Positions 1-64,000 of a DNA stretch of 64,000 bases are shown here, one piece after another. How positions within the stretch are numbered: the stretch's first letter is position 1; each line of letters begins with the position of its first letter. The notes beneath the pieces are model-generated. The model saw only the letters and a list, made by a program, of their open reading frames with translations. It was not told where the DNA came from and did not search any database. Made by a program: the position numbers and the translations under genes. Location of the stretch: the IMG/VR virus record IMGVR_UViG_3300035698_022190, positions 146,209 to 210,208 of that record. One strand, written 5' to 3'.

Positions 1-324
1 GGTGGGTTGGCCAGCCCTAATATGCCCTCTTTTGGGGGCATTTGTGGGTAACTGACATTGTTGGGCAGTTAAACTGAAGTTAAACTGTAGTTAAACTCTG
101 ACGTGACCTGTAAGTTTCTAGATAAATTCTCTAAGCTGGTCGCTGGGGTATGTAGCTATCAATTAGGAACTTAGACAGTTTAGTTAAAGTGCGGGTAGTT
201 TTACCCACAAAAAAAACGTTTTTTGTTGCTTAAAATGTTCTCTGAACACTGTTAATATTGAAAGTATCACTTGAAGTCTTTTTAGGTTAAGTTGTTGGTA
301 TTGTTAGAAGTTAGGTTGTTTTCT

Positions 325-746
325 CGACTACCGTAACTACTTTTTCGACTACTTTTTTGAACAGCATGTAAATGTCTGATAGATAGAGAGATAGAGAAGT
401 TCATTCCGTTTTCGACTACAATCAATTGTAGTCGTGTTAACTTCTTATATAATAGTATGTTAGATAGGGTAAATCAGTCGTAACTACCAAAAGCGCACAT
501 AAACCCCCTGTACAGATACGCATTTCGTTTTTAAATTAAAAATGTGAAATATTCAGTTACATAGGGGTCTTATACGGCTTTTTGGTAGTTAGGGGTCGTT
601 TTTGGCTGTAAGTCTTGATATTGCTTGATTTGTTCGACTACAATTGTTGGTAGTCGTGTTTTTGAAAATCTCTTGTAAGTTATTGATAAATAAGGTAGTT
701 GCTCGACTACAATTTTTTGTAGTCGAAACGGCTCTTTTTGTAGTCG
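325..746. repeat. Iteron-like CGACTAC/GTAGTCG repeat array (putative origin or packaging site)
   Basis: Nine heptamer copies; three CGACTAC-N8-GTAGTCG palindromes (413-434, 635-656, 704-725); IHF-consensus site at 676-688 (minus TATCAATAACTTA); non-coding AT-rich context. Confidence 0.7.
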
Positions 747-903
747 AGATGGCTTAAGTACTGTGTTATCAATATGATTAACACTGTTCAGAAAATTTAA
801 GTAAGAAAAAACGCTTAGCCGTAGGCAATGAAAGTGCCATAGCAAACAAAAAAACGTTTTTTCTATCTTATTCTCAAAGATTTTTCCAGAGACCCCACTC
901 GAC

Positions 904-1020
904 CAGTAGAGCATAGATGGACAATTGCTAGAAGGAGGTAGCCCAACCTCATAATTTATATGTGCCATCGGTAACCGATCCTACCCCTGCGGGAGCCGGT
1001 TATTCCGAATAGCTATACTG
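904..1020. ncRNA. Putative multi-stem structured RNA
   Basis: Closing stem CAGTAGAGC/GCTATACTG enclosing GATGG.CA/TG.CCATC, GAGGT/ACCTC and TAACCG/CGGTTA helices. Confidence 0.35.
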
Positions 1021-1022
1021 CT

Positions 1023-1364
1023 TTACTGACCTATTTTACTTATTAGATCAAGTGCTTCTTCATTAGCAGCTAGTCTATGTGCGGCATCAACTTTTCTCAT
1101 ATCTTGTCCACATCCACATGGACACTCAAAGAATGTAGCCCATACTTCAGGGAAACACCTTTGACAAAAACTATAGCCTGTGTAGATCCTACGTACTTCG
1201 TCGTAACCTCGCTCGGTAACCTCATGATCTTGATCATGAAGTCTCCGGCCACAACAGGTCGTGCCTAAGTGATCTTCATCTCTACTTAGCATTGTAGCGG
1301 GCGTAGATTTATGTACTTTTCTTAATCCGAAAGGTATCCAGAGTCTGTCAAGAGGTTGCTTCAT
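1023..1364 (-). CDS. Hypothetical Cys-rich (zinc-binding) phage protein
   Basis: CxxC, CPCGC motifs; start overlaps upstream stop (ATGA). Confidence 0.7.
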   Translation of the reverse strand: MKQPLDRLWIPFGLRKVHKSTPATMLSRDEDHLGTTCCGRRLHDQDHEVTERGYDEVRRIYTGYSFCQRCFPEVWATFFECPCGCGQDMRKVDAAHRLAANEEALDLISKIGQ

Positions 1365-1618
1365 AATGGCAATCTATTCTTTTGATATTCATCATAGCTC
1401 TCTTTCCATCCTAAGGCTTCTTTAGTAGTTTTAGCCTCCAGGTAAGTATTAAGGAATGATTCAATATCTTGCATCAATCCTGATTCGCCTTTAATGTCAT
1501 CTTCGAAACCGCTCTCCATAACTATATGAAGGACACTCTGGTTATTTGTGGAGAGCATTAAGTTATATATGTCTATGTGATCGATATTAACAAATGTGCC
1601 GGCTAAGTTAACTATCAT
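1361..1618 (-). CDS. Hypothetical protein (TGA stop in ATGA overlap)
   Basis: RBS-like GGAG upstream; coupled to both neighbours. Confidence 0.7.
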   Translation of the reverse strand: MIVNLAGTFVNIDHIDIYNLMLSTNNQSVLHIVMESGFEDDIKGESGLMQDIESFLNTYLEAKTTKEALGWKESYDEYQKNRLPL

Positions 1619-1973
1619 CTCTTAACTCCTTCAGCAGCATATCTGTAATGTTAATAACATCTCGTCTCTCTGCGTCTACATATATAATTTGATGTTCCAT
1701 CTCAATAATGCTCGGACAAGTGAATTGTAGTATACCAAATCCTTTGTCTACCATTTCTTCAATATCTTTGACCGAGAACCAGGATAATAGGCCAGCTTTA
1801 TCAGCTACTGCGGTTTTCCAGTTCTTGCCATCAGTTTGGTGGATTGGATCATAAGGCATTGGCAAATTAAGCAATCTGTCATCTGACAACTGCTCAAGTA
1901 CCAGTTTACCATCAATTTTTGTAGTCCACATTCCATTTGATTCATCTAAATGTTCTATTCTACACAACCTCAT
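1608..1973 (-). CDS. Hypothetical phage protein
   Basis: 121-aa ORF overlapping both neighbours in an operon. Confidence 0.7.
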   Translation of the reverse strand: MRLCRIEHLDESNGMWTTKIDGKLVLEQLSDDRLLNLPMPYDPIHQTDGKNWKTAVADKAGLLSWFSVKDIEEMVDKGFGILQFTCPSIIEMEHQIIYVDAERRDVINITDMLLKELRDDS

Positions 1974-2328
1974 CTCGTAATTCCTTATATTTACCGGCTA
2001 TTACTCCTAAGCGTTGCTTTTCAAGAGTAAAGCCATGTTCAGCAGGATTTTCTGTCATATATGTAGCTGCTAACTGCTCAGTAGCAAATACCTGAAAATC
2101 TGTATCTATTCCGTCCCAGCCCATATCAATATAGACTAACCATACTTCTTGGTGATAGGCTAATTGATGACTAGCACCAATTAATGCTACGTTTAGGCTG
2201 GATAAAGCTTTATCTTTGGCGTCTTTTAGTCTTTTATCACTCATACATTTTAAGCAAAGATCTTCAGACCACCACACTGCATTAGATATTGTACTGCTGC
2301 ATTCTCTGCAGATCTTTTCTTCTGCCAT
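1960..2328 (-). CDS. Hypothetical protein with N-terminal CxxC..CxxC; start reassigned to 2328
   Basis: AGGAGA RBS before MAEEKICREC; the longer ORF overlaps a tRNA-like gene. Confidence 0.7.
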   Translation of the reverse strand: MAEEKICRECSSTISNAVWWSEDLCLKCMSDKRLKDAKDKALSSLNVALIGASHQLAYHQEVWLVYIDMGWDGIDTDFQVFATEQLAATYMTENPAEHGFTLEKQRLGVIAGKYKELRDEVV

Positions 2329-2348
2329 TTGCGTCTCCTTTAAAATTG

Positions 2349-2414
2349 CTAAGTATGCCGGAATCGAACCGGCGTCACTCGTTTGTGAGTATATTACCCC
2401 TCTACCAATACTTA
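2349..2414 (-). tRNA. Minimal/degenerate tRNA-like RNA, no assignable anticodon
   Basis: Acceptor TAAGTAT/ATACTTA, T-arm GCCGG-TTCGATT-CCGGC, D-loop with GG; anticodon arm only ACTC-ACAAAC-GAGT; followed by CAA. Confidence 0.65.
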
Positions 2415-2462
2415 GGTTCATCTGGTCGCGAACCAGAGTCTTCTTTGACGTCAGTCAAAATT

Positions 2463-2578
2463 TTACGAGCATGCAAGTATGTGTTGGATCAGGGCACATT
2501 TAGCCGACATCCTAGGTCTCGACGTATTCTATCCGATGCACCTTGGATACATTGTATCCACGGCACTTGCGCCCGTAA
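2463..2578 (-). ncRNA. Structured RNA, unknown family
   Basis: Long closing helix TTACGGGC.GCAAGT/ACTTGC.GCTCGTAA with internal hairpins. Confidence 0.4.
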
Positions 2579-2600
2579 TAAGGCTATATTCCAAAATTTG

Positions 2601-2766
2601 TGACCAGTGGAGGATTTGAACCCCCGATTATAGAGACTAGTGAGTTTCGCTCTATTAGCCTGCTGCTTACTACGCAGCGCTACACTTGAATACCCGGCTC
2701 ACTACTATCGAATATTACCGTGCGAATGTTTTAAAGAGTCTCGCCCTCTAAAACATAAAACTGGTC
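2601..2766 (-). ncRNA. 166-nt expanded tRNA-like RNA
   Basis: Perfect acceptor GACCAGT/ACTGGTC, discriminator A then CAA; T-arm GGGGG-TTCAAAT-CCTCC; 13-bp hairpin in the D-arm position; branched interior. Confidence 0.7.
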
Positions 2767-2777
2767 ATTGCAATGTA

Positions 2778-2999
2778 TTATTTCTTCGGAGGAAGTCCAA
2801 GACTATCTTGACGCTCAAGATAATGTTCAAGGGCCTCCGTTACTACCCAGGAGAATCTTTTTGTGGTAAGACGTTTCCATCCGAATAGTCTCTTTAAAGA
2901 ATTCTTTAGAGCAGGCTCAATAGTACATTCCCACTCAACGAAGTCTCCATCGATCTCTACTTCTTTGATAATTTTAAAACTTCCTAACTTTTTCTCCAT
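2778..2999 (-). CDS. Small hypothetical protein embedded in the RNA cluster (possibly ribbon-helix-helix-like)
   Basis: AAGGA RBS; C-terminal SWVVTEALEHYLE helix. Confidence 0.6.
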   Translation of the reverse strand: MEKKLGSFKIIKEVEIDGDFVEWECTIEPALKNSLKRLFGWKRLTTKRFSWVVTEALEHYLERQDSLGLPPKK

Positions 3000-3033
3000 A
3001 TGAATATCCTTTAATTTAAAGTATTAGGAATAA

Positions 3034-3142
3034 GGCTTAACTTTTCACCGGCGACTTTCAGGATTCGAGTATGAAATGTCCCGCCCGACTTAGAGGGGCC
3101 TCCTTGCAATGATCAACCTGCACGAGCTATCTGGGTTAAGCC
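3034..3142 (-). ncRNA. 109-nt structured RNA, unknown family
   Basis: Terminal stem GGCTTAAC/GTTAAGCC, GC-rich interior, AT-rich flanks. Confidence 0.45.
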
Positions 3143-3162
3143 ATAAGTTCCTACGAAATTAA

Positions 3163-3431
3163 TTGAGACTGTCCCCGCCTGTCGGTCTTGGGTACAGTTG
3201 GACCGGCCTAGTTAGTGGCTAACTCGTAATACAGTATCGGCAATACCCCATCAGGGGTATCTGCTCTCTTCGGGTTCTCTATATAGGCTCAGTGTACAGC
3301 TATCTTCCGGACTCTGTACTCGATTACTCTATATATTTCCATCCCCGTCCTGTTAACTGAACAAAGGGGATCTGCACTAGGTTAGTATCTTACGGCCAGA
3401 TTCTGTTAGGCTACAATGCCTACAGTCTCAA
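3163..3431 (-). ncRNA. 269-nt structured RNA, unknown family
   Basis: 10-bp terminal stem TTGAGACTGT/ACAGTCTCAA and several internal helices; abuts the tRNA-Gln-like gene. Confidence 0.6.
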
Positions 3432-3436
3432 ATTTG

Positions 3437-3528
3437 ATGAATAGACAGGGTTCGAACCTGCATAGTACCGTTCAAAGCGGCGACATTTCCGAATGCACCT
3501 GCATAGTGCCATTTTATGCTACTATTCA
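3437..3528 (-). tRNA. tRNA-Gln(TTG)-like with an extra hairpin between D and anticodon arms
   Basis: Acceptor TGAATAG/CTATTCA (U1-A72); D-stem GCAT/ATGC; loop CT-TTG-AA in GCCG/CGGT; T-arm GCAGG-TTCGAAC-CCTGT; insert GCATT-CGGA-AATGT. Confidence 0.7.
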
Positions 3529-3531
3529 TTT

Positions 3532-3608
3532 TGGTATATGGGCCGCGTTGCAACCTCATGCATGCATACATGTGTATCCAAGCACAGGGACACATCCTTA
3601 CATATACC
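3532..3608 (-). ncRNA. 77-nt tRNA-His-like mimic lacking canonical D and T arms
   Basis: 8-bp terminal stem GGTATATG/CATATACC; hairpin GTGTCC-CTGTGCTT-GGATAC presenting CT-GTG. Confidence 0.4.
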
Positions 3609-3690
3609 GAGTTCGGGGCAGGCATTGAATGGACGAGTCCACTCTTACCGCCTCCACCATTCTCACCGAAGTGAAAATTTATTTGTAAAT

Positions 3691-3875
3691 TATTGTAGTG
3701 GGCAATCTGAGCTGCTCCGCTGTCACGGACACAGGCATATAATGTTCAGGGTGAATAATATACCAACAGGGTCTTATCCTATACTATGACCGACTCCCTT
3801 AATGAAACCGGCTTTTGTCCGCTGCAGAGTTAACTCGTTGCGGTTCTTGGCGGAAAATAGATTGACATTATAATA
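3691..3875. ncRNA. 185-nt structured RNA, unknown family
   Basis: Long closing helix plus TCCGCT/GGCGGA, CGGACA/TGTCCG and CTGCA/TGCGG; G-U pairs favour the plus strand. Confidence 0.4.
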
Positions 3876-3962
3876 TTGCTAGGGCACAACCCCTGCAGCT
3901 CGTACGATCGCTAGGAAGAGCGGCCTGCCGTTGGCCTATGAAGGTCCATTAATTGAATAGCG

Positions 3963-4120
3963 GACCCGCAACTGGGATCGAACCAGTGTCTCTCTTTTGA
4001 TCGGAATGACCTTTTGTGAGTTATTACATTCCTGATCCCATTTTCATGGGTGTCTCATCCTGCTCTAGTCACTAGGATAATGCTGTCGGAAGCAATTCCC
4101 AACATTTTGACTACGTGAAT
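3963..4120 (-). ncRNA. 158-nt expanded tRNA-like RNA
   Basis: T-arm ACTGG-TTCGATC-CCAGT; weak acceptor ATTCACG/TGCGGGT; D-stem TAGTCA/TGACTA with inserted hairpin. Confidence 0.55.
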
Positions 4121-4548
4121 TTTGTTTCCATATTAACATCCGTAGGTTTGTTCCTGGGCACGTATAAGTTTTACAAAATATACAGTGATTTGATGTTGCT
4201 CCTATTAGTGCGATACCTTTTACGCAAAGCGCCATGTTAATAAAACTATTCTTGATGAGATACGCTCATCTATTCTTTCTAACGTAGTAGTTGGTAGCCC
4301 GGTATACTTAATTGCTTCCAAGTTTGAAATTGTTCGCGAGGGCGGATTGATTCCCGAAGGGGTCACCGCCAACCTCCACCTCACCATACAGTCGCGTGAA
4401 CTGTACTTATGGTAAGACTTTGGATTCAAGTCGCCACCTGAATGCATGTGCTGCACTAGTTTGTTGCCAGCCAGCTTCTGCTTCTCACTTACGTTTAATA
4501 AAGGTTTTGTTCCGGTCTGTTGTTCAGTAGACATTATGGAACAGTTTT

Positions 4549-4556
4549 CTTATACC
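4549..4556 (-). promoter_or_regulatory. GGTATAAG motif heading the RNA operon (one of 17 copies, 4549-28537)
   Basis: Plus-strand CTTATACC/CTTATCCC at 4549, 6236, 6503, 7449, 7523, 8496, 15410, 18535, 20361, 20775, 21331, 23315, 24484, 27226, 27552, 27682, 28530. Confidence 0.75.
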
Positions 4557-4632
4557 AAAAAGAGCCCATAAAATTGAAAAACCCACTTCTAAGAAATGGG
4601 TGAAAGGAGGTCATTTTATGGGCCCAATAAAT

Positions 4633-4821
4633 CTAATGTTGTATAAGTTGATCCATAGTGAACTCGGTGTGGTGTTCACAGGTTCCTGCTTGTTTGCAGC
4701 TAGGGGGCAATGGAACTTTGCAATCCTTTGTAGTACATCTCAAACGACGTTTAAATTCTGCCTGTGTCATTATGTATACTATTACTTTTTCTTTCGGTTC
4801 GTTTGTAAATATATTAGTCAT
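4633..4821 (-). CDS. Small Cys-rich hypothetical protein
   Basis: 62-aa ORF with four Cys. Confidence 0.5.
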   Translation of the reverse strand: MTNIFTNEPKEKVIVYIMTQAEFKRRLRCTTKDCKVPLPPSCKQAGTCEHHTEFTMDQLIQH

Positions 4822-4843
4822 TCACTAGTGTTGATTTGTCTGT

Positions 4844-5245
4844 TTATATGTTGCTGAGAACTTGGTTACTTGACTCTGGTTGTAATAGAGTTTCTGTAAT
4901 AGGTTTATCATCAACTACGCCGACCTTGACTTTAGGGCCGGATTCTTTTAATTTTGCCTTCGAAGCTGTTTTAGTCTTCTTAGCGTCACGCTTTGTAATT
5001 AGATTGTCAAGAAAATCATTTATGTTAACTCCTTCTTTCTTTGGAGTGCCTAAAGTTTTGGCACGCCATTTATCAATAGCAGCTTGCGTGTGTAGATTTT
5101 GCGTGTCTTGACAGTTGAAACACAGCGTATCAGAAAGACCCATGGGTAGGGGTGATGTACACCCCGGTGCAATACATATATCGCGATTCTTGAACTCTGT
5201 CTGTGTCTCCACGTTAATTAATATGCGTTTTGGCTTATCGCTCAT
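4844..5245 (-). CDS. Hypothetical protein with N-terminal zinc finger
   Basis: CIAPGC..CFNC; AGGA RBS. Confidence 0.65.
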   Translation of the reverse strand: MSDKPKRILINVETQTEFKNRDICIAPGCTSPLPMGLSDTLCFNCQDTQNLHTQAAIDKWRAKTLGTPKKEGVNINDFLDNLITKRDAKKTKTASKAKLKESGPKVKVGVVDDKPITETLLQPESSNQVLSNI

Positions 5246-5307
5246 TTTCCTGTTTCCTGTTTTATAATTATTTGTTTCCCAATACTAAATCTGGATGTGT
5301 TAAAAGG

Positions 5308-6054
5308 CTACTTAGACTTACGCTTGGTCGTGGGTCTATCTTTCCCCACGTCGTTAGTCCTGGTAGTTGTTTTAGCGTTGCTGCTATTATTACTCCTTCT
5401 TTTATTGGAATCGCTTGCCACGGAATTCCCTTTCGTCCTTGCGCTTTTCGACACTCGTTTATTTGGTGTCTTATTAATCCTATCCTCTTCCGAGCGTTTC
5501 CGCACTCTGGGCAATACTTTGCGTATGGTCCCTTCTTTTGACGAGGGCACCCTCTTGCTTCGCACAATGGGCTTCCTTTTTTCGCCTGTCTTTGTCGGCG
5601 TTGCTCTCGAAGGTATGCTTTTGCGCCCTTCTTTGATCCGAATAGTGCCATTATTGTTTTCTGGTTTATTTGTTGTCGATCGTTTGTAAGGACTACGCTT
5701 AGTCCAGCTGCGATCATATCTATTTTTATAAGGTTTCTTCTTTTTATACTTAAAGTAATGGTTATCATACCTATTGTAGGTGTTCCAATTGTAGTAACTT
5801 GAGGAATACCAAGGATAATTCCAGTCCCAACCATAATAGTTCACATAATAATAGCCATAGTGAGGGTTAAACTGGTAATAATTGTATGAATATCCCGGAT
5901 TAAAAGATAACGTAAAAGAATAGGACCCCAAATCGTAATCGACATAGTCATAGTGAGGTTTCTCTACGTATAGTCTATGTCGTGTGTTCATATTAGTGTA
6001 GCAACCCGTTAAAAACAGTATTGCCATCATAAGTGTAATTAGTCTGTATTTCAT
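5308..6054 (-). CDS. Lipoprotein, Tyr/Asn-rich with basic disordered tail
   Basis: Signal peptide ending in LTGC lipobox; sigma54-type motif upstream. Confidence 0.7.
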   Translation of the reverse strand: MKYRLITLMMAILFLTGCYTNMNTRHRLYVEKPHYDYVDYDLGSYSFTLSFNPGYSYNYYQFNPHYGYYYVNYYGWDWNYPWYSSSYYNWNTYNRYDNHYFKYKKKKPYKNRYDRSWTKRSPYKRSTTNKPENNNGTIRIKEGRKSIPSRATPTKTGEKRKPIVRSKRVPSSKEGTIRKVLPRVRKRSEEDRINKTPNKRVSKSARTKGNSVASDSNKRRSNNSSNAKTTTRTNDVGKDRPTTKRKSK

Positions 6055-6090
6055 ATATATGTGTCCTGATTTATATCATAATATACTATA

Positions 6091-6111
6091 TATAGTACAA
6101 AAACTGTGCCA
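6091..6111 (-). promoter_or_regulatory. Sigma54-like -24/-12 promoter
   Basis: TGGCACAGTTTTTGTACTATA, identical to 30228-30248. Confidence 0.6.
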
Positions 6112-6517
6112 AATACTTAAATATAATAATATCAGTATATTCAGATTAAAATTCCAAGATTAGTGTCTAAATAGTATACATTAAATTGTATACTAAGTAA
6201 ACAGTGACGAATTTTAACGAGATTAGTGCGTACTTCTTATACCGGAAAGTGTAAAAAAATTGGCGTGTAATAACAAGTATTACTAATGGCTTATCTTGTA
6301 TCAGCCCTCTTACTCTAGTCGTTACCTCATAATAATAAGAACCCCTTCTTATTAATTAAAGTAATATAGCTCCTGTATTAAGGGAATTATATGACTGGAA
6401 AGATTGTTCTCCTTCGTGGAAAACAAGTCTAGTTGTTCTTCGTGTTTATCATCCAAGACGCCACCTGATAATTTTGAAGGTCGTTAACCTTCTTGCACAA
6501 TTCTTATACCAGAATAC

Positions 6518-7156
6518 CTACTTTTTACGCTTTTTTGAGGGCTTAGAGGTGTTGAAGACTTTTTTCCACCAATTATTGGCGTATCCCCGTCTTCTGTGGA
6601 AGGGCGTGGGTCCCACTGTGTTGAGGAGCTTCTTGTCATGAGCCCTGATTAACCCTTTACTAAAGTTGGGCGCAAAATCAGGGTAAAGTGCGGCAAAGCC
6701 ATGAAACAGGGCATCAGCGGTTACTTTAGCATGAATTGATGCTGCCCATACCCAAGCATCTCCACCGGTTATGCTTTTTACGCTGAAATTGGGGTGAAAT
6801 TCGCTAGAAAAGGGTTTAGCTAAGGATTCATCAGCATGAAGCTCTATTTTGCCCGTACGAAGCCGCCTAGGCAGGGATTGAATAATTCTACGTACTGCTT
6901 CAGCTGCAGCCTGATTACGAGCGCGATATACCCCGAATCGCTCAATATCTGAGGGCATTGCTAAAGAAATTACATAATGACCTATTTGAGTAAGGCTATT
7001 AAATAATTCTACTCTAGCTGCTGAGTTGATAGCCTTTGAGTCTCTGATGTTTGATGGAAGTGTGGTGCGAGTTGGACGAAGGATATATGCCGCACATACA
7101 CAGGGGCCTGCCATAGATGGGCTATAGTTTGCTTCATCGAGTCCTATAATTACCAT
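6518..7156 (-). CDS. rnhB: Ribonuclease HII
   Basis: IIGLDEA..AGP, RDSK, AASIHAKV, GPTPFHRR motifs. Confidence 0.85.
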   Translation of the reverse strand: MVIIGLDEANYSPSMAGPCVCAAYILRPTRTTLPSNIRDSKAINSAARVELFNSLTQIGHYVISLAMPSDIERFGVYRARNQAAAEAVRRIIQSLPRRLRTGKIELHADESLAKPFSSEFHPNFSVKSITGGDAWVWAASIHAKVTADALFHGFAALYPDFAPNFSKGLIRAHDKKLLNTVGPTPFHRRRGYANNWWKKVFNTSKPSKKRKK

Positions 7157-7204
7157 ACCTAAATATAAGTTAAAAGAATAGTATTACCTATTCTTTTTTA
7201 GTCG

Positions 7205-7414
7205 CTAGGTGAGGTCTAGACGTCGAGAAGGCTTTTGCATATACTGCCATACATCTGGCGTAGTGTGCTTTACAGCCCCTTTACAGTCACAACATACTTT
7301 AGCATCAGACTCACGAGTAAAAAAGGGTGAATCTCCGCTACACACTGGGTCCGGTTCTTTATAAAACGGTTCTCCGCAAGATGTGCAGATATTTACTTTT
7401 GTGTTATTAGCCAT
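7205..7414 (-). CDS. Small zinc-ribbon protein
   Basis: CTSCG..CCDC; AGGAG RBS. Confidence 0.6.
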   Translation of the reverse strand: MANNTKVNICTSCGEPFYKEPDPVCSGDSPFFTRESDAKVCCDCKGAVKHTTPDVWQYMQKPSRRLDLT

Positions 7415-7558
7415 GGGGAAAACTCCTTTACTAGTTTAGGTTACTGTTCTTATCCCAAATTTTAAGCTAAAAGAGTCAAGTTCCCAGAGGGAATTATGTG
7501 ACTTACGTTCTACGTTATTGTTCTTATACCAATAACTTATATGTAAGCCACATAATAA

Positions 7559-7978
7559 TTAACTTGAGAGCTTTTCCTTTTCAACGTCCCATTTATGCTT
7601 CAACACAATCTTATAATGGTTAAACTGTTCATGACAATATGTACCCAGATTCATAATACCCCACCCTAAGAAAGGCCAGACACATGATCCTATAACTAAT
7701 AACATTATTAACGCTAATGTTAGGTCCTCTACCCTGTGTGAATGTAGGCTTGGATCTGTGTTTATTTCGATCATCTTAGCTACGCCCCAAATAAAAACTA
7801 GACCCGCAAAAATTCCACCAAAGGCTGTTCCTGTTCGCATATTGCGTTGGTCTTTGGAACCTCTCTGGTAGTTTCCGTCAGGCTTCCAAAGCCAAGCATG
7901 AATAGTGTGAAACCACTCTACCACAAGGGTAAGAGCTAAGTTCTTTGCTACATCTGTATTAGTCGGAGTTGCTGTCAT
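7559..7978 (-). CDS. Two-TM membrane protein
   Basis: Two hydrophobic segments; architecture like the adjacent gene. Confidence 0.7.
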   Translation of the reverse strand: MTATPTNTDVAKNLALTLVVEWFHTIHAWLWKPDGNYQRGSKDQRNMRTGTAFGGIFAGLVFIWGVAKMIEINTDPSLHSHRVEDLTLALIMLLVIGSCVWPFLGWGIMNLGTYCHEQFNHYKIVLKHKWDVEKEKLSS

Positions 7979-8342
7979 GGAAGCTCTCCTTTAACTTTTC
8001 CCAAGACTCTTTGGCCTCGTCCCATTTACGTTCGCACCACCATATAAAACGTCCGGTAAGAAAGCCTATAACTCCCACACAAAACATAAGCAGCATAGCT
8101 AAGCATATCCATAGACAGAGGGTAAATATTCCCATTATAAATCCTGCCCAGTTAGGGATATCATTAGGAACTATGCCAAAGACAATAGCCCCAAAGAAGG
8201 GAAGTGATATCAATAGACCAACAACACCACCAACTGCTCCTCCTTGGTCTTCAAGATCTGAAGAGCCCCATTCATATACTATACTATCCCAGAAGTTACT
8301 TAAAGCATGCTTTAGAATTGCACCTGTTTCTGATTTATCCAT
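7959..8342 (-). CDS. Two-TM membrane protein
   Basis: Two hydrophobic segments; Trp-rich with no in-frame TGA. Confidence 0.7.
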   Translation of the reverse strand: MDKSETGAILKHALSNFWDSIVYEWGSSDLEDQGGAVGGVVGLLISLPFFGAIVFGIVPNDIPNWAGFIMGIFTLCLWICLAMLLMFCVGVIGFLTGRFIWWCERKWDEAKESWEKLKESFHDSNSD

Positions 8343-8551
8343 CTTTCTTCTTCTTCCTTATATGTAGTAAGTGTAAGTTATACTTACGTTGACTTAAGCG
8401 TTTACGTAAGGGAATCAGCCCTCTACCATTACGCTTAGAATTATTATGCATAATATCTCCTTTAATTAATACTTAATATTAAGTATACTAGATTTCTTAT
8501 ACCAAGAATTACCTTTGCTATTTGCCAAGGAAATGCTTATATTTAAGTGTT

Positions 8552-10438
8552 ATGAAAAAACGTAATGTATATTCTCCTTATTTAAAGGATAGTTTGGGCG
8601 CCAACATATCTCGAGTATTTAGAGCTGTTGTAGTTGCCATACCAAAAGAAGAGGGCACAAATCGTCGCACTATCAAGGTACGTGATCTGTCTTCGACTAT
8701 TGGACAGCTGTCTGAAACATTTACAGCATACCCCCCAAACCCCATACCGCACTCTGATACAGGGAGTGGTTTTTACTCTGTACCTGATGTAGGAACAGAA
8801 TGTGTAGTCACAGACACCCATGAAGACGGGATAGTCCAAATTTTGACATATACACCACATACGAAGACAAGTGCTTCAACCCCCCAAGGCGTTCGCCATG
8901 CTGAGAACACAGAGCCAGGGGATTTCTATTTAAAGTCAGGGGGACATATTAAAGGGGTATTGCAGCTTTCACGAGGGGGTCTTGCGAGTTTATTCGCTGG
9001 GCATTTTGCACGCTTATCTGTGAATGGCACGGATAAACTGGTTACAATAGGAAATAAGCGGTTTAAACACTTTAGTGCTGTAGGCAGGCATCTTAATACA
9101 TACCAAGAGTCAGATGATTATACCGGAGAAGATGAGTTTACTACTCACGAGGCTAGTTTTGCACGGACATTTGAACATCCGGGAAGTAGCGATCTTGATT
9201 ATGAAACTGAGATTCAACCTAAAATTATTACTACCAAGTATGTAGACAAAGCATTAGTGCGTGCCGGCGGTATACCAAACCGTAATCACGCCACAAAGTT
9301 TTACCCACAACATACTTACCAGATTGAAACTCGTCAATCAACTGGCGAGAACCCTCAAAAGAAAGATACTATAACCATCTTACGTTTAGGACACCAGGCA
9401 GGCCGTAATTTAGGAGTTTATAAGTACGGTACAGATTTATTCAACCCACCGGGGACCATGGTCGAGCTAGAAAGTAAGCGGGTGACAGCGTCTTCCTCTA
9501 GTTCGATGCTCTGGAGGTATGGAAAGTTTACAAAAGATATACAAACACGAAACCCTGATTTAGCAGCAGGAGCACCAGGCACTGACACAGATTATGTGAG
9601 TGGTGAAGTATTTCGTCATCAAGTATATGAAGGTATAACTCCGGGAGGGGGGTCCGTCTTAAACCCAATGGCAGACTCTAAGCATTATGATTTTGAATTC
9701 CCCAAAAATAAGGCTACAGAGCAACTGACTACCAGTTTCGGCACATTAACTAGTAATTTTGCGTCCGCAGATTTAAAAGGCAGTATTTGGCGTAAGCATA
9801 TTCATAGATATGATACCCCACTCACTGCAGCACCAAAAGGTTTGTCGCGAACGGAAATCTTAGGAAGAGCCTCTGAAGAATACTTGTATTCTGATGTAAT
9901 TTCACATTCACTGGGGACTACTACAGTAGATTATGAACATTATATAAAAAAAGATTTATATCAACGTATATGGACACGAGTAGCCGGGGGAACATCTAAG
10001 CTAAAGGAACAGGTGTCCGGCACAGATGATATTACTTACACCCTTACTCGATCGGACGATGACAATAGCGAAAAAATTACCTTAGAGAAGGATAAAGCTT
10101 TAATAAAAGTATTAACTAAGAGCACTACATATTTAGTTAAGCTGAATGAGGAGGCATTGACCATTTCTATTGAGGATGACACAGATAGTGGGTCAATAGA
10201 GCTAACATCGGGCGGAATCACCATAGACGCTGGAACTAGCCCTGCAAATATTATTAAGTTAGGCGGATCAGGTGGAGAGCAGCAATTAGTAACGAAGTCT
10301 TGGGTAACCAATATATTTATGAAACACATGCATCCAACAGCAGCAACCGGACCACCCTCTACACCTATCCCTTTGCCAGCAATAACTATTCCAGACTCAT
10401 CTAACTCACCCTATACTAAACAAACCAAGGCTGAATAA
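8552..10438 (+). CDS. Baseplate central spike (gpV/gp5-like)
   Basis: N-terminal OB-fold-like GFYSVPDVGTECVV, beta-repeat C-terminus, apex HMHP motif; start set after the TATATT promoter. Confidence 0.7.
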   Translation: MKKRNVYSPYLKDSLGANISRVFRAVVVAIPKEEGTNRRTIKVRDLSSTIGQLSETFTAYPPNPIPHSDTGSGFYSVPDVGTECVVTDTHEDGIVQILTYTPHTKTSASTPQGVRHAENTEPGDFYLKSGGHIKGVLQLSRGGLASLFAGHFARLSVNGTDKLVTIGNKRFKHFSAVGRHLNTYQESDDYTGEDEFTTHEASFARTFEHPGSSDLDYETEIQPKIITTKYVDKALVRAGGIPNRNHATKFYPQHTYQIETRQSTGENPQKKDTITILRLGHQAGRNLGVYKYGTDLFNPPGTMVELESKRVTASSSSSMLWRYGKFTKDIQTRNPDLAAGAPGTDTDYVSGEVFRHQVYEGITPGGGSVLNPMADSKHYDFEFPKNKATEQLTTSFGTLTSNFASADLKGSIWRKHIHRYDTPLTAAPKGLSRTEILGRASEEYLYSDVISHSLGTTTVDYEHYIKKDLYQRIWTRVAGGTSKLKEQVSGTDDITYTLTRSDDDNSEKITLEKDKALIKVLTKSTTYLVKLNEEALTISIEDDTDSGSIELTSGGITIDAGTSPANIIKLGGSGGEQQLVTKSWVTNIFMKHMHPTAATGPPSTPIPLPAITIPDSSNSPYTKQTKAE

Positions 10439-10701
10439 TGCAGACAGTAACAGAAGATAAAATATTTGAGACCTTTAAGTCTTTATATGAGTCCCAAAAC
10501 CATGAGGAAGAGGTAACGATATCGCACACCTTCAATGATGAGACGGGACAAATAACAGATGAGACAGAAGTTCAGGCATTTGATGTAAATGCAGATCTTG
10601 AAGCATTAGTACGCTCTATTATAAAAGCAATGCTAAGTGAAATTAGAAAGAATGGTATAGCTATGGGTGATTCAACTGCTACGAAAATTGAGGTCGGTTA
10701 A
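10438..10701 (+). CDS. Hypothetical baseplate-associated protein
   Basis: TAATG-coupled between spike and tip genes. Confidence 0.6.
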   Translation: MQTVTEDKIFETFKSLYESQNHEEEVTISHTFNDETGQITDETEVQAFDVNADLEALVRSIIKAMLSEIRKNGIAMGDSTATKIEVG

Positions 10702-11114
10702 TGAAGAGCTATATAGTCCATGGAGATAAGATTATATTTGAGCCTATGGCTGGGGCAGCAATAGTTACAGCCCCTCCTGCAGCATTTATTGTTACCAGCA
10801 ACATTGGGGTAGCTATGGGTAGTAAAAAGAATTTAGCAATAGAAGATGATTTAAAAAATGTAAAGGTAAGTGCTACATATATTAGTTCTGCCTTTGTTGG
10901 GGGTACGGGATTAGTTACTTTAATTAATTGGCCCAAAGTATCTAGCAAGACGACTAAGAAAAAGAAGGGGGTACTGACACATGGAGGTAAAGGAAAGTAT
11001 AAACTTAGTGTTGTAACGCCGGCTATCAATCCTTCGGGCGTGGTTGATCCAACACCTATATATAATGGGTCATTTACATCCGTTCCATCACAATTTGTAT
11101 TTACTGAGAAATAA
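10701..11114 (+). CDS. PAAR-like spike tip protein
   Basis: Position after the spike; Gly/Val/Pro-rich, VHGD start. Confidence 0.5.
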   Translation: MKSYIVHGDKIIFEPMAGAAIVTAPPAAFIVTSNIGVAMGSKKNLAIEDDLKNVKVSATYISSAFVGGTGLVTLINWPKVSSKTTKKKKGVLTHGGKGKYKLSVVTPAINPSGVVDPTPIYNGSFTSVPSQFVFTEK

Positions 11115-11209
11115 CTTGACTAAAAGGTCAAACAAGGATATATTTAGGTATAATGAAACAATTAACATCATATAACACGAGCACACGTTCATAAGGCTGG
11201 GAGACGCAA

Positions 11210-13390
11210 ATGAATAACTTATTTCTAGACAATGTTGAGTTTGAAAAGATCGGGGAGCTGATATACTTAGACAAAGATTCAACTAAGTGGATTAAAACAA
11301 TAGTAGGTGCATTCTTGGAACAATACCCAATGATGCAAGACTTGCCTATTACCCTTTCTTGGAAAAAGAAAGATACTAATAAGGGTTACGGCGTTGGTAC
11401 ACTAAACATAGCAGGAGCACAGGTTCCCGTTATTGCAAACCAATGGCAGGTATCACCTTTTGATATCATTCTTGTTTCTGGACAAACATATCCATTAAAC
11501 ACAGACATCTTACAAACTTTAATGACTGAGGCTTCACCTTTTAAAGGTGTTGCTGGGTCTGGAAAGAAACAATCTATGGCTATCTTTGGAGAACAGCTAC
11601 AGATTTCACCACAAGATGTAGGACAAACACCTATTAAATATGCGTCAGCCAATTCTTTTATTGATGCGATAGAAAATGTAGATAAGCAGGCCGTTATAAA
11701 TATTCTTAGAACTGTACAAGATAATCCTACAATTAAGCAAGGCTTTGTTGATAATGACACATATGACATAATTGAGAAAATAGCTACAAAGAAGGTAACT
11801 GACTTACAATCAACGGTGGACACATTTACTCGTGGATTAGAGATGGATCGCCAATTTGTAGCCTCAGATGCTTATGGCAATAAAATTTTAAAGCAAGCTA
11901 ATTCAGCAGTGGATGTGACATGGGATACATCCATTACTCCAGCCGAGGGTGAAACTTATGAATTGAAAACAGCTACACTACCAGAGATTGAAGATGTTAA
12001 GGTTAAAAAACCTGTCGCTATCTTTGGAACGGATACAGACACAGTCTTGCATATATATGAAGACAGATCATGGGAAATAAAAGAAGCAGAATTAAATGAA
12101 GAGCTGGAGAGTACACTTGAAAGTGATCAGCCACACACCGGTGACTTCGGAGTTTGGGCACTACATAATAAGGTAACTGCTCCTTTTGAGGTTTCTCGTA
12201 TTTACAAAACAGCTGAAGTTGATGCTGTAAATAAATATCATATTACAGATTCAGATGACTCTCTATATTTAACAAAAGAGGGTGAATGGTTCAGAACACA
12301 GGAAGAGCGCGAACAGCCACTAACATCTAATTTTGAAGCTGAAGGTGTCGACCCCAAAGTTCATGACTTTGGTGTATGGATCACTAACGATAATGTTACT
12401 GAGCCTTTTGAAATAGTTTCAATGGAAAAGATTGCTGAAATTGGTCAGTGGGAAATCACCGGACATTCAGGTCTAAAGATGACACGTTACTATCCCATTC
12501 GTACCAAGTCGGAAGAATTAGTAGAGAAAGAAAAAAATGCATACTACGTACCAGGAAATGCTAAATTTGTCAAACTAGGTGCTCAGGTAACTGAGGCTGA
12601 TACTGCAGATGTATATAAACAAGCAGCGGAACTAGCAGCTGAAACTAGCGCTGTGTGTATTGAAGGAACAGCTGATTTTCGCAAAGTTTCTTATTATCTT
12701 GAAAAAGATTGTGAGAATAAATCCTTTGTGAATCATCAAATGTATCTGGATGCAAAAGTCGTACCTGAAAAGGCAAGGTTCATTAAATTAGGCGAAAAAG
12801 CCACATATAAATTGCCCAATAGAATAAAAGAAAATGTACACAATATCCATAAAGATTCTGCAGGGCTATACAGATTAAGTGGTAGAGAGTTTGATAAATA
12901 TGCAGATAAACACGAAACTCGTGATCTGAACCATGATAGTGCTTTTTGGGCAATGGTTCACTGTGGAGTAGCCAAAGAAGATCTTCGTAAAATAGCATCA
13001 ATGCACAATGGAGAGACTATTGCGTTGATATCTAACCCAAAAGCTCCATTATCTGTAAAAGATGTGGTTGGCGCAGTAGAACGCAATTATGAAAAGCATG
13101 CAGAAACTATTGGTAAGCTAAAGATCAATTTAGTGAAGGAAGCTTCTGTGTTAAATAATAAAGGTAGTGTAGATGCTGTATTATCTTTAGGATTACTAAA
13201 GAAAAGTAATGCATTAGAATATTCTAACCTTGTACCTCAATATGAGAGTGTAATGTCAGATATGGCAAAATTACTATTAGCCACACGTCTGGGAATGCAG
13301 CAAGTTCCAGAGGAAGCAGTAAAGACGGCTATGTTATCTCTAGCTGATGTAGTGGCGGTATTAAAACAAATTGGAGCCGTAAATAAATAA
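11210..13390 (+). CDS. Large putative head/virion protein with many K-x-A motifs and an internal repeat
   Basis: EKIG, KYAS, EKIA, KTAE, KQAA, KIAS, KEAS; duplicated DFGVW..VT.PFE module. Confidence 0.65.
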   Translation: MNNLFLDNVEFEKIGELIYLDKDSTKWIKTIVGAFLEQYPMMQDLPITLSWKKKDTNKGYGVGTLNIAGAQVPVIANQWQVSPFDIILVSGQTYPLNTDILQTLMTEASPFKGVAGSGKKQSMAIFGEQLQISPQDVGQTPIKYASANSFIDAIENVDKQAVINILRTVQDNPTIKQGFVDNDTYDIIEKIATKKVTDLQSTVDTFTRGLEMDRQFVASDAYGNKILKQANSAVDVTWDTSITPAEGETYELKTATLPEIEDVKVKKPVAIFGTDTDTVLHIYEDRSWEIKEAELNEELESTLESDQPHTGDFGVWALHNKVTAPFEVSRIYKTAEVDAVNKYHITDSDDSLYLTKEGEWFRTQEEREQPLTSNFEAEGVDPKVHDFGVWITNDNVTEPFEIVSMEKIAEIGQWEITGHSGLKMTRYYPIRTKSEELVEKEKNAYYVPGNAKFVKLGAQVTEADTADVYKQAAELAAETSAVCIEGTADFRKVSYYLEKDCENKSFVNHQMYLDAKVVPEKARFIKLGEKATYKLPNRIKENVHNIHKDSAGLYRLSGREFDKYADKHETRDLNHDSAFWAMVHCGVAKEDLRKIASMHNGETIALISNPKAPLSVKDVVGAVERNYEKHAETIGKLKINLVKEASVLNNKGSVDAVLSLGLLKKSNALEYSNLVPQYESVMSDMAKLLLATRLGMQQVPEEAVKTAMLSLADVVAVLKQIGAVNK

Positions 13391-13400
13391 CGGAAATATT

Positions 13401-13694
13401 ATGAGTGAATATACAGTATACAGTAAATCAGCTACGCGTTTAAATTCTTTAGACTTAAACATAACTTATATGAGTAGCCCGGGATATACTACTAGTGGGT
13501 TACTTGAACCTGACACTTATGTTACTGAATACTCTGGTAATGTAGTAGCTACCTTCGATACTAATCTAGAAAGAGAGAATTTAACTATCCGAAAAGATTT
13601 AATGCCATTTCTTACATCGGCAGAGAAAGCAGGGATAGTTGCTATTATAACACGACTAAAGACATTAGCCGAAGGAACTATAGACAATGGGTAA
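13401..13694 (+). CDS. Hypothetical protein
   Basis: 97-aa ORF in operon. Confidence 0.6.
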   Translation: MSEYTVYSKSATRLNSLDLNITYMSSPGYTTSGLLEPDTYVTEYSGNVVATFDTNLERENLTIRKDLMPFLTSAEKAGIVAIITRLKTLAEGTIDNG

Positions 13695-13855
13695 ATTCTT
13701 TAAAAAAGTCTGGGATAACGTTAGTGCCAAGAAAGTCTAGCCAATATGAACCAGGATCTGCGCAGAGAGACAGAATTTCAGAATCTTCTTCATTTTACTT
13801 AAATTAATTAAGCAAATTAACCAATATACCTAAAATATTTAAGCACACACAAAAT

Positions 13856-14203
13856 ATGGCAAAACTTAATGCTAACCCTCCTCTAACAATATCAAAAGAG
13901 GCACATCAGGTTATAGAATCCACCCGATTGAACGCTCACAAGAAGAAAAGTGATTTTTTGCGTGTTAAGGCTACTGTTAGACCTGACACACCCACAGTAT
14001 CCTTCGATATGTTCTTCGATGATGTACTTATGAAGGGAGATATGGCATATAAGACAGAGGGAACAAAACTTTTGTTGGATAATGACACTGCATACTTACT
14101 TGTAGGGTCAAAGCTAGTCCAACTAGACTCAGGAGAGTTAAAATTCGTACATTTAGACACCACAGCATGCTTTGACATGACAGATACACCCATTATGAAC
14201 TAG
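13856..14203 (+). CDS. HesB/IscA-like protein lacking the cluster-binding Cys motifs
   Basis: TISKEA..FLRV..FDMFFDD..GD....EGTKLLLD....L.GS pattern. Confidence 0.5.
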   Translation: MAKLNANPPLTISKEAHQVIESTRLNAHKKKSDFLRVKATVRPDTPTVSFDMFFDDVLMKGDMAYKTEGTKLLLDNDTAYLLVGSKLVQLDSGELKFVHLDTTACFDMTDTPIMN

Positions 14204-14316
14204 ACACAGACAACATATTCCTTCATAAGGCCTAGACCTAATAAGTTTAGGCCTTTCTGTATCTAGACCTTACTATATTAGGCAAATACCCAAGTTTTTC
14301 ACGGAACAACAACCCA

Positions 14317-14520
14317 AGCCTCCGGCTTCGGCCTTCGGCCTCCGCCTCGGACGGTAAAGCACCGTCCTCGGACTGCCTACGGCACCGGGGGACCGTCGCG
14401 TGTGTGCAATGTGCGCAATGTGCGCTGTTGAGCGGGTGTGTGCTGTTGAGCGGGTGTTTTACCCGCGAGAGTTTTTCGAGCTGTTGCGAGCTGTATGTGC
14501 GAGCTGTGTTTTACAGCGAA
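14317..14520. repeat. GC-rich non-coding stem-loops and short tandem repeats
   Basis: GGACGGT-AAAGC-ACCGTCC; TTCGGCC x2; GCAATGTGC x2; GCTGTTGAGCGGGTGT x2; CGAGCTGT x3. Confidence 0.6.
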
Positions 14521-14860
14521 GCTTGGGTTTTATGGTGCTTATGGGCAACATTAATTGCCAATATGACGCATAACAGTGCTTATAGCCAACATGCTAATAA
14601 CCAATATATGGCCGGTTACGTCATGATATAGGCCTTAACAACCAATAAATTACCTATTAACAATCCAAACTTTTCGACAAGGATGTAGGGTCCCCTATCG
14701 GCCCCCCATAGAGTACCTAGATGTGGCCGACAAAATTACCAGGGTACTTGGTATCGCAATCTGTGATCTCAAATTTTTTTAATTTAAATTTCACAAAGGT
14801 CTCTATAGAAATTTTTAAGCTAAAGAAAAGGCTTCTTAAAATAAGCCCTTTCTATAAATG

Positions 14861-15367
14861 CTATAGAAATTCCATTTTTGTTTGTACTGATTTGAAACGG
14901 TTCCCCAGTACTTGTGCTAGCCATATTCTATTACTGAAGAATTGGTATTCATTATAAACAATATAATCCACATCTATATTTCCAAGACGTTGCGCAGCCT
15001 CTACAAACATACCAGCAACTTCAAAAATATCATCTGTAGGGATGGCTGCCCCTGTAACATATTGTCCAATTAGTAGTACACGATCACCGGGTTGGTGCAT
15101 ATCTTCTACAATGCGGCGTATCTCGGGCACGCAACAGCTGTCCAGATGGAAGTTACCCAGGGTACCACATTCAACTCCCTTTCCCATTTTTCGAGCAACA
15201 AGAGTGGCTACAGTATCTTCGGCGAAATCCGGCTCAGTAAAACGTCTGTGTAAAAAATGACGCACAGCCTTTTCTGGCGTAAGTGAAGTTTCTCCCTCAA
15301 AGGAAGCTAGTAATGGCACATTTAGATCTAAAGCTTGTACAAATCCATGTAATTCTTGAGGATTCAT
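14861..15367 (-). CDS. Hypothetical protein, possibly degenerate phosphoribosyltransferase fold
   Basis: PGDRVLLIGQYVTG resembles a PRPP loop without the DD pair. Confidence 0.4.
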   Translation of the reverse strand: MNPQELHGFVQALDLNVPLLASFEGETSLTPEKAVRHFLHRRFTEPDFAEDTVATLVARKMGKGVECGTLGNFHLDSCCVPEIRRIVEDMHQPGDRVLLIGQYVTGAAIPTDDIFEVAGMFVEAAQRLGNIDVDYIVYNEYQFFSNRIWLAQVLGNRFKSVQTKMEFL

Positions 15368-15489
15368 TTTTTGTCTCCTTTTATTTAGTTAGTAAATTAA
15401 GTTACTGTTCTTATACCTAATTTTTTTAAGATTTTGAAGTTGCCCTTTTGATTTTTTTACCTTATATTTAAACATAACCATAAAATTAT

Positions 15490-16842
15490 ATGCCTGAATC
15501 ATTTGATCTTTTTAAAAAAGAAGTCACAGAATGGCTTCTAGACAACGTTCCACAAAATGCTCGAATCCTTGATGTAGGTCCTGGTAAAGGAACCTATAGT
15601 CAGCTCCTTAAACCATATGGCTATCGCCTAGATTGTGTAGAAATATGGCAACCTTACATAGACAAGTATGAGCTATCCAGCCAATACGATCATGTATATA
15701 ATCAAGATATAATGGATTTTGAGGGCCTAGCTTTATATGATTTCATAATTCTAGGGGACGTCCTTGAACACATACCTACGATGCAGGCACAGCAACTTAT
15801 AAATAGTATAATTCAGAAAGGTATAGGATGTCTTGTAGCGGTACCATATAGTATGGAACAGGGAGAATACGATGGCAATATTTATGAGACACACCATCAA
15901 CCAGATTTAACAGAAGATGTTATGAACTATAGATATCCGAGCTTGACGCTTATATATGGTAATCAGTACTACGCATACTACACTAACAAATCTTGGAAAT
16001 ATGAAAAGGCATACGTACTCTTTACAACTGAGTCCTACTCTGATCTGGCTGATATATGTTGCCAATCAATTCGGGCTGTTAGCAAACACCCTATACTTGT
16101 ATATATGGCAAATTCTGATAAACAACTGGCGTCAGCTACCGAAACTATTCGGTGGGATTGTGATGCTAAAATTTTAGTTAATCGAGATGATTTTATACAT
16201 CGTCGAGATAAAAATATATATTTACTTCTGAAAGAAAGACCTTCAATAATGTTAGATGCTTTAAAGCGAACTGAGGTTGCAGCATATGTTGATACGGACT
16301 CTATTGCTAGTAAGCATGCGGATAGAATGTTTGCTTTTTATGATCCAACAGAGGCTTACCCCCATTTTACTAAAGGGATTTATGAGTTTCTGATGGTTGA
16401 TGGAAAAGGCGGGGTTGAGAATAGAGATGAACTTCACAAATCCTTAGAACATAATGCGTGTGATTTGTTTTCTATAGATCAAAGCACACGAAAAGATTAT
16501 AGACAAACAGGTTATTTTGTGTGTGGACAAAATACTACAGGCTTTCTTAAGGAGTGGTATTGGATGTGCCTACACCCGACAATTTTGGGAAATACTTTTA
16601 AGTATTGTCCTTTTCATGAAGAGACCATCGTAAATGTCTTATTATGGAAATATGACCTCACGTGCGGGCTCCCCTTAGTTTATGTAAACGGACTCCATAA
16701 GGATCTTACTTTTAATGGACAAGAACAGCTTTTAGAGGACTGGGTAAAGATTCCAACGCATGAGGAAAATTTACTATTCTACCATGGCGAAAAAGATATA
16801 AAGAAATTAAAGAAATTTCTGCAATATTTGAGGACTTTTTAA
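15490..16842 (+). CDS. Class I SAM methyltransferase fused to a GT-A glycosyltransferase
   Basis: ILDVGPGKG, DVLEHI; C-terminal YVDTD (DxD), FYHG. Confidence 0.8.
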   Translation: MPESFDLFKKEVTEWLLDNVPQNARILDVGPGKGTYSQLLKPYGYRLDCVEIWQPYIDKYELSSQYDHVYNQDIMDFEGLALYDFIILGDVLEHIPTMQAQQLINSIIQKGIGCLVAVPYSMEQGEYDGNIYETHHQPDLTEDVMNYRYPSLTLIYGNQYYAYYTNKSWKYEKAYVLFTTESYSDLADICCQSIRAVSKHPILVYMANSDKQLASATETIRWDCDAKILVNRDDFIHRRDKNIYLLLKERPSIMLDALKRTEVAAYVDTDSIASKHADRMFAFYDPTEAYPHFTKGIYEFLMVDGKGGVENRDELHKSLEHNACDLFSIDQSTRKDYRQTGYFVCGQNTTGFLKEWYWMCLHPTILGNTFKYCPFHEETIVNVLLWKYDLTCGLPLVYVNGLHKDLTFNGQEQLLEDWVKIPTHEENLLFYHGEKDIKKLKKFLQYLRTF

Positions 16843-16879
16843 TAGTTGCTATTCTGGGTTTTTTTAGTTATATTTAAAC

Positions 16880-17488
16880 ATGAGTTATATACTACCAAAA
16901 CACGAATCCATCTTTATTCATATTCCGAAAACAGGTGGAGGAGCAATCAAAAGATGGCTTGCATCGGAACTTCCGGGTATCCAAGTGCAAAACCATGATA
17001 CACCAGAATCACTGGTACGGTATCAAAAAGTAAGTAGAGATCTCGTTGCAGAATATTGGACGTGGGGAGTAATAAGAGACCCTTGGGCACGATTTGTTTC
17101 AGCCTGGACCTCTCGAAGTAGCACCCCAAATTTGGAGAGATATAAAAGAGGAGACACTTTTGAAGAACATCTTCTTAGTTGTTATGAAACTCCTATGGAC
17201 GAACTAATTCGGTTCGACATAATCCTAAAACCACAAATTGACTATATACGTTCTTTAGAGGATTCAAGCCTAGATATGGACTTTCTTATCAATCATGAGA
17301 ATTTTACAAAAGGTTTGAAAAAGGTAACCGATCACTTAGACATACCATTTCCAGTATTACCGAAATATAATGTTTCCGCCGATCCGGATAAACACTTTAG
17401 TACATATTACACCCCTGAAACCAGAGACATGATTGCAGAGATGTATGCTGAAGATATAGAATACGGAAAGTATACTTTCGAAATTTAA
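16880..17488 (+). CDS. Sulfotransferase (Sulfotransfer_2-like)
   Basis: FIHIPKTGG, IRDPWARFVS, YAED motifs. Confidence 0.85.
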   Translation: MSYILPKHESIFIHIPKTGGGAIKRWLASELPGIQVQNHDTPESLVRYQKVSRDLVAEYWTWGVIRDPWARFVSAWTSRSSTPNLERYKRGDTFEEHLLSCYETPMDELIRFDIILKPQIDYIRSLEDSSLDMDFLINHENFTKGLKKVTDHLDIPFPVLPKYNVSADPDKHFSTYYTPETRDMIAEMYAEDIEYGKYTFEI

Positions 17489-17526
17489 AATAAAAAAAGG
17501 GAACTAATACTTCCCTTTTTTCTTCT

Positions 17527-18147
17527 ATGCCTTTTATAATGCCAAAACAAAAAGCAATCTTTCACCACATACCAAAGACAGGTGGAACTAGTATTCGTGC
17601 ATACCTAGAAAATTATACCCATGGCAAAGATGTATATCGTCACAGACCCCCGAGCAAATGTATAGAAGATGGGCGTATCCATCCAAAATGGTTTTTCGAA
17701 TCTTTTAAATTTGCCTTTGTCAGAAACCCATTTGCGCGGGCCGTATCAGTCTGGGAATTTCGAGGACGAACGGATATTAAACGTCGGCACAACTGCGCAA
17801 CTTTTGAGGAATTTATAAAATACTATTACCCACATATGCCACTACAAGATTGGGATCCAGTAGAAGCAACTATGTGCCCACAACATCATTTTGTGATTAA
17901 TAAAAAAGATTCTCGCCTAAGTATGGATTTTGTGGGATATTATGAAAATTTACAGAAACACTTTAATAAGGTCTGTACCCGCTTGAAACTTCCTGTAGGA
18001 ACTTTAGAACACCGCAATAAAGCCTGGTCTTTAAAAAAGTATCCCCATTACAGTACCTATTACACTACAGAACTAAAACAAATGGTTACGGAAATGTACG
18101 AAGAAGATCTAGATACTTTTAAGTACACCTTTGAAAATTTAAGTTAA
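17527..18147 (+). CDS. Sulfotransferase (paralog)
   Basis: FHHIPKTGGTS, VRNPFARAVS, YEED motifs. Confidence 0.85.
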   Translation: MPFIMPKQKAIFHHIPKTGGTSIRAYLENYTHGKDVYRHRPPSKCIEDGRIHPKWFFESFKFAFVRNPFARAVSVWEFRGRTDIKRRHNCATFEEFIKYYYPHMPLQDWDPVEATMCPQHHFVINKKDSRLSMDFVGYYENLQKHFNKVCTRLKLPVGTLEHRNKAWSLKKYPHYSTYYTTELKQMVTEMYEEDLDTFKYTFENLS

Positions 18148-18177
18148 AAGAAGGGTTAACCCTTCTTTATATTTTAC

Positions 18178-18507
18178 CTACCATTGTTCGTGAGCGTGCT
18201 CTTCTGCGTAACGCATTAGTTCTTCATCAGGCCATTTGTCCATTTGTGAAAAGCGTTGCTCTTTTAATCTTTTAAGCTCTTGCTCCTCTAAAATAACTTC
18301 AAGCGCATCTCGGGTTGACATACTATGGCTAAGTATGTGTAGGTCTTCATAAACTTTGGGATAGCTATAATCAATATTAGCATTCAATATGTGGATAGCA
18401 TGTGTATCGCTAAACAATTGAGGCCCATAATTTATGAGTAGCAAGGTAAGGAAAAGGCTGCCTATAAAAGCAACCCCAAAATGTTTTCCCTTTATCGATT
18501 TGTCCAT
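18178..18507 (-). CDS. Membrane-anchored hypothetical protein
   Basis: N-terminal TM; AGGAGA RBS. Confidence 0.65.
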   Translation of the reverse strand: MDKSIKGKHFGVAFIGSLFLTLLLINYGPQLFSDTHAIHILNANIDYSYPKVYEDLHILSHSMSTRDALEVILEEQELKRLKEQRFSQMDKWPDEELMRYAEEHAHEQW

Positions 18508-18593
18508 AAGTTTTAATCTCCTTTAATTATATTTCTTATACCTTTTTCGGTATTAAAACTTGCTTTTAATACCTTTAAACGCTATATTTAAGT

Positions 18594-19256
18594 ATGATAA
18601 ATAAAAAATTTCGAGAAAATTACTTTCAGAATATAAACACTCAGAACAAGGGCTATCATCTTGGCTGGATGTATGCAGATGGAAATGTAGCAGCAACGAG
18701 TAATCAAATAGGTTTTACTATAAACCCTAAAGATATAGAACAAGTTGAAAAATTTAAGGCTGATATGGCTATTTCAAATAATCCAACTTTTCATCGTAAA
18801 GATGACAAATATGATATGGTAAGTTTTCATTTTAGTAGTAAAATTATGCGTGGAGATTTAATTAAATTGGGGTGTACTCCAAAGAAAAGTCTTACGCTTC
18901 AAGCACCCATAGATATGGATCCCCGACTTAGGCGGCACAATATTAGAGGTTATTTTGACGGAGATGGGTCAATAGGATATATGGGCAAGAATAAACAGCC
19001 CCAGGTAACTTTTGTCGGTACGGAGAAAATGCTAAAATGGATTCAAAATGAATTACCGGTACCCTCACACATTTATGCTTTTACCCATGCTCATGTAAAT
19101 ACACGCAGACTTGTTGTTACTAAACAGAAAGATGTTATAGATTTATATGACTATTTATATAAAGGAGAAACACGTTCTCTATCTCGAAAGAAAAGTAAGT
19201 TCGCAGAAATTAAGACCGACTTACAAGCTCGACACCGTAACAAGAAAAATTCTTAA
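18594..19256 (+). CDS. Free-standing LAGLIDADG homing endonuclease
   Basis: LGWMYADG and IRGYFDGDG motifs. Confidence 0.88.
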   Translation: MINKKFRENYFQNINTQNKGYHLGWMYADGNVAATSNQIGFTINPKDIEQVEKFKADMAISNNPTFHRKDDKYDMVSFHFSSKIMRGDLIKLGCTPKKSLTLQAPIDMDPRLRRHNIRGYFDGDGSIGYMGKNKQPQVTFVGTEKMLKWIQNELPVPSHIYAFTHAHVNTRRLVVTKQKDVIDLYDYLYKGETRSLSRKKSKFAEIKTDLQARHRNKKNS

Positions 19257-19260
19257 TATA

Positions 19261-19290
19261 AAAAGAGGCTTTAATCGGCCTCTTTTTTTT
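19261..19290. terminator. Bidirectional intrinsic terminator
   Basis: AAAAGAGGC-loop-GCCTCTTTTTTTT between convergent genes. Confidence 0.7.
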
Positions 19291-19397
19291 GTCTTTTCAA
19301 TGAAGACATGCATTGTCCACCCAAGTTATAACTGCTGCAAAGATTAAAATTAATACACCAATTATGTAGGGCCTACGTTTTGGAATCGACCAAAGTT

Positions 19398-19901
19398 TCA
19401 ACTATCTACCCAAGTAATCTCAGTAGGATCCGGTTTAACAACAATAATTATAGTGCTTTTCTTTATCAAGTTGCCCCATAAGAAACTTTTTTGTTGTTCC
19501 TGTTTTTTACTCACTTTATAATTGTAACTGTCTACCCTTTCATGTAAGCTGCGAAGGGTAGTGGTCATAAACTGATCAGTCGAATCCACTGCGGGTGTAA
19601 ACAACACCCAATGTGCTGAATCTGGTTCGAATAGCATCGAATCGTCGTAACTGCTTTCTATACTCATGAACTCCATAGCTAGGTTATTATCGCTAACGTT
19701 TGATAGTCCCGAAACACCTAGTACAGTAAAACTACTTACGATTAACGCTATTAGTAACACAAACTCAAAACCAAAGAACCCCTTGCTCCACGATCTAGGT
19801 TTGTCAAACATTGCAGCACCTGCCGAGTTATCGGTTACAAATCTATATATCCACAATAGTGTTGCAAAGCTCATAATGACAAATAGTGTAGTTAATATCA
19901 T
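19398..19901 (-). CDS. Membrane protein (ends at TGA)
   Basis: Two N-terminal TM segments. Confidence 0.65.
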   Translation of the reverse strand: MILTTLFVIMSFATLLWIYRFVTDNSAGAAMFDKPRSWSKGFFGFEFVLLIALIVSSFTVLGVSGLSNVSDNNLAMEFMSIESSYDDSMLFEPDSAHWVLFTPAVDSTDQFMTTTLRSLHERVDSYNYKVSKKQEQQKSFLWGNLIKKSTIIIVVKPDPTEITWVDS

Positions 19902-19924
19902 GTTAATTTCCTTTTTCTAGTTTG

Positions 19925-20323
19925 TTAATATCGATAAAGTCGTATTGACCTTGTGGACCAATTTGCTGAGGATAGGTCTACCGTGTCTCTGTCTATCCTT
20001 CGAACGGCCACTGCTTCCCGCATAGTATTGTCGTTTGTAGTAAGGGTGAATATATAATCACCAGCGCTATGGGACTTCCATGTTCCTTTTTTACATACAG
20101 GTACATCACAATATACGTTTTGCCAGAAACCTCTATCATCTATAATGATTTTGGTTTCCCAACTAATTGGTTCTGACATGGCGTAAAAAGTCATGGTTGG
20201 ATATCCCACACGATCGGGATTAGCATACCATGAACCTATTAAATAGTTCTCTATGTCTTGGCCAAACAGTGGTACTAACATTATTGTCAGTAGTACAGTA
20301 AAAAACATTTTTTTGTTTTTCAT
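19925..20323 (-). CDS. Secreted lipocalin-like protein
   Basis: Signal peptide; LIGSW and KGTW motifs. Confidence 0.55.
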   Translation of the reverse strand: MKNKKMFFTVLLTIMLVPLFGQDIENYLIGSWYANPDRVGYPTMTFYAMSEPISWETKIIIDDRGFWQNVYCDVPVCKKGTWKSHSAGDYIFTLTTNDNTMREAVAVRRIDRDTVDLSSANWSTRSIRLYRY

Positions 20324-20448
20324 GTGTTTCCTTTTTTTTTAATTAGATTATCATACAATTCTTATACCTCAAAAACACCTTCAAAACTTAAGCTAAAAAA
20401 GTGCTTAAGTAAACTTAAGCTAAAAGAAGACCGAAGTCTTCTTTGTGT

Positions 20449-20733
20449 TTACGGAGCTATATTCCTATTTAGCTCAGGCAAATCCCTGATATGAATCTTT
20501 TGATACATTTTTTTAAGCTCTGCGCGCTTAACGGGAGCAGTGCCGACCCAGGGATGACTGGTTAAGTGCCAATGCTGACAATACTTGCACCAGTAGTAAA
20601 ATAAGAAATGTGTATGTAGTTCACCGTTTCTTGTTTGATAAAAAATGGCGTCCTTTGCATCTTTTCTATTTCTATACTTTACTTTTGTGCAAGTGTCAGT
20701 TATTTTTTTAGGAATATAATTTTTTGTAATCAT
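20449..20733 (-). CDS. Phage zinc-ribbon protein (CxxC..WHLTS)
   Basis: YWCKYCQHWHLTS; paralog of 21787-22023. Confidence 0.7.
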   Translation of the reverse strand: MITKNYIPKKITDTCTKVKYRNRKDAKDAIFYQTRNGELHTHFLFYYWCKYCQHWHLTSHPWVGTAPVKRAELKKMYQKIHIRDLPELNRNIAP

Positions 20734-20861
20734 AGTATTCCTCTTTTAGTTAATTAAAAATTACTTACATATTACTTATACCAATTCTTAACCTAAAAGA
20801 GCGCTTAAATAAATTTAAGCTAAAAGAAAGACCAAGGCCTTTCTTTTTTTAGTAAACCTGC

Positions 20862-21305
20862 TTACAGAATGCCAGTATCACTGAAGCTGTAGTAACCATT
20901 CTTACCGGCTATTATGATATGATCATGTAGCATAACATCAATTGCTCTGCAAGTAATTGCAATTCTTGTTGTAGCATTAATATCATCCTGAGAAGGTTCG
21001 GTTGAATTGCTTGGATGGTTGTGTCCAACTATTATAGCGGCTGCATCTAGTTCTAGAGCTCTCTTGGCTATTTCTCTTGATGAAATAACAATAGAGGTTA
21101 AACTTCCTTTGAACATTACTTGACTAGTAATGATACGATTTTTAGCATCAAGAAAGATAACTGCAAATTGTTCTATATTTGTATCGCCGGATAGCACAAC
21201 TCTTAAGTGCTTAGATGTATCTCGAGATCCTACCAACTTATCGCCATGTAGCTTAAAAACTCTTTCTGGATTATCTTGAGGTAACGATTGAATATGTTGT
21301 TGCAT
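20862..21305 (-). CDS. radC: RadC-like JAB/MPN domain protein
   Basis: EQFAVIFLD, HNHPSNSTEPSQDD, LHDHIII. Confidence 0.9.
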   Translation of the reverse strand: MQQHIQSLPQDNPERVFKLHGDKLVGSRDTSKHLRVVLSGDTNIEQFAVIFLDAKNRIITSQVMFKGSLTSIVISSREIAKRALELDAAAIIVGHNHPSNSTEPSQDDINATTRIAITCRAIDVMLHDHIIIAGKNGYYSFSDTGIL

Positions 21306-21628
21306 GTTAACTCCTTATTTAGTTATTCTTCTTATACCTAAAAACCTCCCCAAAAGCTTCTCAAAACCTATTAATTTTTAAGCTAAAAAGCTCTTATTAA
21401 AAAACTAGCAGGGTAGCTTATACTTCCTACCCTGCTCTCGGTTTGAATAAACATGAAAATTTTATTTTTAAAATGAGCAGGGCGGATATTGTGGTCTACC
21501 CTGCTCGGTAACTAGTAAAAAACATTTTTGTTTTTCTTAGCTTCGTTAGTTGTCCTAGTAGTGAATTAACTGTATGACAGTTCTAGCTAGCCCCCGTGTA
21601 AACAAAACTGTTTTTTCGTCGTTAAATT

Positions 21629-21757
21629 TTATCTGCGTCTTCCGCCACGTCCGTTGCCATGCCCGTCTTTACGATTTGGCTTGTCGTCGCCTTTTTTACC
21701 AGTGCGTGGATTATCTCCACAGTCGCCTTTTTTAGGCGTTTCTTTTTTGTCTGCCAT
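21629..21757 (-). CDS. 42-aa basic Gly/Lys/Arg-rich peptide
   Basis: AAGGA RBS; MADKKETPKKGDCG...GRGGRRR; below ORF-track cutoff. Confidence 0.5.
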   Translation of the reverse strand: MADKKETPKKGDCGDNPRTGKKGDDKPNRKDGHGNGRGGRRR

Positions 21758-21786
21758 GTTTATAGCGTCCTTTTTTTATTGATTGA

Positions 21787-22023
21787 TTACAGTCCTCTTT
21801 TTCTTTTTCTTTTCATTGTAGGCTGCTTGGTATGGTGATAGTTATTTTTTTCCCTTTCTGGGCTTCCCCATGGGACTGATGTTAAATGCCACAATCCGCA
21901 GTGTTTGCAATGATAAAAAAACATTTTTATTCGTCTTTCACTCCTATGAGCGTTGTTGTGTTGAAAAAGAATGGTAGCCTGCTTAGCCTTTCCAGCTGAG
22001 TTGTATGGTATCTTATAGCACAT
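21787..22023 (-). CDS. Phage zinc-ribbon protein (CxxC..WHLTS)
   Basis: YHCKHCGLWHLTS. Confidence 0.7.
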   Translation of the reverse strand: MCYKIPYNSAGKAKQATILFQHNNAHRSERRIKMFFYHCKHCGLWHLTSVPWGSPEREKNNYHHTKQPTMKRKRKRGL

Positions 22024-22058
22024 TTTACTTCCTTTCTTTTAAAAAACGTTTTTGTTGT

Positions 22059-22250
22059 TTACATTAAACTAATACCTTCTGACATCTTTAATTCAACAAT
22101 GAGTGCAATGGCTACAGCCATTTGACAAATTAAAGCTATTGCCAAAAGCATCATAACTACCTTCCAATATTCACCGTCCCATTGATCCCACATTACAAAC
22201 CCCAGCGCAAGCAAAACAGCAACTAGGGCAATTACTGATATTATTGCCAT
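22059..22250 (-). CDS. Small two-TM membrane protein
   Basis: Hydrophobic throughout. Confidence 0.6.
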   Translation of the reverse strand: MAIISVIALVAVLLALGFVMWDQWDGEYWKVVMMLLAIALICQMAVAIALIVELKMSEGISLM

Positions 22251-22649
22251 TTAAAATTCCTTCCCGTCGCTTTCGATCCAGCGTTGATTGCTCACAGCAG
22301 CATGCCGAACTATAGCTTCCTGAGCTTCTTCACGGGTATTATAACGCACTTCATCAACAGCGTTATTAGTATATTTAACTAATACCTTAAAAGTACCGTT
22401 GCCGAATTCATGTATGCTATACCCGTTGACGCTACAGTATGATGGTCGCTTTTTACTACCTTCGTTAACCGGGCCTTTTAAAATCCTGTGTACAGGATCA
22501 TTTACAGGATCATTTACAGTATCCTTTACAATATTATTGGGTTTATTAAATCGTCCGCTGTTGCCCTCGAAACCAGTAGGTGGTCCATAAAACAACATTG
22601 TTAGTCCCATTATTGCAAGCATTACAATAATCACTGTGCTTGTTTTCAT
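22251..22649 (-). CDS. Membrane-anchored hypothetical protein
   Basis: N-terminal TM; ATGA overlap with upstream gene. Confidence 0.65.
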   Translation of the reverse strand: MKTSTVIIVMLAIMGLTMLFYGPPTGFEGNSGRFNKPNNIVKDTVNDPVNDPVHRILKGPVNEGSKKRPSYCSVNGYSIHEFGNGTFKVLVKYTNNAVDEVRYNTREEAQEAIVRHAAVSNQRWIESDGKEF

Positions 22650-22849
22650 ATAGTTTTTCCTTTCTGTAGTATGCCATGTTTTTTAGCTAGGTTTAAAGCT
22701 TCGCCTGGACGAAACCGGGCCAACCGACTAACTCTGCCTAACAAATTTCGATTCAAATCATATTCATAGACCCTTCCATCGATTGAAAACTTAACGGCAT
22801 CTAGACCTAAATTGTGTTTTGCGGTGCCTATTAATACTATCTTAGTCAT
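22646..22849 (-). CDS. Hypothetical protein (TGA stop in ATGA overlap)
   Basis: AGGAGG RBS. Confidence 0.65.
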   Translation of the reverse strand: MTKIVLIGTAKHNLGLDAVKFSIDGRVYEYDLNRNLLGRVSRLARFRPGEALNLAKKHGILQKGKTI

Positions 22850-22994
22850 AAGGCCTCCTTGTTATTTTGTCAGTTCTGAAATAGCGCGTTCATGACGTAA
22901 ACGTGCGATCCCCCGCTCTTTTGGTGTAAGCTTCCAATTAGTCATGCGTTTTTTATTGTCACGCATTTGCTTCATTAACCGTGCAATTTTTTCC

Positions 22995-23249
22995 CTAGTC
23001 ATGTCTGTCCACCATTTCCAACTTTACATTACTTAAAACTCTGTTTGTATCTTCCCCATCAACTAACACACAAACGCTAAAGTATCCATCGCCTTTGTCC
23101 CGATAAACATTTCGGACCAAAGCTTCTTTCCCAATTAATCCGGTGCGTTCTGTATTGTTGGAAACATCTTTTTCTTCCAGTACTAAGAGAATAGCCTTAT
23201 CATTTCTTTTCATGACTAGTCTGTTAAAACTGCAACGAGTATTATACAA
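22995..23249 (-). CDS. Hypothetical protein
   Basis: ORF in operon; true start probably slightly upstream after AGGAG. Confidence 0.55.
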   Translation of the reverse strand: MYNTRCSFNRLVMKRNDKAILLVLEEKDVSNNTERTGLIGKEALVRNVYRDKGDGYFSVCVLVDGEDTNRVLSNVKLEMVDRHD

Positions 23250-23400
23250 AGTATAATTAGCATTATCAATTGCATATTTGCTCCTTTTGCTTTTAATTAA
23301 AGTTTCACATGTTTCTTATACCTAAAAACTCTTTAAATCAACACAATTTTTAAGCTAAAAAAAAGGACCGACTAGCGATCCTTTTTTAAACTAAAATTAA

Positions 23401-23742
23401 TTAGTAGCGGCTATCTACACCACAAAGCCTGTTGAACTCGGCAATAACAATTTTCTTGCCGGCGAATTCGCGTGCTTCTTCTAGGTAACCTTCAACGATT
23501 GGAATATGGGAAAGCATATCTCTTGAAAGAGGTATCGTTGTATAATTCAATGCACCCTTAATATTGAGGGTAGGTAGCTCTTCAATTTCTTTTGCAGCAT
23601 ACCAGCTTTCGATATCACGGGTTGACAGCTCACCACTGGAAATTCTCAGTGCGTCTGATAATACGGTGTTTTCACCTTCGTCTAGGTGTCCGAGGTAAGT
23701 CTTACCACTTACTTCGACTATAATAAGATTTTTTTTGGCCAT
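23401..23742 (-). CDS. Hypothetical protein
   Basis: AAGGA RBS; terminator downstream. Confidence 0.65.
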   Translation of the reverse strand: MAKKNLIIVEVSGKTYLGHLDEGENTVLSDALRISSGELSTRDIESWYAAKEIEELPTLNIKGALNYTTIPLSRDMLSHIPIVEGYLEEAREFAGKKIVIAEFNRLCGVDSRY

Positions 23743-23768
23743 CTTATATATCCTTTTATTTTATTGTT

Positions 23769-24443
23769 TTAGAATGTTTGTTTTCTAGGCGGTCTTTTGC
23801 TACCGGGCCTAGTTGGTCTTTGTTTGATGTCTCCTGCGAAGCGTATAGTATCGCGTGGCGCAATTTTCATGTCAAGTAGATGATCAATGTCTTTTTTGCA
23901 ATAAGCTTCCATAGATTCCATGGCAGCTCTACTTGGGCTTGGTGGATAGGGCATTCCGTCCGGATCCATTTCAAATCCACCAGCATGCTTTTGTAAAAGT
24001 TCGAAAGAATTTTCGCCAATAAAGCCGCCGTATTCGCCTGATTTAGAGTTTCCTATTTTAGGGGTTACTTTGTATCCGGGCTGTGAATGTCCCCCGAATC
24101 CTCCATTGTACTCACCGCGACATACAATCCTAACTTGAACATTAAAGTCCCTGCTAGCAATGCCTGAGCCACCATGCATACCCCTTACAATATCTCCTAC
24201 TTCAAACTCATAATCCAAATCGGGCTCATTGTTACGGCCTATAGAACGTATGTGCTCTTCGGATACGTAGAAACTATCATCATCATCATCTTCCCGTACT
24301 CCGTTTGAATCGCATGCATAACAAAGGTATTCGTCGTCTCCGTCTTTTTCTTCATTAATAATAACGAAATCGCCCTCATAATATATCTGATCATCATGTT
24401 CCTCAATGACCTCACAAACATCTCCAATATCAAATTTATCCAT
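23769..24443 (-). CDS. Acidic protein with two SH3/KOW-like modules
   Basis: FDIGDVCEV and FEVGDIVRG repeats. Confidence 0.6.
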   Translation of the reverse strand: MDKFDIGDVCEVIEEHDDQIYYEGDFVIINEEKDGDDEYLCYACDSNGVREDDDDDSFYVSEEHIRSIGRNNEPDLDYEFEVGDIVRGMHGGSGIASRDFNVQVRIVCRGEYNGGFGGHSQPGYKVTPKIGNSKSGEYGGFIGENSFELLQKHAGGFEMDPDGMPYPPSPSRAAMESMEAYCKKDIDHLLDMKIAPRDTIRFAGDIKQRPTRPGSKRPPRKQTF

Positions 24444-24588
24444 ATGGTTTTATCCTTAATTTAGATATTAAATAGATACTTTCCTTATACCCTAAAATTT
24501 AAAATTTAGTATAGGATACCTTAGACATTTTAAGATCCCGTCTAAGCTAAAAAACGGGCCAACTTCGACCCGTTTAATAATGATATCC

Positions 24589-25095
24589 CTAATGTAAGGG
24601 GAATGGCGATACAACAATTTCTGGTTCTAAATAAACTAACCGTGGGTTACTCTCGGCATCAAGCATCATCAACCAAGTTGCACTAGAGCTCGTTGGCATG
24701 AAGAGCCCATTAGGATCGGCCTGTGGTAGTATTTCAAAACCACCCTGGTAAGATCTTTTGGTTCTCATAGGGTTTGTGAACTGCGCGGAGAAAGGAACGC
24801 CATATCCTAGGCATTTACCAATATACATAAGTTTTCCCTGGTAATCGCTTTTGATATAAGCATAGCAAACTATATCTTCTTGATCTTGTAATTCATAGAT
24901 CATTTTCATTAGTTTACGTTGCTGGAAATTTACAATATTTGGCATCCCAATCTGACGTTGAGATTCGGCAAGTAATAATTCTGTTGCCTCTTCTTGGATT
25001 GAATCTGTATCTGAACTCATTTCGCATGTTTCTGCAGTGAATACAAAGTAACACAGTGTTACAAGCAGTACTGCATATAATGGACGTACCCTCAT
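24589..25095 (-). CDS. Conserved phage exported/lipoprotein-like protein
   Basis: Signal peptide; QADPNGLF..SSSATW..YLEP.I.VSPFPL. Confidence 0.7.
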   Translation of the reverse strand: MRVRPLYAVLLVTLCYFVFTAETCEMSSDTDSIQEEATELLLAESQRQIGMPNIVNFQQRKLMKMIYELQDQEDIVCYAYIKSDYQGKLMYIGKCLGYGVPFSAQFTNPMRTKRSYQGGFEILPQADPNGLFMPTSSSATWLMMLDAESNPRLVYLEPEIVVSPFPLH

Positions 25096-25427
25096 TAATA
25101 GCCTCTTGTTTTTACTAAGAAATCTCTTAGTGTTTCATTGGAAATGTCTTCAGCGTTTACATCTGCAATTTGCATTTTGATTGTCGCTTCAATGGCTTTC
25201 TTGCCATCATAATCAGTATCTTGCCATTCGCCATATAGCTTTCCTAGCAATTGTTGCTGACCATGAACATATGATTTTGTATTTTCGAAAACTTCTCTAC
25301 GGATGTTTTCTTTCTTTGGAGCATACCATTTAGTAAAACTTAGGTCCATGGCTCCTGAAATGAATAGTATAAGAAATAGGCCTACAATACAAAGTAGGAC
25401 AATTACCGTGATTTTAAACGGGCTCAT
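25095..25427 (-). CDS. Membrane-anchored phage protein coupled to the next gene
   Basis: N-terminal TM; RREVFENTKSYV; TAATG coupling. Confidence 0.7.
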   Translation of the reverse strand: MSPFKITVIVLLCIVGLFLILFISGAMDLSFTKWYAPKKENIRREVFENTKSYVHGQQQLLGKLYGEWQDTDYDGKKAIEATIKMQIADVNAEDISNETLRDFLVKTRGY

Positions 25428-25660
25428 CTATTTTCCTTTTTAATTAAGTTTCTTTTTGCACCTTCACAGAAAGGATGGTCTTGATTGCCGTGACACATTA
25501 CCCGCCAGAAACTGTGCGGATAGTCTTCATCATCCTTCATGTCTATTAATTTACAATAACTTCCTGCACCATCTCGTAGATAGTGTGGACAGCTCTCTAA
25601 ATTTAAAACTTTAGGCCGACGACCACCGGCCCTACTGTTTAAATTCCTGTGGTTTCCCAT
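25424..25660 (-). CDS. Small Cys-containing hypothetical protein
   Basis: GGAG RBS; four Cys. Confidence 0.55.
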   Translation of the reverse strand: MGNHRNLNSRAGGRRPKVLNLESCPHYLRDGAGSYCKLIDMKDDEDYPHSFWRVMCHGNQDHPFCEGAKRNLIKKENR

Positions 25661-25667
25661 AGTTCTC

Positions 25668-26204
25668 CTACTTTATAGTTATTATATCTTTTTCTAATAA
25701 TTCTTTCTGATACATCTTTACTCGATCATCCATCTTCCATTTGTCATATCTTCTGAGATAACTACTATTAAGCTGATTAGGCCCTATCTTTATCTCGGAA
25801 GCCACTACCACCTCTATATAATTACCAGGAATCATATATCCTTTTGTATGGCCCCCACGATAGTCGACGGCCAGGATATAATATTCTAGATCTATGCGTC
25901 TTAAATTTATCCAATCCTCGGCATCCTGTACATTAGTAAATATATGCCAACCCATCGGGTATTCAAGTTTTGACAGAAGGACGTCTATAGTGCTTTTTTT
26001 GGAATTAGCATTGGTTCTAAAATCTTTTTCATGTAGCCACCGTTGTATAAAAAGGGGCTTATTTATATCATAGTAAATTTCTGGAAAAGGTCGACCATGA
26101 CATGACCAAAAGACTTTAACACCAAAACCACTTATATTCATTCTGGTTTCAGTAATACTTTTTAAACTCATTTTATTTCCTATGAAATGCGGCGCCCACA
26201 TCAT
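25668..26204 (-). CDS. Hypothetical protein
   Basis: ORF in operon. Confidence 0.55.
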   Translation of the reverse strand: MMWAPHFIGNKMSLKSITETRMNISGFGVKVFWSCHGRPFPEIYYDINKPLFIQRWLHEKDFRTNANSKKSTIDVLLSKLEYPMGWHIFTNVQDAEDWINLRRIDLEYYILAVDYRGGHTKGYMIPGNYIEVVVASEIKIGPNQLNSSYLRRYDKWKMDDRVKMYQKELLEKDIITIK

Positions 26205-26223
26205 TGACGTAAGCGCCTGTTAA

Positions 26224-26658
26224 TTAATTAGTTATGATTTTACCGCCACGTACTAGATCAAGAAAATCTACGCTCAAGGGCACTTCCCCGGGATAGTCTT
26301 CCCAACGATCGGCCATTAAGGTAAGATGCTCTTCAGGAATATCGTGAACTCCTTGAAATTGTCCGGTACATTTCAAAACTTTAAGATTTGCATCATACTT
26401 TTTAGCGAGATCAATATATGTCTGCATTTCCCAAATTCTTGTAAAGGTGTTTGACACTACTACGTCCATATTAAATCTCAGGGCGGTTTCACAGGCCACG
26501 ATGCAAGCTTCTGCAACGTCTTTAATCTGTGAAGGGTCGAATTCATAAACACCGTCTCTGATAAAAAACATGTCCATCTCTAAGTGTAAACATTCAAAAG
26601 ATTTAGCCATTGTAGTTTTTCCACTACCAGATAATCCCCTGATGAGTGATAACTTCAT
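26224..26658 (-). CDS. P-loop kinase (AAA_33-like)
   Basis: IRGLSGSGKTT, VVVSNTF, HDIP..M..RWE. Confidence 0.85.
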   Translation of the reverse strand: MKLSLIRGLSGSGKTTMAKSFECLHLEMDMFFIRDGVYEFDPSQIKDVAEACIVACETALRFNMDVVVSNTFTRIWEMQTYIDLAKKYDANLKVLKCTGQFQGVHDIPEEHLTLMADRWEDYPGEVPLSVDFLDLVRGGKIITN

Positions 26659-26791
26659 GCAACCTCCTATGCTACAAAAGGTCCAAGAAAAAGCTTAGCG
26701 GCTAATATTATCAATCCCACAATTGTTACTAGAATCATAATATCTATAAAACCACGCCACTTTGTTGATTTTGGTTGTCCCACATATCCTC

Positions 26792-27199
26792 CTATTTTCT
26801 AATCATTGCAAAATATACTTTTATTTCATGTTGAAATATTTCAATTTTTGTAACAACATGGCCTTTATTTTTTATGTTAGCTAAAGCTCCAACATCTTCC
26901 CAGCTCAGTGCTTTGGAATAATCTCCATTAGTATTAAAGAGATTTGTCTTACAAATTACTTCACCAAGTTTGGCAGTTTTAGCAATTTCAATTTCGTCCA
27001 GGCTCGTCCATTTTCCTTGAAAATATAGCCCAAATAGGCCACATAGAATGGCAACACCCATGCCCCACCAAAGTACTGCAGGAAGCGGAGTAAAAGAATT
27101 TTCTACATGTGTCCAAACATATAAGATTATTCCAGTTGCTATGGCCACCATCGTTCCAATAAAGATATATTCATATTTTTTATATTGCTTTATAGTCAT
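26792..27199 (-). CDS. Two-TM membrane protein
   Basis: Hydrophobic segments. Confidence 0.65.
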   Translation of the reverse strand: MTIKQYKKYEYIFIGTMVAIATGIILYVWTHVENSFTPLPAVLWWGMGVAILCGLFGLYFQGKWTSLDEIEIAKTAKLGEVICKTNLFNTNGDYSKALSWEDVGALANIKNKGHVVTKIEIFQHEIKVYFAMIRK

Positions 27200-27274
27200 T
27201 TTTATTCCTTTTTTGTTATACCATTCTTATCCCAATTTTTAAGTTAAAAAAAAGGGAGCGAGGCCCCCTTTAAT

Positions 27275-27523
27275 TTATTGTTCTTCTTTGGCTGCAGCTA
27301 TTATTTCTTCCCTGTTTTCCCACATGATTGGTGCCCAGGTTAAAGTATATCTACAAAAAGTTCTTACAAATTTGTCGATACAGTTCCATCTTGTTTGTTC
27401 AATTCCACATTTTACCATTTCTCTGCGCACTATGGATCTCATGGATTTTTCGGATTGAAGCAACAATATCCAACCTAAGAGGACGTAAAGTATTACTATT
27501 GATAACAATATGTGTATTATCAT
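27275..27523 (-). CDS. Membrane protein; start reassigned to MIIHILL
   Basis: AAGGA RBS; the longer ORF overlaps the GGTATAAG motif. Confidence 0.55.
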   Translation of the reverse strand: MIIHILLSIVILYVLLGWILLLQSEKSMRSIVRREMVKCGIEQTRWNCIDKFVRTFCRYTLTWAPIMWENREEIIAAAKEEQ

Positions 27524-27708
27524 TTTAATTTCCTTTCTATTAAGTATTCTTCTTATACCCAATCTTAACGTAAAAGAGAGCATCACTGCTCTCTTTAATT
27601 TGTAAATATCTCACCAATATTTACAGAGTTCCCCATAATAACAAACAAAGACTATATATAACTATATAGCTTTACATAATTCTTATACCTAATTGCGGTT
27701 AAAAGTGT

Positions 27709-27855
27709 CTAATGAAAATAAAAGAAATATACAATAATAAAACTCAGGAGGGCGCATACCAAACATGGTAGAAGATGGGTGTATATAAATTTACGTCGGT
27801 CCCCAGTTCGGCGGCCGAAGTGTAAGTCAATGAACTTACATAAATAGTTCTTCAT
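27709..27855 (-). CDS. 48-aa membrane peptide, apparently leaderless
   Basis: TTGCTT-N17-TATATT-N5-ATG on the minus strand. Confidence 0.45.
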   Translation of the reverse strand: MKNYLCKFIDLHFGRRTGDRRKFIYTHLLPCLVCALLSFIIVYFFYFH

Positions 27856-27946
27856 AATTTAATATACACTTTAAATAAAATAAAAGCAAGTTTAAACGTT
27901 CTTAAACTAAAAGAAGAGTTTAACCTCTTCCTTTAAGATACATCTT

Positions 27947-28228
27947 CTAAAGTACTGGTGCATTACAATCTGGGCAGTGTTTCTTTGTCAAGCCCAGTCC
28001 AGATAGCCCATTCAAAAACTTATGTGTTTTTTCATGTTTTACCGTAATGGGCTGCCATGCGGTCGTACATAGCGTGCAAAAGAAAGCGTTTGCTCCCCTG
28101 TTAGTTTTTCTTGTACTCGATTTATTTTGTAAAATAGCCTTTGATGTGTTTTTCATACTTATAAGAAATTGACAAATTGTATTATTTGTGTCTACATTTT
28201 GTGGAAAGTGTTTTGCTTGTAAAGCCAT
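27947..28228 (-). CDS. Zinc-ribbon hypothetical protein
   Basis: CTLC..CPDC; GGAG RBS. Confidence 0.6.
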   Translation of the reverse strand: MALQAKHFPQNVDTNNTICQFLISMKNTSKAILQNKSSTRKTNRGANAFFCTLCTTAWQPITVKHEKTHKFLNGLSGLGLTKKHCPDCNAPVL

Positions 28229-28243
28229 GTTATCTCCTGTTTG

Positions 28244-28492
28244 TTATTTATGGGCAATTTGCTGTCCCGGACTTAGTTTTAATTGGGAAAGCTTTTCTTG
28301 TAACTTAATAAATTCTACATCTGTGAGATGGATATCTATCTCTCGATCAGCGGTAAGAACTGATAAAACAATGGCCGATCCTGTTACTTTGCAAACTTCT
28401 CGGCTGGTATTAATCTTTATTTTGTCAGCACAAATCAGTTCTTCTTTTCTTGTAATGACAGCACTTGGGGATTTTTTCTTGGACATAGGCAT
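28244..28492 (-). CDS. Hypothetical protein
   Basis: AGGAG RBS. Confidence 0.6.
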   Translation of the reverse strand: MPMSKKKSPSAVITRKEELICADKIKINTSREVCKVTGSAIVLSVLTADREIDIHLTDVEFIKLQEKLSQLKLSPGQQIAHK

Positions 28493-28601
28493 GCTCCTTT
28501 TAGGTTAATTTAAATGACTAGTTATAATTCTTATACCATTTATATTTTAAGAAAAAATAAAGAAAAGTTGCTTTTAAAGGTATTGTATGCTATATTTAGG
28601 T

Positions 28602-28793
28602 ATGAAACCATCAGAAAAAATTTATAACGATTTGATTCGAGAGTGGAATGCCTTTGAATTAGATTACGAAAAATACTTAGAATTTGGTAACCAAGCAGCA
28701 GCACGACGTGCACGACTCTCTTTAATCAGGCTGAGAAAATTGGTGACCCCTTTTCGTTTAATAAGTGTAGCTGAATCACAAAAAAAGGGTTAG
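28602..28793 (+). CDS. Histone H1-like (Hc1-type) small basic protein
   Basis: GNQAAARRAR..L..LRKL...R..SV motif; start set after the promoter. Confidence 0.7.
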   Translation: MKPSEKIYNDLIREWNAFELDYEKYLEFGNQAAARRARLSLIRLRKLVTPFRLISVAESQKKG

Positions 28794-28794
28794 A

Positions 28795-29601
28795 ATGAAT
28801 TCATCAAAATATAAGCTTACATTAAGAAAATCTTTATTAGATTACAGAGATTGGCGTGCTGAAACAATATATAGTGCCGGACCGCTTCCTACTAAGTTTA
28901 GTTTAGAAAAGACCTTATCAAGAATAAAAGACCAAGGTAGTTTTGGGACCTGCGCAGCACAGACAGCTGCCTGCATAAAAGAAAGTCAGGAATATATAGA
29001 AGATGGCTTACTTGAGGACTTTAGTCCTATGTTTGTTTATGCACACAGAACTCCAACCAGCATAGCCGGGATGTACCCTAGAGATGTAATGAAGATTATG
29101 CAAAACTTGGGGGGCGTTGCTGAACAAGATTACCCCTACAAAGCGGCTAATAGAAATAAACAAAATATCACCACCGCTATTTACGAAGACGCCAAAAATT
29201 ATACTATTAAAAGTTATGCAAGCATATCAACAATCGATGCAGTAAAAAGAGCTTTAATAGCAGATGGCCCTGTCTTTGTAGGGCTCCCAGTATTTAATTT
29301 TGGAAATACTTTCTGGAAGGCTAATTTTGGTGACGATTCTCTTGGAGGGCATGCGGTTGCTATAGTTGGGTATGATAAAAAAGGATTTACTTTACGCAAC
29401 AGTTGGGGAACTTCTTGGGGCGATTATGGTTACGGATTCTTTCCTTATAAAGATTGGGGTGTACAATGGGAAGCATGGACAACAATTGATGACAGCTCCT
29501 TTATTATAGATAATTATAAATATAAAGCCAGCCAATCAGAGAATACAAAAAACTTTGTTTTGTTAATTCTTGAATGGATCCTAAACATTTTTAAAAAGTA
29601 A
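28795..29601 (+). CDS. Papain-family (C1) cysteine peptidase
   Basis: DQGSFGTC, GGHAVAIVGYD, RNSWG.SWG. Confidence 0.9.
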   Translation: MNSSKYKLTLRKSLLDYRDWRAETIYSAGPLPTKFSLEKTLSRIKDQGSFGTCAAQTAACIKESQEYIEDGLLEDFSPMFVYAHRTPTSIAGMYPRDVMKIMQNLGGVAEQDYPYKAANRNKQNITTAIYEDAKNYTIKSYASISTIDAVKRALIADGPVFVGLPVFNFGNTFWKANFGDDSLGGHAVAIVGYDKKGFTLRNSWGTSWGDYGYGFFPYKDWGVQWEAWTTIDDSSFIIDNYKYKASQSENTKNFVLLILEWILNIFKK

Positions 29602-29879
29602 TGAAATTAAAAAATATTAAATTAAGATATTTCTTTCTTCCTTCAATAGCTTTTATCGTAGCACTTTGGTTTGTTCCTACCCAAGCACATATGGCCGTGG
29701 GACCTGAAATAGAAGTTATGGAGATGCGCTCCTTATCTCCAGATGGAGAAGAACCACAAGTGGTTCATTTTGAAACAGAAGAATTTTCCTGGCAAAAATG
29801 GATTACTTGGATAGTAGCTACTGGTAATGGTTTATTGGGAACTGCTGTGCAAATAAAAAGAATTAAAGATAAAAAATAA
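29601..29879 (+). CDS. Small membrane protein (holin-like candidate)
   Basis: Two hydrophobic segments, basic C-terminus. Confidence 0.45.
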   Translation: MKLKNIKLRYFFLPSIAFIVALWFVPTQAHMAVGPEIEVMEMRSLSPDGEEPQVVHFETEEFSWQKWITWIVATGNGLLGTAVQIKRIKDKK

Positions 29880-29892
29880 CCAACTAATATAG

Positions 29893-30171
29893 ATGAAACG
29901 TACTAGAGAAGAAGTATATGCATTAATAGACCAAGAAAGGGCATATCAAACAAAATGGGATTTGACCAATTATCCCGGCAGGGTAAAAGATGCCGATAAA
30001 GAGGTTGAATCTTGGCTATCCTCTATGAGAGTATATCTCAGAAAATCAGAAGAAGCTGCGCTTTCAGTTGACAAAACAGAAGCATTAGAAAATATTAGAA
30101 AAGTTTTAGGTCTTGGGGTTGCTTGCTTAGAACATCACGGCGGACCATCACGAGAACAACCTGTCATATAG
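29893..30171 (+). CDS. All-alpha NTP-pyrophosphatase (MazG-like) protein
   Basis: ER.YQ..KW ... RKV..L.VACLE.HG. Confidence 0.5.
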   Translation: MKRTREEVYALIDQERAYQTKWDLTNYPGRVKDADKEVESWLSSMRVYLRKSEEAALSVDKTEALENIRKVLGLGVACLEHHGGPSREQPVI

Positions 30172-30227
30172 ACAGACCAAACTTTTGAGTAATAAAAAAC
30201 TGTGCCAAAATGACAATTCCTGGATTC

Positions 30228-30248
30228 TGGCACAGTTTTTGTACTATA
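30228..30248 (+). promoter_or_regulatory. Sigma54-like promoter of hsp20
   Basis: TGGCAC-N5-TTGT; inverted partial copy just upstream. Confidence 0.6.
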
Positions 30249-30276
30249 ATAAGCAACTAATTACATAAACAATAAT

Positions 30277-30633
30277 ATGGAGATACAAAAAATGTACTAC
30301 TTTTCAGAACTATTCGAAAACCGCGGTTTTGATTATGATTGGGAAAGCCGAACTAGTATGTCGGTAGAGACCCTTGATGATCATTTCGAAGCATATATAG
30401 CATTACCAGGGATAAAGAAAAAAGATATCAAGGCAACAGTAGATAATAATCTTTTGACCATTGAAACAGAGCAAAATGAAAAATATAAAATTAATACAGC
30501 TTACAAAAAAACATGGCGCCTTGGCGATAGTATTGATACGAGTAAAATTGATTTAAAACTTGATGCGGGAATTCTTATAATCACATTACCAAAGAAGGAA
30601 GAATCCAAGTCTATTACATTAACTGTTAAATAG
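30277..30633 (+). CDS. Small heat-shock protein Hsp20
   Basis: LPGIKKKDI, GILIITLPK alpha-crystallin motifs. Confidence 0.9.
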   Translation: MEIQKMYYFSELFENRGFDYDWESRTSMSVETLDDHFEAYIALPGIKKKDIKATVDNNLLTIETEQNEKYKINTAYKKTWRLGDSIDTSKIDLKLDAGILIITLPKKEESKSITLTVK

Positions 30634-30653
30634 CCGTCAGTTTTTTTTAATTT

Positions 30654-30685
30654 AAAAACAGGGAATGTTGGTTCCCTGTTTTTTT
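30654..30685 (+). terminator. Intrinsic terminator
   Basis: ACAGGGAA-loop-TTCCCTGTTTTTTT. Confidence 0.7.
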
Positions 30686-30734
30686 ATGCCCGAAACCACT
30701 TGACTTTCTGCAAGTAAAAACGTTATATTTAGAT

Positions 30735-30944
30735 ATGACTAAAGCACAGAAAATATTTTTTAAGTATGCCCAAACAGCACCTTTAAAAACCATAATTAAG
30801 GCAACTACAAAAGTTGTACAAAAAGGTGTAGGGACTGTTCCCCCAAAAGGAATTAAGAGTGTTGGTTTTAAAGGAAAACACTTGCCCAATAAAAATGCTT
30901 TTGAAGGGGCAGATAAAATTGGAAAAGGCGCTCCACGCCCCTAA
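30735..30944 (+). CDS. Small basic protein with FFKYA leader
   Basis: Leaderless start; K-x-A leader. Confidence 0.6.
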   Translation: MTKAQKIFFKYAQTAPLKTIIKATTKVVQKGVGTVPPKGIKSVGFKGKHLPNKNAFEGADKIGKGAPRP

Positions 30945-30946
30945 GT

Positions 30947-32302
30947 ATGTCGTCTAAAGCCAAAGGCATTCCCGATAGATCTAAGTATCTACAAATGCCG
31001 GTTACTAAGAATAATGAGTGGCTTGGCAATATTCAGTCCCACAAGGCAAACAAGGCAGGGCAACATTTTGATTTACGTATAAATGATCCAAAAACTTCGC
31101 ATGCATATTCTTGAGCACTTCGTAGTTTACCAGAACCTGGACAAAAGGTATTAGCCGTTGAACAGCCCACTCATACAAAATCTTATATGGGGTGGTCTGG
31201 TATAATAGAATCCGGCTACGGGGCAGGGACAGTAGAAAGTACTTTTCATGATAAAATAGAAGTGCTAGAATCTGGCACAGATAGAGTCACCTTTAATATG
31301 TATGGACCGGGACAAAAAGTACATCGTTATATGCTTATGCGGATGGATAACAAAGATTGGCTACTTTATAACTATACTGCTACAACAGACACACCATTAA
31401 TACCAAAACATAAACGTTCTTATAAAGAAATATCATATGATAAAGTTGAAACTAATAGAGATAATGAGTGGATGGCGCCCAAGATGGACGGTGCCCACAA
31501 TACAGTTCTTCTTAGACCTGAAAAACGCATTGACGTATATTCTCATAGGCTAAGTAAAAAAGGCTCAGAAAGAATTGATCATTCATATAGAACAGATTTA
31601 TATAAAACGAAAAGTCCTAAGGAATTAGGAGTAACGGTAGTTCGTTCTGAATTATATTTACCAAAACAAGATAGTTCTATAGTAGGAAGTTTGTTGACTC
31701 CTACTGTTTGGAAATCAAGACTAAAGCAAAGAACTCTTGGTAAATTACAAAATGTTATTTTTGATGTGGATCGTTATAAAGGACAAGACATGACTGACGC
31801 GCCATACAGTGAAAAATGGCGAATATTGCAAAAAATTAATAAACTTATTCCTGCGCTACATTTACCCGAACTGGCTAAAACTCCAGAGCAAAAAAAAGCT
31901 ATGTTAAGATCGGTTCGTGATAATACCCATTCAGAAACAGGCGAAGGTATTGTTATTTATAAACTTAACAAATCTATTCCTATCAAAGCAAAAGCTGTAA
32001 GTGACTACGATGTAAAAATAACCGGAACTTATCCAGCACTTCCTGGATCAAAATATGATGGAAAAGCTGTTGGAGGTTTCACGGCTACCCCAGAGTATGA
32101 CAGCAATGTTGAGATTAGAGTGGGTACTGGCTTAAAAGATGTAGAACGAATGGAAGTTTATAAGCATCCTGAAAAATATATAGGCCAATGGGCTAAAGTC
32201 CAGGGACTAAAAAAAACGAAATCGGGCAAGATTAGAATGCCCGTATATAAAGGACTTCGTTTTGAAAAATATCTTGGCAAATTTTTTAACCAAAAAACAT
32301 AA
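30947..32302 (+). CDS. LigD-type 3'-phosphoesterase fused to ATP-dependent DNA ligase (1 TGA=Trp)
   Basis: HFDLR..YS*A..LP.PG..LAVEQPTH; KMDG adenylation motif, EGIV, OB domain VGTG; TGA at 31112. Confidence 0.85.
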
Positions 32303-32754
32303 TGGAAAACATAGCAAACTACTTTTATTCTGAAATGCTTGCAAATATGATATCACAAGCACGATATACTGTTAAAAGCTTAAAAAAACAGAACTATTTA
32401 TATTCCCCATCTTCGGCGGCGTGGGAGTATCAAACTATTCACTTTGGAGGGATGCGCGGATCTGGCCATAACACAGCTATGGAAGCCTTGTCCCATGTTT
32501 TTAAATGTGAAATTGTTTGCGCAATCGCCGCACATACCAAGCTTTTTCCTGAGGCAAAAAAAGGTACGTCAATTACTTGGCTTGACCATGTGCTACAGCC
32601 GGGAACTCATAGACATAAATTTGAAGTAGTGTTTCTAGATAACTGGGCCACCATGATGTTACAGGCATACCCAGATGTGGAAAGCATGATTCACCAACTA
32701 GAGCCCATATATAGAGCATACACAAATAGCACTATTTTTGTATTAATACACTAG
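32302..32754 (+). CDS. Hypothetical protein with degenerate P-loop
   Basis: GGMRGSGHNT, VVFLD. Confidence 0.55.
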   Translation: MENIANYFYSEMLANMISQARYTVKSLKKQNYLYSPSSAAWEYQTIHFGGMRGSGHNTAMEALSHVFKCEIVCAIAAHTKLFPEAKKGTSITWLDHVLQPGTHRHKFEVVFLDNWATMMLQAYPDVESMIHQLEPIYRAYTNSTIFVLIH

Positions 32755-32773
32755 AGGATGAAATAAAAAATAT

Positions 32774-34936
32774 ATGAGTTTTAATTTAAATAAAGTTGAG
32801 TATAAAGACCATTTAAAAGGGTTTTGAGCGGGCAATTTAATAGCTAATTGGAAAGCGTTGCCGAGCGAGTTCAAGAAATTTGAGCCACCATTTTTTACCA
32901 CAAAGGATGATATACTGTTTCCCTATAACTGGCAAGTGAACTGGAAAGCTGACGACGACAATGATATTGAGTATATGTATTTACACTTAATGAATAAACA
33001 TAAAACATTGCAGCTGTCAGCAAATCAAATTCGAGATGGATGATTAGAACATATAAACGATGATTATTTGTGGGTTGCCAATCAGCGTGCTTATGATTTA
33101 ATGAAAACAGGCATGGTTCCCCCAAGCACAGGAATGGCGTGTAATAATGAGTTTTCTGACAAGATTGATGCCCAAATAGAGTGTGAAATCTTTGGTGTAT
33201 TTTATCCCGATGAGCCACACAAGGCATTAAATATAGCAGATTTGCCAATTAGAACAGTTGGCGAAGGTATTGCTTATCACGCCTCAAGAGTTTATGTGGC
33301 GATGTATTCTTTAGCTTTAAACAGTCAATCGCCATTAGAGTTGTTAGATAAAGCAATCCAATATGGGAATGATAAAACAAGTGAGATTTATAATTCAATA
33401 AGAGTAAGTTTCAAAAATAGTTATACTTGGGAAGAAGCGAGAGATTTCTTTTATGAAGAATATCAAAAGAACAACTCTGACTACGATTGGGCGTTAGATG
33501 CTGAGATTAATTTTGGTGCTGTTCTAATTGCTCTGTTATGGGGTGAAATGGATTACAAAAAGACTGTGATGATTGGTACTCTTGCAGGATGGGATTCAGA
33601 TTGTAATGCAGTTACAGCAGGGTCATTGGTTGGATATGTAAAAGGATTCAAACATCTTGAACAGGTTTTTGGTAGAAAGATTTATACTAATTATAATATA
33701 GCAAGAACTCGTAAGAATATGCCTGATTATTTACCTAATGTAAGTGGCGCTGAAGATACTTTTGAGTTCATGGCAGATAGAATGATTAATTTTATGACAA
33801 TAGATAATGGAGATAAAATGAAAAAAGTAATATTTTGTATTGGAGACAGTAGAACTGCTGCAGGACACAGTCCTTGGTACACACCAGCTCCCGATAGTTA
33901 TCCTTTTTTCTTACAGCAAGAAATGGGGAATGGGTATGATGTTAGACAGTGGGGACAAGGTGGCACTTCTGTAACTAAGGGAGTCCATTGGAGTATCTGG
34001 GATGGTTTTGAAGGTAACCCGGCTTTGTCTTTTCAGCATTTAAAAAATGTTCAGCAAATAGAGAGTTTCTGGGATAAAGCTTTTCCTGGAATGCCTTTTA
34101 ATGAAACTGAGATAATTAACATCGTCAATTATGGTACTAATGATGCGATGAATAATAGATGGCCTACAACTAAAGCGAACTTTAAAAGGGATTACAAAGC
34201 ATTAACTTGGCTACTAAAAGGTAAAACATACCTTTGTTTACCACAGCCAACTTTTGGTACAGGTGAAGACCATGTTTATAACTCGTCAATTTTAGAAGTG
34301 CACGCATTAATAAATGAGCTTTCCAAAGAAACAGGATGCCCCACAATAGACTTTTATACAGGTACAACAGCTAGTATGTCGCCTGTTGATGGGCTACATT
34401 TCGGAGCATTAGGCAATATGCACTTTGCTAATGCAGCAAGTAAAGAATTAAAAAATGACTCACCAATAATACCACCAATAATCGGAGAACCTATGGAAAC
34501 ACCAATAATTAAAATTGAAAATAATAAACTATCCGTAACTAATTTTGATCCAACTGTTACAAATTATAGCTGGCAGTATAGTAAAACATTGCATGGTTAT
34601 GATGAATGGCTTGGTTTTGGAACAGAAATGGACATTAAGCCGAGATTCCAAATAGATGGACATTATTTCTTTTGTTACGCAAGAGATAATACCACTGATG
34701 GTAGAACACCTGATTCTAAGAGGGTGATATATAAATCAGGCGCCCCGGCCCCAATATGCGGATGCACAGATTCGGAAGCAACAAATTATAATCCAAACGC
34801 CACAGAAGATGACGGCACATGCATATACTCTAACCCCACCAATAATGATAAAGTTGTTTTAGAGATGCGAGCACATCTTTTAACTGCTACAAATGCATTA
34901 ACTGCCATTGAAGACTTATTTGATGATATTGAGTAA
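32774..34936 (+). CDS. ADP-ribosylglycohydrolase fused to SGNH/GDSL hydrolase (2 TGA=Trp)
   Basis: GF*AG..IANW, ADDDNDIEY, IRDG*L, GWDSDCN; IGDS, YGTNDA, DGLH; GCTD..A.NYNP.AT.DDG.C repeat. Confidence 0.8.
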
Positions 34937-34949
34937 AATTTAAGGAGAC

Positions 34950-35225
34950 ATGATGAAAAAAATAGCTAATAGATTTGTGCCCTCAAGAGATTTCGTTAAG
35001 CTTTGAAACAGGCGTAGTCGTATTGCAGCACAGCTCACAAAACAGGTAGCTGAAATAGCAACTAAACGAGTAGCACCTGGACCAGAGCCATTGGGAAAAT
35101 TTATGAAAGCAATAAAAGTTCCAAGCCAACGAATCACAAAAGTTGATCAAGATATTTCTAAAGTCCAGTCAATAATAAATAAAAAAAGATATTCAAAATT
35201 ATACAAACAGTATCATGGAGCTTAA
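34950..35225 (+). CDS. Small basic protein with KKIA leader (1 TGA=Trp)
   Basis: AGGAG RBS; open to TAA under TGA read-through. Confidence 0.6.
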
Positions 35226-35568
35226 ATTAAAATATATTTTCACTACCGAGACAGATCGTCAAGAGGGGCTTATGCAGAAGGCCCCTCTTGCACAGAACGA
35301 AGGTGCTTTATTTATCTGGCAAAAGCCCGTTGTAAATTATGTTTGGAATAAGAACGTATCCTTTCCAATAGATGTCGGATTTTTTTCTGAATCACACTCT
35401 CTTATTAATATAGAGCATTTAAGAGCTTATCAAGAAAGTCCAGTATATTCAGTTGGGCGCTATCAATTTATCTTAGAAACCCCTCATAGTTGGTTTATTA
35501 AACACAAAATAAAAGTGTTTACCAACTTAATTAAACTTTTAGACCCTATACCCAAAGAATTATCTTGA
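35215..35568 (+). CDS. DUF192 family protein
   Basis: GLM...L....G.LF, NVSFPIDVGF, ILE...WF; would extend to 35586 if TGA is read. Confidence 0.75.
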   Translation: MELKLKYIFTTETDRQEGLMQKAPLAQNEGALFIWQKPVVNYVWNKNVSFPIDVGFFSESHSLINIEHLRAYQESPVYSVGRYQFILETPHSWFIKHKIKVFTNLIKLLDPIPKELS

Positions 35569-35598
35569 CAAACTGCTAAAAATTAACTATCTTAAAGT

Positions 35599-36096
35599 AT
35601 GTTAAATCCTGCGACTGATAAGACACAACCTTCCGAATATACGAAGGCCCTCAAACTAAAAAATAAACTTGATATTGCTATACGCAATAAAGAGCTCCAA
35701 AACATTTCTCATAATGTTCGAGCAATGGTTGATGGAAAAGAAAGTAACAAATCTTTTGCTAAGAGTGTTAGCAAACATACCGCCACAGGTGCTGTAGTAG
35801 GCGCTGCCGCTGGTGGGGTTGCCTCTGTTCCCCTATCTTTAATATCAAAAGGTTTTAGAGGTTTAAGACATAAGCCCATTGGCATGGCTACAGTGGCTGC
35901 CTCAACTGCAATCGGTGCAGTTGCGCTTGGCGGAAATCGCCTTAGACAGGGAAAACGTCCAATTCAAATTAGACAACACGACGCAGATTTAATGCATTTA
36001 AAAGGCTTAAGACAAGAATTAAAAAACACAGAATCACCTGCTTATACAGCATATGTTAAACATAACAGAAAGTTGAGCAGGACTGTGGATGTTTAA
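35599..36096 (+). CDS. Basic protein with Gly/Ala hydrophobic hairpin (putative virion cargo)
   Basis: TATGAVVGAAAGG; leaderless start. Confidence 0.65.
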   Translation: MLNPATDKTQPSEYTKALKLKNKLDIAIRNKELQNISHNVRAMVDGKESNKSFAKSVSKHTATGAVVGAAAGGVASVPLSLISKGFRGLRHKPIGMATVAASTAIGAVALGGNRLRQGKRPIQIRQHDADLMHLKGLRQELKNTESPAYTAYVKHNRKLSRTVDV

Positions 36097-36556
36097 AGTC
36101 AATGCTGTTTCACATAAAAATTTTTCAGAAATACAAAAAGAAGTTTTAGATCAAACGATTGTTAAGCTCGAAACGGTATTTAATAGTCAAAAATTTAAAG
36201 AACAAGTAGTAAACTTTAAATGTCCTTTAACAGGAAAGGAAGAATTTCTTGAAAATTTAGGACATTCAAATGAACAGTTGTATGACAAGTTGATGAGCGG
36301 AGCCACACTCCACGTAGAAATTGATACCGACCTACCCAGTCGCAGGGTTATCGGATATACATATCCCAAAGGGGTTACAATTTATACATATAAGTGGTGG
36401 TTTGATAAATATGCAAAAAAATATTATGCTGCTCATTTAGCGCATGAATGGTGCCATAAACTAAACTTTGACCATACAGCACGTCGTAAGAAACGGTGGA
36501 AGTATACTGTACCATATATGATAGGAAATATAGTAGAAGAGTTAACTAATGAGTAA
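36089..36556 (+). CDS. Zinc metallopeptidase (HExxH)
   Basis: IGYT, LAHEWCHKLNFDH, VPY.IG. Confidence 0.75.
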   Translation: MFKVNAVSHKNFSEIQKEVLDQTIVKLETVFNSQKFKEQVVNFKCPLTGKEEFLENLGHSNEQLYDKLMSGATLHVEIDTDLPSRRVIGYTYPKGVTIYTYKWWFDKYAKKYYAAHLAHEWCHKLNFDHTARRKKRWKYTVPYMIGNIVEELTNE

Positions 36557-39200
36557 AGCCAAAGATATTTGATCTAAGACTAAAAAACAAGTTGGACAGA
36601 AAGTCGAACAGATTGAGAAAAAAGATATAGCTATTGGTACTGGTGTAGGACTTGGCGCTGGGACAATAGCCCAGAAAATAGACAAACCTAAACGTTTGTT
36701 TGCCGGTGGAGTCCATCAAGGTAAAAAATTAGTCTACTATAATCCTTTTGTAGCAAAGTATCCTTTTAAAATACAAGGTAAGTTCAAAGAGACAAAGCGA
36801 AAAATTAATCGAGCAGCTACATTTATTTCCAGAAAAAAGGCTCAGATTAGACACCCCGCAATTCCCGTTTACACAGATTCCCAAAAAATACCAAAAGGCT
36901 CGGTCGCTTATAATTACTCTGAATTAGACCTTAAGGGCGGGGGCCCAAATAGGGCTCCTGTGCATAAAAGTGTATCTGTAATTAATAATATAAAAGATTC
37001 TTCTACCTTTACTGATAAGTATAATTTACAATCTAGTAAGGCTTTTTATTCACGGGGTATTTCAACAAAAACAGAAATGTTTGATGACTATGTATCACGC
37101 AAAGTAGGGAAACCCATAAAAGATATTAGCCAGCTAGAGGCTCAAAAAGTCTTTGAAAGTGCCTCTCACAAATTTGTAAAACCACGAGTCGGAACCATGA
37201 GCCAAGGAACTTATACTTCTGGTGAGAAACTTTTAACTGAATTTGATGAGACCATCGGAAAGGGTACTAACAAAAAATCAGGTAAACCAGCTTTCTTAAA
37301 GGTTTGAAATAATAAAAAGAATTTTATTGTACAAGACAAATTAGATTTTGCTGGCAAAAAAGAATATCGTATCCATGTGGGACCAGAAGGTGTAGAGCAG
37401 ACCGGTTTTAAACGTTTTGGAAGAAGAAACCCTGTAAATGCCTTTAAACATGTGGATCAAGAATTTTTAGGAAATCTTGGGGCTGCTCATAAAGAATTTC
37501 TGAAAACTAAGGGTGAGTCAAAGAACATGGTTATTGGTTATGACGTCGCGCAGACCAAAAAAGGATGGAAGGTGGTCGAAGGTAATATTATGTCAGACTT
37601 TAAAGCAGGCGGACACTGAAGAGCAAAAAATTTAAAATTTAGACATGCTGTAACAGGAAAAGGTCTTACAGGTAAAGCTATAGGTGTAGGAGCTTTAGCA
37701 GCTGTAGGCGTAACAGCATACTCTGCATTAAAGAAAGAGGCTGCAAAGAAACGGAAAGTTTCCGGAGAAACAAAAGCCACGGCATTAATGGCAGGCGGAG
37801 CAACCACTGCTGGAACATATATTCATCTTCGTAAGCCTGATTATCACACATCAAGAAACATAGCCGCACTTCAAAGAGAATCAAAAGGTAAAGTTACTTC
37901 TTTACATTATAATACTTCAAGTAAATTCCATCAATTAGCTAATAAGGCTGTATTTGGTGGATCTATGAAACATCTTGATTCTCATAAGCTGTGGTCCCAA
38001 AGAAAAGGACCTTGAAAAAAAGGAAAGAAAAAACAAATTGAAGGTACATTATATCTTAGATCACAGAAGGGGACTGCAACAAAATGAGTACCAGATGTGG
38101 GAATTAATTTAGATCCGGGACAGCACGCAAAAAAGGGCGGCAAAGGATCAGCCTGAGGTCGTTTAATAAAAAAAGAAACATTATCTGATACCCCTGCATT
38201 GAAAGGTCTGGCAGTTGAGAATTGAGATGCTGATAGGTTTCTTGAATCGAGAGGTACTACTCGAAAAGAATTTTTGTCAAAAACAAACGATGAGTGGGAA
38301 CCGCTATTTAAAAAGTGGCATAAAGAAAAGCCAGTATTTGTTAAACAAGACAGTTCCAATATGAAGGGAGTATATGGTGATTTAGATAAAATTAGACGAC
38401 ACCAAATGAAAGACATTGGGGGAAAGAAAGTATATACCCCAATCAAAACTGACAATTATGATATTCTTAGAAAGCAATTAACTAACCCACCTAAGGCAGT
38501 AAAAGGGGCTGTTAATAGAGGCACTTTCTTTTTTGGCGCAAAGATTCCAAAGGAAATGAAAGAATATCGTGTTCACACTCTTAATGGAAAGTTTTTAAAT
38601 GCTTCTCCTCGTTGGGGTGACAAAGCTCTAACAAAATGAGAAACCAATCCAGCTAAAATTAATGAAAAATCCATTCGACAGCTTGAAGCTGGTGTAACAA
38701 AGCTCCAATATGAAGAGCTCCCCAAAGAACTAAAAAAGCATAGACAGCATAAAAGATTTAAAACCTCGCCTGCTCGAATTCGTCACAAATATTTAGGGAT
38801 GGACGTTTTTATAGACCCATCTGGAAAGCATGCTCCAAAAATAGTAGAAATTAATTCTAGTCCTATGACTGCTGGTATGCCTATGACTAATTTAAGGAAG
38901 GATCAGGTAGAAGATATATTACAACAAAATAAAAGAATTAAAGGGCCTTTACCTGATACTAAAAGCAAAGCTTATAAAAAAATTGTGCGAAAGCCAAAAA
39001 ACTTCTTACTTTTAACGAAATCTCGTTTAGGTAAAATGAAAGCACAGCATAGTGAAGCAAAAGCTTTTTATACTTCTTTGACTGGAAGAAAAGAATTTAG
39101 AAATGTAGCGGTAGCCAAAGCTGGCGTAGCTGGTTTAGCAACAATTGGATTAACAGGAGCGGCAATTCATGGCCTCAAAAAAAGAAAAAAGAACAGATAA
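36549..39200 (+). CDS. 883-aa polyprotein with two RimK-like ATP-grasp domains (8 TGA=Trp)
   Basis: Five track ORFs share one frame separated only by TGA; FVKP..G, FIVQ, KEYRIH, GYDV..VVEGN; FVKQ, KEYRVH, GMDV..IVEIN. Confidence 0.75.
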
Positions 39201-40359
39201 TTTAATTTCTGCAGCAGGCGGCACGGGTGTGGGGACAGCTGCATACTTAGGTAGCAGGTCTATTGACATCTCAAATCACTCAGATGCGACACAGCAGCGT
39301 TTAATTTCTGCTCATAAAAAACGTGGTACAGGCATTGGTTTTAGAAATAAGCCTAGAGCCCTGCTAGCTAAAGTTATATATGAGCCTAAATTTAAGTATT
39401 ATACTTTAAAGTCACAGGTACGGAAAAACCCACCAGGGGTAATGTTTAGTAAATTACTTACTAAAACTGAGGGCGGTATTACTATTAATGGCCCTAAGTT
39501 ATTTAAATCTTATCGCAAAACTTTAAGTAATAAAAAGAATTACCAAAACCTTCCGCATATTGGAAAATATTTTCCGAAAACAATGGAAATGACGGATGCC
39601 TTTGCAGAAGTTGGTATTTCAAATGTATCTAAAACCACCGATAAACAGCTTTTAAAAGGCGTAGCTGATATTGAAAAGAAACACGGTAAGTTCTTTTATA
39701 AACAAAAACCAGACTTTGATAGAAATCTAGGGCACTCAATGCGTGGAGCATACGGCCATAGTGAGGATATACCTAAGGGTGTAAAACGTACAGATATTAC
39801 TCTTTGAGACCGCGTACGAAATAAAGATGTAAGATATAAAAAAGCTCCTGACATATTAAAAACAATTAGAAAAGAAGCCCCTAATGTACTAATCAGCAAT
39901 GATTGGGGAACAGGACACAAAGAATACCGTTTAGAAATTTTGGGAGATAAGCCCACACTTCTACACCGTTTTGGTCGTAAAAAAGGAATGAAGGTTAAGA
40001 TAGACAAAGAATTAAGTGAGTCTGGAAGAGCCGGGTTAAACACATTTATTGGTGACTATAAAAAATATTTAACCAACAAAGGGGCATACAAGCATCTAGA
40101 TGAAGTTCCTTTTGTTGGCGCAGATATAATTATTCCTAAGAAAGGAAGGGTAAAAGGAGTAGAGTTACAATGGAATTCAGGTTTCCCCTTCCATGCTAAG
40201 GCAATGAAACATATGGTATCTAAACCCTATGGATCAACCGGACGCATGGCCGAATATATAACGGGACGTATTTCACATCCAAAGGCATTAGCTATAGGAG
40301 GTACTGCAGCCTTAGCAGTTGGCGGCGGAATCAAAGCGTGGAGAAGACGTAACGATTAA
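39169..40359 (+). CDS. Third ATP-grasp protein (1 TGA=Trp)
   Basis: FPKT, FFYK, KEYRLE, VGADI..VELQ..SG; hydrophobic termini. Confidence 0.7.
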
Positions 40360-41246
40360 TGAAAACTTTAGTTAAATTAGGTTTTGAGGCTGCTAAACCA
40401 CGTACGCGTCTTAGACGTGTCACGGATGTAGGCACAGCGGCCTTTGCTGGGGCCTTAACGTCACTTGTACCCGGAGTCCCTATAGGAACCGGTATAGTAG
40501 CTGGGATAGCTCCTAAGGGCCATAAAACAGAAGTGGCGGCTAAAACAACAGCTGGAGGTATACTTGCCTCAGCACCCGCAGCAATGTATGGTGTGCATAG
40601 GTTAGCTAAAGATGTCAGTAATACTAATAAAGCTGATTATATGCGCTTAATAGATCGCGGACAAGAATTATATAAAGATGTAAAGACCGGGAAAGCAGGT
40701 AAGTGAAAAACGTTAAAGTATATGATGCGTCGAAGTAAAGGGGCAACTAAGAAAATGTATGCAGCCAACATTGCCTTAGGAACAATAGGAACTGGGCTAT
40801 CATATGCTGCAGCAACAAAAAATTATTATAAAAAAGCAGAACTAACTAAGCTTGGTTTCCATCCTGAGTCTTTTACGCAACCATCTCATGAAAAAGATCA
40901 GGCCTTTCTAAATTCTTTTTCGCGTGCGGGGATTAGTGGCAAAACAAGAAAAACTTTAAATAATCCACTGACTTGGGCTTTAGGTGGTATAAGTTTATTT
41001 ATGAATCATAAAAAACGTTCAGATAATCCAGAGTCAATGTGGCCTTATTTAACTGGTGGTTTGTTAGCAGCAATATCAATAAAAAGATGAAGCAACGCAA
41101 GCAAAAGAGAAAAACAAAAATTTGTAAAAGAATATAATGCTACAATGGGCACCACTTTTACTTTAAAGCATCCTAAGATGCAATCACTTTGGAATATGAC
41201 AAATGCCCATGCAAATAGGGTAGACAGGTTTAAAGGTAATGGCTAA
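40359..41246 (+). CDS. Modular basic/hydrophobic protein with KLG/KKA motifs (2 TGA=Trp)
   Basis: Continuous frame to TAA at 41244. Confidence 0.65.
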
Positions 41247-42048
41247 ATTTTTTAAAAAAGCTGAGTATGATCCAACTAAAGTACGTCAGGCCCCTGGCTA
41301 TGATGCCGGAGCTCAATATAAACATAATAGAAACACGCCTACATCACATGCTATTAGACAATTAGGGGCAGAGTGAATTTATAGAAAACCCCCAAAAGGA
41401 GTTTTTAAAGAAAGTAAAATTCCTGTAAATCAGGGATCCCATTTAAAAACAGCCGGGGTATGGGGAAAATTTACTAATGCCTTGTCAGAAGGTTTTAAAG
41501 AAAGCGACGCTGAATTAAAACAAAGTATGAATCATGGTTGAGAGACTTTAAAAGCTCATGGTAGGTATGGTAAGCATTTGAGTAAACATAAATTTTATGT
41601 TTATAAAACGGGTCGAGAGTATGGAACGCCTCGTATTCCTTTATTAAAGCACGACATGTCAAAATTTTTACCAAGTGAATGAGTTCCCTATACTAATTTT
41701 TGAGAAGGCCCTGAGGGAGTTAAAGGTACATCAAAATCTAGAACATTAAAAACTAGATATGGTCTAGCAGCTCCAGCAGTTTACGATCGTTTTCGATCTG
41801 CAGTAGACAAACATTATAGGCGTAATCCGCACCATTATCATAAAATTGGTAGAGAACGAGAACAAGATTTTAACACCAAACTTGAGATGATAGCGGATTG
41901 ATATAGTACAAGTAGGGGCATACACGAGCAAGCCTCAGATAAACCTTTTCCGGGATTTAGAGATTGGTATGGTGGAAGACGAGCGAGTTTAAAGATTGGT
42001 CCTGAAGTCATTGCTTATATTGACAATTATCTTCTCAATTCAAAATAA
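41239..42048 (+). CDS. DUF5662-like HD-type protein absent from the ORF track (5 TGA=Trp)
   Basis: MAKFFKKA leader; HDMSKFLPSE*VPY, HYRRNPHH, EMIAD*. Confidence 0.75.
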
Positions 42049-42099
42049 CTTGTAATTATGATTAAAAACATTTATATTAAATTAAAACGAGGTTAAAGT

Positions 42100-43059
42100 A
42101 TGAAAAAAGAAGCAGGAGTAGCACAAATCGCGTCAACCGCTGTAGGATCTTTAAGTGGTGGGATAGCTGGTGGTGCAATCCAAGATAAAAGATATAGAGA
42201 TTTAAGACGAAAAGGAATTATGGTTCCTCCGGAAAAGCATACGATTAAAATAATGCAAGGTATGTTGGCCGGTGGAATGGTTGGGGCCGGTGTAGGTGCC
42301 GGGGCTGCTTCTAAAGTAACAAAGGTAGTGGCAAAAAAAGTTTCTTTAAAAGCTTTGGCAGATACAGAAGATATGTTTAAAGGATTAAAATTCAAACAGC
42401 GTAAGATTGAAAAAGAAATTTTTAATACAGCTACGAAGCAATTTAGTGGTGTTTTTCCAGAAGTAAAGGATTATAAAATGAGTAAGAGTATTAAAATGAC
42501 TCCAGAAAGGATTATAAAAGATTTTACTTCGACTACTGGCGTTAGCGCAAAAAAAATGGAAAGAGAAATGATGAATGATTTTACTGACCAAACTCTCAGA
42601 CGTATCCAAAAGAATACTGCCTTATTTAGTAAGGGAGACAGAAAAAGGTCATTCAAAGCAGCACTAAAACATCAACGAATAGAAGACATAGACAATTCTA
42701 ATATGTTGACACACATTCAGGGAAGATCAAAAAAGATTTTTGGATTTGATAAAGTTGGTCAAATTACAGAAGACCAAATAATAGAGCTAATGGCTAAAAC
42801 TGCCGCACGTTATGGAGATCAAAAGTTTAAATCACAAGTACGGGAGGTTCCAGTTTCTAAACGTATTAGTAGAGCAGCGAAAACAGTTGGGATACCATCA
42901 GCAGTAGGAACAGCTGTTCTAAATACAGCCACACTTGGCAGACATTCAATAAAATGGGGTCTTGGGGTAGGTGCAGTAGCGACTGCTTTTACCGCAGCAG
43001 TAACATCGAAGAACCAACGTGTTTTTGTTCCAGTAAATGAAAAAAAGGATTTAAAATAA
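42100..43059 (+). CDS. Modular putative virion protein (KEAG/KVG/KTAA motifs, Gly-zipper segments)
   Basis: GAGG RBS; K-x-A/G motifs separate modules. Confidence 0.65.
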   Translation: MKKEAGVAQIASTAVGSLSGGIAGGAIQDKRYRDLRRKGIMVPPEKHTIKIMQGMLAGGMVGAGVGAGAASKVTKVVAKKVSLKALADTEDMFKGLKFKQRKIEKEIFNTATKQFSGVFPEVKDYKMSKSIKMTPERIIKDFTSTTGVSAKKMEREMMNDFTDQTLRRIQKNTALFSKGDRKRSFKAALKHQRIEDIDNSNMLTHIQGRSKKIFGFDKVGQITEDQIIELMAKTAARYGDQKFKSQVREVPVSKRISRAAKTVGIPSAVGTAVLNTATLGRHSIKWGLGVGAVATAFTAAVTSKNQRVFVPVNEKKDLK

Positions 43060-43466
43060 TGAATAAACATGTACAACAAGGATTTACCGCTGCACTTATA
43101 AAAGAGGCAGTAGATACAGTGAATATTTTAGAAAAAGAAGCCCAGAAAAAAAGTAAGGGTGTTGCATCAAGTGCAGCAACGGGCGCAGCAGCTATAGGAA
43201 TTCCTGCAGCAGCAATTATGGCAGGAATAGCTTTTAAAACTAGAAAGGGCATTTTACAAAAAAGTATGAAAGGCTTACAAAACATACGTAAACATACAGC
43301 TCATGGTGGTAAACTACGGGCAACACAAATGGCTGAAAGGTCAACTGCAAAAGCCTTAAAGAGCGAAACTAAAGCACAAGCGTTAGCACTTACAGCTAAA
43401 GCCGGATTAGCTGGTATTGGCGTAGGTGGGGCTGGTGGAGCAGCAATAGGAGCTATAAAAAAATAA
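43059..43466 (+). CDS. Ala/Gly-rich putative virion protein
   Basis: GFTAALIKEA and LEKEA motifs. Confidence 0.65.
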   Translation: MNKHVQQGFTAALIKEAVDTVNILEKEAQKKSKGVASSAATGAAAIGIPAAAIMAGIAFKTRKGILQKSMKGLQNIRKHTAHGGKLRATQMAERSTAKALKSETKAQALALTAKAGLAGIGVGGAGGAAIGAIKK

Positions 43467-43690
43467 TGTTTCTAATTATAGAACATTCCGGAACTCCAGA
43501 TCATTGTAAAGTCGCTGAGTATATCCAACGATATGCTGAGGATGAATATGGCCTTACAGTTCAACCAATTGTAGGCGATGAGTCGAGTCCCATAACTATA
43601 TATAAAGAAAATCTAGAAAAAATAGCTGAGTTTCCTAAATACCCGGACGAGACTGAATTAAGCTATTATCTAAACGACTTGGAAGATTAA
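43466..43690 (+). CDS. Small acidic hypothetical protein
   Basis: TAATG coupling. Confidence 0.6.
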   Translation: MFLIIEHSGTPDHCKVAEYIQRYAEDEYGLTVQPIVGDESSPITIYKENLEKIAEFPKYPDETELSYYLNDLED

Positions 43691-43691
43691 T

Positions 43692-43988
43692 ATGAAATCA
43701 GTAACAGTAAAAGACTTGGATATTAAAAAAGACGAAAAGGTTGAGACCTTTTTGAACTCAGATAGTGTATTTAAAGAAGCTTCTAAAACATATGACCTAA
43801 AAACAGATATGGGCTGTGATAGCCTTTTTTGTGACTTATATGAAGAATGGAAGCCAGAATCTTTTAAACACATGCAAGAGAAAGTTGCAGAAACTTTTGA
43901 TAAAAAATTAGACACTTCTTTTGATCGATGAACTAATCGTTTATCTTTAGATAGAAATAAACTAACTCAACTTACTCAGAACAAATAA
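43692..43988 (+). CDS. Hypothetical protein (1 TGA=Trp)
   Basis: KEAS and EKVA motifs; read-through at 43929 to TAA. Confidence 0.55.
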
Positions 43989-44018
43989 CCAAAATACGTA
44001 TGAAGTATTTAATGAACA

Positions 44019-44450
44019 TTGGCTAATGAAAAGTACCATGAGCATGGATACTCATATCTAACACAGAATCCTGACTTAATATTTTGGGATTACTCATACA
44101 ATATACATAAAAATAATAATGGCACACATTTTGATTTACGGCTCTATTGTCCCTCAGGAAGCTCAGTTGTCTATTCCTGGAGTGCACGAACGCATCTTTT
44201 GGACAAAAACAGGCCAATCCCACTTCGACGTACAAAGGACCACGATAGGTCGTGGCTAACTTTTGAAGGAGAATATATTTCAAATGCAGGTCATAAAAAT
44301 AGGATTAAAATAATTGAGCGTGACATGGCAGAACTTATAAATTTAGAAAAAGACGGTTTTACTTTTAAAACCACTCTACGTAAATTTAAAATTAAACATA
44401 TAAAGGGAAAACAGTATATGTTTGTGCCAATGGCGGGTCTTATAAAATAG
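44019..44450 (+). CDS. Stand-alone LigD 3'-phosphoesterase-like protein
   Basis: H..HFDLRL..YSWS..RTKDH..WLTFEG; start uncertain. Confidence 0.75.
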   Translation: MANEKYHEHGYSYLTQNPDLIFWDYSYNIHKNNNGTHFDLRLYCPSGSSVVYSWSARTHLLDKNRPIPLRRTKDHDRSWLTFEGEYISNAGHKNRIKIIERDMAELINLEKDGFTFKTTLRKFKIKHIKGKQYMFVPMAGLIK

Positions 44451-44457
44451 GATAAAA

Positions 44458-44874
44458 ATGCACAAAAATTTAGATAATCTACGACAAATAACTGAGAAGT
44501 TACCTGATATAAAAGAGTTATCAAGTCTAATTGCCTATGAGACTCCTACGGAAACCTGGTATAATTCTGAAAAAGGTGAAAAACTTTATGCTAAAATGTT
44601 GCACAACAATGGGTGTGGTGCTGCAGTTTTGTCTGAGATACCAAAAGGTACACGAATAAAACGTCATTCTCATGCTGCACCTGTTCGTGAATGGCTTATA
44701 GTTCTTAGCGGGGCTATTAAGTGTTTTAATGGCCAAATTGAAGGTAAAATTATAAAATGTGGTGAATCAATTTGTTTTGAAAGTGGGCAGCCCCACAGAG
44801 TTGAGGCACTGAAAAATACGGTATTATATGCAATAACGGTACCAGCAGATAAAGGATATCCCGATGGACGATAA
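44458..44874 (+). CDS. Cupin domain protein
   Basis: HSH..E.LIVLSG; G.PH.V.A. Confidence 0.8.
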   Translation: MHKNLDNLRQITEKLPDIKELSSLIAYETPTETWYNSEKGEKLYAKMLHNNGCGAAVLSEIPKGTRIKRHSHAAPVREWLIVLSGAIKCFNGQIEGKIIKCGESICFESGQPHRVEALKNTVLYAITVPADKGYPDGR

Positions 44875-45106
44875 TAGATTGCAGTTCCCTGTGAAAATAA
44901 ATGGAGAGGGTGATTGAAAAAAATGAGGTATGCACGTTTTACTTGAGCTTGAGCGTAATGAAAAAACTCACGAAAAGTTAGGGACTAAGTTAGATAAAAT
45001 TCACGACGACTTATTAATGTTAAAAACTAAAGCAGCAGTATGGGGTTCTATGACAGGAACTTTATTTGGTGTTTTAGGAGCACTGTTAATGAAAACATAT
45101 GGATAA
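44864..45106 (+). CDS. Coiled-coil plus C-terminal TM protein, holin/XhlA-like (2 TGA=Trp)
   Basis: AAGGA RBS; GD*KK*GMHVLLELER; fills the gap between neighbours exactly. Confidence 0.6.
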
Positions 45107-45108
45107 TA

Positions 45109-45927
45109 ATGCAGCTTCCCTATATTAAATATTTAGAGACATTGGTAGCTGGTAGACTATCTCCTAGCGCCATACACGATAAACTTCTGCAGGTAAATTT
45201 AAATCTTCCTTTGCCCGCAGTTCAGGTAGTATATACCACCCTATCAGCCCAAAAACCAGAATATTTTACTGATAAAACTATGCCCCCAGATATGGACTGG
45301 CTTATTGATTTAGAAATTGATAAGATGTATGGCTATATGTTTAAGGTCAATGTTCCTACTGGAATACTTGGCGTTAGTGGGGCTTTTAATGTGGTGGACG
45401 ACCCACTTATGTATCGCCTTATTACATCCTTAGCGATGGCACGAATTACCAACGAAGATATAGAATTAATAGTAAACGGTAAGTATAATATATCATATGC
45501 GGCCGAAGATATACAAGAATTTTTACATTACTTTTTTAATGTAAAAGACTGAGATCTTTCTGAGAAAAAAGAGTATGTGGAAACTATACAGGACAAACAA
45601 TTAAAAAGCTCGTACAAACTTGCCCTCAAGGGTGATAAAGATTATTTAGTTTGAAAGCTAGGAGCAGCGCCGGAAAAAAGTTTCACTAGTATGTTACGAG
45701 ACATGATGACAGATTCATATTTTAATTTCAAAGAACGGTCACGAATTGAGCCAGAGTTAGCTCAAAAATGGGGTACTCTTGCAATTCGTTTAACAGATCG
45801 TTTAGAAAAATTAGAGAAAGAGACAGAAGAAAAGAAAAATCTTTTTGATGATGTCCGCTTTAAAATACAAGAAATGACGGGAGAAGAGGACAAAAAACGA
45901 CATTTATCGGAGATAGAAAATGAGTAA
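45109..45927 (+). CDS. Helical protein, candidate small terminase (2 TGA=Trp)
   Basis: Joins two track ORFs; upstream of TerL; C-terminal coiled coil. Confidence 0.5.
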
Positions 45928-46177
45928 GTTTTTTAAAACAGCAGTTTCAATTGAATTGGTAGATCGTGCTGGTGTAGCAGCTGTAAGAAAAAGTAAAGCG
46001 GTTAAAACTTTAGTGAAGAAGAAAAAATATTTAGATCAAGCTTGAAGGTTTGAAGATGTTGTTAGACAAAAGCAATATAAAGCTTTTGAGAAGACCCATA
46101 ATGTAAAGCCAGGTCAGTACCATATGTCTTATCAGGGCAAAGCATGAAAAGCCTTAACAGGATCTTCAATAGCATAA
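45920..46177 (+). CDS. Small basic protein with FFKTA leader (2 TGA=Trp)
   Basis: Fills the gap to 46179 only with read-through. Confidence 0.6.
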
Positions 46178-46178
46178 A

Positions 46179-46976
46179 ATGTTCAATTTTTCTAAAATAG
46201 CAGGTTTATTAGATAAACCACAAAACCAACTGGCAGTGGATGTTTGGGATTCTAAGAAAAAACTTATACCACAACTAAAAGAGCATATACTTACAGAACT
46301 ATTCAAAATTTTACCAAAAAAGATAGTTAAGGCTGTTTATATTATTGGATCTATAACTGGATGGAAATACACCGATACCTCCGATATCGACATAAATGTA
46401 CACATCGACCCATTCGACGAAACAATGGATAAACAAAAATTAACCGGAGCAGTAAATGGTTTCTTGGGACTGGGTGGACGCCATCCTGTCAATTTCTTTG
46501 TGCAGCCATACAGAGAAGATACAGACTGGCAGGATGCTATGTTCGGTGTTTATGAAGCCCTAACAGACAAATGGATTAATGAGCCACCACAACGCTCAAC
46601 GGTTCGAGACCCAAAAAAACAGTTTGATGACGAAATAATTATGGCTAAAGCTGAAGCCAGAAGATTTGAAAGAAAAATTATAAAAGTTAAAAACGATTAT
46701 AAAAAGCTAAAAAACGTTTGTGTTTGTCCAGCACGTAGCTGGGAAATGGTATATTACCGTAGACAGCTCAAGCGTAACCTAATAAGAGATTTTCGTGATC
46801 TAGTGCGATTTGTAGATCGTGTAGAAAAAAACCGGAAAATGGTATATAGTGTTGGTTGGGGAGTGCCCCGACGCAATTACTATAATATAGTATTTAAATA
46901 TATTGAACATGGACCTAACGGAGATTTCTTCAAAAAACTACAACCACTCAATGTTGATGAAAAATTCATCCTATAA
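46179..46976 (+). CDS. Pol-beta-superfamily nucleotidyltransferase with FSKIA leader
   Basis: IIGSITG..TSDIDINV; HPVNFF. Confidence 0.75.
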   Translation: MFNFSKIAGLLDKPQNQLAVDVWDSKKKLIPQLKEHILTELFKILPKKIVKAVYIIGSITGWKYTDTSDIDINVHIDPFDETMDKQKLTGAVNGFLGLGGRHPVNFFVQPYREDTDWQDAMFGVYEALTDKWINEPPQRSTVRDPKKQFDDEIIMAKAEARRFERKIIKVKNDYKKLKNVCVCPARSWEMVYYRRQLKRNLIRDFRDLVRFVDRVEKNRKMVYSVGWGVPRRNYYNIVFKYIEHGPNGDFFKKLQPLNVDEKFIL

Positions 46977-47211
46977 AAAATACACGACCACTAAAAAAGA
47001 CGACGACAGACCACAAGATTTTGGACTAAAAGTCCATGTACATTATAACGATATTGGTGCAGTTGATGGGGCCTTACGAAGGCTTCGTAAACGTATGGAT
47101 ACAGAACTGGTTATGGAAGAATTTTATGAGCACACTTATTTTACAAAAAAAAGTACAAAAATACGTGAAAGTAGAAAAAGAAGCAAACATTTAGCTGGAT
47201 ATAAAAAATAA
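46957..47211 (+). CDS. rpsU: Ribosomal protein bS21 homolog
   Basis: KV.V....VDGALRRLRKR....V..E....YF.KKS..R..RKR. Confidence 0.75.
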   Translation: MKNSSYKKYTTTKKDDDRPQDFGLKVHVHYNDIGAVDGALRRLRKRMDTELVMEEFYEHTYFTKKSTKIRESRKRSKHLAGYKK

Positions 47212-47214
47212 TTA

Positions 47215-49884
47215 ATGTCGGATAAAAAAACTTTAGAGCTGCGTAGAAGCGATTTTGCGGAGAACTTTTTATACTTAGATGGTAGTTCATTTTCTTTAGA
47301 TGACTATCCACATATGCGTGCAATCTACAATGAGTCTGCAAAAAACATTGTTTTAAAGTTCAGTAGACAGACTGCAAAATCAACCACGTTGGCAAACATA
47401 ATGGTTGCGAACAGTGCGCTTATTCCCCATTTCCGAACACTTTATGTAGCGCCGACCGTTGATCAAACAAAAGTTTTCTCACGAGATCGTGTGTCCCCAG
47501 TATTGGAAACTTCTCCTTTAATGAAGCAACACTATATTAATAGTGCAATGCCTCAAAACGTTTTTATGAAGCAGCTTCTAAATTATAGCAAGATGTACCT
47601 TCGATATGCGCTTCTCTCAGCAGATCACCTCAGAGGATATTGCCAAACGGAGTCAGCTGAATATAATACCTTGCGTGGTTGGTTACCTGTGAATAGACTT
47701 ACAACAGATGATTATGTTTTAACAAAAAATGAAGAAACAGGCGAATTACAATATCAAAAACCTACAGATATTATTATAGACGATTATGATGGACCTATAC
47801 AGATTTACAAAACTCGTGGTAAACCTATTTTAGAAGTTACACCAAAACATCGAATTCACGCATCAATTTTAAAGCAAAAACATGTTGGAGCTCCTTACGG
47901 ATCAAAATGGACTACTGATAATAGATCTTATCAAATGCAAGATAAGAATTTCAGAATGGGTATAGGGGAGCAAGATGAAATCTTTTTTAAAGATGCTTCC
48001 CCTAAATATTTTGAGTTGCCTGGTTTAAAAACTAATATAAAAGCAAATGGGCTTCCCTACGCTAATGGAAAAATTAGAGAGTTTCCTAGTATTAAGTTGC
48101 CTATAAAAGAGTTTATGATTTTTATGGGCTGATGGCTTTCTGAGGGATGAACGAGTTTAGATAAGTGTAACTTAGGTGTAGCACAAGATAAAAAACACAA
48201 TTTAGAATATTGAAATGAAATAAAATCTATTTTTGACAAGTTATTTAAAAATAAATATACACTTGGAAAGGACAATATGTGTTTTAATTTAAATAGTGAA
48301 TGACGCACTCTTTATGAATATCTAAAGCCTTTAGGTAAATCTGGCGATAAGTATATTCCCAGAGAATTATTAACATATATAAAGTATCTTCCTGGCCTTT
48401 TAAATGCACTCTACAAAGGAGATGGCGATAATCCTTCTGTTCAAAAATTAAACCAAAAAGAGTATTTACGTTTAAATACTAAATCTAAAAAATTAGCAGA
48501 CACGACACAAGAAGCATGACTGCGTCTAGGTAAACTTGCAACTATAAACCACAGAGATCGTGAGTTCGGAAGGATATATACTGTTGAAGTGAAAACCTTA
48601 ACATATGTTAATTTTCTTTTTAATAAATATAAAAAAAATAAAGAGACACAATTCGAAGAAATTAAATATAAGGGTAAAATTTATTGTGTAACAGTGCCAA
48701 ACGGGAATTTTGTTACAAGACATGCCGTTACAAAATTACCTTTAGTTACTGGCAACTCAGCTGATTTTAATTTGTTTGACGAGGCACAAGATTTAAAACA
48801 AGATATTATTCCTGTTGTACAGGAAACTATGTCAAGATCCTTATATAAGCGGTCACTATATTCAGGAACACCAAAACGTACTAAAGGCACCTTAGCTGAT
48901 TTGTGGTACATGTCTTCTCAAAATGAATATATGTTAAAGTGTCCGCACTGCAATCATTGAAATCTTTTAGATGAAAAAAATATTGGCCCATACTTTTTAG
49001 TTTGTAATAATCCTCAATGTGAAAAGGAGCTTCGCCCAGAATCAGCACAAGGAGAATGGGTTTCCACCTATTCAAATTTAAGTGACAAACCTAATTTAGA
49101 AGGATACAGGGTTTGTTTATTACATTTTGCAACAGCCCCTTGGGTAAGCTGAGAAAAAGATGTAATGGGCAAAATGAAGACTTACTCAAAAGCTGCCTTT
49201 TATAATGAAGTTCTTGCTTTAGAATATGATCATGGAGTTGCCCCAATTACAAGAAGTGAGGTTATGGCATGTGCAGATACAGATTGGCCCATGCAAGAGG
49301 AGCCCACAGCTTTAGATAAATCTTATAAGTCTGTAATGGGCATTGACTATGGACCTGTAAATTCAACTAACTCTTATACAGTAGTCAGCGTAGTACAGCT
49401 TCGCGGTGATGGAAAATTTTACAATGTTTTTAGTAAAAGATTTGTGGGTAAAGATGCTGATTACGCTTTTATACACGATGAGATACCAAAGCTAATGAAT
49501 AAATGGGATTGTGATATTTTAGCAGCTGACTATGGAATGGGAGAAGCACCAAATAGCGAGATTCAAAAACGTATAGGTAATAAAGCTGTTATTGCTTTCC
49601 AGCACAATGCAGCACAAAAAGATAAAATGCGCTGAAATAAGGCTATGCCGGCATATACGTTAAATAGAAATCAAGCAATGAATGATATTTTTAGTTTAAT
49701 AAAACAACAAAAGATTGTATTCCCAAGATGGGAAGAGTCTCAGACTTTTCTAGAAGATATTTTAAATATTCAAACAGAATATAATGAAGAATTAGGCAAA
49801 AGTAAATATATTAATGTTGGACCAGATGACTTTTTGCACGCAACTTTGTTTGCAATTTTGTCCGCCCAAATGGCGTATGTTTAA
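47215..49884 (+). CDS. terL: Terminase large subunit (GpA-like) with intein (8 TGA=Trp)
   Basis: SRQTAKST Walker A, FDEAQD Walker B, GTP motif, CPHC, MGIDYG nuclease, PDD..HA. Confidence 0.9.
47641..48756 (+). mobile_element. Intein with LAGLIDADG endonuclease in TerL
   Basis: LRGY|CQTE ... YCVTVPNG..TGN|SAD; FMG*WLSEG, ALYKGDG. Confidence 0.88.
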
Positions 49885-49946
49885 CCTAAGTGTAAAAAAA
49901 ATAAAAAACTACTTGACAAAATAAGATAAGGAGACTATATTAAGTT

Positions 49947-50975
49947 ATGTTTACTGCACACGATTTGGACAGTCTGGGCAAAAAACTTTCTCAAGATTAT
50001 ACCGAACATAAGATCGAATTAACAGACAATTTGGCAAAGACGGCTACGGCACAAGGATTAAATCAATATCAGACGAGCCGTGTCGCAGAAGCAGCCAATG
50101 TTGAATCTTATTTAGTATTAATGAAGACGGCAGAAGATAAATATATCGACTTCCCCTTAGCAAATGCTAAAAAAGCTTTCGAACTCAGTCAGGGTCTTGA
50201 AAAAGAAGCCTCATCTGTCGTTTCCAACGATTATCAAAGACCTCTTGTTGAGGTTACTATACCAGAAGTATTCAACAAATTTGCAAGCTTAGAGGGGATA
50301 GAACGATCAGAAGATCAGGCAATTCCTAAAAGTGAAAGTGAATGACGTAAAGAAGCTTCTGATTATAAGGGCACTGTCCAGTTTTTAAAAGATGCCTTAT
50401 ATGAAGCTAGTGCCTCCTTTGAAACAAATTATTTAGATTTAAAGTATCACACAAAACAAGCTATGCTCCAAAATACATCGTTTGCAGATATAAAAAACAT
50501 TGTTTGTGTTGCATCCAATCCAATAGGCGAGCCTCTAAGTGACCAAATTCACACTGATTTGAAAGATGATTTAAAATTTCATGATTTCGAAAAAGAAGCT
50601 GAACACCACACATCTCCAAACCCAGAGTCCAAAATTTTTAAGAGTGCTTTAAAAACAGCCGAAAGTATTAAACGACACGAAGATATAGCGAATGCCATAG
50701 AGCATTACATCAATAAATATGAAACTCTCACGAAAGAAGCTGGTTTCAAAATACCTCAGATTATAAAAAGAGACCCTATTACCAGGACCGGTAAAGCCTT
50801 AAAAGGTTTTCTCAATTTTCCAGCCAATCATCCTATAGGTGCTGTAGCATTACCGGGAATGGTTGGAACTTACTTCTATGGAAAATCAAAAGGTAAAAAA
50901 GAACAGGGCGCTTTCTTAGCACAGGGCTATGCAAAATTAGGTCCTACAAAAAATCAACAAAAAATATTTAGGTAG
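49947..50975 (+). CDS. Head assembly/internal protein with K-x-A motifs (1 TGA=Trp)
   Basis: RVAEAAN; KTAT, KEAS, KEAG; one frame across TGA at 50343. Confidence 0.7.
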
Positions 50976-50984
50976 ATAATCAGT

Positions 50985-51470
50985 ATGATAAATTTGAAAG
51001 ATTTAAAAGGTTATTCTAAAAGTCCATTAGCAGTTGGTGCTATGATGGCGGCCGGCCTAACAATAAGTGCTAAAGCTATTGATGAAATAATTGCTTATGT
51101 AAAAGAGCGAAATATAAAAGCAAAAAGTACAAAATATTATGCAGAAATGTTAAACGCTCATCCAGAATTAAAAAAAGAGAAACCTATTGTAGTAGCACGA
51201 TACTGGGCTTCTCTTTATCATTTTGCTCCTTACATGGCACAAGATCCGTTAGCAGCTGGCGCTTTTATAAGACAGTCTTTAGCTAGAGGTCTTCCAGAAG
51301 AGTTTGGTGGTCCAGCTCCAGATACTTACAGTACTTTAACTGGTATAAATGAAAGTATCTTAAAAGCTAAAGGACAAAGTCCAGCAGGAATGGCGATGAG
51401 TGCTGGTTCTGCACGTGACACATTTGCTAACCAAGTAATTAAAGATTACATGGGTGCTAATAATAATTAA
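50985..51470 (+). CDS. Hypothetical head-module protein
   Basis: FAP.MAQDPLAAGAFIRQ; directly upstream of the protease. Confidence 0.7.
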   Translation: MINLKDLKGYSKSPLAVGAMMAAGLTISAKAIDEIIAYVKERNIKAKSTKYYAEMLNAHPELKKEKPIVVARYWASLYHFAPYMAQDPLAAGAFIRQSLARGLPEEFGGPAPDTYSTLTGINESILKAKGQSPAGMAMSAGSARDTFANQVIKDYMGANNN

Positions 51471-54371
51471 ATGATTGAAAAAACCCTAAATTATATTTAC
51501 GGTGATAATGACACGGAAGTCTTCTCTGTTATGGATAATAACATGGAGAAGCGCGCGTCGTACTCATCAGAGGTTCAAGACTATCTTGATAAGTTAGCTG
51601 AGTCTCCCGATAAGACGTATGCGCTCGTAAACGCATTGTCAGCAGGTGAATATTATGGGTCTAATCGTAATGGTGACTACTTCCCCGAAAAGGCACTAAA
51701 AGATTATCACAAAACATTTGAAGCTTTAGGGCATGTATATACCCACCATGTAAATAAAGATCCAAAGAAATCCTTAGGTTCAGTAAAATTTGCTCATTAT
51801 AATCCAACTATGAAAAGGGTTGAACTGGTTCTAGAATTAGATAATGCTAAAGCTAAGCCAGTTATTGAGCGCCTTGATAAAGGGGAACTGCCAGCAGTCA
51901 GTATGGGTTGCTTTCAAGCTGGTGTAAATATTATACTTAGCGATTTTTCAAAAAAACCCATTGAGGATATTCAAGTTGGCGACGAAGTACTAACACATAC
52001 AGGGGAAATACATAAAGTAACTGAATTGCATCCAAGAGATTATGCGGGAATAATGTATACTATTAATCCTGTGGGTAAATATAGGCCTTCAATTACGGCG
52101 ACCAAAGAGCATCCGTGGCTTGTAATTGAGCCAGACAAGTTTTTTGAAAAAGACGAAAAAGCTCGATTAAGACGAAGAAAAAAACTTTCGTTAGCTGACG
52201 CTGTATGAAAAGTATCTGAAGATTTATCTACACAAGACCACCTTTTAATTCCAAAACCTAAGAACGCGGACGTGATTGACATGCCTGTAGCAAAGGCTAA
52301 GCTTTTAGGGTGGTATTTAGCAGAAGGCCACACACATATTAAAGATAATGGAGTTGAATTTACGGTAAACAGGGCAGACCAAATAGTTAAAGATATAGAC
52401 TCTGTTTTAAAAACCTTAGGCTTACCAGAAACAGTAGTTATGGCACATAATGTTTCTAAAGAAGCTTTACGGCTAATAGTTTTCTCTGCAGATTTAAAAA
52501 AAGATGTTTTATATTATTGTGGAAAGTATAGTCATAAAAAAAGATTACATAGAAAAGTTTTTTATTGGAGTGATGAAGCTAAATTAGCATTTCTAGGTGC
52601 GTATATTTCTGGAGATGGTTTTTTTCACGAAAATCAAGCATATATTAGTTCTTGTAATCGTGAACTTTTAGAACAAATTCAGTGGCTTGGTTTTTCTTTA
52701 GGAATAAACTCAACACTTGGAAAAAATGAACACAAAGCAGGAAATGGTTTTTCTTTTGAAGATACAACAGAGTATATTTTAAGGTTTAGAGGAACACATA
52801 ATAGTATACTATCTAAGTATGCTGAAAAAATTTCAACTGTAAATAAGCAAGCAGTTGGTGGCAAAGGTGGACCTTTTGAATATGAAAATTTTTATCTTTT
52901 AGCCATTGAAGAAATAAAAGGAAATGAATATACAGGTCCTGTATATAATTTTGAAGTAGATGTAGATAATTCTTATGTGGTAGAACAATATGCAGTACAT
53001 AACTGTAGAGTTCCAAAAGATACATGTAGTATATGTGGAAACGAAGCAACAAAAATCGCAAATTATTGCGAACATTTAAAAAACAACATGAACAAAGTAA
53101 TGCCAAATGGTAAAAAGGTTTATGCTATAAATAACCAACCGAAGTTTTTTGACATTAGTGTAGTAACAATCCCAGCCGAAAAGACAGCTAGTTTTATTAA
53201 AAGAATATCTAGTAAAATTAAAGCATCTTTTGCCAAATCAGCAAATGAAATAGATGTCCCATTAACGTGGGCGCAAAGCATTGCAAAAACAGCATCGCTG
53301 GAAACACAAGCAGATATTAAAAAGAAAATAGACGTAAAATTAGATGCGGTTTCTGAAGACCCAAAGAAGTTAATCTTACTGTCACAAAAAAGGTTATCTA
53401 AAGAAACTATTGAAAAGCTATCTGAACATCCATTGGGCGAAGTATTGTCCACTTTAATTGGTTTACGAATAGTACCCGTTAAAGAAGATTTTCAAAAATT
53501 AGCTTTATATAGTATGGGGAAAGCAGAGGGTGCGGAAGAGTTAGCTGAAGCAAAAGTATGTTTTGAAGTTAATCCTAAATTACGTCCTATAATACCTGCA
53601 GACGTTTCTCTTGATTATTTTAATGAAAAAATTGCCGGGTTGTTAATAGAGGATTTGCCTGGAATGGCTTTAACAAAGCCTAATATAATCTCACGCAGCT
53701 TTTATAAAGCAGCACAAGTGGGATTTACAGAGCCAATCGCTACATCGGAGGAATTAAATCAGGCTTTTCCTGAAAAATCCAAACGTGAACGGAGCATGAT
53801 TAGCAAAGTTTTCTTTGGCCAACAAGAAGATCCAAAACTTAATTCTGTTAAAAGCCCAATAATTCCTTTAGGAGTATTGGGTAGTCTATATTACGGGTAT
53901 ATAAAAACATTTAACAATGTTAATACAGGAGAGTTTAAGAAGTTTTTAGCGCGACATCCATGAGTATTTACAGCTATGTTAGGTACCGCAGCCGGTGCGT
54001 CTATATTAGCTCAGAAGCGCGCTCACGGAATACATGCTTTAGATAAGCAGGCAGGATTAGTAGAGAATGCGGGACACGTGATAGGTGGTTTACTTATTAC
54101 AGTTCCAGGTTCTTATTATGCTGCTTCGTTCCCAGAACAAAAAGCACAGCAGGGGATTCCAATCTCATCTAGTCAGAATTTTTTGAGAAAACATCCCGCA
54201 CTTGTTGCTTTAGGCGCGTCCATTCTTGGCGTAACCGGAATTGGAACAGTGACTAAACAAATGAATAAATTAAAAACTTTGAATTCTAACTGACTTAAGT
54301 TTGCCAGCGTTCTAAATCGTTTAGACGAGGAAGCTTTAAATGTTATTTATAAGGATTTAATCATAAACTAA
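51471..54371 (+). CDS. Prohead maturation protease with intein and long C-terminal extension (3 TGA=Trp)
   Basis: NRNGDYFP, HHVN.D, VSMG|C, CSICG, FFDISVV.IPA; upstream of scaffold and capsid. Confidence 0.75.
51909..53003 (+). mobile_element. Intein with LAGLIDADG endonuclease in the prohead protease
   Basis: SMG|CFQAG..PIEDIQVGD.VLTH..T.EHP; LGWYLAEG, LGAYISGDG; VYNFEV..SYVV...VHN|C. Confidence 0.9.
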
Positions 54372-54386
54372 CGGAGGTATTACACA

Positions 54387-54965
54387 ATGCAAAAAGGTGT
54401 AAACATCGATCAAATTTTACTTGAGCTAGAGCAAGAGAAGAAAGCTGAAGATATCTTTAATGATTCCCTTCTAGAAGAGAAAAAGCCAGAAGAAGTTAAA
54501 GTAGAAGTTGAAAAAGAAGTAGAAAAAGAAGCTGAAAAAGAAGTAGAAGCTGAAGTTAAAGTAGAAGCTGAAGTTGAAAAAGAAGTAGAAGCTGAAGTTG
54601 AAAAAGAAGTAGAAGCTGAAGTTAAAGTAGAAGCTGAAGTTGAAAAAGAAGCTGAATTAACTGAAGAAGAAGCTGAAGTAAAAGCTAATCTTGAAAAACA
54701 AGGTCGTTATATGGCAAAGGGATTCTTAGCAGAATTAAATGAAGCCGCTAGTGATACTGTAGAAAAGGTTGCTGAAGAAGCTGAAAAAGAAGTAGAAAAA
54801 GAAGCTGAAAAAGAAGTAGAAGCTGAAGTAGAAGCTGAAGTAGAAGCTGAAGTTGAAAAAGAAGCTGAAGTAACCGAAGAAGAAGAAAAATGGGCAGCAT
54901 TAAGACCAGACCAACGCATTGTTCTGGGTTTATATGACCAATTTTTTCCAACGGAGGAAGAATAA
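54387..54965 (+). CDS. Acidic scaffolding protein with EKEA/EVEA repeats
   Basis: Low-complexity Glu-rich; G..MA.GF motif; position before capsid. Confidence 0.7.
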   Translation: MQKGVNIDQILLELEQEKKAEDIFNDSLLEEKKPEEVKVEVEKEVEKEAEKEVEAEVKVEAEVEKEVEAEVEKEVEAEVKVEAEVEKEAELTEEEAEVKANLEKQGRYMAKGFLAELNEAASDTVEKVAEEAEKEVEKEAEKEVEAEVEAEVEAEVEKEAEVTEEEEKWAALRPDQRIVLGLYDQFFPTEEE

Positions 54966-54968
54966 ATA

Positions 54969-55313
54969 ATGGCTAATCTATTAGAAATATATGATGACAT
55001 GGTTCAAGTTGAGCAAGAACAAGAAGCAGACGTTATCGAAAAAAACGCCGAGGCACAACTAACAACGGATCGCGTAGAAGTATTAGCAAAATATGCTACA
55101 CTTGCAGATAATATGTTAGGTGAAGAATACGGCGATGATTATAAAGAAGAAGATGTTCAAGAGTTAGCTAGCTATTTAATTGAAAATGACTCGGCTATTG
55201 AAGAACAACAAGAAAAAGTTGCTGAATATGTTCAGTTAGGAACAATCATGGCTAAAGCTTTTAAGAAAGAATTAGAAGCAGAAGCCGAAGTAGTAACAGA
55301 GGAAGAAAAATAA
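54969..55313 (+). CDS. Acidic scaffold/core protein
   Basis: EKVA..G.IMAKAF motif shared with the previous gene. Confidence 0.65.
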   Translation: MANLLEIYDDMVQVEQEQEADVIEKNAEAQLTTDRVEVLAKYATLADNMLGEEYGDDYKEEDVQELASYLIENDSAIEEQQEKVAEYVQLGTIMAKAFKKELEAEAEVVTEEEK

Positions 55314-55329
55314 CTCTTCTTTAATTATA

Positions 55330-55689
55330 ATGAGTGAACAAAGTTTAGAAAAACGAGCTGCTCTTGCTATTAGAGCTTTACAAACAGATTTGCAAGAAAG
55401 TGAACTAAGACAGCAAGAGCAGACCGCTCAGCTAGAGCACCAAAAACGTGCTCAAAAGCTGGCTACGTATTTTTTAAAAATTGGCCACATAACATTAGAA
55501 AAATTTGAGGACACAGTTGCGGACTTTTGCGAGCAACCCTCAGAACAATTAGATGTGATTGAAAAAGCAGCGGCTATGACGGAAAATGGAAATGGATCTT
55601 TTTTAGGCAAAGTTGCCGAAGATGTCGCATCTATATCACTGTCTCCAGAGGATCGCTTTATACAAAGAGCGTTGCTGGATGACGATTAA
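55330..55689 (+). CDS. Coiled-coil scaffold-like protein
   Basis: EKRA and EKAA motifs; position. Confidence 0.65.
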   Translation: MSEQSLEKRAALAIRALQTDLQESELRQQEQTAQLEHQKRAQKLATYFLKIGHITLEKFEDTVADFCEQPSEQLDVIEKAAAMTENGNGSFLGKVAEDVASISLSPEDRFIQRALLDDD

Positions 55690-55719
55690 TAGTAATAACA
55701 TTACTGGAGGAAAGTAATA

Positions 55720-56163
55720 ATGCTTAGAATGTTAACAAACTTGAATTTGGTACACCGTTTTGACGTAACAGCCGCAGCCGGCTTGTTGGCGTCAGGTTAT
55801 ACCGGAACATGGGTTGGTGGAAATACCACGACATTGGACTATATTGCCTCAGCAGGCGATTGGGCAATGGGTGTTGTATGGAACGAATCTAATCGTGACG
55901 GTACTGCGGGATTCACACCAGATACAAGAGCAGTAGCATCAGGTGGAACAGGTAAATTAACCGCTGTATACGGAAAATTCCGTGCACTAACAGATCAGTT
56001 TACAGGGACCCCCGCAGTTGGAGCCGCATTATATGCAGGCACTGACGGTACATTAAGTACCACATCAGGCAGCGGTATAATCGTTGCTTATTGTACAAAA
56101 GCAAGTCATTCAATTACTCACTTACTAACCGCCCATACTGTGATCGAATACGTTACAGTTTAA
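55720..56163 (+). CDS. Capsid decoration/cement protein
   Basis: Gly/Thr-rich, VG..LY...DG.L; immediately before the major capsid gene. Confidence 0.6.
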   Translation: MLRMLTNLNLVHRFDVTAAAGLLASGYTGTWVGGNTTTLDYIASAGDWAMGVVWNESNRDGTAGFTPDTRAVASGGTGKLTAVYGKFRALTDQFTGTPAVGAALYAGTDGTLSTTSGSGIIVAYCTKASHSITHLLTAHTVIEYVTV

Positions 56164-56179
56164 TAGGAGAAAAATAATA

Positions 56180-57076
56180 ATGGAAAACTTATCAGCAAGT
56201 ACTGTTAATGAGCTATTCATCCAGAAATTAGATTCTCCGGATGGATTAGAAAAAGTAGCAATGGAAGGATCTGCCTTTATTAGACAAAAGTTACGTGAAG
56301 TATCTTTTGCAAGAAAGGTTATTCAACCTCAGTATGTAACAAAAGCCGATTTAACGCGTTCAGTTAATCACGATGGTCTTGTAAAGATTGTTGATATTGA
56401 ACCTGATTCAAAAGCTATGACCGTTAACTTCCGTGGTGAACCCGACTGGAACTATATTGAAGGACCTCGTTATGAGATTCCTTTCTTTATGATCAGTTCA
56501 GAGGATTTCCAAAAAACCGAAGAAGAACTATTAGCTTACGAAATGCCTCTAACCGAGGTTATTGAAAAGAACTCAGTATTAGATATTCAAAAAATCGAAG
56601 ACACCTCGTTTTTAGCCCAAGTAGATGCAGCTGTTGAAACAGAAGCCAGCCAACTAGCGGAAGCTTATGGCACAGGTGGAATTATCAACAAAGAGGATTT
56701 CAAAGCTCTATTTGATGTGTTAGATGGTAATGAGTTACGTACCGAAATTATCTTAATGGATACAAAAATGTTTAATCGTCTGTTTTTATATGACGCTACA
56801 ACAGTCGGCGACGGCGTTGGATCAGAAACCCATGTAAATGGTTATTCTTATTCAACATTGTTCGGTCGTAGACTAATTGTATCTAATAAAGTTAGTTTAC
56901 TTGACAATAAAATCTACGGCTTCACAGCCCAAGAATTTATGGGTCAATTCTTAGTATTGAATGATGTAAAATTCTGGATCGAAAAGAAAAAGAATATTAT
57001 CTCATTTGCAGCCTATGAAAGTGTAGGTATGGGAATTGGTAATACCAAGTCCTGTGCTAGACTAACCTTAAGTTAG
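56180..57076 (+). CDS. Major capsid protein (HK97 fold)
   Basis: IRQKLRE.SFARK, IQK.ED..F, YE.VG..IGN; strong RBS; terminator follows. Confidence 0.8.
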   Translation: MENLSASTVNELFIQKLDSPDGLEKVAMEGSAFIRQKLREVSFARKVIQPQYVTKADLTRSVNHDGLVKIVDIEPDSKAMTVNFRGEPDWNYIEGPRYEIPFFMISSEDFQKTEEELLAYEMPLTEVIEKNSVLDIQKIEDTSFLAQVDAAVETEASQLAEAYGTGGIINKEDFKALFDVLDGNELRTEIILMDTKMFNRLFLYDATTVGDGVGSETHVNGYSYSTLFGRRLIVSNKVSLLDNKIYGFTAQEFMGQFLVLNDVKFWIEKKKNIISFAAYESVGMGIGNTKSCARLTLS

Positions 57077-57094
57077 ATAATAGTTACAGACTAT

Positions 57095-57127
57095 AAAAAA
57101 GGGACTTTTAACGAAGTCCCTTTTTTG
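57095..57127 (+). terminator. Intrinsic terminator after the capsid gene
   Basis: AAGGGACTT-TTAACG-AAGTCCCTTTTTTT. Confidence 0.85.
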
Positions 57128-57202
57128 TTTAAATGCTTGACTACTTTTCGGTAAAAGCTTATATTTAAGTATAATATAATTTAAATTTATAGGAAGATTA
57201 AA

Positions 57203-57685
57203 ATGGCCGACCCAATAGTACCAACGACATATCAAGCAAAAGTAGATCGTTTAAGACGATGGCTTGGAGATAATACAACTTTAAATCAATTATTAGGTGC
57301 TCAAGAAAGCTCAGATGTATTTTTATATGAGTGCATTGATGATGCTCTAGATAAAATTAATTATACCCCACCTAGCGACGGGACTACCTATACAATTTCT
57401 GATTTTCCCTCTTGGTCAACTTTAAAATTAGGAGCTACTTTACAAGTTTTAGTTGGAAAAGGAATTTTATCAGCACGCAATACCTTAACCTACAATGATA
57501 CGGGCGGCGTAACAATCCATGATTTTGACACTTATGGTCGATATATTAATTTCTTCAATGTTTTAGTTAATGAGTATAGAAGAGCTGTGCAAAATATGAA
57601 AATCGGCGCTAATATAGACGCTGTATATGGCGGAGTTGCTTCTGAATATTCTACTTTAATAGACGTGGACGAATACGATATTTAA
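57203..57685 (+). CDS. Head-tail adaptor (neck) protein
   Basis: LRRWLGD, RNTLTYND.GG; position after capsid. Confidence 0.6.
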   Translation: MADPIVPTTYQAKVDRLRRWLGDNTTLNQLLGAQESSDVFLYECIDDALDKINYTPPSDGTTYTISDFPSWSTLKLGATLQVLVGKGILSARNTLTYNDTGGVTIHDFDTYGRYINFFNVLVNEYRRAVQNMKIGANIDAVYGGVASEYSTLIDVDEYDI

Positions 57686-58890
57686 TGCTTATTTTAAACA
57701 GCCTTGATATCACATCTTATGATGTAAATAAATTAACTGTAAGTTGGGATCTTGATACCACCCCAGAAGCTTTGTCGGGATATTCTCTGAGTCTTTACAG
57801 ATCTGAAAATCCAGGTATTTCTGGAATTGTTGGTTTTGATTTAGTAGAATCGGGAATTGCTGCAACTACTTATCATTATGATGATTTTTCTGTTTCAGGA
57901 ATATGGGACCCACTAAGAACTTGGTATTATAAGATAAAATTTACAGAACTTGCTACTTTAGAAGAATCTGTACAACCAACTACACCCGCTTTTCGTAAAG
58001 CAACTACCACAGATAGAGCAGCAATTGAAATAGTTAGACGTAAAGGTATTGCCTTAGAAAGATATTCAGGCCGTGACTTTTTTGTTATTAAAAAACGTAC
58101 ATATGGAACACATTGTAGTGAGTGCTGGGATGCTACTTTACAAAGAATTGTAAATGATTCTTGCCCTATTTGTAAGGGTACTGGATGGGTAGACGGATAC
58201 TTTGGATCCATTTACTTAAAAGGAATGCTAAACCCAGCTCCGAAATATAACCAAATTACGATGTTTGGTGAATGGATGCCACACGATGCTTTATTTACGA
58301 TGTTAAATTTTCCGCCTATAAGAACTAGAGATATTATTATAGATGATCGGAACCAGAGGTGGATTGTAAAACAAATTAGAAAAACCGAAAAACTTGGTTA
58401 TACAATTGAACACAACGCACAATGTGCACTAATTTCATTTGACGATCAAATTTATGATTTGGAAAAAGATACTTTAGAAATTGCTTTAGCAGTTTTACAA
58501 ACTGACGTGGTTCAGGCCGCAGACCAACAAAGTGTATATGCGGTTGTGAAACAATTACTAGATAGCTATTGGTATGAATCAGATCAAGGAGAAACGGCCG
58601 TAGCGGTTCAATGGGTAAATAGTTTAAAAAGAGTAATCGGGAGCTACACGACAGCAAATACAGCAACTTTTGAAAATGTCAATATTACTGATATTTTTCA
58701 CAGCTATGGTACTGCAACCAATTTAAGTATGTGGTCTGTTTTTATTAATAGGATGGTAGCTACGAAGCAAACAATTACTTCTATTACAGATTCAGGTTCA
58801 AATATTGTAATAACTTTTAACAGTAATTTAGAATATGATTTAGTATCTGGAGATGAAATTGAGCTTTGGGGGCCAATTGATTCCTTATAA
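57685..58890 (+). CDS. Head closure/neck protein: FN3-like, zinc finger and duplicated C-terminal domain
   Basis: CSECWD..CPICKGTGW..GY; C-terminus paralogous to the next gene. Confidence 0.6.
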   Translation: MLILNSLDITSYDVNKLTVSWDLDTTPEALSGYSLSLYRSENPGISGIVGFDLVESGIAATTYHYDDFSVSGIWDPLRTWYYKIKFTELATLEESVQPTTPAFRKATTTDRAAIEIVRRKGIALERYSGRDFFVIKKRTYGTHCSECWDATLQRIVNDSCPICKGTGWVDGYFGSIYLKGMLNPAPKYNQITMFGEWMPHDALFTMLNFPPIRTRDIIIDDRNQRWIVKQIRKTEKLGYTIEHNAQCALISFDDQIYDLEKDTLEIALAVLQTDVVQAADQQSVYAVVKQLLDSYWYESDQGETAVAVQWVNSLKRVIGSYTTANTATFENVNITDIFHSYGTATNLSMWSVFINRMVATKQTITSITDSGSNIVITFNSNLEYDLVSGDEIELWGPIDSL

Positions 58891-59246
58891 TGCCTGATAA
58901 AATTAAGCATTTATTAGACGTATATTGAGGTAATCCAACAGAACAGGATACTGCAGTTTTAATTGAGTTTGTTGATTATATGACAAAGGCAACAGGCGGT
59001 TATACTAGCGCCGATTCGGCGACTATAGAAACTTATAATATTCATTCAGATTTTCATGTTAATGAAATTGCTTCAGATTTAAATTTATGGCACATAACAG
59101 TTAATAGACTCACCACTTTTAAAAATTGTATTGATTCCATTGCCAATGATGGAACAAATGTGATAATTACTTTTAATAGTAATTTAGGATATGATTTGAT
59201 AGCGGGAGATGAGATTGAACTATGGGGCCCTTTAGTAACAACATAA
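58890..59246 (+). CDS. Paralog of the preceding C-terminal domain (1 TGA=Trp)
   Basis: LLDVY* aligns with LLDSYW; shared ITFNSNL.YDL..GDEIELWGP. Confidence 0.75.
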
Positions 59247-59258
59247 CCAGTTAGCTAT

Positions 59259-60218
59259 ATGCAAACACTTTTATTTATTACCCCGCACCTTTCAACGGGC
59301 GGTTTACCACAGTATCTGCTTAAGAAGATTGAAACTTTAAAAAACGATTTTGTTGTTTATGTTCTAGAATACGCAAATGTAACAACAAGTTATCGCGTTC
59401 AGAGAGATCAGATAGAAGCCTTACTAGGCGATAGGTTTATATCACTGCCTAACGAAAATAGGTCTGCATCCTTTATTGAAGCTGTTAAACAAGTCGATCC
59501 CGACATTGTTCATTTAGAAGAACATCCCGAATGTTTCTGGTATTTCTATGAAGATGCGCCATTCATCTGGTTATATAGAAATGAACGAAAATATACAATT
59601 TTAGAAACCTGTCACAACTCTACTTTCAATGTCTCACAAAAAAAGTTTTTACCAGATCGGTTTATTTTTGTGAGCCAAGGACAAGCAGATCGATATAAAG
59701 AGCTTGATGTCCCATTTAATGTAGTAGAGTACCCAATTGAAAAACAAACTAGAATTTATTCTAAAAAAGAGGCTTGCATCAAGTTAGGAATTGACCCTCA
59801 AAAGAAAAATGCAATTACTGTTGGGCTGTTTACTTCAGGAAAAAATCAGGGGGCTATTTGGCCTATTGCCAAAGACATGATTAATGAAAAACTTCATTTT
59901 CATTTTGTTGGTAACTTAGCTGTCAATTTTGAAAAATACTGGAAACCCTTACTAAATGATTTACCAAATAATTGTACAGTATGGGGTGAAAGAACTGATG
60001 TAGATATATTTTATCAGGCCGCAGATATACTGTTGTTCCCCTCTATTCTGGAAACTAATCCCCTTGTTGTACGTGAAGCCCTATCTTGGGACCTTCCAGT
60101 GCTTATGCGTAACTTACTTATATATAATGATGCATATACATCATTAAAAAATGTTTATTATTTTGAAGCGGATATCGCAAAAGATATAAATCAAATAAAA
60201 CAAATCTTACAAAATTAA
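59259..60218 (+). CDS. GT4-type (GT-B) glycosyltransferase
   Basis: PHLSTGGLPQY, VGLFT.GKNQ, FPS..ETNPLV.REAL. Confidence 0.85.
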   Translation: MQTLLFITPHLSTGGLPQYLLKKIETLKNDFVVYVLEYANVTTSYRVQRDQIEALLGDRFISLPNENRSASFIEAVKQVDPDIVHLEEHPECFWYFYEDAPFIWLYRNERKYTILETCHNSTFNVSQKKFLPDRFIFVSQGQADRYKELDVPFNVVEYPIEKQTRIYSKKEACIKLGIDPQKKNAITVGLFTSGKNQGAIWPIAKDMINEKLHFHFVGNLAVNFEKYWKPLLNDLPNNCTVWGERTDVDIFYQAADILLFPSILETNPLVVREALSWDLPVLMRNLLIYNDAYTSLKNVYYFEADIAKDINQIKQILQN

Positions 60219-60219
60219 T

Positions 60220-63009
60220 ATGAAACATGAACTAAAAACTGCTTATAAAAGTACGAACAAAACTGAACGAAAAATAACTCTAAAATCAGCAGACATATTC
60301 TGTAATTTTTCTTTTATAGGAGGACCTAGAGTAACCTTAGTGGGAACTGGTATTAAAAAGTATAGAGTAACCTTTATAGATTTAGATAAAAATAAAATAG
60401 TGTTTGCTACTGAAATCGCAGCAGGAGAATGGGCATCCGCTAATACAAAATATTTTGTAAATTGGAAGATTGATGTATACGACGGTAGTACGTTAATTGA
60501 TTCGCATACTTTAAATTTAAAAAATAAGAATGTTTATATTCAATTTAATAGTAGTGCTCTTGGAGATACTCTCGCGTGGATTCCTTATATGGACAAATTT
60601 AAAGAAAAACATGACTGTAATTTATTTGTATCTACATTTAAAAATAATTTATTTAATAAACGTTATGTTGACTTTACACTCGTAGAGCCAGGTACACCTG
60701 TTGGGGATATTTATGCTATTTATAATATAGGTGTTTTTAGTGATTTAAATAAATCTAAAGTAGATCCCCGCACAGTTTCTTTACAAAGACTTGCAACAAT
60801 TATTCTTGGTCTCCCAGACGGAGAAGTGCAGGCACGAGTAAACCCTGTTGTGAGCCCCAGACCCATTGAAGAAAAGTATGTTTGTATAGCTCCATATGCA
60901 ACTGCCCAAGCTAAACATTGGAATAATGTTATAGGGTGGCAAGCAGTTGTTAATTATTTAAATAAGAACGGCTATAAAGTACTTCACATATCCAGCCAAG
61001 GAAGCGGTTATATGGATAACCCTAAGATAACAGGAACTGAGTATGTTGGAAACCTTTCATTAAAAGCACTAATGCCTTATATTTATCATGCTGAGGCTGT
61101 AATCGGCGTGAGTTCCGGGTTATCATGGCTCTCTTGGGCTTTAAAGCAAAAAACAATTATGATCTCTGGCTTTACAGAAGCCTGGTATGAGTTTTCTAAA
61201 AATTGTCTTAGAGTAACTGCTCCTAATGTCTGTACCGGGTGTTTTAATGACAAAGAGATTGATTTTGATAAAGGTGACTGGAATTGGTGTCCTAGACATA
61301 AAGGCACAGATAGGCAGTTTGAATGCTCTAAACAAATTGATTTTGTTAAAGTTTTACAAGCTTTTAAGGATCGCCAGAAGCTTACCTTTGAGTTCCCCAA
61401 AGGAAAAGAAAAAGATTTTGAGTATCTTTGGAACGAAATATGGAATAGAAAAGAATATTATCATGAAGAATGTCACATAGAAAAAAACGATGTTGTTGTT
61501 GATATAGGAGCAAACATAGGTGTATTTAGTGCGTGGGCCTTAGATCAAGGTGCTAAGCAGGTCTATTCGGTAGAGCCTGATATGCTTAATTATAAATCAT
61601 TGCTGGAAAACATACCAATAGGTTATAAATCTAATATTGCTATATCAAATAAAACGGGTATAGTAGACTTATATGTTGATGGAACAATAGGCGGTCATTC
61701 TATTCTTACACCACCAGAAGGCCATCCCACACAAACGGGGGACACTTATAAAGTAAAAACAAAAAGTTTAAAAGATTACTTTGCTACAAATAATTTAAAA
61801 CATGTAGACTTTTTAAAAGTGGATACGGAAGGAGCAGAAGTGGATATTCTTGCTGACTTAAATGATCTAGATACAACCATAAATAAATTGGCGCTGGAAT
61901 TCCATCACCCACTACATTCCGATGAAGTTTTTAATTCCTTTATTTCTAATTTAGAAAAATATTTTAATAAAGTTCATTTTAATCGAGGACATTATGAGTC
62001 TTTAGTATCTGCTTGGGATAGAAAAGAAAAGATAAAAATTAAAAGTATGGTGTCTGAAAATGGTCCAGTTTTAGTAGTAGGATCGCCAGCTATGGGCGAT
62101 TCTCTTTGTGCTACACCAGTTTTAAATAAACTATTTAAAGCTTATCAAGAGGTTATAACAGTATTTAGTTATGTCCCTGAGATTTTTACAAATAATCCAA
62201 GGGTAAAAGAGGTTTTTAATTTACATGAATATGAGGGGCAAAAATTGAATGATAAGTTAAGTAAATACCCAAGAAAATATGTGCATGAAACTTTTGTTGA
62301 TATATTTGATTCTAAAAATATGGTACATAACCTAACGGATATTCGACAATACCATGCCTCTTTTTTAGGGTTTTCTTTGCTACCAAATGAAATGACTTGC
62401 AATTTTTATCCTGAAAAAGATAGTAATTTAGATTTACCTGAAAAATATGTAGTACTTCATCCGGCAGTTACTTGGGACTCAAGAACTTGAGGTAGGCAAC
62501 AATGGCAAGAATTAGCTGACACTTTAGCTACCCAAGACATAGCCAGCGTTTTAATTGGAAAGGAAACTTCTGAAATATTGGCCGATAATAAAGGAACTCT
62601 AAATAAACCTTTAATGAGCTTAGATTTAAAAAAGGGCAAGGAGTATATAAATAAAACCTCCCTTTCTGAAACGTGGCACATCTTAAACAAAGCTGTTGCA
62701 GTTGTTACGATGGATTCAGGGATATTACATTTAGCAGGCACAACTAATACCCATATTATACAATTAGGAAGCTCTATTAATCCATTATTAAGAGCTCCAT
62801 ACAGGGGAGGTACACAAAGGTATAAATACTCTTATATACCCGGTAAATGTGATATATTTTGTGGTTCAAATATGTCTTATGGATTGGCAGAACATCAAGA
62901 TATAACAGGGGTTCCACTAATTTCTGAATGTTTAGAAAATAAACCAACATTTGAATGCCATCCGACTGTAAAAAATGTTGTAAATGAACTTAAAAAGGTG
63001 TATATTTAA
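60220..63009 (+). CDS. Autotransporter O-heptosyltransferase (Aah/TibC-like) + FkbM methyltransferase + GT9 domain (1 TGA=Trp)
   Basis: ALGDTLAW, SSGLSWL.W, C.GC..W.WCP..FECS; DIGANIG, LKVDTEGAE; MGD, WDSRT*, DSGILHLA. Confidence 0.85.
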
Positions 63010-63390
63010 ATGAAGATAGAAATTTCAAACGGAGAGCTAGTTGATAAAGTTTGTATTTTAAAAATTAAGCTAAAAAATATTAAAGATCCTGATAAATTAA
63101 TTAATATTCAAAAAGAGTTCGATATGCTATCGAGTAAAATGATTTCCTTTTTACCTATGAATGCTTTTCAAAAAGAACTTATAGATCTAGAGAAAGTTAA
63201 TGAAGATTTATGGGTGATTGAAGATAAACTCCGTGTTAAAGAAAAAGAACAAGAATTTGATCAAGAGTTTACTGAGTTAGCGCGCTCAGTTTATTTTACT
63301 AATGATCGTCGTTCTGATGTTAAAAAGAAGATAAACCTAATAACCAAATCAGAACTTGTAGAAGAAAAAAGTTACCAAAAATATAATTAG
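63010..63390 (+). CDS. DUF6165-like protein
   Basis: S.GELVDK..IL.IK, N..LW.IED..R, ARSVY.TND.R, EEKSY. Confidence 0.8.
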   Translation: MKIEISNGELVDKVCILKIKLKNIKDPDKLINIQKEFDMLSSKMISFLPMNAFQKELIDLEKVNEDLWVIEDKLRVKEKEQEFDQEFTELARSVYFTNDRRSDVKKKINLITKSELVEEKSYQKYN

Positions 63391-63398
63391 GAGATTTT

Positions 63399-64000
63399 AT
63401 GACACTTCCCAGAGCTGCACAGTTAAATATTGAAGTGCTGACGCACACTGAAGGTGATGCGGCATACAGCCCAAAAGATAATTTTGCTGGCCCTACTGCG
63501 CCCGTAGACCCACAAGATGGTTGAGAATGGTGGGATAGTGCTGAAGAAAAATTAAAAGTTTATAATGCCACAGACGTCCAATGGATACCTGTGGCTTCAA
63601 TATTTGTAGGAGAAGATCCACCTAATTTACCAAATGAAGGTGATTTATGATGGGACCCCGAGGACATATTAGGTGTTGGTAGTGGAACATCAGGAACTGA
63701 TGGTTCATCCGGTATTGGTGGTGGAGACGGCACAGACGGATCATCTGGCACTTCTGGAACATCGGGAACATCGGGAACATCCGGAACATCCGCCACAGAC
63801 GGAACATCCGCAACAGACGGAACATCAGGAACAAATGGCACATCCGGAACAGATGGAACTTCCGGAACAGATGGAACTTCCGGAACTTCAGGAACATCAG
63901 GAACATCGGGAACATCGGGAACATCCGCCACAGACGGAACATCAGGAACATCGGGAACATCCGCTACAGATGGGACATCAGGAACATCAGGAACATCCGC
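63399..64000 (+). CDS. Tail-fibre-like protein with Gly-Thr-Ser/Asp collagen-like repeat, 3'-truncated (2 TGA=Trp)
   Basis: GGAG RBS; P.DG*EWWD and EGDL*WD; GTS/GTD/ATD triplets to window end. Confidence 0.8.

What the first reader, a model, noticed from the sequence alone, without database searches (positions are those of the whole stretch)
30735..57076. Recurrent K-x-A/G motif: candidate protease site and capsid-targeting leader for a cargo library
Seen: unrelated late proteins begin with short leaders ending in K-x-A/G (IFFKYA, MMKKIA, LVKLG, KFFKKA, MKKEAG, LIKEA, KFFKTA, FSKIA). The same motif separates modules inside polyproteins and saturates scaffolds (EKEA), the protease, the capsid N-terminus (LEKVA) and the 11210 protein. 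Known: T4 and phiKZ prohead proteases remove propeptides from internal head proteins. Inference: a portable tag loads diverse enzymes (ATP-grasp, HD, nucleotidyltransferase) and membrane-active peptides into the head for injection.
Basis: partly seen in the sequence, partly recalled or inferred. Interest (0 to 1): 0.75.

Follow-up and report, generated by a model that had tools for sequence, protein, structure and literature searches.

The report
Shared head-protease motif and cargo leader
A 210-kb phage and its relatives put one short N-terminal tag, ending in the motif hydrophobic-x-Lys-x-Ala, on many unrelated proteins and repeat that motif through their head-assembly proteins. This looks like a new cleavage and loading code for a T4/herpesvirus-type capsid protease, but no cleavage or packaging has been shown.

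Summary
Several only appear once TGA is read as Trp, which this phage does in its late genes.

The literal motif K-x-A/G is no commoner than composition predicts (z -0.7). The real signal is longer: hydrophobic-x-K-x-A/G.
- It is enriched in plus-strand proteins (98 vs 58 expected) and not in minus-strand ones.
- It is concentrated in seven proteins (47 vs 7.4 expected): the proteins at 49947 and 11210, the protease, three scaffolds, and one protein outside the window.
- The same orthologues are dense in three related genomes and in cultured Salmonella phage Arash. P5, P3 and P1 are the conserved positions.

Seven unrelated proteins begin with a leader containing F-x-K-x-A (five with M-x-K-F-F-K-x-A). 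Relatives carry a 12-residue version (MDKAxYVFEKLA) on 8-12 clustered genes and inside polyproteins.

The neighbouring protease models as the T4 gp21/herpes assemblin fold (Z 10), and conserved motif copies flank it in disordered linkers.

Best reading: a prohead-protease site with P1 Ala that also serves as a T4-CTS-like cargo leader. Cleavage and packaging are inferred, not shown. The ATP-grasp and HD labels were not confirmed.

The parts
30735..30770 (+). Long-form leader MTKAQKIFFKYA at the start of a 69-aa Lys/Gly-rich protein (30735-30944)
   Evidence: Same form as MDKAQHVFMKYA in relative G003.
34950..34967 (+). Weak leader MMKKIA of a 91-aa protein (34950-35225; contains one TGA)
40359..40382 (+). 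Leader MKTLVKLG of a 295-aa Gly/Ala-rich hydrophobic protein (40359-41246)
40824..40856 (+). Internal tandem copy YYKKA-E-LTKLG inside the 40359 protein; candidate module boundary
   Evidence: Same arrangement as LNKKA-EAV-MSKLG inside the G003 polyprotein.
41239..41262 (+). Leader MAKFFKKA of a 269-aa DUF5662-like protein (41239-42048; five TGA)
   Evidence: Pfam DUF5662 scores 52.6 bits on the G003 homologue.
42100..42114 (+). Weak leader MKKEA of a 319-aa Gly/Ala-rich hydrophobic protein (42100-43059)
43095..43142 (+). LIKEA and LEKEA near the N-terminus of a 135-aa Gly/Ala-rich protein (43059-43466)
45920..45943 (+). Leader MSKFFKTA of an 85-aa basic protein (45920-46177; two TGA)
46179..46202 (+). 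Leader MFNFSKIA of a 265-aa Pol-beta-like nucleotidyltransferase (46179-46976)
   Evidence: K-x-A-G-[IL]-L-D is kept in G002 and G003. Pfam Polbeta scores 23 bits, below the 26.9 cut-off.
49947..50975 (+). 342-aa protein between terminase and protease with 9 motif sites (8 Ala-type vs 1.1 expected); candidate core or scaffold substrate
   Evidence: Sites such as NLAKTA are conserved in 100% of 26 homologues.
51471..54371 (+). Prohead protease of gp21/assemblin fold with a long C-terminal extension; interrupted by an intein (51909-53003); 10 motif sites
51543..51557 (+). MEKRA at residues 25-29, ending the protease's disordered N-terminal segment (candidate N-terminal self-cleavage site)
   Evidence: K28 and A30 are nearly invariant in alignment A1. 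Residues 1-29 have pLDDT below 50.
53280..53294 (+). IAKTA in the linker after the protease domain (candidate release site, as in herpes UL26)
   Evidence: K241 is nearly invariant within a variable, disordered linker.
54387..54965 (+). Glu/Lys/Val/Ala-rich scaffold-like protein with 6 sites (VEKEA x4, VEKVA, LEKQG)
   Evidence: 5 Ala-type sites vs 0.7 expected.
54969..55313 (+). Acidic scaffold-like protein with IEKNA and LAKYA
   Evidence: LAKYA is kept in 98% of 42 homologues.
55330..55689 (+). 119-aa head protein with 4 sites, including N-terminal MSEQSLEKRA
   Evidence: 3 Ala-type sites vs 0.23 expected; LEKRA kept in 93%.
56246..56260 (+). LEKVA at residues 23-27 of the major capsid protein (56180-57076); cleavage here is uncertain
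   Evidence: K-x-A is kept in 93% of 46 homologues, and Arash has LVKEA. The site lies inside predicted helix 20-41.
11210..13390 (+). 726-aa protein next to the tail-spike genes with 14 sites (10 Ala-type vs 1.7 expected); function unknown
   Evidence: Orthologues in G001-G003 carry 13-16 sites. P3 Lys identity is 0.74 against 0.36 overall.
13401..13433 (+). N-terminal MSEYTVYSKSA of a 97-aa protein immediately after the 11210 gene

Best explanation
The motif hydrophobic(P5)-x-Lys(P3)-x-Ala/Gly(P1) is most likely the recognition and cleavage site of this clade's prohead serine protease (window 51471-54371), which has the T4 gp21/herpes assemblin fold.

Inferred steps:
1. The protease trims itself at a site before its catalytic domain and at one in the linker after it.
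2. It chops the scaffold or core proteins (49947, 54387, 54969, 55330, probably 11210 and genome 66503) into pieces of about 30-50 residues.
3. It cuts Gly/Ala-rich hydrophobic polyproteins into modules.

A short N-terminal leader that ends in this site works like the T4 capsid-targeting sequence. The leader is M-x-K-F-F-K-x-A in this genome and M-D-K-A-x-Y-V-F-E-K-L-A in relatives. It would bring otherwise unrelated proteins into the assembling core and then be removed there. Those proteins include an SNF2-type helicase, an HExxH protein, a DUF5662 protein, a nucleotidyltransferase-like protein and small basic or hydrophobic proteins.

Shown here: the motif, its enrichment, its conservation pattern, the portability of the leader, and the protease fold.
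Inferred: cleavage itself, the scissile bond being after Ala, and loading into the head and ejection.
For: Enrichment and specificity:
- Phi-x-K-x-A is 98 vs 57.7 in plus-strand proteins and not enriched in minus-strand proteins.
- It is 47 vs 7.4 in seven proteins, while the reverse order, swapped positions, Arg for Lys, and Glu/Ser/Leu for Ala are all at expectation.
- Logo: P5 L/I/V/F, P4 Glu, P3 Lys, P1 Ala 87%, P1' Glu/Ala/Ser.

Conservation:
- The same orthologues are dense in G001-G003.
- P3 Lys identity is 0.74-0.89 against 0.36-0.42 overall. P5 stays hydrophobic in 0.79-0.96 of cases. P4, P2 and P1' are at or below average.
- K-x-A is the top conserved gapped pair in head-protein alignments (8 vs 2.6 expected) and zero in tail and neck proteins.
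- In cultured phage Arash (capsid protein 34% identical), head proteins gp220, gp222, gp223 and gp225 carry 10, 6, 8 and 6 sites against 0.6-1.8 expected. Its tail proteins carry none above expectation.

Protease:
- An intein-less homologue models with VIA-align Z 10.0 to T4 gp21 (5jbl) and Z 5.6-8.6 to herpes assemblins, above unrelated folds at about Z 5.5.
- Conserved motif copies end its disordered N-terminus and sit in the disordered linker after the domain.

Leader:
- It sits at residues 1-8 of six late ORFs plus one long form.
- G002 has at least 8 and G003 at least 12 genes with the 12-residue leader in a roughly 10-kb block upstream of the terminase.
- Codons vary synonymously, so conservation is at the protein level.
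- The mature parts are unrelated except for one pair.
- Internal copies occur without start codons, and in-frame between a DUF5662 domain and an HExxH module.
- The leader's DNA pattern occurs in only 22 IMG/VR stretches; most of the identifiable contigs are ones that also carry this capsid protein.
- The Arash helicase gp217 begins where the leader ends, and was detected in virions together with the RNA polymerase subunits.
Against: - There is no proteomic or biochemical evidence for cleavage or packaging in this phage or any relative.
- Pfam, PHROGs and PDB sequence searches do not place the protease in a named family. The assignment rests on a model with mean pLDDT 64.
- The capsid site LEKVA lies inside a confidently predicted helix within a wholly conserved N-terminus.
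- The fused RNA polymerase, the most likely virion enzyme, has no leader.
- The 11210 protein sits beside tail-spike genes, not head genes.
- The seven 'dense' proteins were picked using the motif itself, which inflates z 15. The unbiased figure is z 5.6.
- The Arash virion list holds 116 of 272 proteins, so it is a noisy witness.
- Other proteases are encoded nearby: a papain C1 peptidase at 28795 and an HExxH protein.
Confidence: 0.55

Rival explanations
1. The motif is a docking motif that is not cleaved. It would be a short helical element through which scaffold proteins, the capsid protein's N-arm and tagged cargo bind one another or a common receptor during head assembly. The leader would stay on the mature proteins, much like an encapsulin cargo-loading peptide.
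For: The capsid copy lies within predicted helix 20-41 of a fully conserved N-terminus. The scaffolds are helical-looking Glu/Lys/Ala repeats. No cleavage has been observed.
Against: The conserved positions are P5, P3 and P1 only, with a free P1', as expected for non-prime-side protease recognition. Copies sit in disordered linkers at both ends of the protease domain. Copies also sit at module boundaries of polyproteins. Leaders are always at the extreme N-terminus, which suits removal.
Confidence: 0.2
2. The site is cleaved, but by a different enzyme: the papain-family peptidase at 28795-29601, the leader-bearing HExxH protein, or a host protease. This would resemble host Prp trimming the capsid and scaffold proteins of staphylococcal phage 80alpha.
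For: Pfam Peptidase_C1 scores 65 bits at 28795. There is an HEFGH motif in genome ORF 89465.
Against: The motif tracks the head module and flanks the gp21-fold protease itself in every relative examined, including Arash. P3/P1-type specificity is the known pattern of this fold family (PMC5694885, PMC4498786).
Confidence: 0.1
3. The leader serves something other than head loading, for example a translation-initiation or mRNA element, a membrane-targeting amphipathic helix, or a recombination joint for swapping gene cassettes.
For: The leaders sit at gene starts in a tightly packed, variable gene block. Many tagged proteins have hydrophobic Gly/Ala-rich segments.
Against: Codons vary synonymously while the residues are kept. 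Copies occur internally without start codons. The same core motif is enriched in scaffolds and the protease.
Confidence: 0.08
4. Nothing is there: K-x-A/G is a three-residue pattern that Lys- and Ala-rich proteins produce by chance.
For: The literal K-x-[AG] motif is at expectation on both strands.
Against: See the extended-motif statistics, the controls, the cross-genome positional conservation and the 12-residue leader. The leader's 24-specified-base DNA pattern has 22 hits in IMG/VR, mostly in contigs that also carry this capsid protein.
Confidence: 0.02

Closest known systems
T4 capsid-targeting sequence (CTS) and gp21 prohead protease
   Same: A short N-terminal leader is shared by unrelated internal head proteins and ends in the protease's own site. 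The same site is scattered through scaffold or core proteins, which are cut to small pieces. The protease fold matches T4 gp21 (Z 10). T4 leaders are 10-20 residues (PMC5694885).
   Different: There is no sequence similarity to the T4 CTS. The inferred site is Phi-x-K-x-A with P1 Ala, not [LI]-x-E. The Glu-type motifs of T4, phiKZ and SPN3US are not enriched here. The protease carries a roughly 350-residue C-terminal extension and an intein. The tagged set is a large, variable gene block that includes a helicase.
Herpesvirus assemblin (UL26): protease-scaffold fusion with release and maturation sites
   Same: Same fold (Z 5.6-8.6). The protease domain is followed by a conserved site in a linker and then a long C-terminal part. 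P1 is Ala, as in PrV YLQA-T and VQA-S (PMC4498786).
   Different: Here P3 is Lys and P5 is hydrophobic. There are many more sites, and there are N-terminal cargo leaders. The scaffold role of the C-terminal extension is untested.
phiKZ / SPN3US giant-phage head maturation (gp175 / gp245)
   Same: Jumbo phage; many head and ejection proteins carry propeptides with repeated protease motifs; virion RNA polymerase; the protease processes itself (PMC10052503, PMC5694885).
   Different: Their motif is [SAG]-x-E or A-x-E and most propeptides are over 100 residues. Here the leaders are 8-12 residues. The capsid protein is a minimal 298-aa HK97-type protein with separate scaffolds.
Encapsulin cargo-loading peptides
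   Same: A portable short peptide directs diverse enzymes into an HK97-fold shell.
   Different: Encapsulin peptides are mostly C-terminal and are not cleaved. Here the tag is N-terminal and shares its core with sites that flank a protease.

Membership tests
gp21/assemblin-fold prohead serine proteases | Assemblin/gp21 three-dimensional fold | tested here: met
   The model of intein-less homologue L009:6371-7150 gives VIA-align Z 10.0, rmsd 2.8 A over 129 residues to 5jbl. The next 30 or so matches are all herpes proteases. Unrelated folds score about Z 5.5.
gp21/assemblin-fold prohead serine proteases | Conserved catalytic Ser and His residues | tested here: inconclusive
   Ser145 (VSMG), His81 and His94 are invariant in alignment A1. 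Their superposition on the catalytic residues of gp21 was not checked residue by residue.
gp21/assemblin-fold prohead serine proteases | Sequence-profile match to a curated protease family | tested here: not met
   No Pfam hit at E<=1 and no PDB sequence hit. Only a weak PHROG 'head maturation protease' hit, E 0.0012.
gp21/assemblin-fold prohead serine proteases | Gene placed between terminase and scaffold/capsid genes | tested here: met
   The order is TerL 47215, 49947, 50985, protease 51471, scaffolds 54387-55689, capsid protein 56180.
T4/phiKZ-type specificity (cleavage after Glu) | [LI]-x-E or [SAG]-x-E sites enriched in substrates | tested here: not met
   [LI]xE is 42 vs 39.8 and [SAG]xE is 45 vs 55 in the same proteins.
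T4-type capsid-targeting sequence | Short N-terminal leader shared by otherwise unrelated proteins | tested here: met
   Seven proteins in this genome, at least 8 in G002 and at least 12 in G003. The mature parts are unrelated except for one pair.
T4-type capsid-targeting sequence | Leader ends in the motif that also marks scaffold, protease and capsid proteins | tested here: met
   The leaders' last five residues fit the P5-P1 logo derived from the head proteins.
T4-type capsid-targeting sequence | Leader is removed by the prohead protease inside the head | not testable with these tools
   This needs virion N-terminomics or an in vitro cleavage assay.
T4-type capsid-targeting sequence | Leader is sufficient to load a foreign protein into proheads | not testable with these tools
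   This needs a reporter-fusion experiment.
Herpes UL26-like protease-scaffold fusion | N-terminal protease, release site, C-terminal assembly domain | tested here: inconclusive
   The architecture and a conserved linker site are present. A scaffold function for the C-terminal roughly 350 residues was not tested.
Encapsulin cargo-loading peptide | Uncleaved, usually C-terminal peptide that binds the shell interior | tested here: not met
   The tag is N-terminal, and its core also flanks the protease domain and polyprotein modules.

The most novel reading that the evidence does not exclude
A widespread, almost entirely uncultured clade of roughly 200-kb phages, several of them with TGA read as Trp, would use a gp21/assemblin-fold protease-scaffold fusion with a herpes-like P1-Ala specificity (Phi-x-K-x-A). 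A natural 8-12-residue tag would define a fast-evolving 10-kb 'cargo library' of enzymes and membrane-active modules that are packed into the head and ejected into the host. Because Salmonella phage Arash shares the motif, the code could be tested directly and might be reused as a protein-packaging tag.
Probability: 0.4. Interest if true: 0.75.

Novelty: new variant of a known kind. Interest (0 to 1): 0.62.

Why it matters
The phage proteases of this fold whose sites are reported in the papers read here (T4, phiKZ, 201phi2-1, SPN3US) all cut after Glu. A clade that cuts after Ala, with Lys at P3, would widen the known specificities of the family. It would also bring phage enzymes closer to herpesvirus assemblins, in both specificity and the protease-scaffold fusion architecture.

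The leader gives a sequence-only way to list the likely internal or ejected proteins of an uncultured jumbo-phage clade. If it works like the T4 CTS, it is also a compact natural tag for loading foreign proteins into capsids.

The signal only appears once the late genes are read with TGA as Trp, so standard annotation would miss it.

Tried and rejected
- Literal K-x-[AG] enrichment: none. [LI]xE and [SAG]xE: not enriched.
- Pfam and PDB sequence searches of the intein-less protease found nothing. Pfam on the window's own protease found only the intein.
- PHROGs and Pfam found nothing for 11210, 49947, 50985, 42100, the 36549 pieces or the 39169 pieces. The 'ATP-grasp' label could therefore not be confirmed.
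- The ESM Atlas search of 11210 was uninformative (stored model pLDDT 0.36).
- BLASTP of 11210 against Arash gp218 showed no similarity.
- BLAST found no G001-G003 homologues for 36549, 39169, 35599, 42100 or 43059.
- Full-text searches for the leader strings gave only unrelated papers.
- The Arash supplement holds a feature table only, with no peptide-level data. I did not test whether motif-bearing Arash proteins are virion-enriched, because 116 of 272 proteins were detected.
- The bS21 phage paper (PMC9723584) describes a different gene arrangement.
It was rerun without that row.
- The portal gene was not looked for.


Full report
**Context and gene models.** The window is the last 64 kb of a 210,208-bp phage genome. 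Under the standard code, the plus-strand genes from about 30.7 kb onward look fragmented. Every in-frame stop inside the terminase and the 36.5-39.2 kb gene is TGA. Across the genome, 48 of 89 plus-strand ORFs of at least 100 aa carry 155 in-frame TGA codons. The 117 minus-strand ORFs need no read-through, and 12 of them end in TGA. TGA positions align mostly to Trp (54) or to TGA (38) in relatives. A tRNA with anticodon UCA lies at genome 65786-65883. I therefore read late genes with TGA as Trp.

- [FILMVY]-x-K-x-A is 98 vs 57.7 (z 5.6) in plus-strand proteins and 40 vs 46 in minus-strand proteins.
- F-x-K-x-A within the first 14 residues occurs in 7 of 116 plus-strand proteins against 0.2 expected, and in none of 164 minus-strand proteins.

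**Where the motif is concentrated.** Tested protein by protein, the excess lies in a few proteins:
- window 49947 (8 vs 1.1 expected)
- the protease at 51471 (10 vs 2.5)
- scaffold-like proteins at 54387 (5 vs 0.7) and 55330 (3 vs 0.23), and more weakly 54969 (2 vs 0.34, p 0.04)
- window 11210 (10 vs 1.7)
- genome 66503-67585 (9 vs 1.1)

In these seven proteins together the motif is 47 vs 7.4. The reverse order, swapped positions, Arg for Lys, and Glu, Ser or Leu for Ala are all at expectation. So are T4-type [LI]xE and phiKZ-type [SAG]xE. These proteins were chosen using the motif, so the unbiased figure is z 5.6. The logo is P5 L/I/V/F, P4 often Glu, P3 Lys, P2 free, P1 Ala (87%) or Gly, and P1' Glu/Ala/Ser.

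**The leader.** Outside the window, four consecutive late genes just downstream of a 2019-aa fused RNA polymerase beta-beta' gene begin MSKFFKEA, MSKFFKIA, MGKFFKTA and MPLFFNTA. Inside the window are MAKFFKKA, MSKFFKTA, MTKAQKIFFKYA and MFNFSKIA. I fetched three complete relatives whose capsid proteins are 65-80% identical. In G002 and G003 the leader is a 12-residue consensus, M-D-K-A-x-Y-[IV]-F-E-K-[LYI]-A. It heads at least 8 and at least 12 genes respectively. Most of them sit in one roughly 10-kb block upstream of the nucleotidyltransferase and terminase genes. G001 has both the long and the short forms.

Several results bear on what the leader is:
- The codons differ synonymously (GAT/GAC, AAA/AAG, all four Ala codons, TTA/CTA/CTG), so selection acts on the peptide.
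- The mature parts of the G003 proteins are unrelated apart from one pair.
- The SNF2-type helicase carries a leader in all four genomes.
- In G002 and G003 a leader lies in-frame between a DUF5662 domain and a downstream module. In G001 and in this genome the DUF5662 protein has its own N-terminal leader.
- A 679-aa Gly/Ala-rich protein of G003 holds three internal leader-like copies. Two were examined at the DNA level; one has no start codon near it and the other has a Met 12 residues upstream.
- The 40359 protein in the window repeats the same tandem form, YYKKA-E-LTKLG.
- The leader's DNA pattern occurs in 22 IMG/VR stretches. Most of the identifiable contigs also carry this capsid protein.

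**Conservation.** The same orthologues are motif-dense in G001-G003. In four-genome alignments of the 11210 and 66503 proteins:
- P3 Lys is 0.74-0.89 identical, against 0.44-0.54 for all Lys and 0.36-0.42 overall.
- P1 Ala is 0.52-0.78 identical, against 0.34-0.49 for all Ala.
- P5 stays hydrophobic in 0.79-0.96 of cases.
- P4, P2 and P1' are at or below average.

In alignments of up to 46 IMG/VR homologues, K-x-A is the most frequent conserved gapped pair in head proteins (8 sites, 2.6 expected, next best 3). It is absent from four tail, neck and other proteins.

The motif also reaches the cultured Salmonella phage Arash, whose capsid protein is 34% identical. Its head-module proteins gp220, gp222, gp223 and gp225 have 10, 6, 8 and 6 sites against 0.6-1.8 expected. 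Its capsid protein has LVKEA at the equivalent place. Its tail proteins are at expectation.

**The protease.** The 51471-54371 gene is split by an intein after VSMG-C (Hint and LAGLIDADG domains). Many relatives lack the intein or carry one at a second site. Sequence searches with an intein-less homologue gave no Pfam or PDB hit. An AlphaFold model built from 12 homologues (mean pLDDT 64, core 70-90) matches T4 gp21 best (Foldseek rank 1; VIA-align Z 10.0). Herpesvirus proteases follow at Z 5.6-8.6, and unrelated MCE domains score about Z 5.5. Ser145, His81 and His94 are invariant. The first 29 residues are disordered and end in a nearly invariant K28-x-A30 (MEKRA in the window). A second nearly invariant K-x-A lies in the variable, disordered linker after the domain (IAKTA in the window). 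About 350 further residues follow it. This is the layout of herpes UL26: protease, release site, scaffold part, with Ala at P1 (PMC4498786). T4, phiKZ, 201phi2-1 and SPN3US proteases all cut after Glu (PMC5694885, PMC10052503).

**What the tagged proteins are.** Confirmed by family searches:
- SNF2/Helicase_C helicase (PHROG DNA helicase, E 4e-36)
- DUF5662, on the G003 homologue of the 41239 protein

Weaker or sequence-only:
- Pol-beta nucleotidyltransferase, below Pfam's cut-off
- an HEFGH motif with hydrophobic segments in genome ORF 89465

Not confirmed:
- ATP-grasp. There were no hits, and the 36549 protein has no N-terminal motif.
- 'HD'.
- That the Gly/Ala-rich segments are membrane-active. 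This is a guess from sequence.

In Arash, virion mass spectrometry found the RNA polymerase subunits and helicase gp217, and gp217 starts exactly where the leader ends here. That list holds 116 of 272 proteins, so it is weak support.

**Weak points.**
- Nothing shows cleavage or packaging.
- The capsid site sits inside predicted helix 20-41 of an N-terminus that is conserved throughout, so capsid trimming is doubtful.
- The fused RNA polymerase has no leader.
- The 11210 gene follows a gp5/VgrG-like gene and a spike-tip gene rather than head genes.
- Other peptidases are encoded nearby.
- A non-cleaved docking motif would explain much of the same pattern. I rate it lower because of the P5/P3/P1-only conservation, the linker positions around the protease, and the polyprotein boundaries.

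**Verdict.** The evidence best fits a prohead-protease recognition site with a specificity new for phage gp21-type enzymes, reused as the end of a portable T4-CTS-like leader. It is a new variant of a known kind of system, and it can be tested in Arash.

Noticed in passing
window 30947-63009 (+) and genome-wide; tRNA at genome 65786-65883: TGA is read as Trp in plus-strand late genes (155 in-frame TGA in 48 ORFs), while minus-strand genes have none and 12 of them end in TGA. A 98-nt tRNA with anticodon UCA is encoded. TGA aligns to Trp (54) or TGA (38) in relatives.
   Followed up: partly
window 47641-48756 and 51909-53003: There are inteins with LAGLIDADG homing-endonuclease domains in the large terminase and in the prohead protease (inserted after VSMG-C). 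Relatives have no intein, the same one, or one at a second site a few residues downstream.
   Followed up: partly
window 46903-47211 (+): A ribosomal protein bS21 homologue (Pfam 29.6 bits) lies immediately upstream of, and on the same strand as, the terminase.
   Followed up: partly
genome 67939-68925 and 68926-69537 (locus L128:3939-5534); G003 locus L103:12976-13317: A Volactin-type actin homologue (Pfam 238 bits) is followed by a protein with a mitochondrial-carrier repeat (40 bits). A leader-bearing 114-aa protein of relative G003 also has a Mito_carr repeat (54 bits). This is an unusual family for a phage.
   Followed up: no
genome 83406-89465 (locus L069:406-6465): A single 2019-aa polypeptide fuses RNA polymerase beta-like and beta'-like parts (NADFDGDT motif). 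It lies directly upstream of the leader-bearing HExxH, helicase and two unknown genes.
   Followed up: partly
window 28795-29601, 30277-30633, 32774-34936: The late block opens with a papain-family C1 peptidase (65 bits), an Hsp20 (45 bits), and a fusion of ADP-ribosylglycohydrolase with a GDSL lipase/esterase.
   Followed up: no
window 8522-11114 (+): A gp5/VgrG-like protein (Atlas lead, score 0.95) and a contractile-injection spike-tip protein (Pfam 68.7 bits) form a plus-strand island inside the minus-strand region. They lie just before the motif-dense 11210 gene.
   Followed up: partly
window 2349-2414 (-): Rfam finds a tRNA (41.6 bits) that ARAGORN does not call. It lies in a GC-richer stretch (2-4 kb) without clear ORFs.
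   Followed up: no
window 35599-43466 (+): A run of proteins carries repeated Gly/Ala-rich hydrophobic segments flanked by basic residues. They have no detectable homologues in the three related genomes. Similar segments occur in Arash gp4, the second most abundant virion protein by spectral count.
   Followed up: partly

What the first reader, a model, noticed from the sequence alone, without database searches (positions are those of the whole stretch)
30947..64000. Late genes read TGA as tryptophan
Seen: 43 in-frame TGAs in 17 plus-strand genes by my count. Reading through them joins fragmented ORFs into full proteins ending at TAA/TAG that abut their neighbours. Two internal paralog pairs fix the amino acid: YS*A (31112) vs YSWS in the 44019 paralog, and LLDVY* (58926) vs LLDSYW in the 57685 protein. 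Family motifs also expect Trp (IRDG*L, FMG*WLSEG, EMIAD*, SRT*, GDL*WD). Plus-strand overlaps use TAATG rather than ATGA. Known: stop-codon reassignment in phage late genes exists, and TAG->Gln is the commoner type.
Basis: partly seen in the sequence, partly recalled or inferred. Interest (0 to 1): 0.9.

Follow-up and report, generated by a model that had tools for sequence, protein, structure and literature searches.

The report
Jumbo phage reads TGA as tryptophan
The late (virion and packaging) genes of this 210-kb salt-lake phage use the stop codon TGA as a tryptophan codon while its early genes still stop at TGA; this trick is already known in phages, but here the likely decoder is an odd phage tRNA with two anticodon-like arms.

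Summary
From 30947 to the window end, 34 plus-strand genes hold 41 in-frame TGAs in 17 genes. None has an in-frame TAA or TAG, and all 33 complete genes end in TAA or TAG. In relatives the codon opposite a window TGA is mostly TGG (233) or TGA (40). In 111 distant cellular ADP-ribosylglycohydrolases two TGA sites are Trp in 103/103 and 108/109. Cys, Ser and Gly are nearly absent. Four independent assemblies keep TGA.

The window is the last 64 kb of a 210-kb phage genome. Its minus-strand genes use TGA as a stop (19 genes, 16 ATGA overlaps) and never as sense. A complete sister genome with no tRNA(UCA) has TGG at these sites. TGA-to-Trp recoding of phage late genes is published, so this is a new member of a known kind.

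One thing may be new. The genome's 98-nt tRNA(UCA) derives from tRNA-Trp and carries a covarying extra arm whose loop copies the Trp anticodon loop (U-CCA-A). Amber-suppressor tRNAs in other phages show the parallel: a CUA arm plus a Gln-type CUG arm.

The parts
30947..32302 (+). LigD-phosphoesterase-like N-terminus plus ATP-dependent DNA ligase. TGA at 31112. First recoded gene in the window.
   Evidence: PHROG 114, Pfam PF01068/PF14743. TGA faces W of the paralog at 44019. Relatives: TGG 3, TGA 1.
32774..34936 (+). ADP-ribosylglycohydrolase plus GDSL lipase. TGA at 32825 and 33041.
   Evidence: Pfam PF03747, PF13472. 111 distant homologs: W 103/103 and W 108/109 at the two sites.
35215..35586 (+). 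DUF192 protein. TGA at 35566.
   Evidence: Pfam PF02643. Gene model. No homolog column available.
36053..36556 (+). Unknown protein. TGA at 36074.
   Evidence: Gene model. No homolog column.
36549..39200 (+). 883-aa unknown protein with 8 TGAs (36570, 37305, 37617, 38013, 38085, 38154, 38223, 38637).
   Evidence: One 831-aa homolog (P0114) aligns over residues 27-865, E=4e-131, across seven TGAs. This proves one continuous protein. Residues opposite are L, V, E, V, gap, G, Y, i.e. variable positions that say nothing about the amino acid.
39169..40359 (+). Unknown protein. TGA at 39805.
   Evidence: Gene model.
40359..41246 (+). Unknown protein. TGA at 40704 and 41088. TAATG overlap with the previous gene.
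41239..42048 (+). Unknown protein with 5 TGAs (41374, 41539, 41680, 41701, 41899).
   Evidence: Relatives: 41899 TGG 6/6, 41680 TGG 4/6, 41374 TGG 1 and TGA 1.
42954..43466 (+). Unknown ORF. TGA at 43038. It overlaps the end of 42100-43059, so the start is uncertain.
43692..43988 (+). Small protein. TGA at 43929.
   Evidence: Relatives: TGG 12/13.
45040..45927 (+). Unknown protein. TGA at 45550 and 45652.
   Evidence: Relatives: TGG 17 and TGA 4 of 23; TGG 17 and TGA 6 of 23.
47215..49884 (+). Large terminase subunit, 889 aa, with an insert of about 360 aa. Five of its 8 TGAs (48130, 48148, 48211, 48301, 48517) lie in the insert; 48958, 49150 and 49633 lie in the conserved core.
   Evidence: PHROG 675, Pfam PF05876. 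Relatives: 48958 TGG 30 and TGA 8 of 39; 49150 TGG 37 and TGA 4 of 41; 49633 TGG 31 and TGA 4 of 41.
49947..50975 (+). Unknown protein. TGA at 50343, a variable hydrophobic column.
   Evidence: Relatives: TTA 11, ATA 5, TTT 4 and others, TGA 1.
51471..54371 (+). 966-aa protein of the head module that carries a Hint/LAGLIDADG intein. TGA at 52206, 53961 and 54291.
   Evidence: Pfam PF05203, PF14528. Relatives: 53961 TGG 45 and TGA 2 of 49; 52206 TGG 6 and TGA 1 of 10.
56180..57076 (+). Major capsid protein. No TGA. Used to fetch 67 related loci.
   Evidence: PHROG 2522..
58890..59246 (+). Paralog of the C-terminus of the 57685-58890 protein. TGA at 58926.
   Evidence: blastp E=4e-34, TGA opposite W. 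Relatives: TGG 2/2.
60220..63009 (+). Glycosyltransferase-9 plus FkbM methyltransferase fusion. TGA at 62488.
   Evidence: Pfam PF05050, PF01075 on both sides of the TGA. Relative: TGG 1/1.
63399..64000 (+). Collagen-repeat protein that runs off the contig end. TGA at 63522 and 63648.
   Evidence: Pfam PF01391. Relatives: 63522 TGG 3/6.
8552..19256 (+). Plus-strand block (methyltransferase, two sulfotransferases, unknowns) with no TGA at all, neither sense nor stop. It reads the same under either code.
   Evidence: 0 TGA against 37 TGG. At the late-gene TGA share of 24% the chance of none is about 4e-5. All stops are TAA or TAG. Pfam.
570..8357 (-). Minus-strand genes (includes RNase HII) read in the standard code. 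Part of the early-type set that uses TGA as a stop, with an ATGA overlap at 1364.
19362..27661 (-). Minus-strand gene block without in-frame TGA. ATGA overlap at 25427.

Best explanation
The window is the last 64 kb of a 210,208-bp phage genome from saline waters that uses two genetic codes. Minus-strand (early-type) genes are written in the standard code, with TGA as one of the stops. Plus-strand virion, packaging and associated genes use TGA as a tryptophan codon: 24% of Trp codons in the window's late genes, and about 187 TGA sites genome-wide. The likely decoder is a phage-encoded 98-nt tRNA with anticodon UCA at genome position 65786-65883, about 80 kb upstream of the window. It derives from tRNA-Trp (A1-U72, G2-C71, G3-C70, discriminator G73) and would be charged by the host tryptophanyl-tRNA synthetase. 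Once it accumulates, ribosomes read through TGA in late messages, so late proteins cannot be completed before the switch. Shown here: the in-frame TGAs, their Trp identity, the strand and module split, the tRNA and its co-occurrence with recoding. Inferred: the timing, the charging enzyme, and that this tRNA rather than a host factor does the decoding.
For: 1) 41 in-frame TGAs, no in-frame TAA or TAG, and all stops TAA or TAG in 34 genes.
2) Codons opposite TGA in relatives: TGG 233, TGA 40, and Cys 0, Ser 2, Gly 1.
3) Two sites are W in 103/103 and 108/109 distant cellular homologs.
4) Window TGG faces TGA 194 times in relatives.
5) A single 831-aa homolog aligns across seven TGAs of one gene.
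6) Independent assemblies keep TGA.
7) Minus-strand genes stop at TAA 97, TAG 25 and TGA 19 times. They have 16 ATGA overlaps against 1 on the plus strand. Where minus-strand genes end in TAG here, relatives have TGA (4) or TAA (3) at the same place.
8) In relatives G002 and G003, TGA stands at Trp positions only in plus-strand genes: 55 TGA and 111 TGG there, against 0 of 162 aligned TGG/TGA codons in minus-strand genes.
9) The complete sister genome G001 has no tRNA(UCA), no TGA at 93 aligned Trp positions, and TGG opposite 22 of 33 G000 TGAs. The near-complete recoded genomes G000, G002 and G003 all carry the tRNA.
10) The tRNA's acceptor stem, G73 and T arm resemble the phages' own tRNA-Trp(CCA).
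11) The mechanism matches the published model for TGA-recoded phages (Borges et al. preprint). In Seki et al., all 13 phage tRNA(UCA) analysed inserted Trp in E. coli extract.
Against: No expression, proteomic or tRNA-charging data exist.
- 15 of the 41 sites have no homolog column.
- At six covered sites relatives carry Leu, Ile, Phe or Tyr rather than Trp (50343, 54291, 48301 and others). In gene 36549-39200 the distant homolog shows L, V, E, G or Y opposite the TGAs. This fits new TGA codons arising from TTA at tolerant hydrophobic sites, but does not prove Trp there.
- The genome has no release factor 1 and no TrpRS, so competition with host RF2 is unexplained.
- The tRNA has a long extra arm and G73, the features seryl-tRNA synthetase uses. 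Mischarging with Ser cannot be excluded from sequence alone.
- The host is unknown.
Confidence: 0.92

Rival explanations
1. The host itself reads TGA as Trp (code 4, as in Mycoplasma), and the phage only mirrors its host. There is no code switch.
For: TGA equals Trp in both cases. Low G+C content (36.7%) is typical of code-4 lineages.
Against: Minus-strand genes stop at TGA 19 times and have 16 ATGA start/stop overlaps against 1 on the plus strand. No TGA stands at 205 aligned Trp positions of minus-strand genes in three relatives. TGA swaps with TAG and TAA at minus-strand gene ends. The phage carries its own tRNA(UCA). Sister phages in the same clade use no sense TGA. The samples are salt-lake and marine.
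Confidence: 0.04
2. TGA is read as selenocysteine or serine, because the tRNA(UCA) looks like tRNA-Sec: long extra arm, G73, and weak Rfam tRNA-Sec matches.
For: ARAGORN labels it SeC. Rfam RF01852 scores 32.5 bits in G000 and 48.5 bits, just above the cut-off of 47, in G003. Seryl-tRNA synthetase recognises a long extra arm plus G73 (PMC7609411).
Against: Homolog columns show Cys 0 and Ser 2 against W 233. Conserved sites are W in 211 of 212 distant homologs. About 187 sites per genome is far beyond selenoprotein use. The acceptor and T stems are 7/5, not 8/5. The acceptor stem is tRNA-Trp-like.
Confidence: 0.02
3. TGA is read as glycine (code 25), as in phages of Gracilibacteria and Absconditabacteria, which do live in saline and marine waters.
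For: Code-25 phages exist (Borges et al. preprint).
Against: Only 1 Gly codon appears among 391 aligned cells opposite TGA. The tRNA has a Trp-type acceptor stem and an extra arm with CCA. Early genes stop at TGA.
Confidence: 0.01
4. The TGAs are true stops. The genes are fragmented pseudogenes, or the TGAs are assembly errors.
For: None beyond the naive table-11 reading.
Against: No in-frame TAA or TAG occurs over 10,627 codons, against about 745 in each of the other two frames. Homologs align straight across the TGAs. Pfam domains continue on both sides of a TGA. Four assemblies agree. The same positions are TGA in several relatives.
Confidence: 0.01
5. TGA stays a stop that is only leakily read through by ordinary tRNA-Trp(CCA). 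It would act as an attenuator of late-gene output rather than a reassigned codon, and the tRNA(UCA) would be irrelevant.
For: The phage also encodes a normal tRNA-Trp(CCA). Near-cognate UGA reading by tRNA-Trp is known (PMC13092985). No RF1 is encoded.
Against: Essential genes carry up to 8 TGAs in the window (terminase) and 32 outside it (the 2,588-aa gene), so leaky read-through would yield almost no full-length protein. In relatives L038 and L067, TGA has replaced TGG at 14/17 and 19/20 aligned Trp positions. Presence of the tRNA(UCA) tracks recoding.
Confidence: 0.04

Closest known systems
TGA-to-Trp recoded phages of gut microbiomes (Jade, Agate and similar clades; Borges et al. preprint 10.1101/2021.08.26.457843)
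   Same: In-frame TGA aligns with Trp. Recoding is concentrated in structural and late modules, while other genes stay in the standard code. A phage-encoded tRNA(UCA) is present. Close relatives use the standard code. G+C is low and TGA stops are depleted. A homing-endonuclease-type insert is rich in TGA, as they report for an Agate intron endonuclease.
   Different: The habitat is salt-lake and marine, not gut. This is a different clade of roughly 205-210-kb phages with a multisubunit RNA-polymerase-like gene. No RF1 or TrpRS operon is present, unlike the two Jade genomes. The suppressor tRNA has a second, CCA-bearing arm that the papers I read do not describe.
TAG-to-Gln recoded Lak megaphages and crAss-like phages (Devoto 2019 PMC6784885; Yutin 2021 PMC7886860; Peters 2022 PMC9523058)
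   Same: The same strategy: a stop codon becomes sense in late genes, with a suppressor tRNA and a standard-code host. Lak phage tRNAs were noted to be oversized, with 'enigmatic introns'.
   Different: A different codon and amino acid. Those phages often encode RF2. TAG is a normal stop here.
Genetic code 4 of Mycoplasmatales and Spiroplasma and their phages
   Same: TGA means Trp and is decoded by a tRNA-Trp with anticodon UCA.
   Different: There the whole host and phage genome uses the code and RF2 is lost. Here only part of the genome does, and TGA remains a stop in the rest.
tRNA-Sec, allo-tRNAs and selC*-type tRNA(UCA) (Mukai et al. 2017, PMC5389517)
   Same: A long extra arm, anticodon UCA and discriminator G73. 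Found in metagenomes and phages.
   Different: Those have 8/5, 8/4 or 9/3 acceptor/T stems and Ser or Cys identity. This tRNA is 7/5 with a Trp-type acceptor stem. Its extra arm has the size and loop sequence of a Trp anticodon arm. The codon means Trp.

Membership tests
Stop-codon-recoded phage, TGA to Trp in late genes | Many in-frame TGAs in otherwise intact, conserved genes. Reading them through restores full-length proteins. | tested here: met
   41 TGAs in 17 genes with no in-frame TAA or TAG. Homologs align across the TGAs.
Stop-codon-recoded phage, TGA to Trp in late genes | Homolog residues opposite TGA are tryptophan. | tested here: met
   W 233 plus TGA 40 of 391 cells. 18 of 24 covered sites have a Trp majority. 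W in 211/212 distant homologs at two further sites. 15 sites have no column.
Stop-codon-recoded phage, TGA to Trp in late genes | Phage-encoded suppressor tRNA with anticodon UCA. | tested here: met
   A 98-nt tRNA(UCA) at genome 65786-65883, outside the window. Orthologs in recoded relatives, absent from standard-code relatives.
Stop-codon-recoded phage, TGA to Trp in late genes | Part of the genome (early genes) and the host keep the standard code. | tested here: met
   Met for the genome: TGA stops, ATGA overlaps and no sense TGA in minus-strand genes. The host is unknown, so its code is inferred only.
Stop-codon-recoded phage, TGA to Trp in late genes | Recoded genes are expressed late. 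| not testable with these tools
   Only gene content supports it: terminase, capsid module, baseplate, virion-type RNA polymerase. No transcript data.
Stop-codon-recoded phage, TGA to Trp in late genes | Accessory code-change genes (RF1, TrpRS). Optional, seen in a few genomes only. | tested here: not met
   No PF00472, PF03462 or PF00579 match in the 210-kb genome. Not required for membership.
Stop-codon-recoded phage, TGA to Trp in late genes | Peptide evidence for Trp at TGA. | not testable with these tools
   No proteomic data.
Selenocysteine recoding | TGA sites align with Cys or Sec in homologs. Few sites per genome. tRNA-Sec with a 13-bp acceptor/T branch. | tested here: not met
   Cys 0. 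About 187 sites. 7/5 stems. Rfam score below the cut-off in this genome.
Genetic code 25 (TGA to Gly) | TGA sites align with Gly. | tested here: not met
   Gly 1 of 391.
Bacterial tRNA-Trp identity set (Giege and Eriani 2023, PMC9976931) | G73. A1-U72. G2-C71 and G3-C70. Anticodon C34 C35 A36. | tested here: inconclusive
   G73, A1-U72, G2-C71 and G3-C70 are present in the G000 tRNA. Across the family, position 1-72 is A-U 14, G-U 4, G-C 4. The decoding arm has U34 C35 A36. C34 C35 A36 stands only in the extra arm. Charging was not tested.

The most novel reading that the evidence does not exclude
Phage suppressor tRNAs of this kind carry two anticodon arms. One has the stop anticodon and is used on the ribosome. 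The other is a retained copy of the cognate sense anticodon arm (CCA for Trp, CUG for Gln). The second arm would serve as a built-in handle for the host's anticodon-reading synthetase (TrpRS or GlnRS), so the tRNA is charged correctly even though its decoding anticodon has changed.

Shown:
- The architecture. Twenty distinct tRNA(UCA) of 92-100 nt come from related and unrelated phage contigs.
- All five helices covary, and 16 of 19 full-length distinct sequences have N-U-C-C-A-(A/U)-N in the extra-arm loop.
- Infernal lays the anticodon arm of ordinary tRNA-Trp on that extra arm.
- A search designed as a prediction found amber-suppressor tRNAs with a Gln-type acceptor stem and an extra arm containing CUCUGA.

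Not shown: any function of the extra arm. I found no description of this in the paper library. Earlier papers speak only of 'enigmatic introns' and 'noncanonical structures' in tRNAs of recoded phages.
Probability: 0.35. Interest if true: 0.85.

Novelty: new member of a known kind. Interest (0 to 1): 0.55.

Why it matters
For annotation, this genome and at least 18 related IMG/VR loci are mis-called under table 11. Terminase, the intein-bearing head protein and many others are split into fragments, so the late modules must be called with TGA as Trp.

For biology, it extends late-gene TGA recoding from gut phages to a clade of 205-210-kb phages of saline and marine waters. Recoded and standard-code members are interleaved on the capsid tree (at least 2, most simply 4, changes). 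One branch has replaced almost all TGG by TGA. This makes a good natural series for asking how a code change starts and spreads.

The most valuable by-product is the two-armed suppressor tRNA. If the extra arm is a synthetase handle, it would explain how phages solve the charging problem of suppressor tRNAs without bringing their own synthetase. It would also explain why tRNA finders miss many suppressors in recoded phages, and it would offer a design idea for genetic code expansion.

Tried and rejected
- DNA search of the late region against GenBank phages found nothing useful: three 81-bp hits in Vibrio phages.
- Three two-armed tRNA(UCA) have other extra-arm loops. L095 and L110 have UAUUGAU, which resembles a Gln UUG anticodon loop. 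L102 has another loop. I tried to read the meaning of TGA on those contigs, but the held loci have too few credible in-frame TGAs and homologs. Left unresolved.
- Looking for the host through bacterial genomes that carry the two-armed tRNA gave one Oscillospiraceae MAG contig (L152) with the L089-type tRNA, probably a binned phage. The other hits are high-G+C contigs (L151, L153, L154, L156 and L157; 59-69% G+C) and look like true tRNA-Sec genes. No host for this phage emerged.
- A scan for short-variable-loop tRNA(UCA) with the same flanking pattern found only 2, against 28 long ones. The pattern was derived from this family, so the ratio says nothing about prevalence.
- The MAFFT alignment of the tRNAs was too poor for RNAalifold, which found only two helices. 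I replaced it with a covariance-model alignment, which leans towards the model's structure. The shuffle and slide controls were nevertheless clear.
- A promoter and terminator scan around the tRNA found nothing.
- ORF-cover gains under TAG-as-sense for the amber tRNA contigs are only suggestive, because cover also rises under TGA-as-sense.
- The distant homolog of gene 36549-39200 proves read-through but gives non-Trp residues at variable positions. It is not evidence for the amino acid.

Full report
**What the window is.** The window is bases 146209-210208 of a single 210,208-bp virus contig with 36.7% G+C and no N. Near-identical sequence is held by salt-lake and marine metagenome runs. The genome carries 25 ordinary tRNA genes and a tmRNA on the minus strand at 95-108 kb, plus one 98-nt tRNA with anticodon UCA on the plus strand at 65786-65883. 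The window itself has no tRNA.

**The observation.** Treating only TAA and TAG as stops, the plus strand from 30947 to the window end is an almost gap-free series of 34 genes.
- Seventeen genes contain 41 in-frame TGAs.
- All 33 complete genes end in TAA or TAG.
- Over 10,627 codons the coding frame has TGA 41, TAA 0, TAG 0 and TGG 130. The other two frames have 746 and 742 TAA+TAG.
- The paralog pair 58890/57685 is solid (45% identity, E=4e-34, TGA opposite W). The pair 30947/44019 is weaker (E=6e-5) but also puts the TGA opposite W.
- Contigs assembled independently from four runs reproduce 47215-52214 with no change at its ten TGA codons. Depth is low and one run may be the source sample.

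**Which amino acid.** The major capsid protein (56180-57076) retrieved 67 related IMG/VR loci, and I fetched three whole relatives, G001, G002 and G003. I translated the window genes with X at each TGA, compared them by tblastn, and read the relatives' codon opposite each X.
- 24 of the 41 sites are covered. The cells are W 233, TGA 40, gap 31, L 23, F 20, I 12, Y 8, S 2, G 1 and C 0.
- 18 sites have a TGG/TGA majority, for example 53961 (47/49), 49150 (41/41) and 48958 (38/39).
- The six other covered sites are variable hydrophobic or aromatic columns.
- Conversely, window TGG codons face TGG 876 times and TGA 194 times.
- An independent test used the ADP-ribosylglycohydrolase gene (32774-34936). 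Among 111 distant homologs, many from named bacteria, the residues opposite TGA 32825 and 33041 are W in 103/103 and 108/109. Columns for the gene's TGG codons behave the same way.
- For the 883-aa gene 36549-39200, a single 831-aa homolog aligns across seven of its eight TGAs (E=4e-131). This proves one continuous protein. The residues opposite are L, V, E, V, gap, G and Y at poorly conserved positions, so this gene does not identify the amino acid.
- Fifteen sites remain without any column.
- Selenocysteine, serine and glycine readings are excluded as the intended meaning, because their codons are absent opposite the TGAs.

**Two codes in one genome.** Minus-strand genes end in TAA 97, TAG 25 and TGA 19 times.
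- The frame behind those TGAs closes within 0-41 codons. Behind plus-strand TGAs it stays open for hundreds of codons.
- Start/stop overlaps of the ATGA type number 16 on the minus strand and 1 on the plus strand. TAATG overlaps number 6 and 17. Five of the TAATG overlaps lie in the window's late region: 32300, 40357, 43057, 57683 and 58888.
- Where minus-strand genes end in TAG here, relatives have TGA (4) or TAA (3) at the aligned position.
- In G002 and G003, TGA stands at Trp positions of plus-strand genes (55 TGA against 111 TGG opposite G000 TGG), but at none of the 162 aligned TGG/TGA codons of minus-strand genes.
- Some blocks avoid TGA altogether. Window 8552-19256 (plus strand; methyltransferase and sulfotransferases) has 37 TGG, no TGA and only TAA/TAG stops. 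Genome 7.8-36.4 kb has 35 minus-strand genes and no TGA stop. These blocks read the same under either code.

**What is recoded.** In the window:
- a ligase with a LigD-phosphoesterase-like N-terminus;
- an ADP-ribosylglycohydrolase/GDSL lipase;
- the large terminase, 889 aa with an insert of about 360 aa; seven of its eight TGAs lie between the first ATPase match (residues 34-109) and the later terminase matches (the weak second Pfam ATPase match, from residue 545, and the PHROG 675 terminase match, from residue 651);
- a 966-aa head-module protein with a Hint/LAGLIDADG intein;
- glycosyl- and methyltransferases;
- a collagen-repeat protein.

The capsid protein has no TGA. Elsewhere on the plus strand, a baseplate wedge protein, a 2,019-aa RNA polymerase beta-like protein and a 2,588-aa protein with 32 TGAs are recoded. 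The genome-wide count is about 187 TGA sites. 'Late' is therefore an inference from gene content and strand, not from expression.

**Evolution in the clade.** Among loci with at least 15 aligned Trp positions, 18 use TGA at two or more of them and 23 at none. On a capsid-protein tree the two states are interleaved. The fewest changes are 4, and well-supported branches force at least 2. The window groups with recoded L001 and L002 (SH-aLRT 98), with the standard-code L003 and L004 (=G001) as nearest neighbours. In L038 and L067, TGA has almost replaced TGG (14/17 and 19/20).

**The decoder.** G001 is rated 100% complete. It has no tRNA(UCA) and no TGA at 93 aligned Trp positions, and it has TGG opposite 22 of 33 G000 TGAs.
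- The standard-code relative G004 (89% complete) likewise lacks a long tRNA(UCA), as does G007 (94% complete; its own coding state was not scored). Their best covariance-model hits are ordinary 72-86-nt tRNAs, among them G001's tRNA-Trp.
- The recoded genomes G000, G002 and G003 all have it at a syntenic place.
- No release factor or TrpRS gene is present.
- The tRNA has A1-U72, G2-C71, G3-C70 and G73, the bacterial Trp identity set as listed in PMC9976931, and an encoded CCA end. Its acceptor and T arms resemble the phage's own tRNA-Trp(CCA).

This fits the published model, in which a phage suppressor tRNA charged by host TrpRS switches the cell to the phage's late code (Borges et al. preprint). 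Phage tRNA(UCA) tested in E. coli extract inserted Trp (Seki et al. preprint).

**The unexpected part.** The tRNA is 98 nt because it has a fifth helix between the anticodon arm and the T arm. ARAGORN calls it SeC, and Rfam gives a sub-threshold tRNA-Sec match. I searched IMG/VR with a pattern that fixes only the UCA loop, a long spacer and the T loop. It found 28 loci.
- 27 tRNA(UCA) of 94-100 nt were called, 17 of them distinct.
- About half of the loci are syntenic relatives of this phage. The rest share no detectable protein with it.
- A covariance model built from four sequences realigned 29 of them.
- On that alignment 96% of cells pair. All five helices show changes on both sides, including all six pairs of the extra arm. 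No shuffle of 500 and no slid register comes close. The alignment is fitted to the model, so it leans that way.
- The extra arm is a 5-7-bp stem with, as a rule, a 7-nt loop. In 16 of 19 full-length distinct sequences, and also in G002, the loop reads N-U-C-C-A-(A/U)-N, which is the tRNA-Trp anticodon loop.
- Infernal aligned two ordinary tRNA-Trp(CCA) genes to the model by laying their anticodon arm on this extra arm and deleting the UCA arm.

So the molecule is a tRNA-Trp with two anticodon-type arms, UCA and CCA.

**A test of that reading.** If the extra arm keeps the cognate anticodon for the synthetase, amber suppressors that insert Gln should carry a CUG or UUG arm. I scanned for long tRNA(CUA) without specifying the extra arm.
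- It gave seven distinct tRNA(CUA) of 90-98 nt.
- Five of them, in three sequence groups, have a tRNA-Gln-type acceptor stem (U1-A72 or an unpaired 1-72, G2-C71 and G3-C70 in three of the five, G73 in all five) and an extra arm containing CUCUGA.
- In L284 and L190 that arm folds as a 5-bp stem with the loop CUCUGAC, i.e. U33-CUG-A37.
- The other two are ordinary class II suppressors with A73.
- Their contigs gain ORF cover when TAG is sense, but this is only suggestive.

**What the extra arm does is not shown.** The possibilities I see are these:
- a handle for TrpRS or GlnRS, both of which read the anticodon;
- two alternative stackings, so that one tRNA reads both codons;
- an element that is removed, the 'intron' reading of earlier papers;
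- a target for a modification enzyme.

**Prior description.** Five searches of the paper library, and reading of the most relevant papers, found no description of such an arm. Devoto et al. report oversized Lak phage tRNAs with 'enigmatic introns'. Borges et al. detect suppressors in only 35% of TGA-recoded genomes and suspect noncanonical structures. The library does not hold most subscription papers, so prior description cannot be excluded.

**Verdict.** The phenomenon is published, so the finding is a new member of a known kind, from a new habitat and clade. It is useful mainly for correct annotation and as an evolutionary series. The two-armed suppressor tRNA lies outside the window and is the item that deserves follow-up.

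Noticed in passing
Outside the window: genome 65786-65883 (L068:1787-1884); relatives L083-L111, L080:1161-1258, L152: The tRNA(UCA) has a fifth, covarying arm of anticodon-arm size. Its loop is the tRNA-Trp anticodon loop (N-U-CCA-A-N). It occurs in related and unrelated phage contigs, several of them heavy users of in-frame TGA.
   Followed up: yes
L284, L190, L185, L269, L212 (IMG/VR loci): Amber-suppressor tRNAs (anticodon CUA, 90-98 nt) have a tRNA-Gln-type acceptor stem and an extra arm containing CUCUGA, the Gln CUG anticodon loop. This parallels the UCA/CCA tRNAs.
   Followed up: partly
L095:9791-9884, L110:5111-5204, L102:1866-1962: Three two-armed tRNA(UCA) have a different extra-arm loop. 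UAUUGAU in L095 and L110 resembles a Gln UUG anticodon loop. The meaning of TGA on those contigs could not be determined.
   Followed up: partly
window 51471-54371: The 966-aa head-module gene holds a Hint plus LAGLIDADG homing-endonuclease intein. One of its three TGAs (52206) lies just after the Hint start.
   Followed up: partly
window 47545-48850 (inside the terminase gene 47215-49884): The large terminase has an insert of about 360 aa between ATPase motifs that is present in only about 6 of about 40 relatives. The insert holds five of the gene's eight TGAs, and seven of the eight lie between the first ATPase match and the terminase matches that follow it. No Pfam match, possibly another intein or endonuclease. 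Borges et al. also report TGA enrichment in a homing endonuclease.
   Followed up: partly
window 8552-19256 (+), and genome 7.8-36.4 kb (-): Gene blocks have no TGA at all, neither sense nor stop, so they read the same under both codes. They may be expressed around the switch.
   Followed up: partly
L038, L067 (relatives; capsid identity about 70%): In these relatives TGA has almost replaced TGG at aligned Trp positions (14/17 and 19/20), a far more advanced state than the 24% seen in the window.
   Followed up: partly
Outside the window: genome 95541-95943 (-): A phage-encoded tmRNA (Rfam RF00023, 108.5 bits) sits next to the tRNA cluster. G002 and G003 have one too.
   Followed up: no
G002:115365-115439 and G003:105393-105469: The recoded relatives also carry an ordinary-size tRNA with anticodon CUA (amber suppressor type). 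G000 has none. I did not check whether TAG is also read through there.
   Followed up: no
window 63651-64000, and genome 1-60: The contig begins and ends inside the same collagen-like Gly-X-Y repeat. The assembly probably broke in this repeat, and the last gene continues at the other end of the contig.
   Followed up: no
window 30947-31330 and 44019-44450: There are two copies of a LigD-phosphoesterase-like domain (HFDLR...YSW motif), one fused to the ATP-dependent ligase and one free-standing.
   Followed up: partly
window 28795-29598 (+): A papain-family cysteine protease gene (Pfam PF00112) lies just upstream of the recoded region. It has no TGA.
   Followed up: no

What the first reader, a model, noticed from the sequence alone, without database searches (positions are those of the whole stretch)
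36549..40359. Three divergent RimK-like ATP-grasp ligases hidden by recoding
Seen: two genes (883 and 396 aa) carry three very basic ATP-grasp domains, each flanked by Gly/Ala hydrophobic segments and Lys-rich ends; a KKEAA linker separates the first two. They are invisible under code 11. Known: RimK-type enzymes ligate amino acids to proteins such as bS6. Inference: membrane-tethered or injected peptide ligases modifying host ribosomes or Glu-rich phage proteins. I do not recognise this as a described system.
Basis: partly seen in the sequence, partly recalled or inferred. Interest (0 to 1): 0.75.

Follow-up and report, generated by a model that had tools for sequence, protein, structure and literature searches.

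The report
Three recoded phage ATP-grasp ligase modules
Two neighbouring genes of a 210-kb salt-lake/marine jumbo phage, readable only if TGA means tryptophan, encode three ancient copies of an ATP-grasp ligase domain from a very rare family that no database model recognises. Each copy sits between greasy Gly/Ala helices, and its target is still unknown.

Summary
Window 36549-39200 (883 aa, 8 in-frame TGA) and 39169-40359 (396 aa, 1 TGA) are open frames with no TAA/TAG. Independent metagenome runs show the same TGAs at the seven sites their contigs cover. Across relatives TGA aligns with Trp at 21 well-flanked sites, against 2 or fewer for any other residue.

The three modules (A, B, C) are paralogues. 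AlphaFold models of intact orthologues from a non-recoded relative match only ATP-grasp enzymes (VIA Z 10-11). Module B joins A/C by profile comparison (98.7 %). The linker Lys, strand-2 Lys, Glu-x-Arg, Asp and the Glu of ExN are conserved in all three; C has E-L-x-W-N instead of ExN.

No Pfam, PHROG or NCBIfam model reaches threshold. RimK is never hit. R2K_3 and R2K_2 are sub-threshold, and the family keeps the linker Lys that R2K lacks.

The family is very rare: 8 hits among 1.8 billion representatives, about seven phage contigs, and no cellular genome. A, B and C form separate clades, so all three have been retained.

The genes sit in a translationally coupled, TGA-containing block near the terminase, among very basic proteins with Gly/Ala hydrophobic segments.

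Ligase chemistry is well supported. Membrane anchoring, virion packaging and a ribosomal target are untested.

The parts
36549..39200 (+). Gene 1, 883 aa, two ATP-grasp modules (A and B). Its start overlaps the stop of the upstream gene (ATGAGTAA).
   Evidence: Orthologue P0005 (831 aa, no in-frame stops) is 34 % identical over 867 aa, E 4e-129. L006 orthologue is 52 % identical.
36570..39807 (+). Nine in-frame TGA (Trp) codons at 36570, 37305, 37617, 38013, 38085, 38154, 38223, 38637 (gene 1) and 39805 (gene 2).
   Evidence: Seven of the nine are confirmed in contigs of independent runs. TGA aligns with Trp at 21 well-flanked sites vs 2 or fewer for any other residue.
36627..36671 (+). N-terminal Gly/Ala-rich segment of module A (IAIGTGVGLGAGTIA); weakly hydrophobic.
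   Evidence: The equivalent segment is conserved in orthologues.
36978..37586 (+). Module A catalytic core: IN (36978), linker DK (37008-37019), F-V-K-P..G.Y loop (37170-37214), Q hinge (37323-37343), KEYR (37359-37379), RFG (37410-37427), G-Y-D (37536-37547), V-E-G-N (37572-37586).
   Evidence: Motif table. The orthologous core, P0005 124-327, matches ATP-grasp structures: VIA Z 10.2 DdlA, 9.6 ITPK1, 9.0 RimK. Pfam R2K_3 E 5.7e-5, 23.8 bits, below the 26.3 cut-off.
37677..37730 (+). Gly/Ala hydrophobic helix after module A (Kyte-Doolittle 1.45).
37731..37757 (+). Lys-rich inter-module linker KKEAAKKRK. In relative L011 a stop and a frame change lie here, so A is a separate gene there.
37782..37823 (+). 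Gly/Ala-rich segment that opens module B.
38100..38855 (+). Module B catalytic core: IN (38100), linker KK (38163-38174), F-V-K loop (38334-38378), KEYR (38559-38579), RWG (38607-38621), G-M-D (38796-38807), V-E-I-N (38841-38855). It has a long insert between the RWG motif and the Asp strand.
   Evidence: hhalign vs the A/C profile: 98.7 %, E 1.6e-16. Weak co-linear Pfam hits: R2K_2 and TTL on the window pieces; R2K_2 4.9e-4, YheCD 4e-3 and ATPgrasp_ST 0.013 on P0005. The AlphaFold model of this module is poor.
39105..39197 (+). Gly/Ala hydrophobic helix (39105-39176) and KKRKKNR end of gene 1.
39169..40359 (+). Gene 2, 396 aa, one ATP-grasp module (C). It overlaps gene 1 by 32 nt. Its stop shares one base with the next gene's start (TAATG).
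   Evidence: Orthologues: P0003 46 %, P0010 45 %, L001 67 %, L006 58 %, L011 67 %.
39202..39252 (+). N-terminal Gly/Ala hydrophobic segment of module C.
39481..40176 (+). Module C catalytic core: IN (39481), linker NK (39523-39534), F-Y-K loop with a 6-residue insert (39691-39756), KEYR (39919-39939), RFG (39964-39981), G-A-D (40117-40128), V-E-L-Q-W-N (40156-40176). This last motif is non-canonical: the ExN Asn position holds Gln.
   Evidence: AlphaFold model of orthologue P0003: core pLDDT 80-94. Foldseek PDB top 50 are all ATP-grasp, E from 3e-5. VIA Z 11.1. AFDB and Atlas hits are all ATP-grasp. Motif table.
40285..40356 (+). C-terminal Gly/Ala hydrophobic helix and the basic end KAWRRRND of gene 2.
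36089..36556 (+). Upstream, translationally coupled 155-aa gene with an HEWCHKLNFDH motif (HExxHxxxxxH spacing) and a C-terminal ...EELTNE. Possible small zinc peptidase.
   Evidence: The motif is identical in L006; an orthologue is also present in L011. No Pfam or NCBIfam hit, and only an insignificant PHROG hit (E 0.015). Motif-level evidence only.
35599..36096 (+). 165-aa protein with two Gly/Ala hydrophobic segments; first gene of the cluster.
   Evidence: Conserved in L006.
40359..43466 (+). Downstream genes 40359-41246, 41239-42048, 42100-43059 and 42954-43466. Three of the four carry Gly/Ala hydrophobic segments; none has a family match.
   Evidence: Syntenic in L001 and L006.

Best explanation
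The two genes encode three paralogous, probably active ATP-grasp carboxylate-amine ligase modules. They belong to a very rare, highly divergent family seen only in a small lineage of AT-rich aquatic jumbo phages.

Shown:
- TGA is read as Trp.
- Intact orthologues of modules A and C have the ATP-grasp fold; B is homologous to them over its full length.
- The residues that bind ATP phosphates (linker Lys, strand-2 Lys), stabilise the acyl-phosphate (Arg of KEYR) and hold Mg2+ (Asp, Glu of ExN) are conserved in every module and orthologue. The one deviation is that module C has E-L-x-W-N.
- A, B and C are separate orthologous clades.

Inferred:
- Each module activates a carboxylate as an acyl-phosphate and joins it to an amine, forming an amide or peptide bond.
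- Three retained paralogues imply three different steps or targets.
- Gene 1 has 8 in-frame TGAs, as many as the terminase, and the genes lie in a coupled operon. They are therefore probably made only once TGA is decoded, that is, late in infection.
- The Gly/Ala hydrophobic helices and basic ends around every module, shared with neighbouring genes, probably serve as a common anchoring or targeting device (host inner membrane, or the virion interior).

The substrate is unknown. An acidic protein tail or polymer fits the extreme basicity.

The confidence of 0.6 is for the whole statement. ATP-grasp identity alone is about 0.95, active ligase about 0.65, and anchoring or late timing about 0.5 each.
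For: - Frames and TGA.
- Fold. Every top hit is an ATP-grasp enzyme, with VIA Z 10-11 over 160-180 residues.
- Paralogy.
- Catalytic motifs across 16 modules. The features follow the list in PMC4431377 section 5.
- Orthologous clades A, B and C supported at 100/99, 100/99 and 100/100.
- The gene pair is conserved in relatives L002 and L008, which have no in-frame TGA in these genes.
- TGA-containing block with the terminase (TGA counts per gene). Translational coupling.
- Hydrophobic flanks conserved in all orthologues and clustered in the genome (6 of the 11 ORFs that have them are contiguous here).
- Basicity.
Against: - No family model reaches its threshold, so assignment rests on fold, motifs and sub-threshold hits.
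- The module B model is poor.
- Module C lacks the canonical ExN Asn and could be inactive or altered.
- The pre-ATP-grasp (substrate-binding) region is low-confidence (pLDDT below 50), so nothing can be said about the substrate.
- Hydrophobic segments were scored only by hydropathy. They are marginal (KD 1.1-1.5) and Gly/Ala-rich, so they need not be transmembrane.
- Late timing is inferred from TGA content and position, not from RNA. No RNA run was found.
- ITPK-type kinases also match structurally (Z 9.6).
Confidence: 0.6

Rival explanations
1. RimK-type ribosome modifiers. The modules would add amino acids (for example Glu) to a ribosomal protein: host bS6, or the phage's own bS21, whose gene lies nearby. 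This would retune translation late in infection.
For: - Motif layout (h-x-N ... DK linker, F-V-K-P loop, E-x-R, G-x-D, E-x-N) resembles the RimK/LysX/GshB type.
- RimK structures are among the hits: Z 9.0 and 8.4-8.8.
- The nearest named language-model clusters include viral 'RimK-like' clusters, score 0.85, a lead only.
- A phage bS21 gene lies at 46909-47211, and 2 genes downstream of module C in L008.
- bS21, bS6 and bS18 form one pocket on the 30S platform (abstract of PMC9976891, listed).
- Very basic enzymes suit acidic tails.
Against: - PF08443 is never hit, even at E of 1 or less.
- Ddl, CPS and ITPK score as well as or better than RimK.
- hhalign against E. coli RimK aligns only the Asp/ExN strand, prob 0.8 %.
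- The bS21 gene is 6.5 kb away here, and such genes commonly sit next to TerL in large phages for other reasons (PMC9723584).
- No target evidence of any kind.
Confidence: 0.1
2. Members of the R2K clade (CDC123-like ATP-grasp enzymes, families R2K.2/R2K.3). These were predicted to modify proteins in phage-host conflicts and are sometimes linked to ADP-ribosylglycohydrolase genes.
For: - The best Pfam hits are R2K_3 (E 5.7e-5, 23.8 bits) and R2K_2 (4.9e-4) on P0005, and R2K_2 on a window piece.
- An ADP-ribosylglycohydrolase-GDSL gene lies 1.6 kb upstream. It is conserved there in L011, and partly in L006, where only its C-terminal part aligns. This echoes the R2K.2-ARG-R2K.3 operons of PMC4431377.
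- R2K ligases are already noted in jumbo phages (PMC7824862).
Against: - Both hits are below the gathering cut-offs (26.3 and 26.2 bits).
- Only one of 12 members hits R2K_2, and none hits R2K_3, when scanned module by module.
- The clade-defining loss of the linker Lys is not seen: a [DNK]-K is conserved in all modules.
- The strand 2-3 loop keeps a near-canonical length and an S-x-x-G-x-Y motif.
- The second basic residue after the strand-2 Lys is not conserved.
Confidence: 0.12
3. The fold is kept but the chemistry is different or absent. The modules could be small-molecule or cell-wall ligases (Ddl-like), ATP-grasp kinases (ITPK-like), or non-catalytic structural or virion proteins built on an ATP-grasp scaffold.
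For: - Top structural hits are Ddl and CPS, with ITPK1 at Z 9.6.
- The genes sit in the TGA-containing block near the terminase, next to tail-like genes in L008.
- Module C has a non-canonical ExN.
Against: [quoted passage not shown]
- All ATP and Mg ligands are conserved across orthologues only 30-50 % identical, which is not expected of a mere scaffold.
- Ddl ranks first for many divergent ATP-grasp models, and identity is only 9-19 %.
Confidence: 0.15
4. Artefact: broken or pseudogenised genes in a standard-code phage, or assembly errors that created the TGAs.
For: Under code 11 the region is fragmented.
Against: - No TAA/TAG in 883 + 396 codons (P about 1e-22 and 1e-10).
- TGAs are identical in contigs from four runs.
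- 21 TGA-Trp correspondences and 21 shared TGAs with relatives.
- Full-length orthologues exist without any stop.
- The terminase also carries 8 TGAs.
Confidence: 0.01

Closest known systems
ATP-grasp superfamily in general (Ddl, RimK, LysX/ArgX, GshB, biotin carboxylase, CPS)
   Same: Same fold (central RAGNYA-type plus kinase-like C-terminal domains). Same set of catalytic residues: linker Lys, strand-2 Lys, Arg of the first kinase-like strand, Asp, ExN. A glycine-containing loop of canonical length.
   Different: - Identity to any solved member is only 8-19 %.
- No Pfam, NCBIfam or PHROG model reaches its cut-off.
- Every module is bracketed by Gly/Ala hydrophobic helices and basic tails.
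- Three paralogous modules sit in two genes.
- pI is 10.2.
RimK (PF08443), poly-alpha-L-glutamate ligase of ribosomal protein bS6
   Same: Motif order and spacing look RimK/LysX-like. Structures align at Z 8.4-9.0 over about 165-172 residues. Viral 'RimK-like' clusters are the commonest named neighbours in language-model feature space.
   Different: No HMM hit at all. Not the best structural match. No evidence of a bS6 target. Has hydrophobic flanks, and the modules are tandem or triple.
R2K clade (CDC123 / R2K.2 / R2K.3; Burroughs, Zhang and Aravind 2015, PMC4431377), noted in some jumbo phages (PMC7824862)
   Same: Closest Pfam profiles, though sub-threshold. Phage setting. An ADP-ribosylglycohydrolase gene nearby. 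A predicted protein-modifying ligase role.
   Different: Retains the linker Lys that R2K lacks. Retains a canonical-length loop. A and B have ExN rather than the ExGD of R2K.3. Scores are below the cut-offs.
Stop-codon-recoded phages whose lytic-cycle genes carry the recoded stop
   Same: In-frame TGA is concentrated in the block that holds the terminase and absent from most other genes. The phage carries a tRNA with anticodon UCA.
   Different: The UCA tRNA here is 98 nt with a long extra arm and scores best as tRNA-Sec, whereas alignments say TGA = Trp.

Membership tests
ATP-grasp superfamily | Two-domain catalytic module (RAGNYA plus protein-kinase/PIPK-like) forming the ATP-grasp fold. | tested here: met
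   Models of P0003 (module C orthologue) and P0005 (module A orthologue): Foldseek top 50 are all ATP-grasp, with VIA Z 11.1 and 10.2 over 160-180 residues. AFDB and Atlas agree. Module B is linked by hhalign at 98.7 %. The window's own proteins could not be folded whole because of the TGAs.
ATP-grasp superfamily | [quoted passage not shown] | tested here: met
   F-[VIY]-K is invariant in all modules (K178 of P0003 is the only invariant column; table).
ATP-grasp superfamily | Asp in strand 4 and ExN at the end of strand 5 (Mg2+ ligands). | tested here: met
   G-x-D is invariant. E-x-N is present in all A and B modules. C modules have E-L-(Q/A)-W-N: the Glu is kept and the Asn sits two positions downstream. 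So this is met for A and B and deviant for C.
ATP-grasp superfamily (amide-forming ligase clade) | [quoted passage not shown] | tested here: met
   K-E-[YFI]-R is present in all modules. Feature as defined in PMC4431377 section 5.
ATP-grasp superfamily | ATP-dependent carboxylate-amine ligation. | not testable with these tools
   Needs biochemistry.
RimK family (PF08443) | Match to the family HMM above the gathering score. | tested here: not met
   PF08443 is absent from all scans, including at E of 1 or less. hhalign of the family profile vs E. coli RimK aligns 27 columns, prob 0.8 %.
RimK family (PF08443) | [quoted passage not shown] | not testable with these tools
   No substrate evidence. 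A phage bS21 gene nearby is only a hint.
R2K clade | Match to R2K_2 or R2K_3 above the gathering score. | tested here: not met
   23.8 bits vs 26.3 and 20.4 bits vs 26.2 on P0005. One of 12 members hits R2K_2 at E 0.045, and none hits R2K_3. No first-look candidate in the genome with stops read through.
R2K clade | Loss of the Lys in the linker between the pre-ATP-grasp and RAGNYA domains. | tested here: not met
   A Lys, preceded by D, N or K in most modules, is conserved in all modules 9-14 residues after the I-N motif. Its linker position is inferred from motif spacing and from the model's helix at residues 114-128, not from a ligand-bound structure.
R2K clade | Variable strand 2-3 loop lacking ssxGbGl, with a second conserved K/R just after the strand-2 Lys. 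| tested here: inconclusive
   The loop is mostly 9-10 residues with S-x-x-G-x-Y. A K or R at position +2 is present in some modules (KPR, KPK) but not in B or several others.
TGA-to-Trp recoded phage (genetic code 4) | In-frame TGA in conserved genes, aligning with Trp in relatives. | tested here: met
   21 Trp vs 2 or fewer of any other residue at well-flanked sites, plus 21 shared TGAs. The terminase has 8 TGAs.
TGA-to-Trp recoded phage (genetic code 4) | Phage-encoded suppressor tRNA with anticodon UCA. | tested here: inconclusive
   A tRNA(UCA) exists at G000:C1:65786-65883. It is 98 nt with a long extra arm, and its best Rfam match is tRNA-Sec at 32.5 bits, below the cut-off of 47.

The most novel reading that the evidence does not exclude
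The three modules form a phage-made, membrane- or particle-anchored peptide-ligase assembly line that becomes translatable only after the phage switches TGA to Trp. It would build a defined amino-acid tag in three successive, non-redundant steps. The target would be a translation component (phage bS21 or host bS6 on the 30S platform) or co-encoded Gly/Ala-zipper proteins. The adjacent HExxH protein and the upstream ADP-ribosylglycohydrolase would act as trimming or erasing partners. This would be a new phage post-translational modification system.
Probability: 0.1. Interest if true: 0.8.

Novelty: new variant of a known kind. Interest (0 to 1): 0.5.

Why it matters
Phage ATP-grasp ligases that modify proteins have been predicted (R2K, RimK-like) but hardly studied.

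This is a clean case of a family that standard annotation misses twice over. Code-11 gene calling fragments the genes, and even the intact orthologues escape every Pfam, PHROG and NCBIfam model.

Several features suggest a dedicated late-infection modification machinery rather than a stray metabolic gene:
- strict retention of three paralogues;
- the conserved hydrophobic bracketing that the neighbouring genes share;
- the extreme basicity;
- the position in the TGA-containing block near the terminase.

The family gives a defined set of enzymes to test for new protein or polymer modifications in phage-host biology. It also shows that recoded phage genomes hide recognisable enzymology.

Tried and rejected
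- Pfam and PHROG on the stop-free pieces gave only insignificant hits.
- R2K_2 and R2K_3 profiles against the phage genome with stops read through gave no first-look candidates.
- The search for related loci with the module A piece found nothing.
- tblastn of two pieces against 50,697 GenBank phages found nothing.
- The search for homologous proteins with a module C piece returned only the window's own fragment.
- Family profiles against PDB sequences gave nothing significant.
- hhalign of the family profile against single E. coli RimK and DdlB sequences aligned only short motifs correctly (prob 0.8 % and 2.3 %), so it is too weak to map residues.
- The whole-protein model of P0005 was poor for module B, so B's fold rests on homology.
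- The search for related loci with alignments failed or chose poor patterns. A motif scan then found only two metagenome contigs, one viral contig and no cellular genome.
- No similarity was found between the neighbours of the distant relatives L002, L003 and L008 and the window's neighbours, so no conserved partner gene could be named beyond the close relatives.
- The RNAP beta-prime gene adjacent in L002 lies about 95 kb away in this genome. I rejected it as a linked partner.
- The HExxH protein has no family hit.
- No RNA-seq run holding the region was found.


Full report
What the window is.
- The window is bases 146209-210208 of a single 210,208-bp IMG/VR virus record that CheckV rates complete.
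- The genome is 36.7 % G+C. It carries 25 ordinary tRNAs, a tmRNA and a tRNA with anticodon UCA.
- The region recurs in salt-lake and marine metagenomes.
- Reading TGA through, the window has about 76 ORFs. In-frame TGA is absent from most genes. It is concentrated in the plus-strand block 30.9-54.4 kb, which holds the terminase large subunit (8 TGA) and the two genes of the finding (8 and 1 TGA).

The observation.
- Frame 36549-39200 has eight TGA and no TAA/TAG. Frame 39169-40359 has one TGA.
- The other frames of the same stretch hold 57-128 stops. By local base composition the chance of such open frames is about 1e-22 and 1e-10.
- Contigs from four independent runs, one of them marine, cover seven of the nine TGA sites without a difference.
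- I compared the window with its recoded relatives L006 and L001 and with L002 and L008, whose orthologues of these genes carry no in-frame TGA. At well-flanked sites TGA aligns with Trp 21 times, with TGA 21 times, and with any other residue at most twice. The sites include the conserved V-E-L-Q-W-N and P-R-W-G motifs of these very genes. Code 4 is therefore the right reading.

Three paralogous modules.
- Module A (gene 1, residues 1 to about 403) aligns with gene 2 (module C) over 326 residues at E 3.5e-8.
- Module B is more divergent. Its profile aligns end to end with the A/C profile: hhalign 98.7 %, E 1.6e-16, 331 columns.
- No further copy exists in the genome.

Relatives.
- A full HMMER scan of 1.84 billion cluster representatives, using a profile of the catalytic halves, found only eight proteins. 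A word-indexed search added four.
- They map to about seven distinct phage contigs of 32-36 % G+C:
  - L001 (= L012 = L013): syntenic, recoded.
  - L006 (with the near-identical L007): syntenic, recoded.
  - L011: syntenic, recoded.
  - L002: orthologues intact.
  - L008: orthologues intact.
  - L003.

- A scan with the most conserved motif found no copy in one genome for each of 185,579 prokaryote species. tblastn found none in 50,697 GenBank phages.
- L002 keeps the same pair as intact genes of 831 aa (A+B, 34 % identical, E 4e-129) and 389 aa (C, 46 %). In L011, A is a separate ORF and B is split over two frames.
- A maximum-likelihood tree places A, B and C in three separate clades with support 100/99, 100/99 and 100/100. 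The triplication is therefore older than the divergence of these phages, and every copy has been kept.

Fold.
- The tools take no protein read through a stop, so I folded the intact orthologues.
- P0003 (module C type), with a 15-row alignment, gave a core (residues 110-330) at pLDDT 80-94.
- Foldseek's top 50 PDB hits for it are all ATP-grasp enzymes: Ddl, biotin carboxylase, RizA, PsnB, PurK (E from 3e-5, prob about 1).
- VIA-align gives Z 11.1 to DdlA over 165 residues. AFDB Swiss-Prot, AFDB clusters and the ESM Atlas also return only ATP-grasp proteins.
- P0005 (A+B) modelled well only for module A. Residues 124-327 match DdlA (Z 10.2), ITPK1 (9.6), RimK (9.0) and LysX/ArgX (8.8).
- Module B's fold rests on homology and on weak but co-linear Pfam hits: R2K_2, YheCD, ATPgrasp_ST and TTL.

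Catalytic residues.
- I checked the feature list in PMC4431377 section 5 against an alignment of 16 modules.
- The linker Lys, usually D-K or N-K, lies 9-14 residues after a near-invariant I-N. It is present in all modules.
- The strand-2 Lys (F-V/I/Y-K) is invariant.
- The Arg typical of amide-forming ligases (K-E-Y/F-R) is present in all.
- The Asp (G-x-D) is invariant.
- ExN is present in all A and B modules. C modules carry E-L-(Q/A)-W-N: the Glu is kept, the canonical Asn position is variable, and an Asn two residues downstream is conserved.
The identification stands.

Family placement.
- No member reaches the gathering score of any Pfam ATP-grasp family. PHROGs and NCBIfam return nothing.
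- RimK (PF08443) is never hit. 'RimK-like' is true only in the loose sense of motif layout, structural similarity at Z 9, and weak language-model neighbours.
- The best Pfam scores are R2K_3 (23.8 bits, cut-off 26.3) and R2K_2. But the family keeps the linker Lys whose loss defines the R2K clade, and it keeps a near-canonical strand 2-3 loop.
- I therefore file it as a new, very divergent family of the ATP-grasp superfamily. It is not a member of RimK or R2K.

Context and likely role.
- The genes are translationally coupled: ATGAGTAA at the start of gene 1, a 32-nt overlap between genes 1 and 2, and TAATG at the end of gene 2.
- Upstream lies a 155-aa protein with an HExxHxxxxxH motif that is conserved in L006; an orthologue is also present in L011. 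No family matches it.
- Further upstream are an ADP-ribosylglycohydrolase-GDSL fusion and a DNA ligase.
- Downstream are four unknown genes. Then come a nucleotidyltransferase, a bS21 homologue (46909-47211; 29.7 bits against a cut-off of 27) and the terminase.
- Gly/Ala-rich hydrophobic segments occur in only 11 of 291 ORFs of the genome. Six of those ORFs are contiguous at 35.6-43.5 kb.
- The same bracketing, a hydrophobic helix at each end followed by basic residues, is conserved in every orthologue. It also appears in unrelated neighbour genes of L002, L003 and L008.
- I infer a shared anchoring or targeting device.
- I also infer expression only after TGA decoding is available, that is, late in infection alongside the terminase.
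- Both are inferences. No transmembrane predictor, RNA data or proteomics was available.
- The ARG neighbour recalls the R2K-ARG operons that led Burroughs et al. to propose protein targets.
It is weak, because bS21 commonly sits beside TerL in large phages.

Verdict.
- The observation and the fold assignment are confirmed.
- Ligase chemistry is well supported for A and B and plausible for C.
- The target, the location and the timing remain inferences.
- This is a new variant within a known enzyme superfamily, with an unusual and conserved architecture. It is of moderate interest.

Noticed in passing
window 46909-47211 (+): A 100-aa homologue of ribosomal protein bS21 (PF01165, 29.7 bits, cut-off 27) lies directly upstream of the terminase on the same strand. 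L006 has it in the same place. L008 has one 2 genes downstream of its ATP-grasp gene.
   Followed up: partly
outside the window: G000:C1:65786-65883 (locus L014:187-284): The only tRNA with anticodon UCA is 98 nt with a long extra arm and a weak anticodon stem. Its best Rfam match is tRNA-Sec (32.5 bits, below the cut-off of 47). Alignments nevertheless say TGA = Trp, and the phage also has a normal tRNA-Trp(CCA). How TGA is decoded as Trp is unexplained.
   Followed up: partly
window 36089-36556 (+): A 155-aa protein, translationally coupled to gene 1, carries HEWCHKLNFDH (metzincin-like HExxHxxxxxH spacing) and ends in ...EELTNE. The motif is identical in L006; an orthologue is also present in L011. 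No family match.
   Followed up: partly
window 32774-34936 (+): A 720-aa fusion of ADP-ribosylglycohydrolase (PF03747, E 6e-23) and a GDSL lipase/acylhydrolase, with 2 in-frame TGA. It is conserved upstream of the ATP-grasp genes in L011, and partly in L006, where only its C-terminal part aligns.
   Followed up: partly
window 35599-43466 (+): A cluster of six genes whose products carry Gly/Ala-zipper-like hydrophobic segments. These account for 14 of the 20 such segments in the whole genome. None of the non-ATP-grasp members has any family match.
   Followed up: partly
window 47215-49884 (+): The terminase large subunit is 889 aa with 8 in-frame TGA. The L006 orthologue aligns its residues 130-485 to window residues 503-857, so the window copy seems to carry an insertion of about 370 aa (intein or homing element?).
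   Followed up: no
window 51471-54371 (+): A 966-aa ORF with 3 TGA contains a LAGLIDADG homing-endonuclease domain (PF14528, E 2.5e-11). This is probably an intein or inserted endonuclease in a structural gene.
   Followed up: no
window 28578-29601 (+): A papain-family cysteine protease (PF00112, E 1e-17) at 28795-29601. In L006 the small ORF before it carries a precomputed Hc1 histone-like hit.
   Followed up: no
window 59259-63009 (+): A GT1 glycosyltransferase, followed by a 929-aa fusion of a TibC/heptosyltransferase-like GT9 and an FkbM methyltransferase. The phage may glycosylate or methylate something.
   Followed up: no
L011:3382-5865: In this relative, module A is its own ORF, with a stop and frame change at the A-B linker. 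Module B is split between two frames at about residue 605. This is either a frameshift or sequencing error, or a real split.
   Followed up: no
L002:1-3618: In the distant relative, a multisubunit RNA polymerase beta-prime-like gene (Rpb1 domains) lies two genes upstream of the ATP-grasp pair. In this genome the beta-prime-like gene is at G000:C1 about 85.8-89 kb, far from the window.
   Followed up: yes
genome ends (G000:C1:341-391 and 210158-210208): The last 50 bases of the record recur at positions 341-391 of its start. This may be an assembly overlap or a short direct repeat.
   Followed up: no

What the first reader, a model, noticed from the sequence alone, without database searches (positions are those of the whole stretch)
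47215..57076. TGA codons gate assembly enzymes and cargo but spare high-copy structural proteins
Seen: TerL has 8 TGAs, the protease 3, the ATP-grasp polyprotein 8 and the DUF5662-like gene 5. Capsid, cement, scaffolds, spike, the 11210 protein, peptidase C1 and the 57685 neck protein use only TGG, several despite many Trp. Inference: partial read-through could act as a timing or stoichiometry checkpoint for maturation and packaging. Alternative: selection against an inefficient codon in highly expressed genes.
Basis: partly seen in the sequence, partly recalled or inferred. Interest (0 to 1): 0.65.

Follow-up and report, generated by a model that had tools for sequence, protein, structure and literature searches.

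The report
Capsid and tail-sheath genes avoid recoded TGA
This 210-kb phage reads TGA as tryptophan in its late genes through its own unusual tRNA, and across the phage family the most abundant virion proteins avoid that codon, which looks like ordinary selection against a costly codon rather than a checkpoint on the packaging enzymes.

Summary
Third-position A/G composition does not explain it.

TGA means Trp. Window TGA codons align with W in standard-code relatives as often as TGG codons do.

The genome uses two codes. Minus-strand early genes still use TGA as a stop. Plus-strand late genes carry 119 internal TGA codons. A conserved, atypical tRNA(UCA) is present in recoded relatives and absent from a standard-code one.

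In 19 recoded relatives, the capsid decoration, major capsid and scaffold-like genes hold 1 TGA in 58 Trp codons, against 233 of 630 in neighbouring genes (P=2e-10). Tail sheath plus tube hold 2 of 48.

TerL and the protease-like gene sit at the neighbourhood average. Their Trp columns switch freely between TGA and TGG across relatives, and TerL has no TGA in 10 of 27 recoded relatives. There is therefore no conserved gate.

Several TGG-only genes in the window are enzymes, such as glycosyltransferases and a C1 peptidase, and 57685 is TGA-rich in relatives.

The checkpoint idea is not. Late-gene recoding itself is already published.

The parts
47215..49884 (+). Large terminase (gpA-type ATPase plus nuclease), 889 aa, interrupted by an intein. 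It has 8 TGA (codons 306, 312, 333, 363, 435, 582, 646, 807) and 9 TGG.
   Evidence: PF05876 and phrog_675 E=8e-66. TGA 582/646/807 align with W in 70, 79 and 67 of 80 intein-less homologs.
47635..48726 (+). Approximate intein with a LAGLIDADG homing endonuclease inside TerL (about aa 141-504). It holds 5 TGA and 3 TGG.
   Evidence: PF14528 LAGLIDADG_3 at aa 395-454. The TerL match is split into 34-109 and 505-882. Boundaries are approximate.
49913..49941 (+). Promoter-like site TTGACA-17-TATATT in the TerL/49947 gap; putative start of the head operon.
   Evidence: 11 of 12 consensus matches. This is a consensus match only.
49947..50975 (+). Unknown 342-aa protein, first gene of the putative head operon. 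TGA 1 of 1 Trp codon.
   Evidence: No Pfam or PHROG hit. Conserved in 74 related loci.
50985..51470 (+). Unknown 161-aa protein. Window 0/1 TGA; 27 distinct recoded relatives 3/29.
51471..54371 (+). 966-aa head-assembly protein (weak prohead-protease signal plus a long helical C-terminal part), interrupted by a Hint+LAGLIDADG intein at about aa 147-511 (window about 51909-53003). TGA at codons 246, 831, 941; 5 TGG.
   Evidence: PF14528, PF05203, PF14890; phrog_18299 'head maturation protease' E=1.8e-5 at aa 518-573. C-extein model pLDDT 68, mostly helical. TGA 831 aligns with W in 33 standard-code relatives.
54387..54965 (+). Acidic, Glu-rich (33% E) repeat protein, scaffold-like. Trp codons: 0 TGA, 1 TGG. 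Highest phage-typical codon bias of the plus-strand genes (0.62).
   Evidence: Translation and composition; bias.
54969..55313 (+). Acidic helical scaffold-like protein with no Trp in the window; 0/11 TGA in recoded relatives.
55330..55689 (+). Acidic scaffold-like protein with no Trp.
55720..56163 (+). Capsid decoration (cement) protein, 147 aa. Window 0/3 TGA; 0/43 in 21 recoded relatives.
   Evidence: AF2 pLDDT 84. Top Foldseek hits are all phage capsid decoration or stabilising proteins (BB1 8pkh, T1 9kzj_I, TW1 5wk1_K; TM 0.5-0.59). Counts.
56180..57076 (+). Major capsid protein, 298 aa. Window 0/2 TGA; 3/24 in recoded relatives, all three in one clade.
   Evidence: Profile hit to PDB 6wkk_A 'Gp27 major capsid protein' E=2.7e-15; phrog_2522. 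Counts.
57093..57128 (+). Intrinsic-terminator hairpin with a T run directly after the capsid gene.
   Evidence: dG -19 kcal/mol, z=-6.3 against shuffles.
57137..57165 (+). Promoter-like site TTGACT-17-TATATT ahead of 57203.
   Evidence: 10 of 12 consensus matches.
57685..58890 (+). Window 0/11 TGA, but 50/116 in 19 of the 27 distinct recoded relatives that hold it.
   Evidence: No family hit. Counts.
36549..39200 (+).
   Evidence: No Pfam, PHROG or PDB match. Counts.
41239..42048 (+). DUF5662 protein; 5 TGA, 2 TGG.
   Evidence: PF18907 E=8e-16. TGA 46 and 221 align with W in standard-code relatives.
28795..29601 (+). Papain-family (C1) peptidase, an enzyme; 0 TGA, 8 TGG.
   Evidence: PF00112 E=1e-17.
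59259..63009 (+). Glycosyltransferase (GT1, 0/6 TGA), then a 929-aa GT9 + FkbM-methyltransferase protein (1/18 TGA). The orthologs of the latter hold 0/32 in one recoded relative and 22/31 in another.
8552..13390 (+). Functions are unknown. Orthologs in recoded relatives carry TGA: 8552 1/3 and 3/6, 11210 0/8 and 4/12 (G001 and G002 respectively).
   Evidence: No family hit. Counts.

Best explanation
The window is the late (plus-strand) part of a 210-kb tailed phage that runs two genetic codes. Early, minus-strand genes are written in the standard code and about two dozen of them still end in TGA. Late, plus-strand genes use TGA as a tryptophan codon. It is presumably read by a phage tRNA(UCA) that lies on the late strand just upstream of the endolysin gene.

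Once TGA is readable it behaves as a synonymous but costly Trp codon. AT-biased mutation pushes TGG towards TGA, and selection pushes back in proportion to how much protein a gene must deliver. As a result, the capsid shell proteins (major capsid, decoration, scaffold-like) and the tail sheath and tube keep TGG almost exclusively across the whole phage family. Low-copy proteins (terminase, protease-like protein, baseplate and giant tail proteins, inteins) drift to 30-60% TGA, with codon states that flip between relatives.

Part of the TGG-only set in this particular genome consists of accessory enzymes with atypical codon usage, or of lineage-specific states. These are not high-copy proteins.

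Shown here: TGA=Trp; the strand split; the family-wide depletion; the absence of a conserved TGA in TerL. Inferred: that the tRNA is charged with Trp; that the cost of TGA is incomplete suppression; that expression level is the selective variable.
For: TGA=Trp. TerL TGA codons align with W in 67-79 of 80 homologs. Across genes, window TGA positions align with W in 253/377 residues of standard-code relatives, against 627/1018 for TGG positions.

Dual code. Minus-strand genes have 28 TGA in the last 20 codons and 9 internal; plus-strand genes have 7 and 119. The standard-code relative G003 has 60 terminal and 13 internal.

tRNA(UCA). It is conserved in three recoded genomes, with 11 of 28 pairs compensatory, and is absent from G003. 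The genome has no RF or TrpRS gene.

Shell depletion. 1/58 against 233/630; 19.6 expected; P=2e-10; sign test 17/17; MH z=-5.3. TerL z=-0.3.

Sheath plus tube. 2/48 against 37/120, Fisher P=9e-5.

Not composition. A3/(A3+G3) is 0.68-0.83 in all families and 0.75-0.77 on both strands.

General under-use of TGA. The TGA share is 31% on the plus strand, against 77% A-ending in other two-fold purine codons.

Same predicted operon. The TGA-bearing protease gene and the TGA-free shell genes share a promoter-like site, 0-30 nt gaps and a terminator after the MCP gene.

Conservation. The TGA share falls with protein conservation.

Labile codon states. TerL Trp columns are 17-44% TGA in relatives. 60220 orthologs hold 0/32 against 22/31.
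Against: - There are no expression or proteome data: only DNA runs hold this phage. 'High copy' is inferred from protein identity.
- A putative portal (weak PHROG hit) and its neighbouring block are also TGA-free in three genomes (0/17 for the portal-like gene) although portals are low-copy.
- Within this genome, phage-typical codon bias correlates positively, not negatively, with TGA share.
- MCP and the decoration protein show only average codon bias.
- Residual heterogeneity among typical core late genes remains unexplained (P<1e-4), with weak clustering of like genes along the genome.
- The related loci are not fully independent samples.
Confidence: 0.68

Rival explanations
1. TGA codons are kept in TerL, the protease and cargo genes as a partial read-through gate that delays or throttles these proteins relative to the shell, acting as a maturation and packaging checkpoint.
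For: TGA-bearing and TGA-free genes sit side by side in one predicted operon, so codon content could in principle set relative yields. TerL is TGA-rich for such a conserved protein: 25/51 over three genomes. Borges et al. proposed recoding as a regulator of late and lysis genes.
Against: TerL is not enriched relative to its neighbours in 19 relatives (z=-0.3) and the protease-like gene is not significantly enriched. TerL has zero TGA in 10 of 27 recoded relatives. No Trp column is fixed as TGA. There is no positional bias of TGA within genes. A 2588-aa gene carries 32 TGA, which would yield almost no protein unless suppression is efficient. Enzymes such as the glycosyltransferases and the C1 peptidase are TGG-only.
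Confidence: 0.1
2. Timing class. The TGA-free plus-strand genes (shell, sheath, portal block, accessory enzymes) are those that must be translatable before, or independently of, the code switch. TGA marks only the latest genes.
For: TGA-rich and TGA-poor genes are weakly clustered along the genome (adjacent-gene autocorrelation P=0.02 in G000 and 0.001 in G002). The block after the tRNA gene (genome 66.5-71.9 kb) is TGA-free in three genomes. Early genes are TGA-free as sense codons, as published for other recoded phages.
Against: The shell genes share a predicted operon with the TGA-bearing 49947 and 51471 genes. Making capsid shell and sheath before the other late proteins has no obvious rationale. 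Autocorrelation is absent in G001.
Confidence: 0.15
3. History rather than selection. TGG-only genes are recent arrivals, or were recently exchanged by recombination with standard-code relatives or hosts, and have not yet accumulated TGA.
For: Low-bias, higher-GC3 plus-strand genes, mostly accessory enzymes without orthologs in relatives, hold 8/76 TGA against 113/307 in typical genes. Recoded and standard-code phages are interleaved on the TerL tree: 7 changes, at least 3 forced. Gene-level TGA content flips between relatives.
Against: This cannot explain the shell and sheath genes. They are core, vertically conserved and TGA-free in every recoded lineage sampled, while their neighbours reach 37-45%. 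The closest relative, L001, is closest for every gene, so no mosaic signal was seen.
Confidence: 0.3
4. Chance or local base composition. The per-gene TGA share is a uniform binomial, or simply follows AT content.
For: GC3 explains a small part (beta -0.47 per SD, P=0.0014). Inside 47215-57076 alone the contrast is not significant (P=0.066).
Against: Permutation tests give P<=1e-4 at every level. Heterogeneity remains after covariates. The A3 share is equal across families and strands. The pattern is replicated in relatives.
Confidence: 0.02

Closest known systems
Late-gene stop-codon recoding in phages: TGA to Trp (code 4) or TAG to Gln (code 15). Ivanova et al. 2014 (as cited in PMC7886860); Yutin et al. 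2021 (PMC7886860); Borges et al. (bioRxiv 10.1101/2021.08.26.457843); Peters et al. 2022 (PMC9523058).
   Same: In-frame TGA sits at conserved Trp positions in structural genes. Early genes are compatible with the standard code. The phage encodes a suppressor tRNA next to a lysis gene. Close relatives use the standard code, the genome has low GC, and a homing endonuclease carries recoded codons.
   Different: The habitat is salt-lake and marine rather than gut. There is no RF1 or TrpRS 'code-change module'. The suppressor tRNA has a long variable arm and an extended D stem. The papers I read tested for families that prefer the recoded codon. They do not describe a family-wide depletion in capsid shell and tail sheath genes, and in crAss-like phages the MCP does carry recoded stops.
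Translational selection on synonymous codons in highly expressed genes (general codon-usage theory; from my own knowledge).
   Same: A disfavoured synonymous codon is purged from the most heavily translated genes, tolerated in low-expression genes and independent of local base composition.
   Different: Here the disfavoured codon is a reassigned stop. Its cost would be termination and truncated products rather than slow decoding. Expression was not measured.
Programmed UGA read-through that sets stoichiometry, for example the Q-beta A1 minor coat protein (from my own knowledge).
   Different: In that system a single leaky stop at a conserved position separates a functional short product from an extension. 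Here there are many TGA inside conserved catalytic domains, their positions are not conserved, and no functional truncated product is expected.

Membership tests
Code-4 (TGA=Trp) late-gene recoded phage | In-frame TGA aligns with conserved Trp in homologs that use the standard code | tested here: met
   253 of 377 aligned residues are W, the same rate as for TGG positions.
Code-4 (TGA=Trp) late-gene recoded phage | Sense TGA is confined to late structural and lysis modules; early genes are readable in the standard code | tested here: met
   Plus strand 119 internal TGA, minus strand 9. Minus-strand TGA codons cluster in the last 20 codons, as real stops do.
Code-4 (TGA=Trp) late-gene recoded phage | A phage-encoded suppressor tRNA with anticodon UCA | tested here: met
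   Genome 65786-65883 (+). Homologs are present in two recoded relatives and absent from a standard-code relative. The fold is supported by covariation. It is atypical: Rfam tRNA 24 bits, tRNA-Sec 32.5 bits, both below threshold.
Code-4 (TGA=Trp) late-gene recoded phage | Trp is actually inserted at TGA in the proteins | not testable with these tools
   This needs proteomics. No RNA or protein data exist for this phage.
   TerL is TGA-free in 10 of 27 recoded relatives. Every TerL Trp column is a TGA/TGG mix.
   TerL MH z=-0.3; 51471 z=+1.5, not significant.
   Indirect only. A 2588-aa gene with 32 TGA argues for efficient suppression. Under-use of TGA relative to other A-ending codons argues for some cost.
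Translational selection against a costly codon in high-copy proteins | The codon is depleted in the most abundant virion proteins, and this is replicated in independent lineages | tested here: met
   Shell 1/58 against 233/630. Sheath plus tube 2/48 against 37/120.
Translational selection against a costly codon in high-copy proteins | The depletion is not explained by local base composition | tested here: met
   The A3 share is 0.68-0.83 in all families.
Translational selection against a costly codon in high-copy proteins | Depleted genes are measurably the most highly expressed | not testable with these tools
   No RNA runs hold the phage. Copy number is inferred from protein identity.

The most novel reading that the evidence does not exclude
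In dual-code phages the number of recoded TGA codons per gene may be a heritable dial for protein yield. Each TGA would cost a fixed fraction of product. Shell and sheath genes would then be held at zero, while terminase, protease, baseplate and giant proteins are set low, so that virion stoichiometry is partly written in the Trp codons. The atypical long-armed tRNA(UCA) next to the endolysin gene would set the exchange rate.
Probability: 0.12. Interest if true: 0.7.

Novelty: new member of a known kind. Interest (0 to 1): 0.4.

Why it matters
Late-gene stop-codon recoding in phages is established, and its proposed role is timing of late and lysis genes. This case adds evidence on the cost side. 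Within one phage family that has switched code several times, the reassigned codon is almost absent from the proteins made in the largest numbers, yet it drifts freely elsewhere. That implies suppression is not free, and it gives a simple, testable rule for where recoded codons can accumulate. It also cautions against reading regulatory design into the TGA content of any single gene, since TerL, 57685 and 60220 flip state between relatives. For annotation, the early genes of this genome must be called with TGA as a stop and the late genes with TGA as Trp.

Tried and rejected
- My first greedy code-4 ORF caller over-extended N-termini and inflated the TGA counts. I replaced it with a codon log-odds caller. 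TGA codons in the last 20 codons were excluded from the sense-codon counts from then on.
- Selenocysteine or serine as the meaning of TGA, suggested by the tRNA's Sec-like shape, was rejected. Homologs show W, or F/Y/H, at TGA positions.
- Inteins as the sole home of TGA were rejected. Inteins hold 6/13 and exteins 5/12.
- A mosaic origin of TGG-only genes found no support. L001 is the nearest relative for every gene.
- An N-terminal 'early gate' position for TGA was rejected (KS P=0.28).
- The base after TGA differs from that after TGG (more A, fewer C; P=5e-4). I could not interpret this.
- Direct BLAST of the tRNA against relatives found nothing. Infernal found the homologs.
- PDB sequence searches for 36549 and the 51471 C-extein gave nothing. 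The 51471 C-extein model is of low confidence and was not fold-searched.
- Homologs of the C1 peptidase carry no taxonomy, so the idea of a donor could not be tested.
- The search for RNA-seq runs found DNA runs only.
- No search tool was given a joined extein sequence; exteins were searched separately by reference. In one local script the TerL N-terminal 140 residues and the C-extein were placed in one row of a MAFFT alignment, solely to map columns.

Full report
**What the window is.** The window is bases 146209-210208 of a single 210,208-bp IMG/VR virus record. CheckV rates the record 100% complete and its GC content is 36.7%. Only DNA runs from salt-lake and marine metagenomes hold this sequence. 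The genome has two gene blocks by strand.
- Minus-strand genes form a long early-looking block.
- Plus-strand genes include the head module (window 47-57 kb), a tail sheath (genome 5511-7118, phrog_2839 E=1e-9), a baseplate wedge protein (genome 48478-51534), an endolysin/amidase (genome 65901-66503) and a 2019-aa RNA-polymerase-beta-like protein.

**The code.**
- Read with table 11, TerL and many other plus-strand genes break at TGA. Read with table 4 they are whole.
- TerL TGA codons 582, 646 and 807 align with W in 70, 79 and 67 of 80 intein-less homologs.
- Over all window late genes, TGA positions align with W in 253 of 377 residues of standard-code relatives. The rate for TGG positions is 627 of 1018, and the minority residues are F, Y and L.
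- TGA therefore encodes Trp, and TGA-encoded positions are as conserved as TGG-encoded ones.

**Two codes in one genome.**
- With coding-potential gene calls, minus-strand genes carry 28 TGA within their last 20 codons and only 9 elsewhere. Plus-strand genes carry 7 and 119.
- A standard-code relative put through the same pipeline shows 60 terminal and 13 internal.
- TGA therefore still ends about two dozen early genes and is a sense codon only on the late strand.
- A-ending versus G-ending use in other two-fold purine codons is the same on both strands (75% and 77%).
- This is the pattern already published for recoded phages.

**The likely decoder.**
- ARAGORN finds a 98-nt tRNA with anticodon UCA at genome 65786-65883 on the late strand, directly upstream of the endolysin gene.
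- It scores below threshold for both the Rfam tRNA and tRNA-Sec models.
- Homologs exist in two recoded relatives of about 205-210 kb and not in a 204-kb standard-code relative.
- The three copies share the CUUCAAA anticodon loop, a long variable arm, a 5-6-bp D stem, G73 and an encoded CCA. Eleven of 28 consensus pairs show compensatory changes.
- The acceptor stem and loop resemble tRNA-Trp. That it is charged with Trp is my inference.
- The genome has no release-factor or TrpRS gene.

**Checking the observation.**
- Per-gene TGA:TGG is not binomial. All genes give P=5e-5 and the plus strand gives P=5e-5. The window late block (44/140 over 36 genes) gives P=1e-4.
- GC3 explains a little (P=0.0014), but heterogeneity survives the covariates.
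- Inside 47215-57076 alone the contrast is weak (11/25 against 0/6, P=0.066), because the shell genes have almost no Trp.
- The labels are only partly right.
  - 55720 is a decoration protein. The AF2 model has pLDDT 84, and all top structural matches are capsid decoration or cement proteins.
  - 56180 is the major capsid protein (PDB 6wkk_A, E=2.7e-15).
  - 54387, 54969 and 55330 are acidic, helical and scaffold-like.
  - 36549 has no ATP-grasp or any other match, and 57685 has no 'neck' support.
  - Many TGG-only genes are enzymes: C1 peptidase, GT1, a GT9+FkbM methyltransferase, methyltransferase 15490, sulfotransferase-like genes and an ADP-ribosylglycohydrolase+GDSL protein.
- TerL and the protease-like gene each contain an intein with a LAGLIDADG endonuclease. 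These hold 6 of their 11 TGA.

**Relatives decide the interpretation.**
- A TerL profile retrieved 79 related loci. Thirty-three of them (27 distinct) carry in-frame TGA in conserved late genes, and about 43 have none.
- On the TerL tree the two states are interleaved, with 7 changes of which at least 3 are forced.
- In 19 representative recoded loci the shell genes hold 1 TGA among 58 Trp codons, against 233 of 630 in neighbouring late genes. From locus-specific rates 19.6 would be expected (P=2e-10). In all 17 informative loci the shell fraction is the lower one, and the Mantel-Haenszel z is -5.3.
- The decoration gene alone is 0/33 (0/43 over the 21 of the 27 distinct loci that hold the gene).
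- TerL is average (z=-0.3) and the protease-like gene is not significantly above average (z=+1.5).
- 57685 and 46179, which are TGG-only in the window, are TGA-rich in relatives (50/116 and 52/124).
- TerL lacks TGA altogether in 10 of 27 recoded relatives, and each of its conserved Trp columns is 17-44% TGA.
- A-ending codon use is the same in all these families.

**A second, independent test.** It used the tail sheath and the adjacent tube-sized gene (genome 7130-7759; the tube role is inferred from size and position, with no family hit) in seven recoded lineages. These hold 2/48 TGA against 37/120 in neighbours. Fisher P=9e-5, or 2e-6 without this genome.

**Operon context.** A promoter-like site (11/12 matches) lies before 49947. 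The gaps from 49947 to the capsid gene are 0-30 nt. A strong terminator hairpin follows the capsid gene, and another promoter-like site follows that. The TGA-bearing protease-like gene and the TGA-free shell genes therefore probably share one transcript. This points to selection at the level of translation rather than of transcription timing. It is an inference from sequence only.

**Other correlates.**
- Across the three recoded genomes the TGA share falls with protein conservation: 49%, 37%, 24%, and then 32% in the top bin, which TerL's 25/51 dominates.
- In this genome, genes with atypical codon usage, mostly accessory enzymes, are nearly TGA-free (8/76 against 113/307). This fits recent acquisition or a different expression class.
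- Like genes cluster weakly along the genome.
- A putative portal block is also TGA-free. The copy-number model does not explain this.
- TGA is generally under-used (31%) relative to other A-ending codons (77%).
- A 2588-aa gene carries 32 TGA, so suppression must be efficient even if it is not free.

**Conclusion.** TGA is a usable but costly Trp codon in late genes. It is purged from the highest-copy virion proteins and drifts in low-copy ones. I found no sign of a conserved gate on TerL or the protease-like gene. Late-gene recoding, suppressor tRNAs and the timing hypothesis are published. The family-wide depletion in shell and sheath genes is not mentioned in the papers I read, and crAss-like phages do carry recoded stops in their MCP.

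Noticed in passing
genome 65786-65883 (+), outside the window (L080:1487-1584); homologs at L105:10650-10746 and L094:16160-16258: A tRNA(UCA) of 97-99 nt with a long variable arm, a 5-6-bp D stem, G73 and an encoded CCA. It is conserved in three recoded genomes and absent from a standard-code relative. ARAGORN labels it 'SeC', and it scores below the Rfam thresholds. A class-II-like shape for a tRNA that must insert Trp is unusual. It lies directly upstream of an amidase/endolysin gene.
   Followed up: partly
window 47635-48726 and about 51909-53003 (+): Two inteins with LAGLIDADG homing endonucleases, one in TerL and one in the protease-like head gene. Some relatives, both recoded and standard-code, carry them too (full-length alignments).
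   Followed up: partly
minus-strand genes genome-wide, e.g. window 1322-1618, 19362-19901, 22622-22849, 25403-25660 (-): About 22-28 early genes appear to end in TGA, with a TAA or TAG a few codons downstream. After the code switch these proteins would gain short C-terminal extensions.
   Followed up: partly
window 2349-2414 (-): A tRNA-like gene (Rfam tRNA 41.6 bits) that ARAGORN misses. Its anticodon arm seems to have a 5-bp stem and a 6-nt loop (ACAAAC), so no anticodon can be assigned. It overlaps the start of ORF 1960-2421.
   Followed up: no
genome 95539-95943 (-), outside the window: A phage-encoded tmRNA (Rfam RF00023, 108.5 bits, E=1.5e-44) next to the array of about 28 tRNA genes at 97-108 kb. 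[quoted passage not shown]
   Followed up: partly
relatives G001 (115365-115439, -) and G002 (105393-105469, -): Both recoded relatives also carry a tRNA with anticodon CUA (an amber suppressor). This genome has none. I did not check whether TAG is also read through in those phages.
   Followed up: no
genome 56632-64398 (+), outside the window: A giant 2588-aa ORF with 32 TGA and 18 TGG, at the end of a baseplate/tail module of very large, fast-evolving proteins. It is the most TGA-dense part of the genome.
   Followed up: no
window 63399-64000 (+), running into genome 1-206: A protein with collagen triple-helix repeats (PF01391, E=1e-10) that crosses the end of the record. The record is therefore a circular permutation cut inside a late gene.
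   Followed up: no
L001-L079 (TerL tree): Recoded and standard-code phages of this family are interleaved on the TerL tree (7 changes, at least 3 forced by strongly supported branches). The code has therefore been switched repeatedly over short distances.
   Followed up: partly
window 15490-18147 and 59259-63009 (+): A set of sugar- and methyl-transfer enzymes sits on the late strand and is almost TGA-free: a methyltransferase, two sulfotransferase-like proteins, a GT1, and a GT9+FkbM methyltransferase+TibC-like protein. They may modify virion or host surface glycans.
   Followed up: no
plus-strand genes of G000, G001 and G002: The base following sense TGA is A more often and C less often than the base following TGG (37% against 27% A; 10% against 18% C; chi-square P=5e-4).
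   Followed up: no
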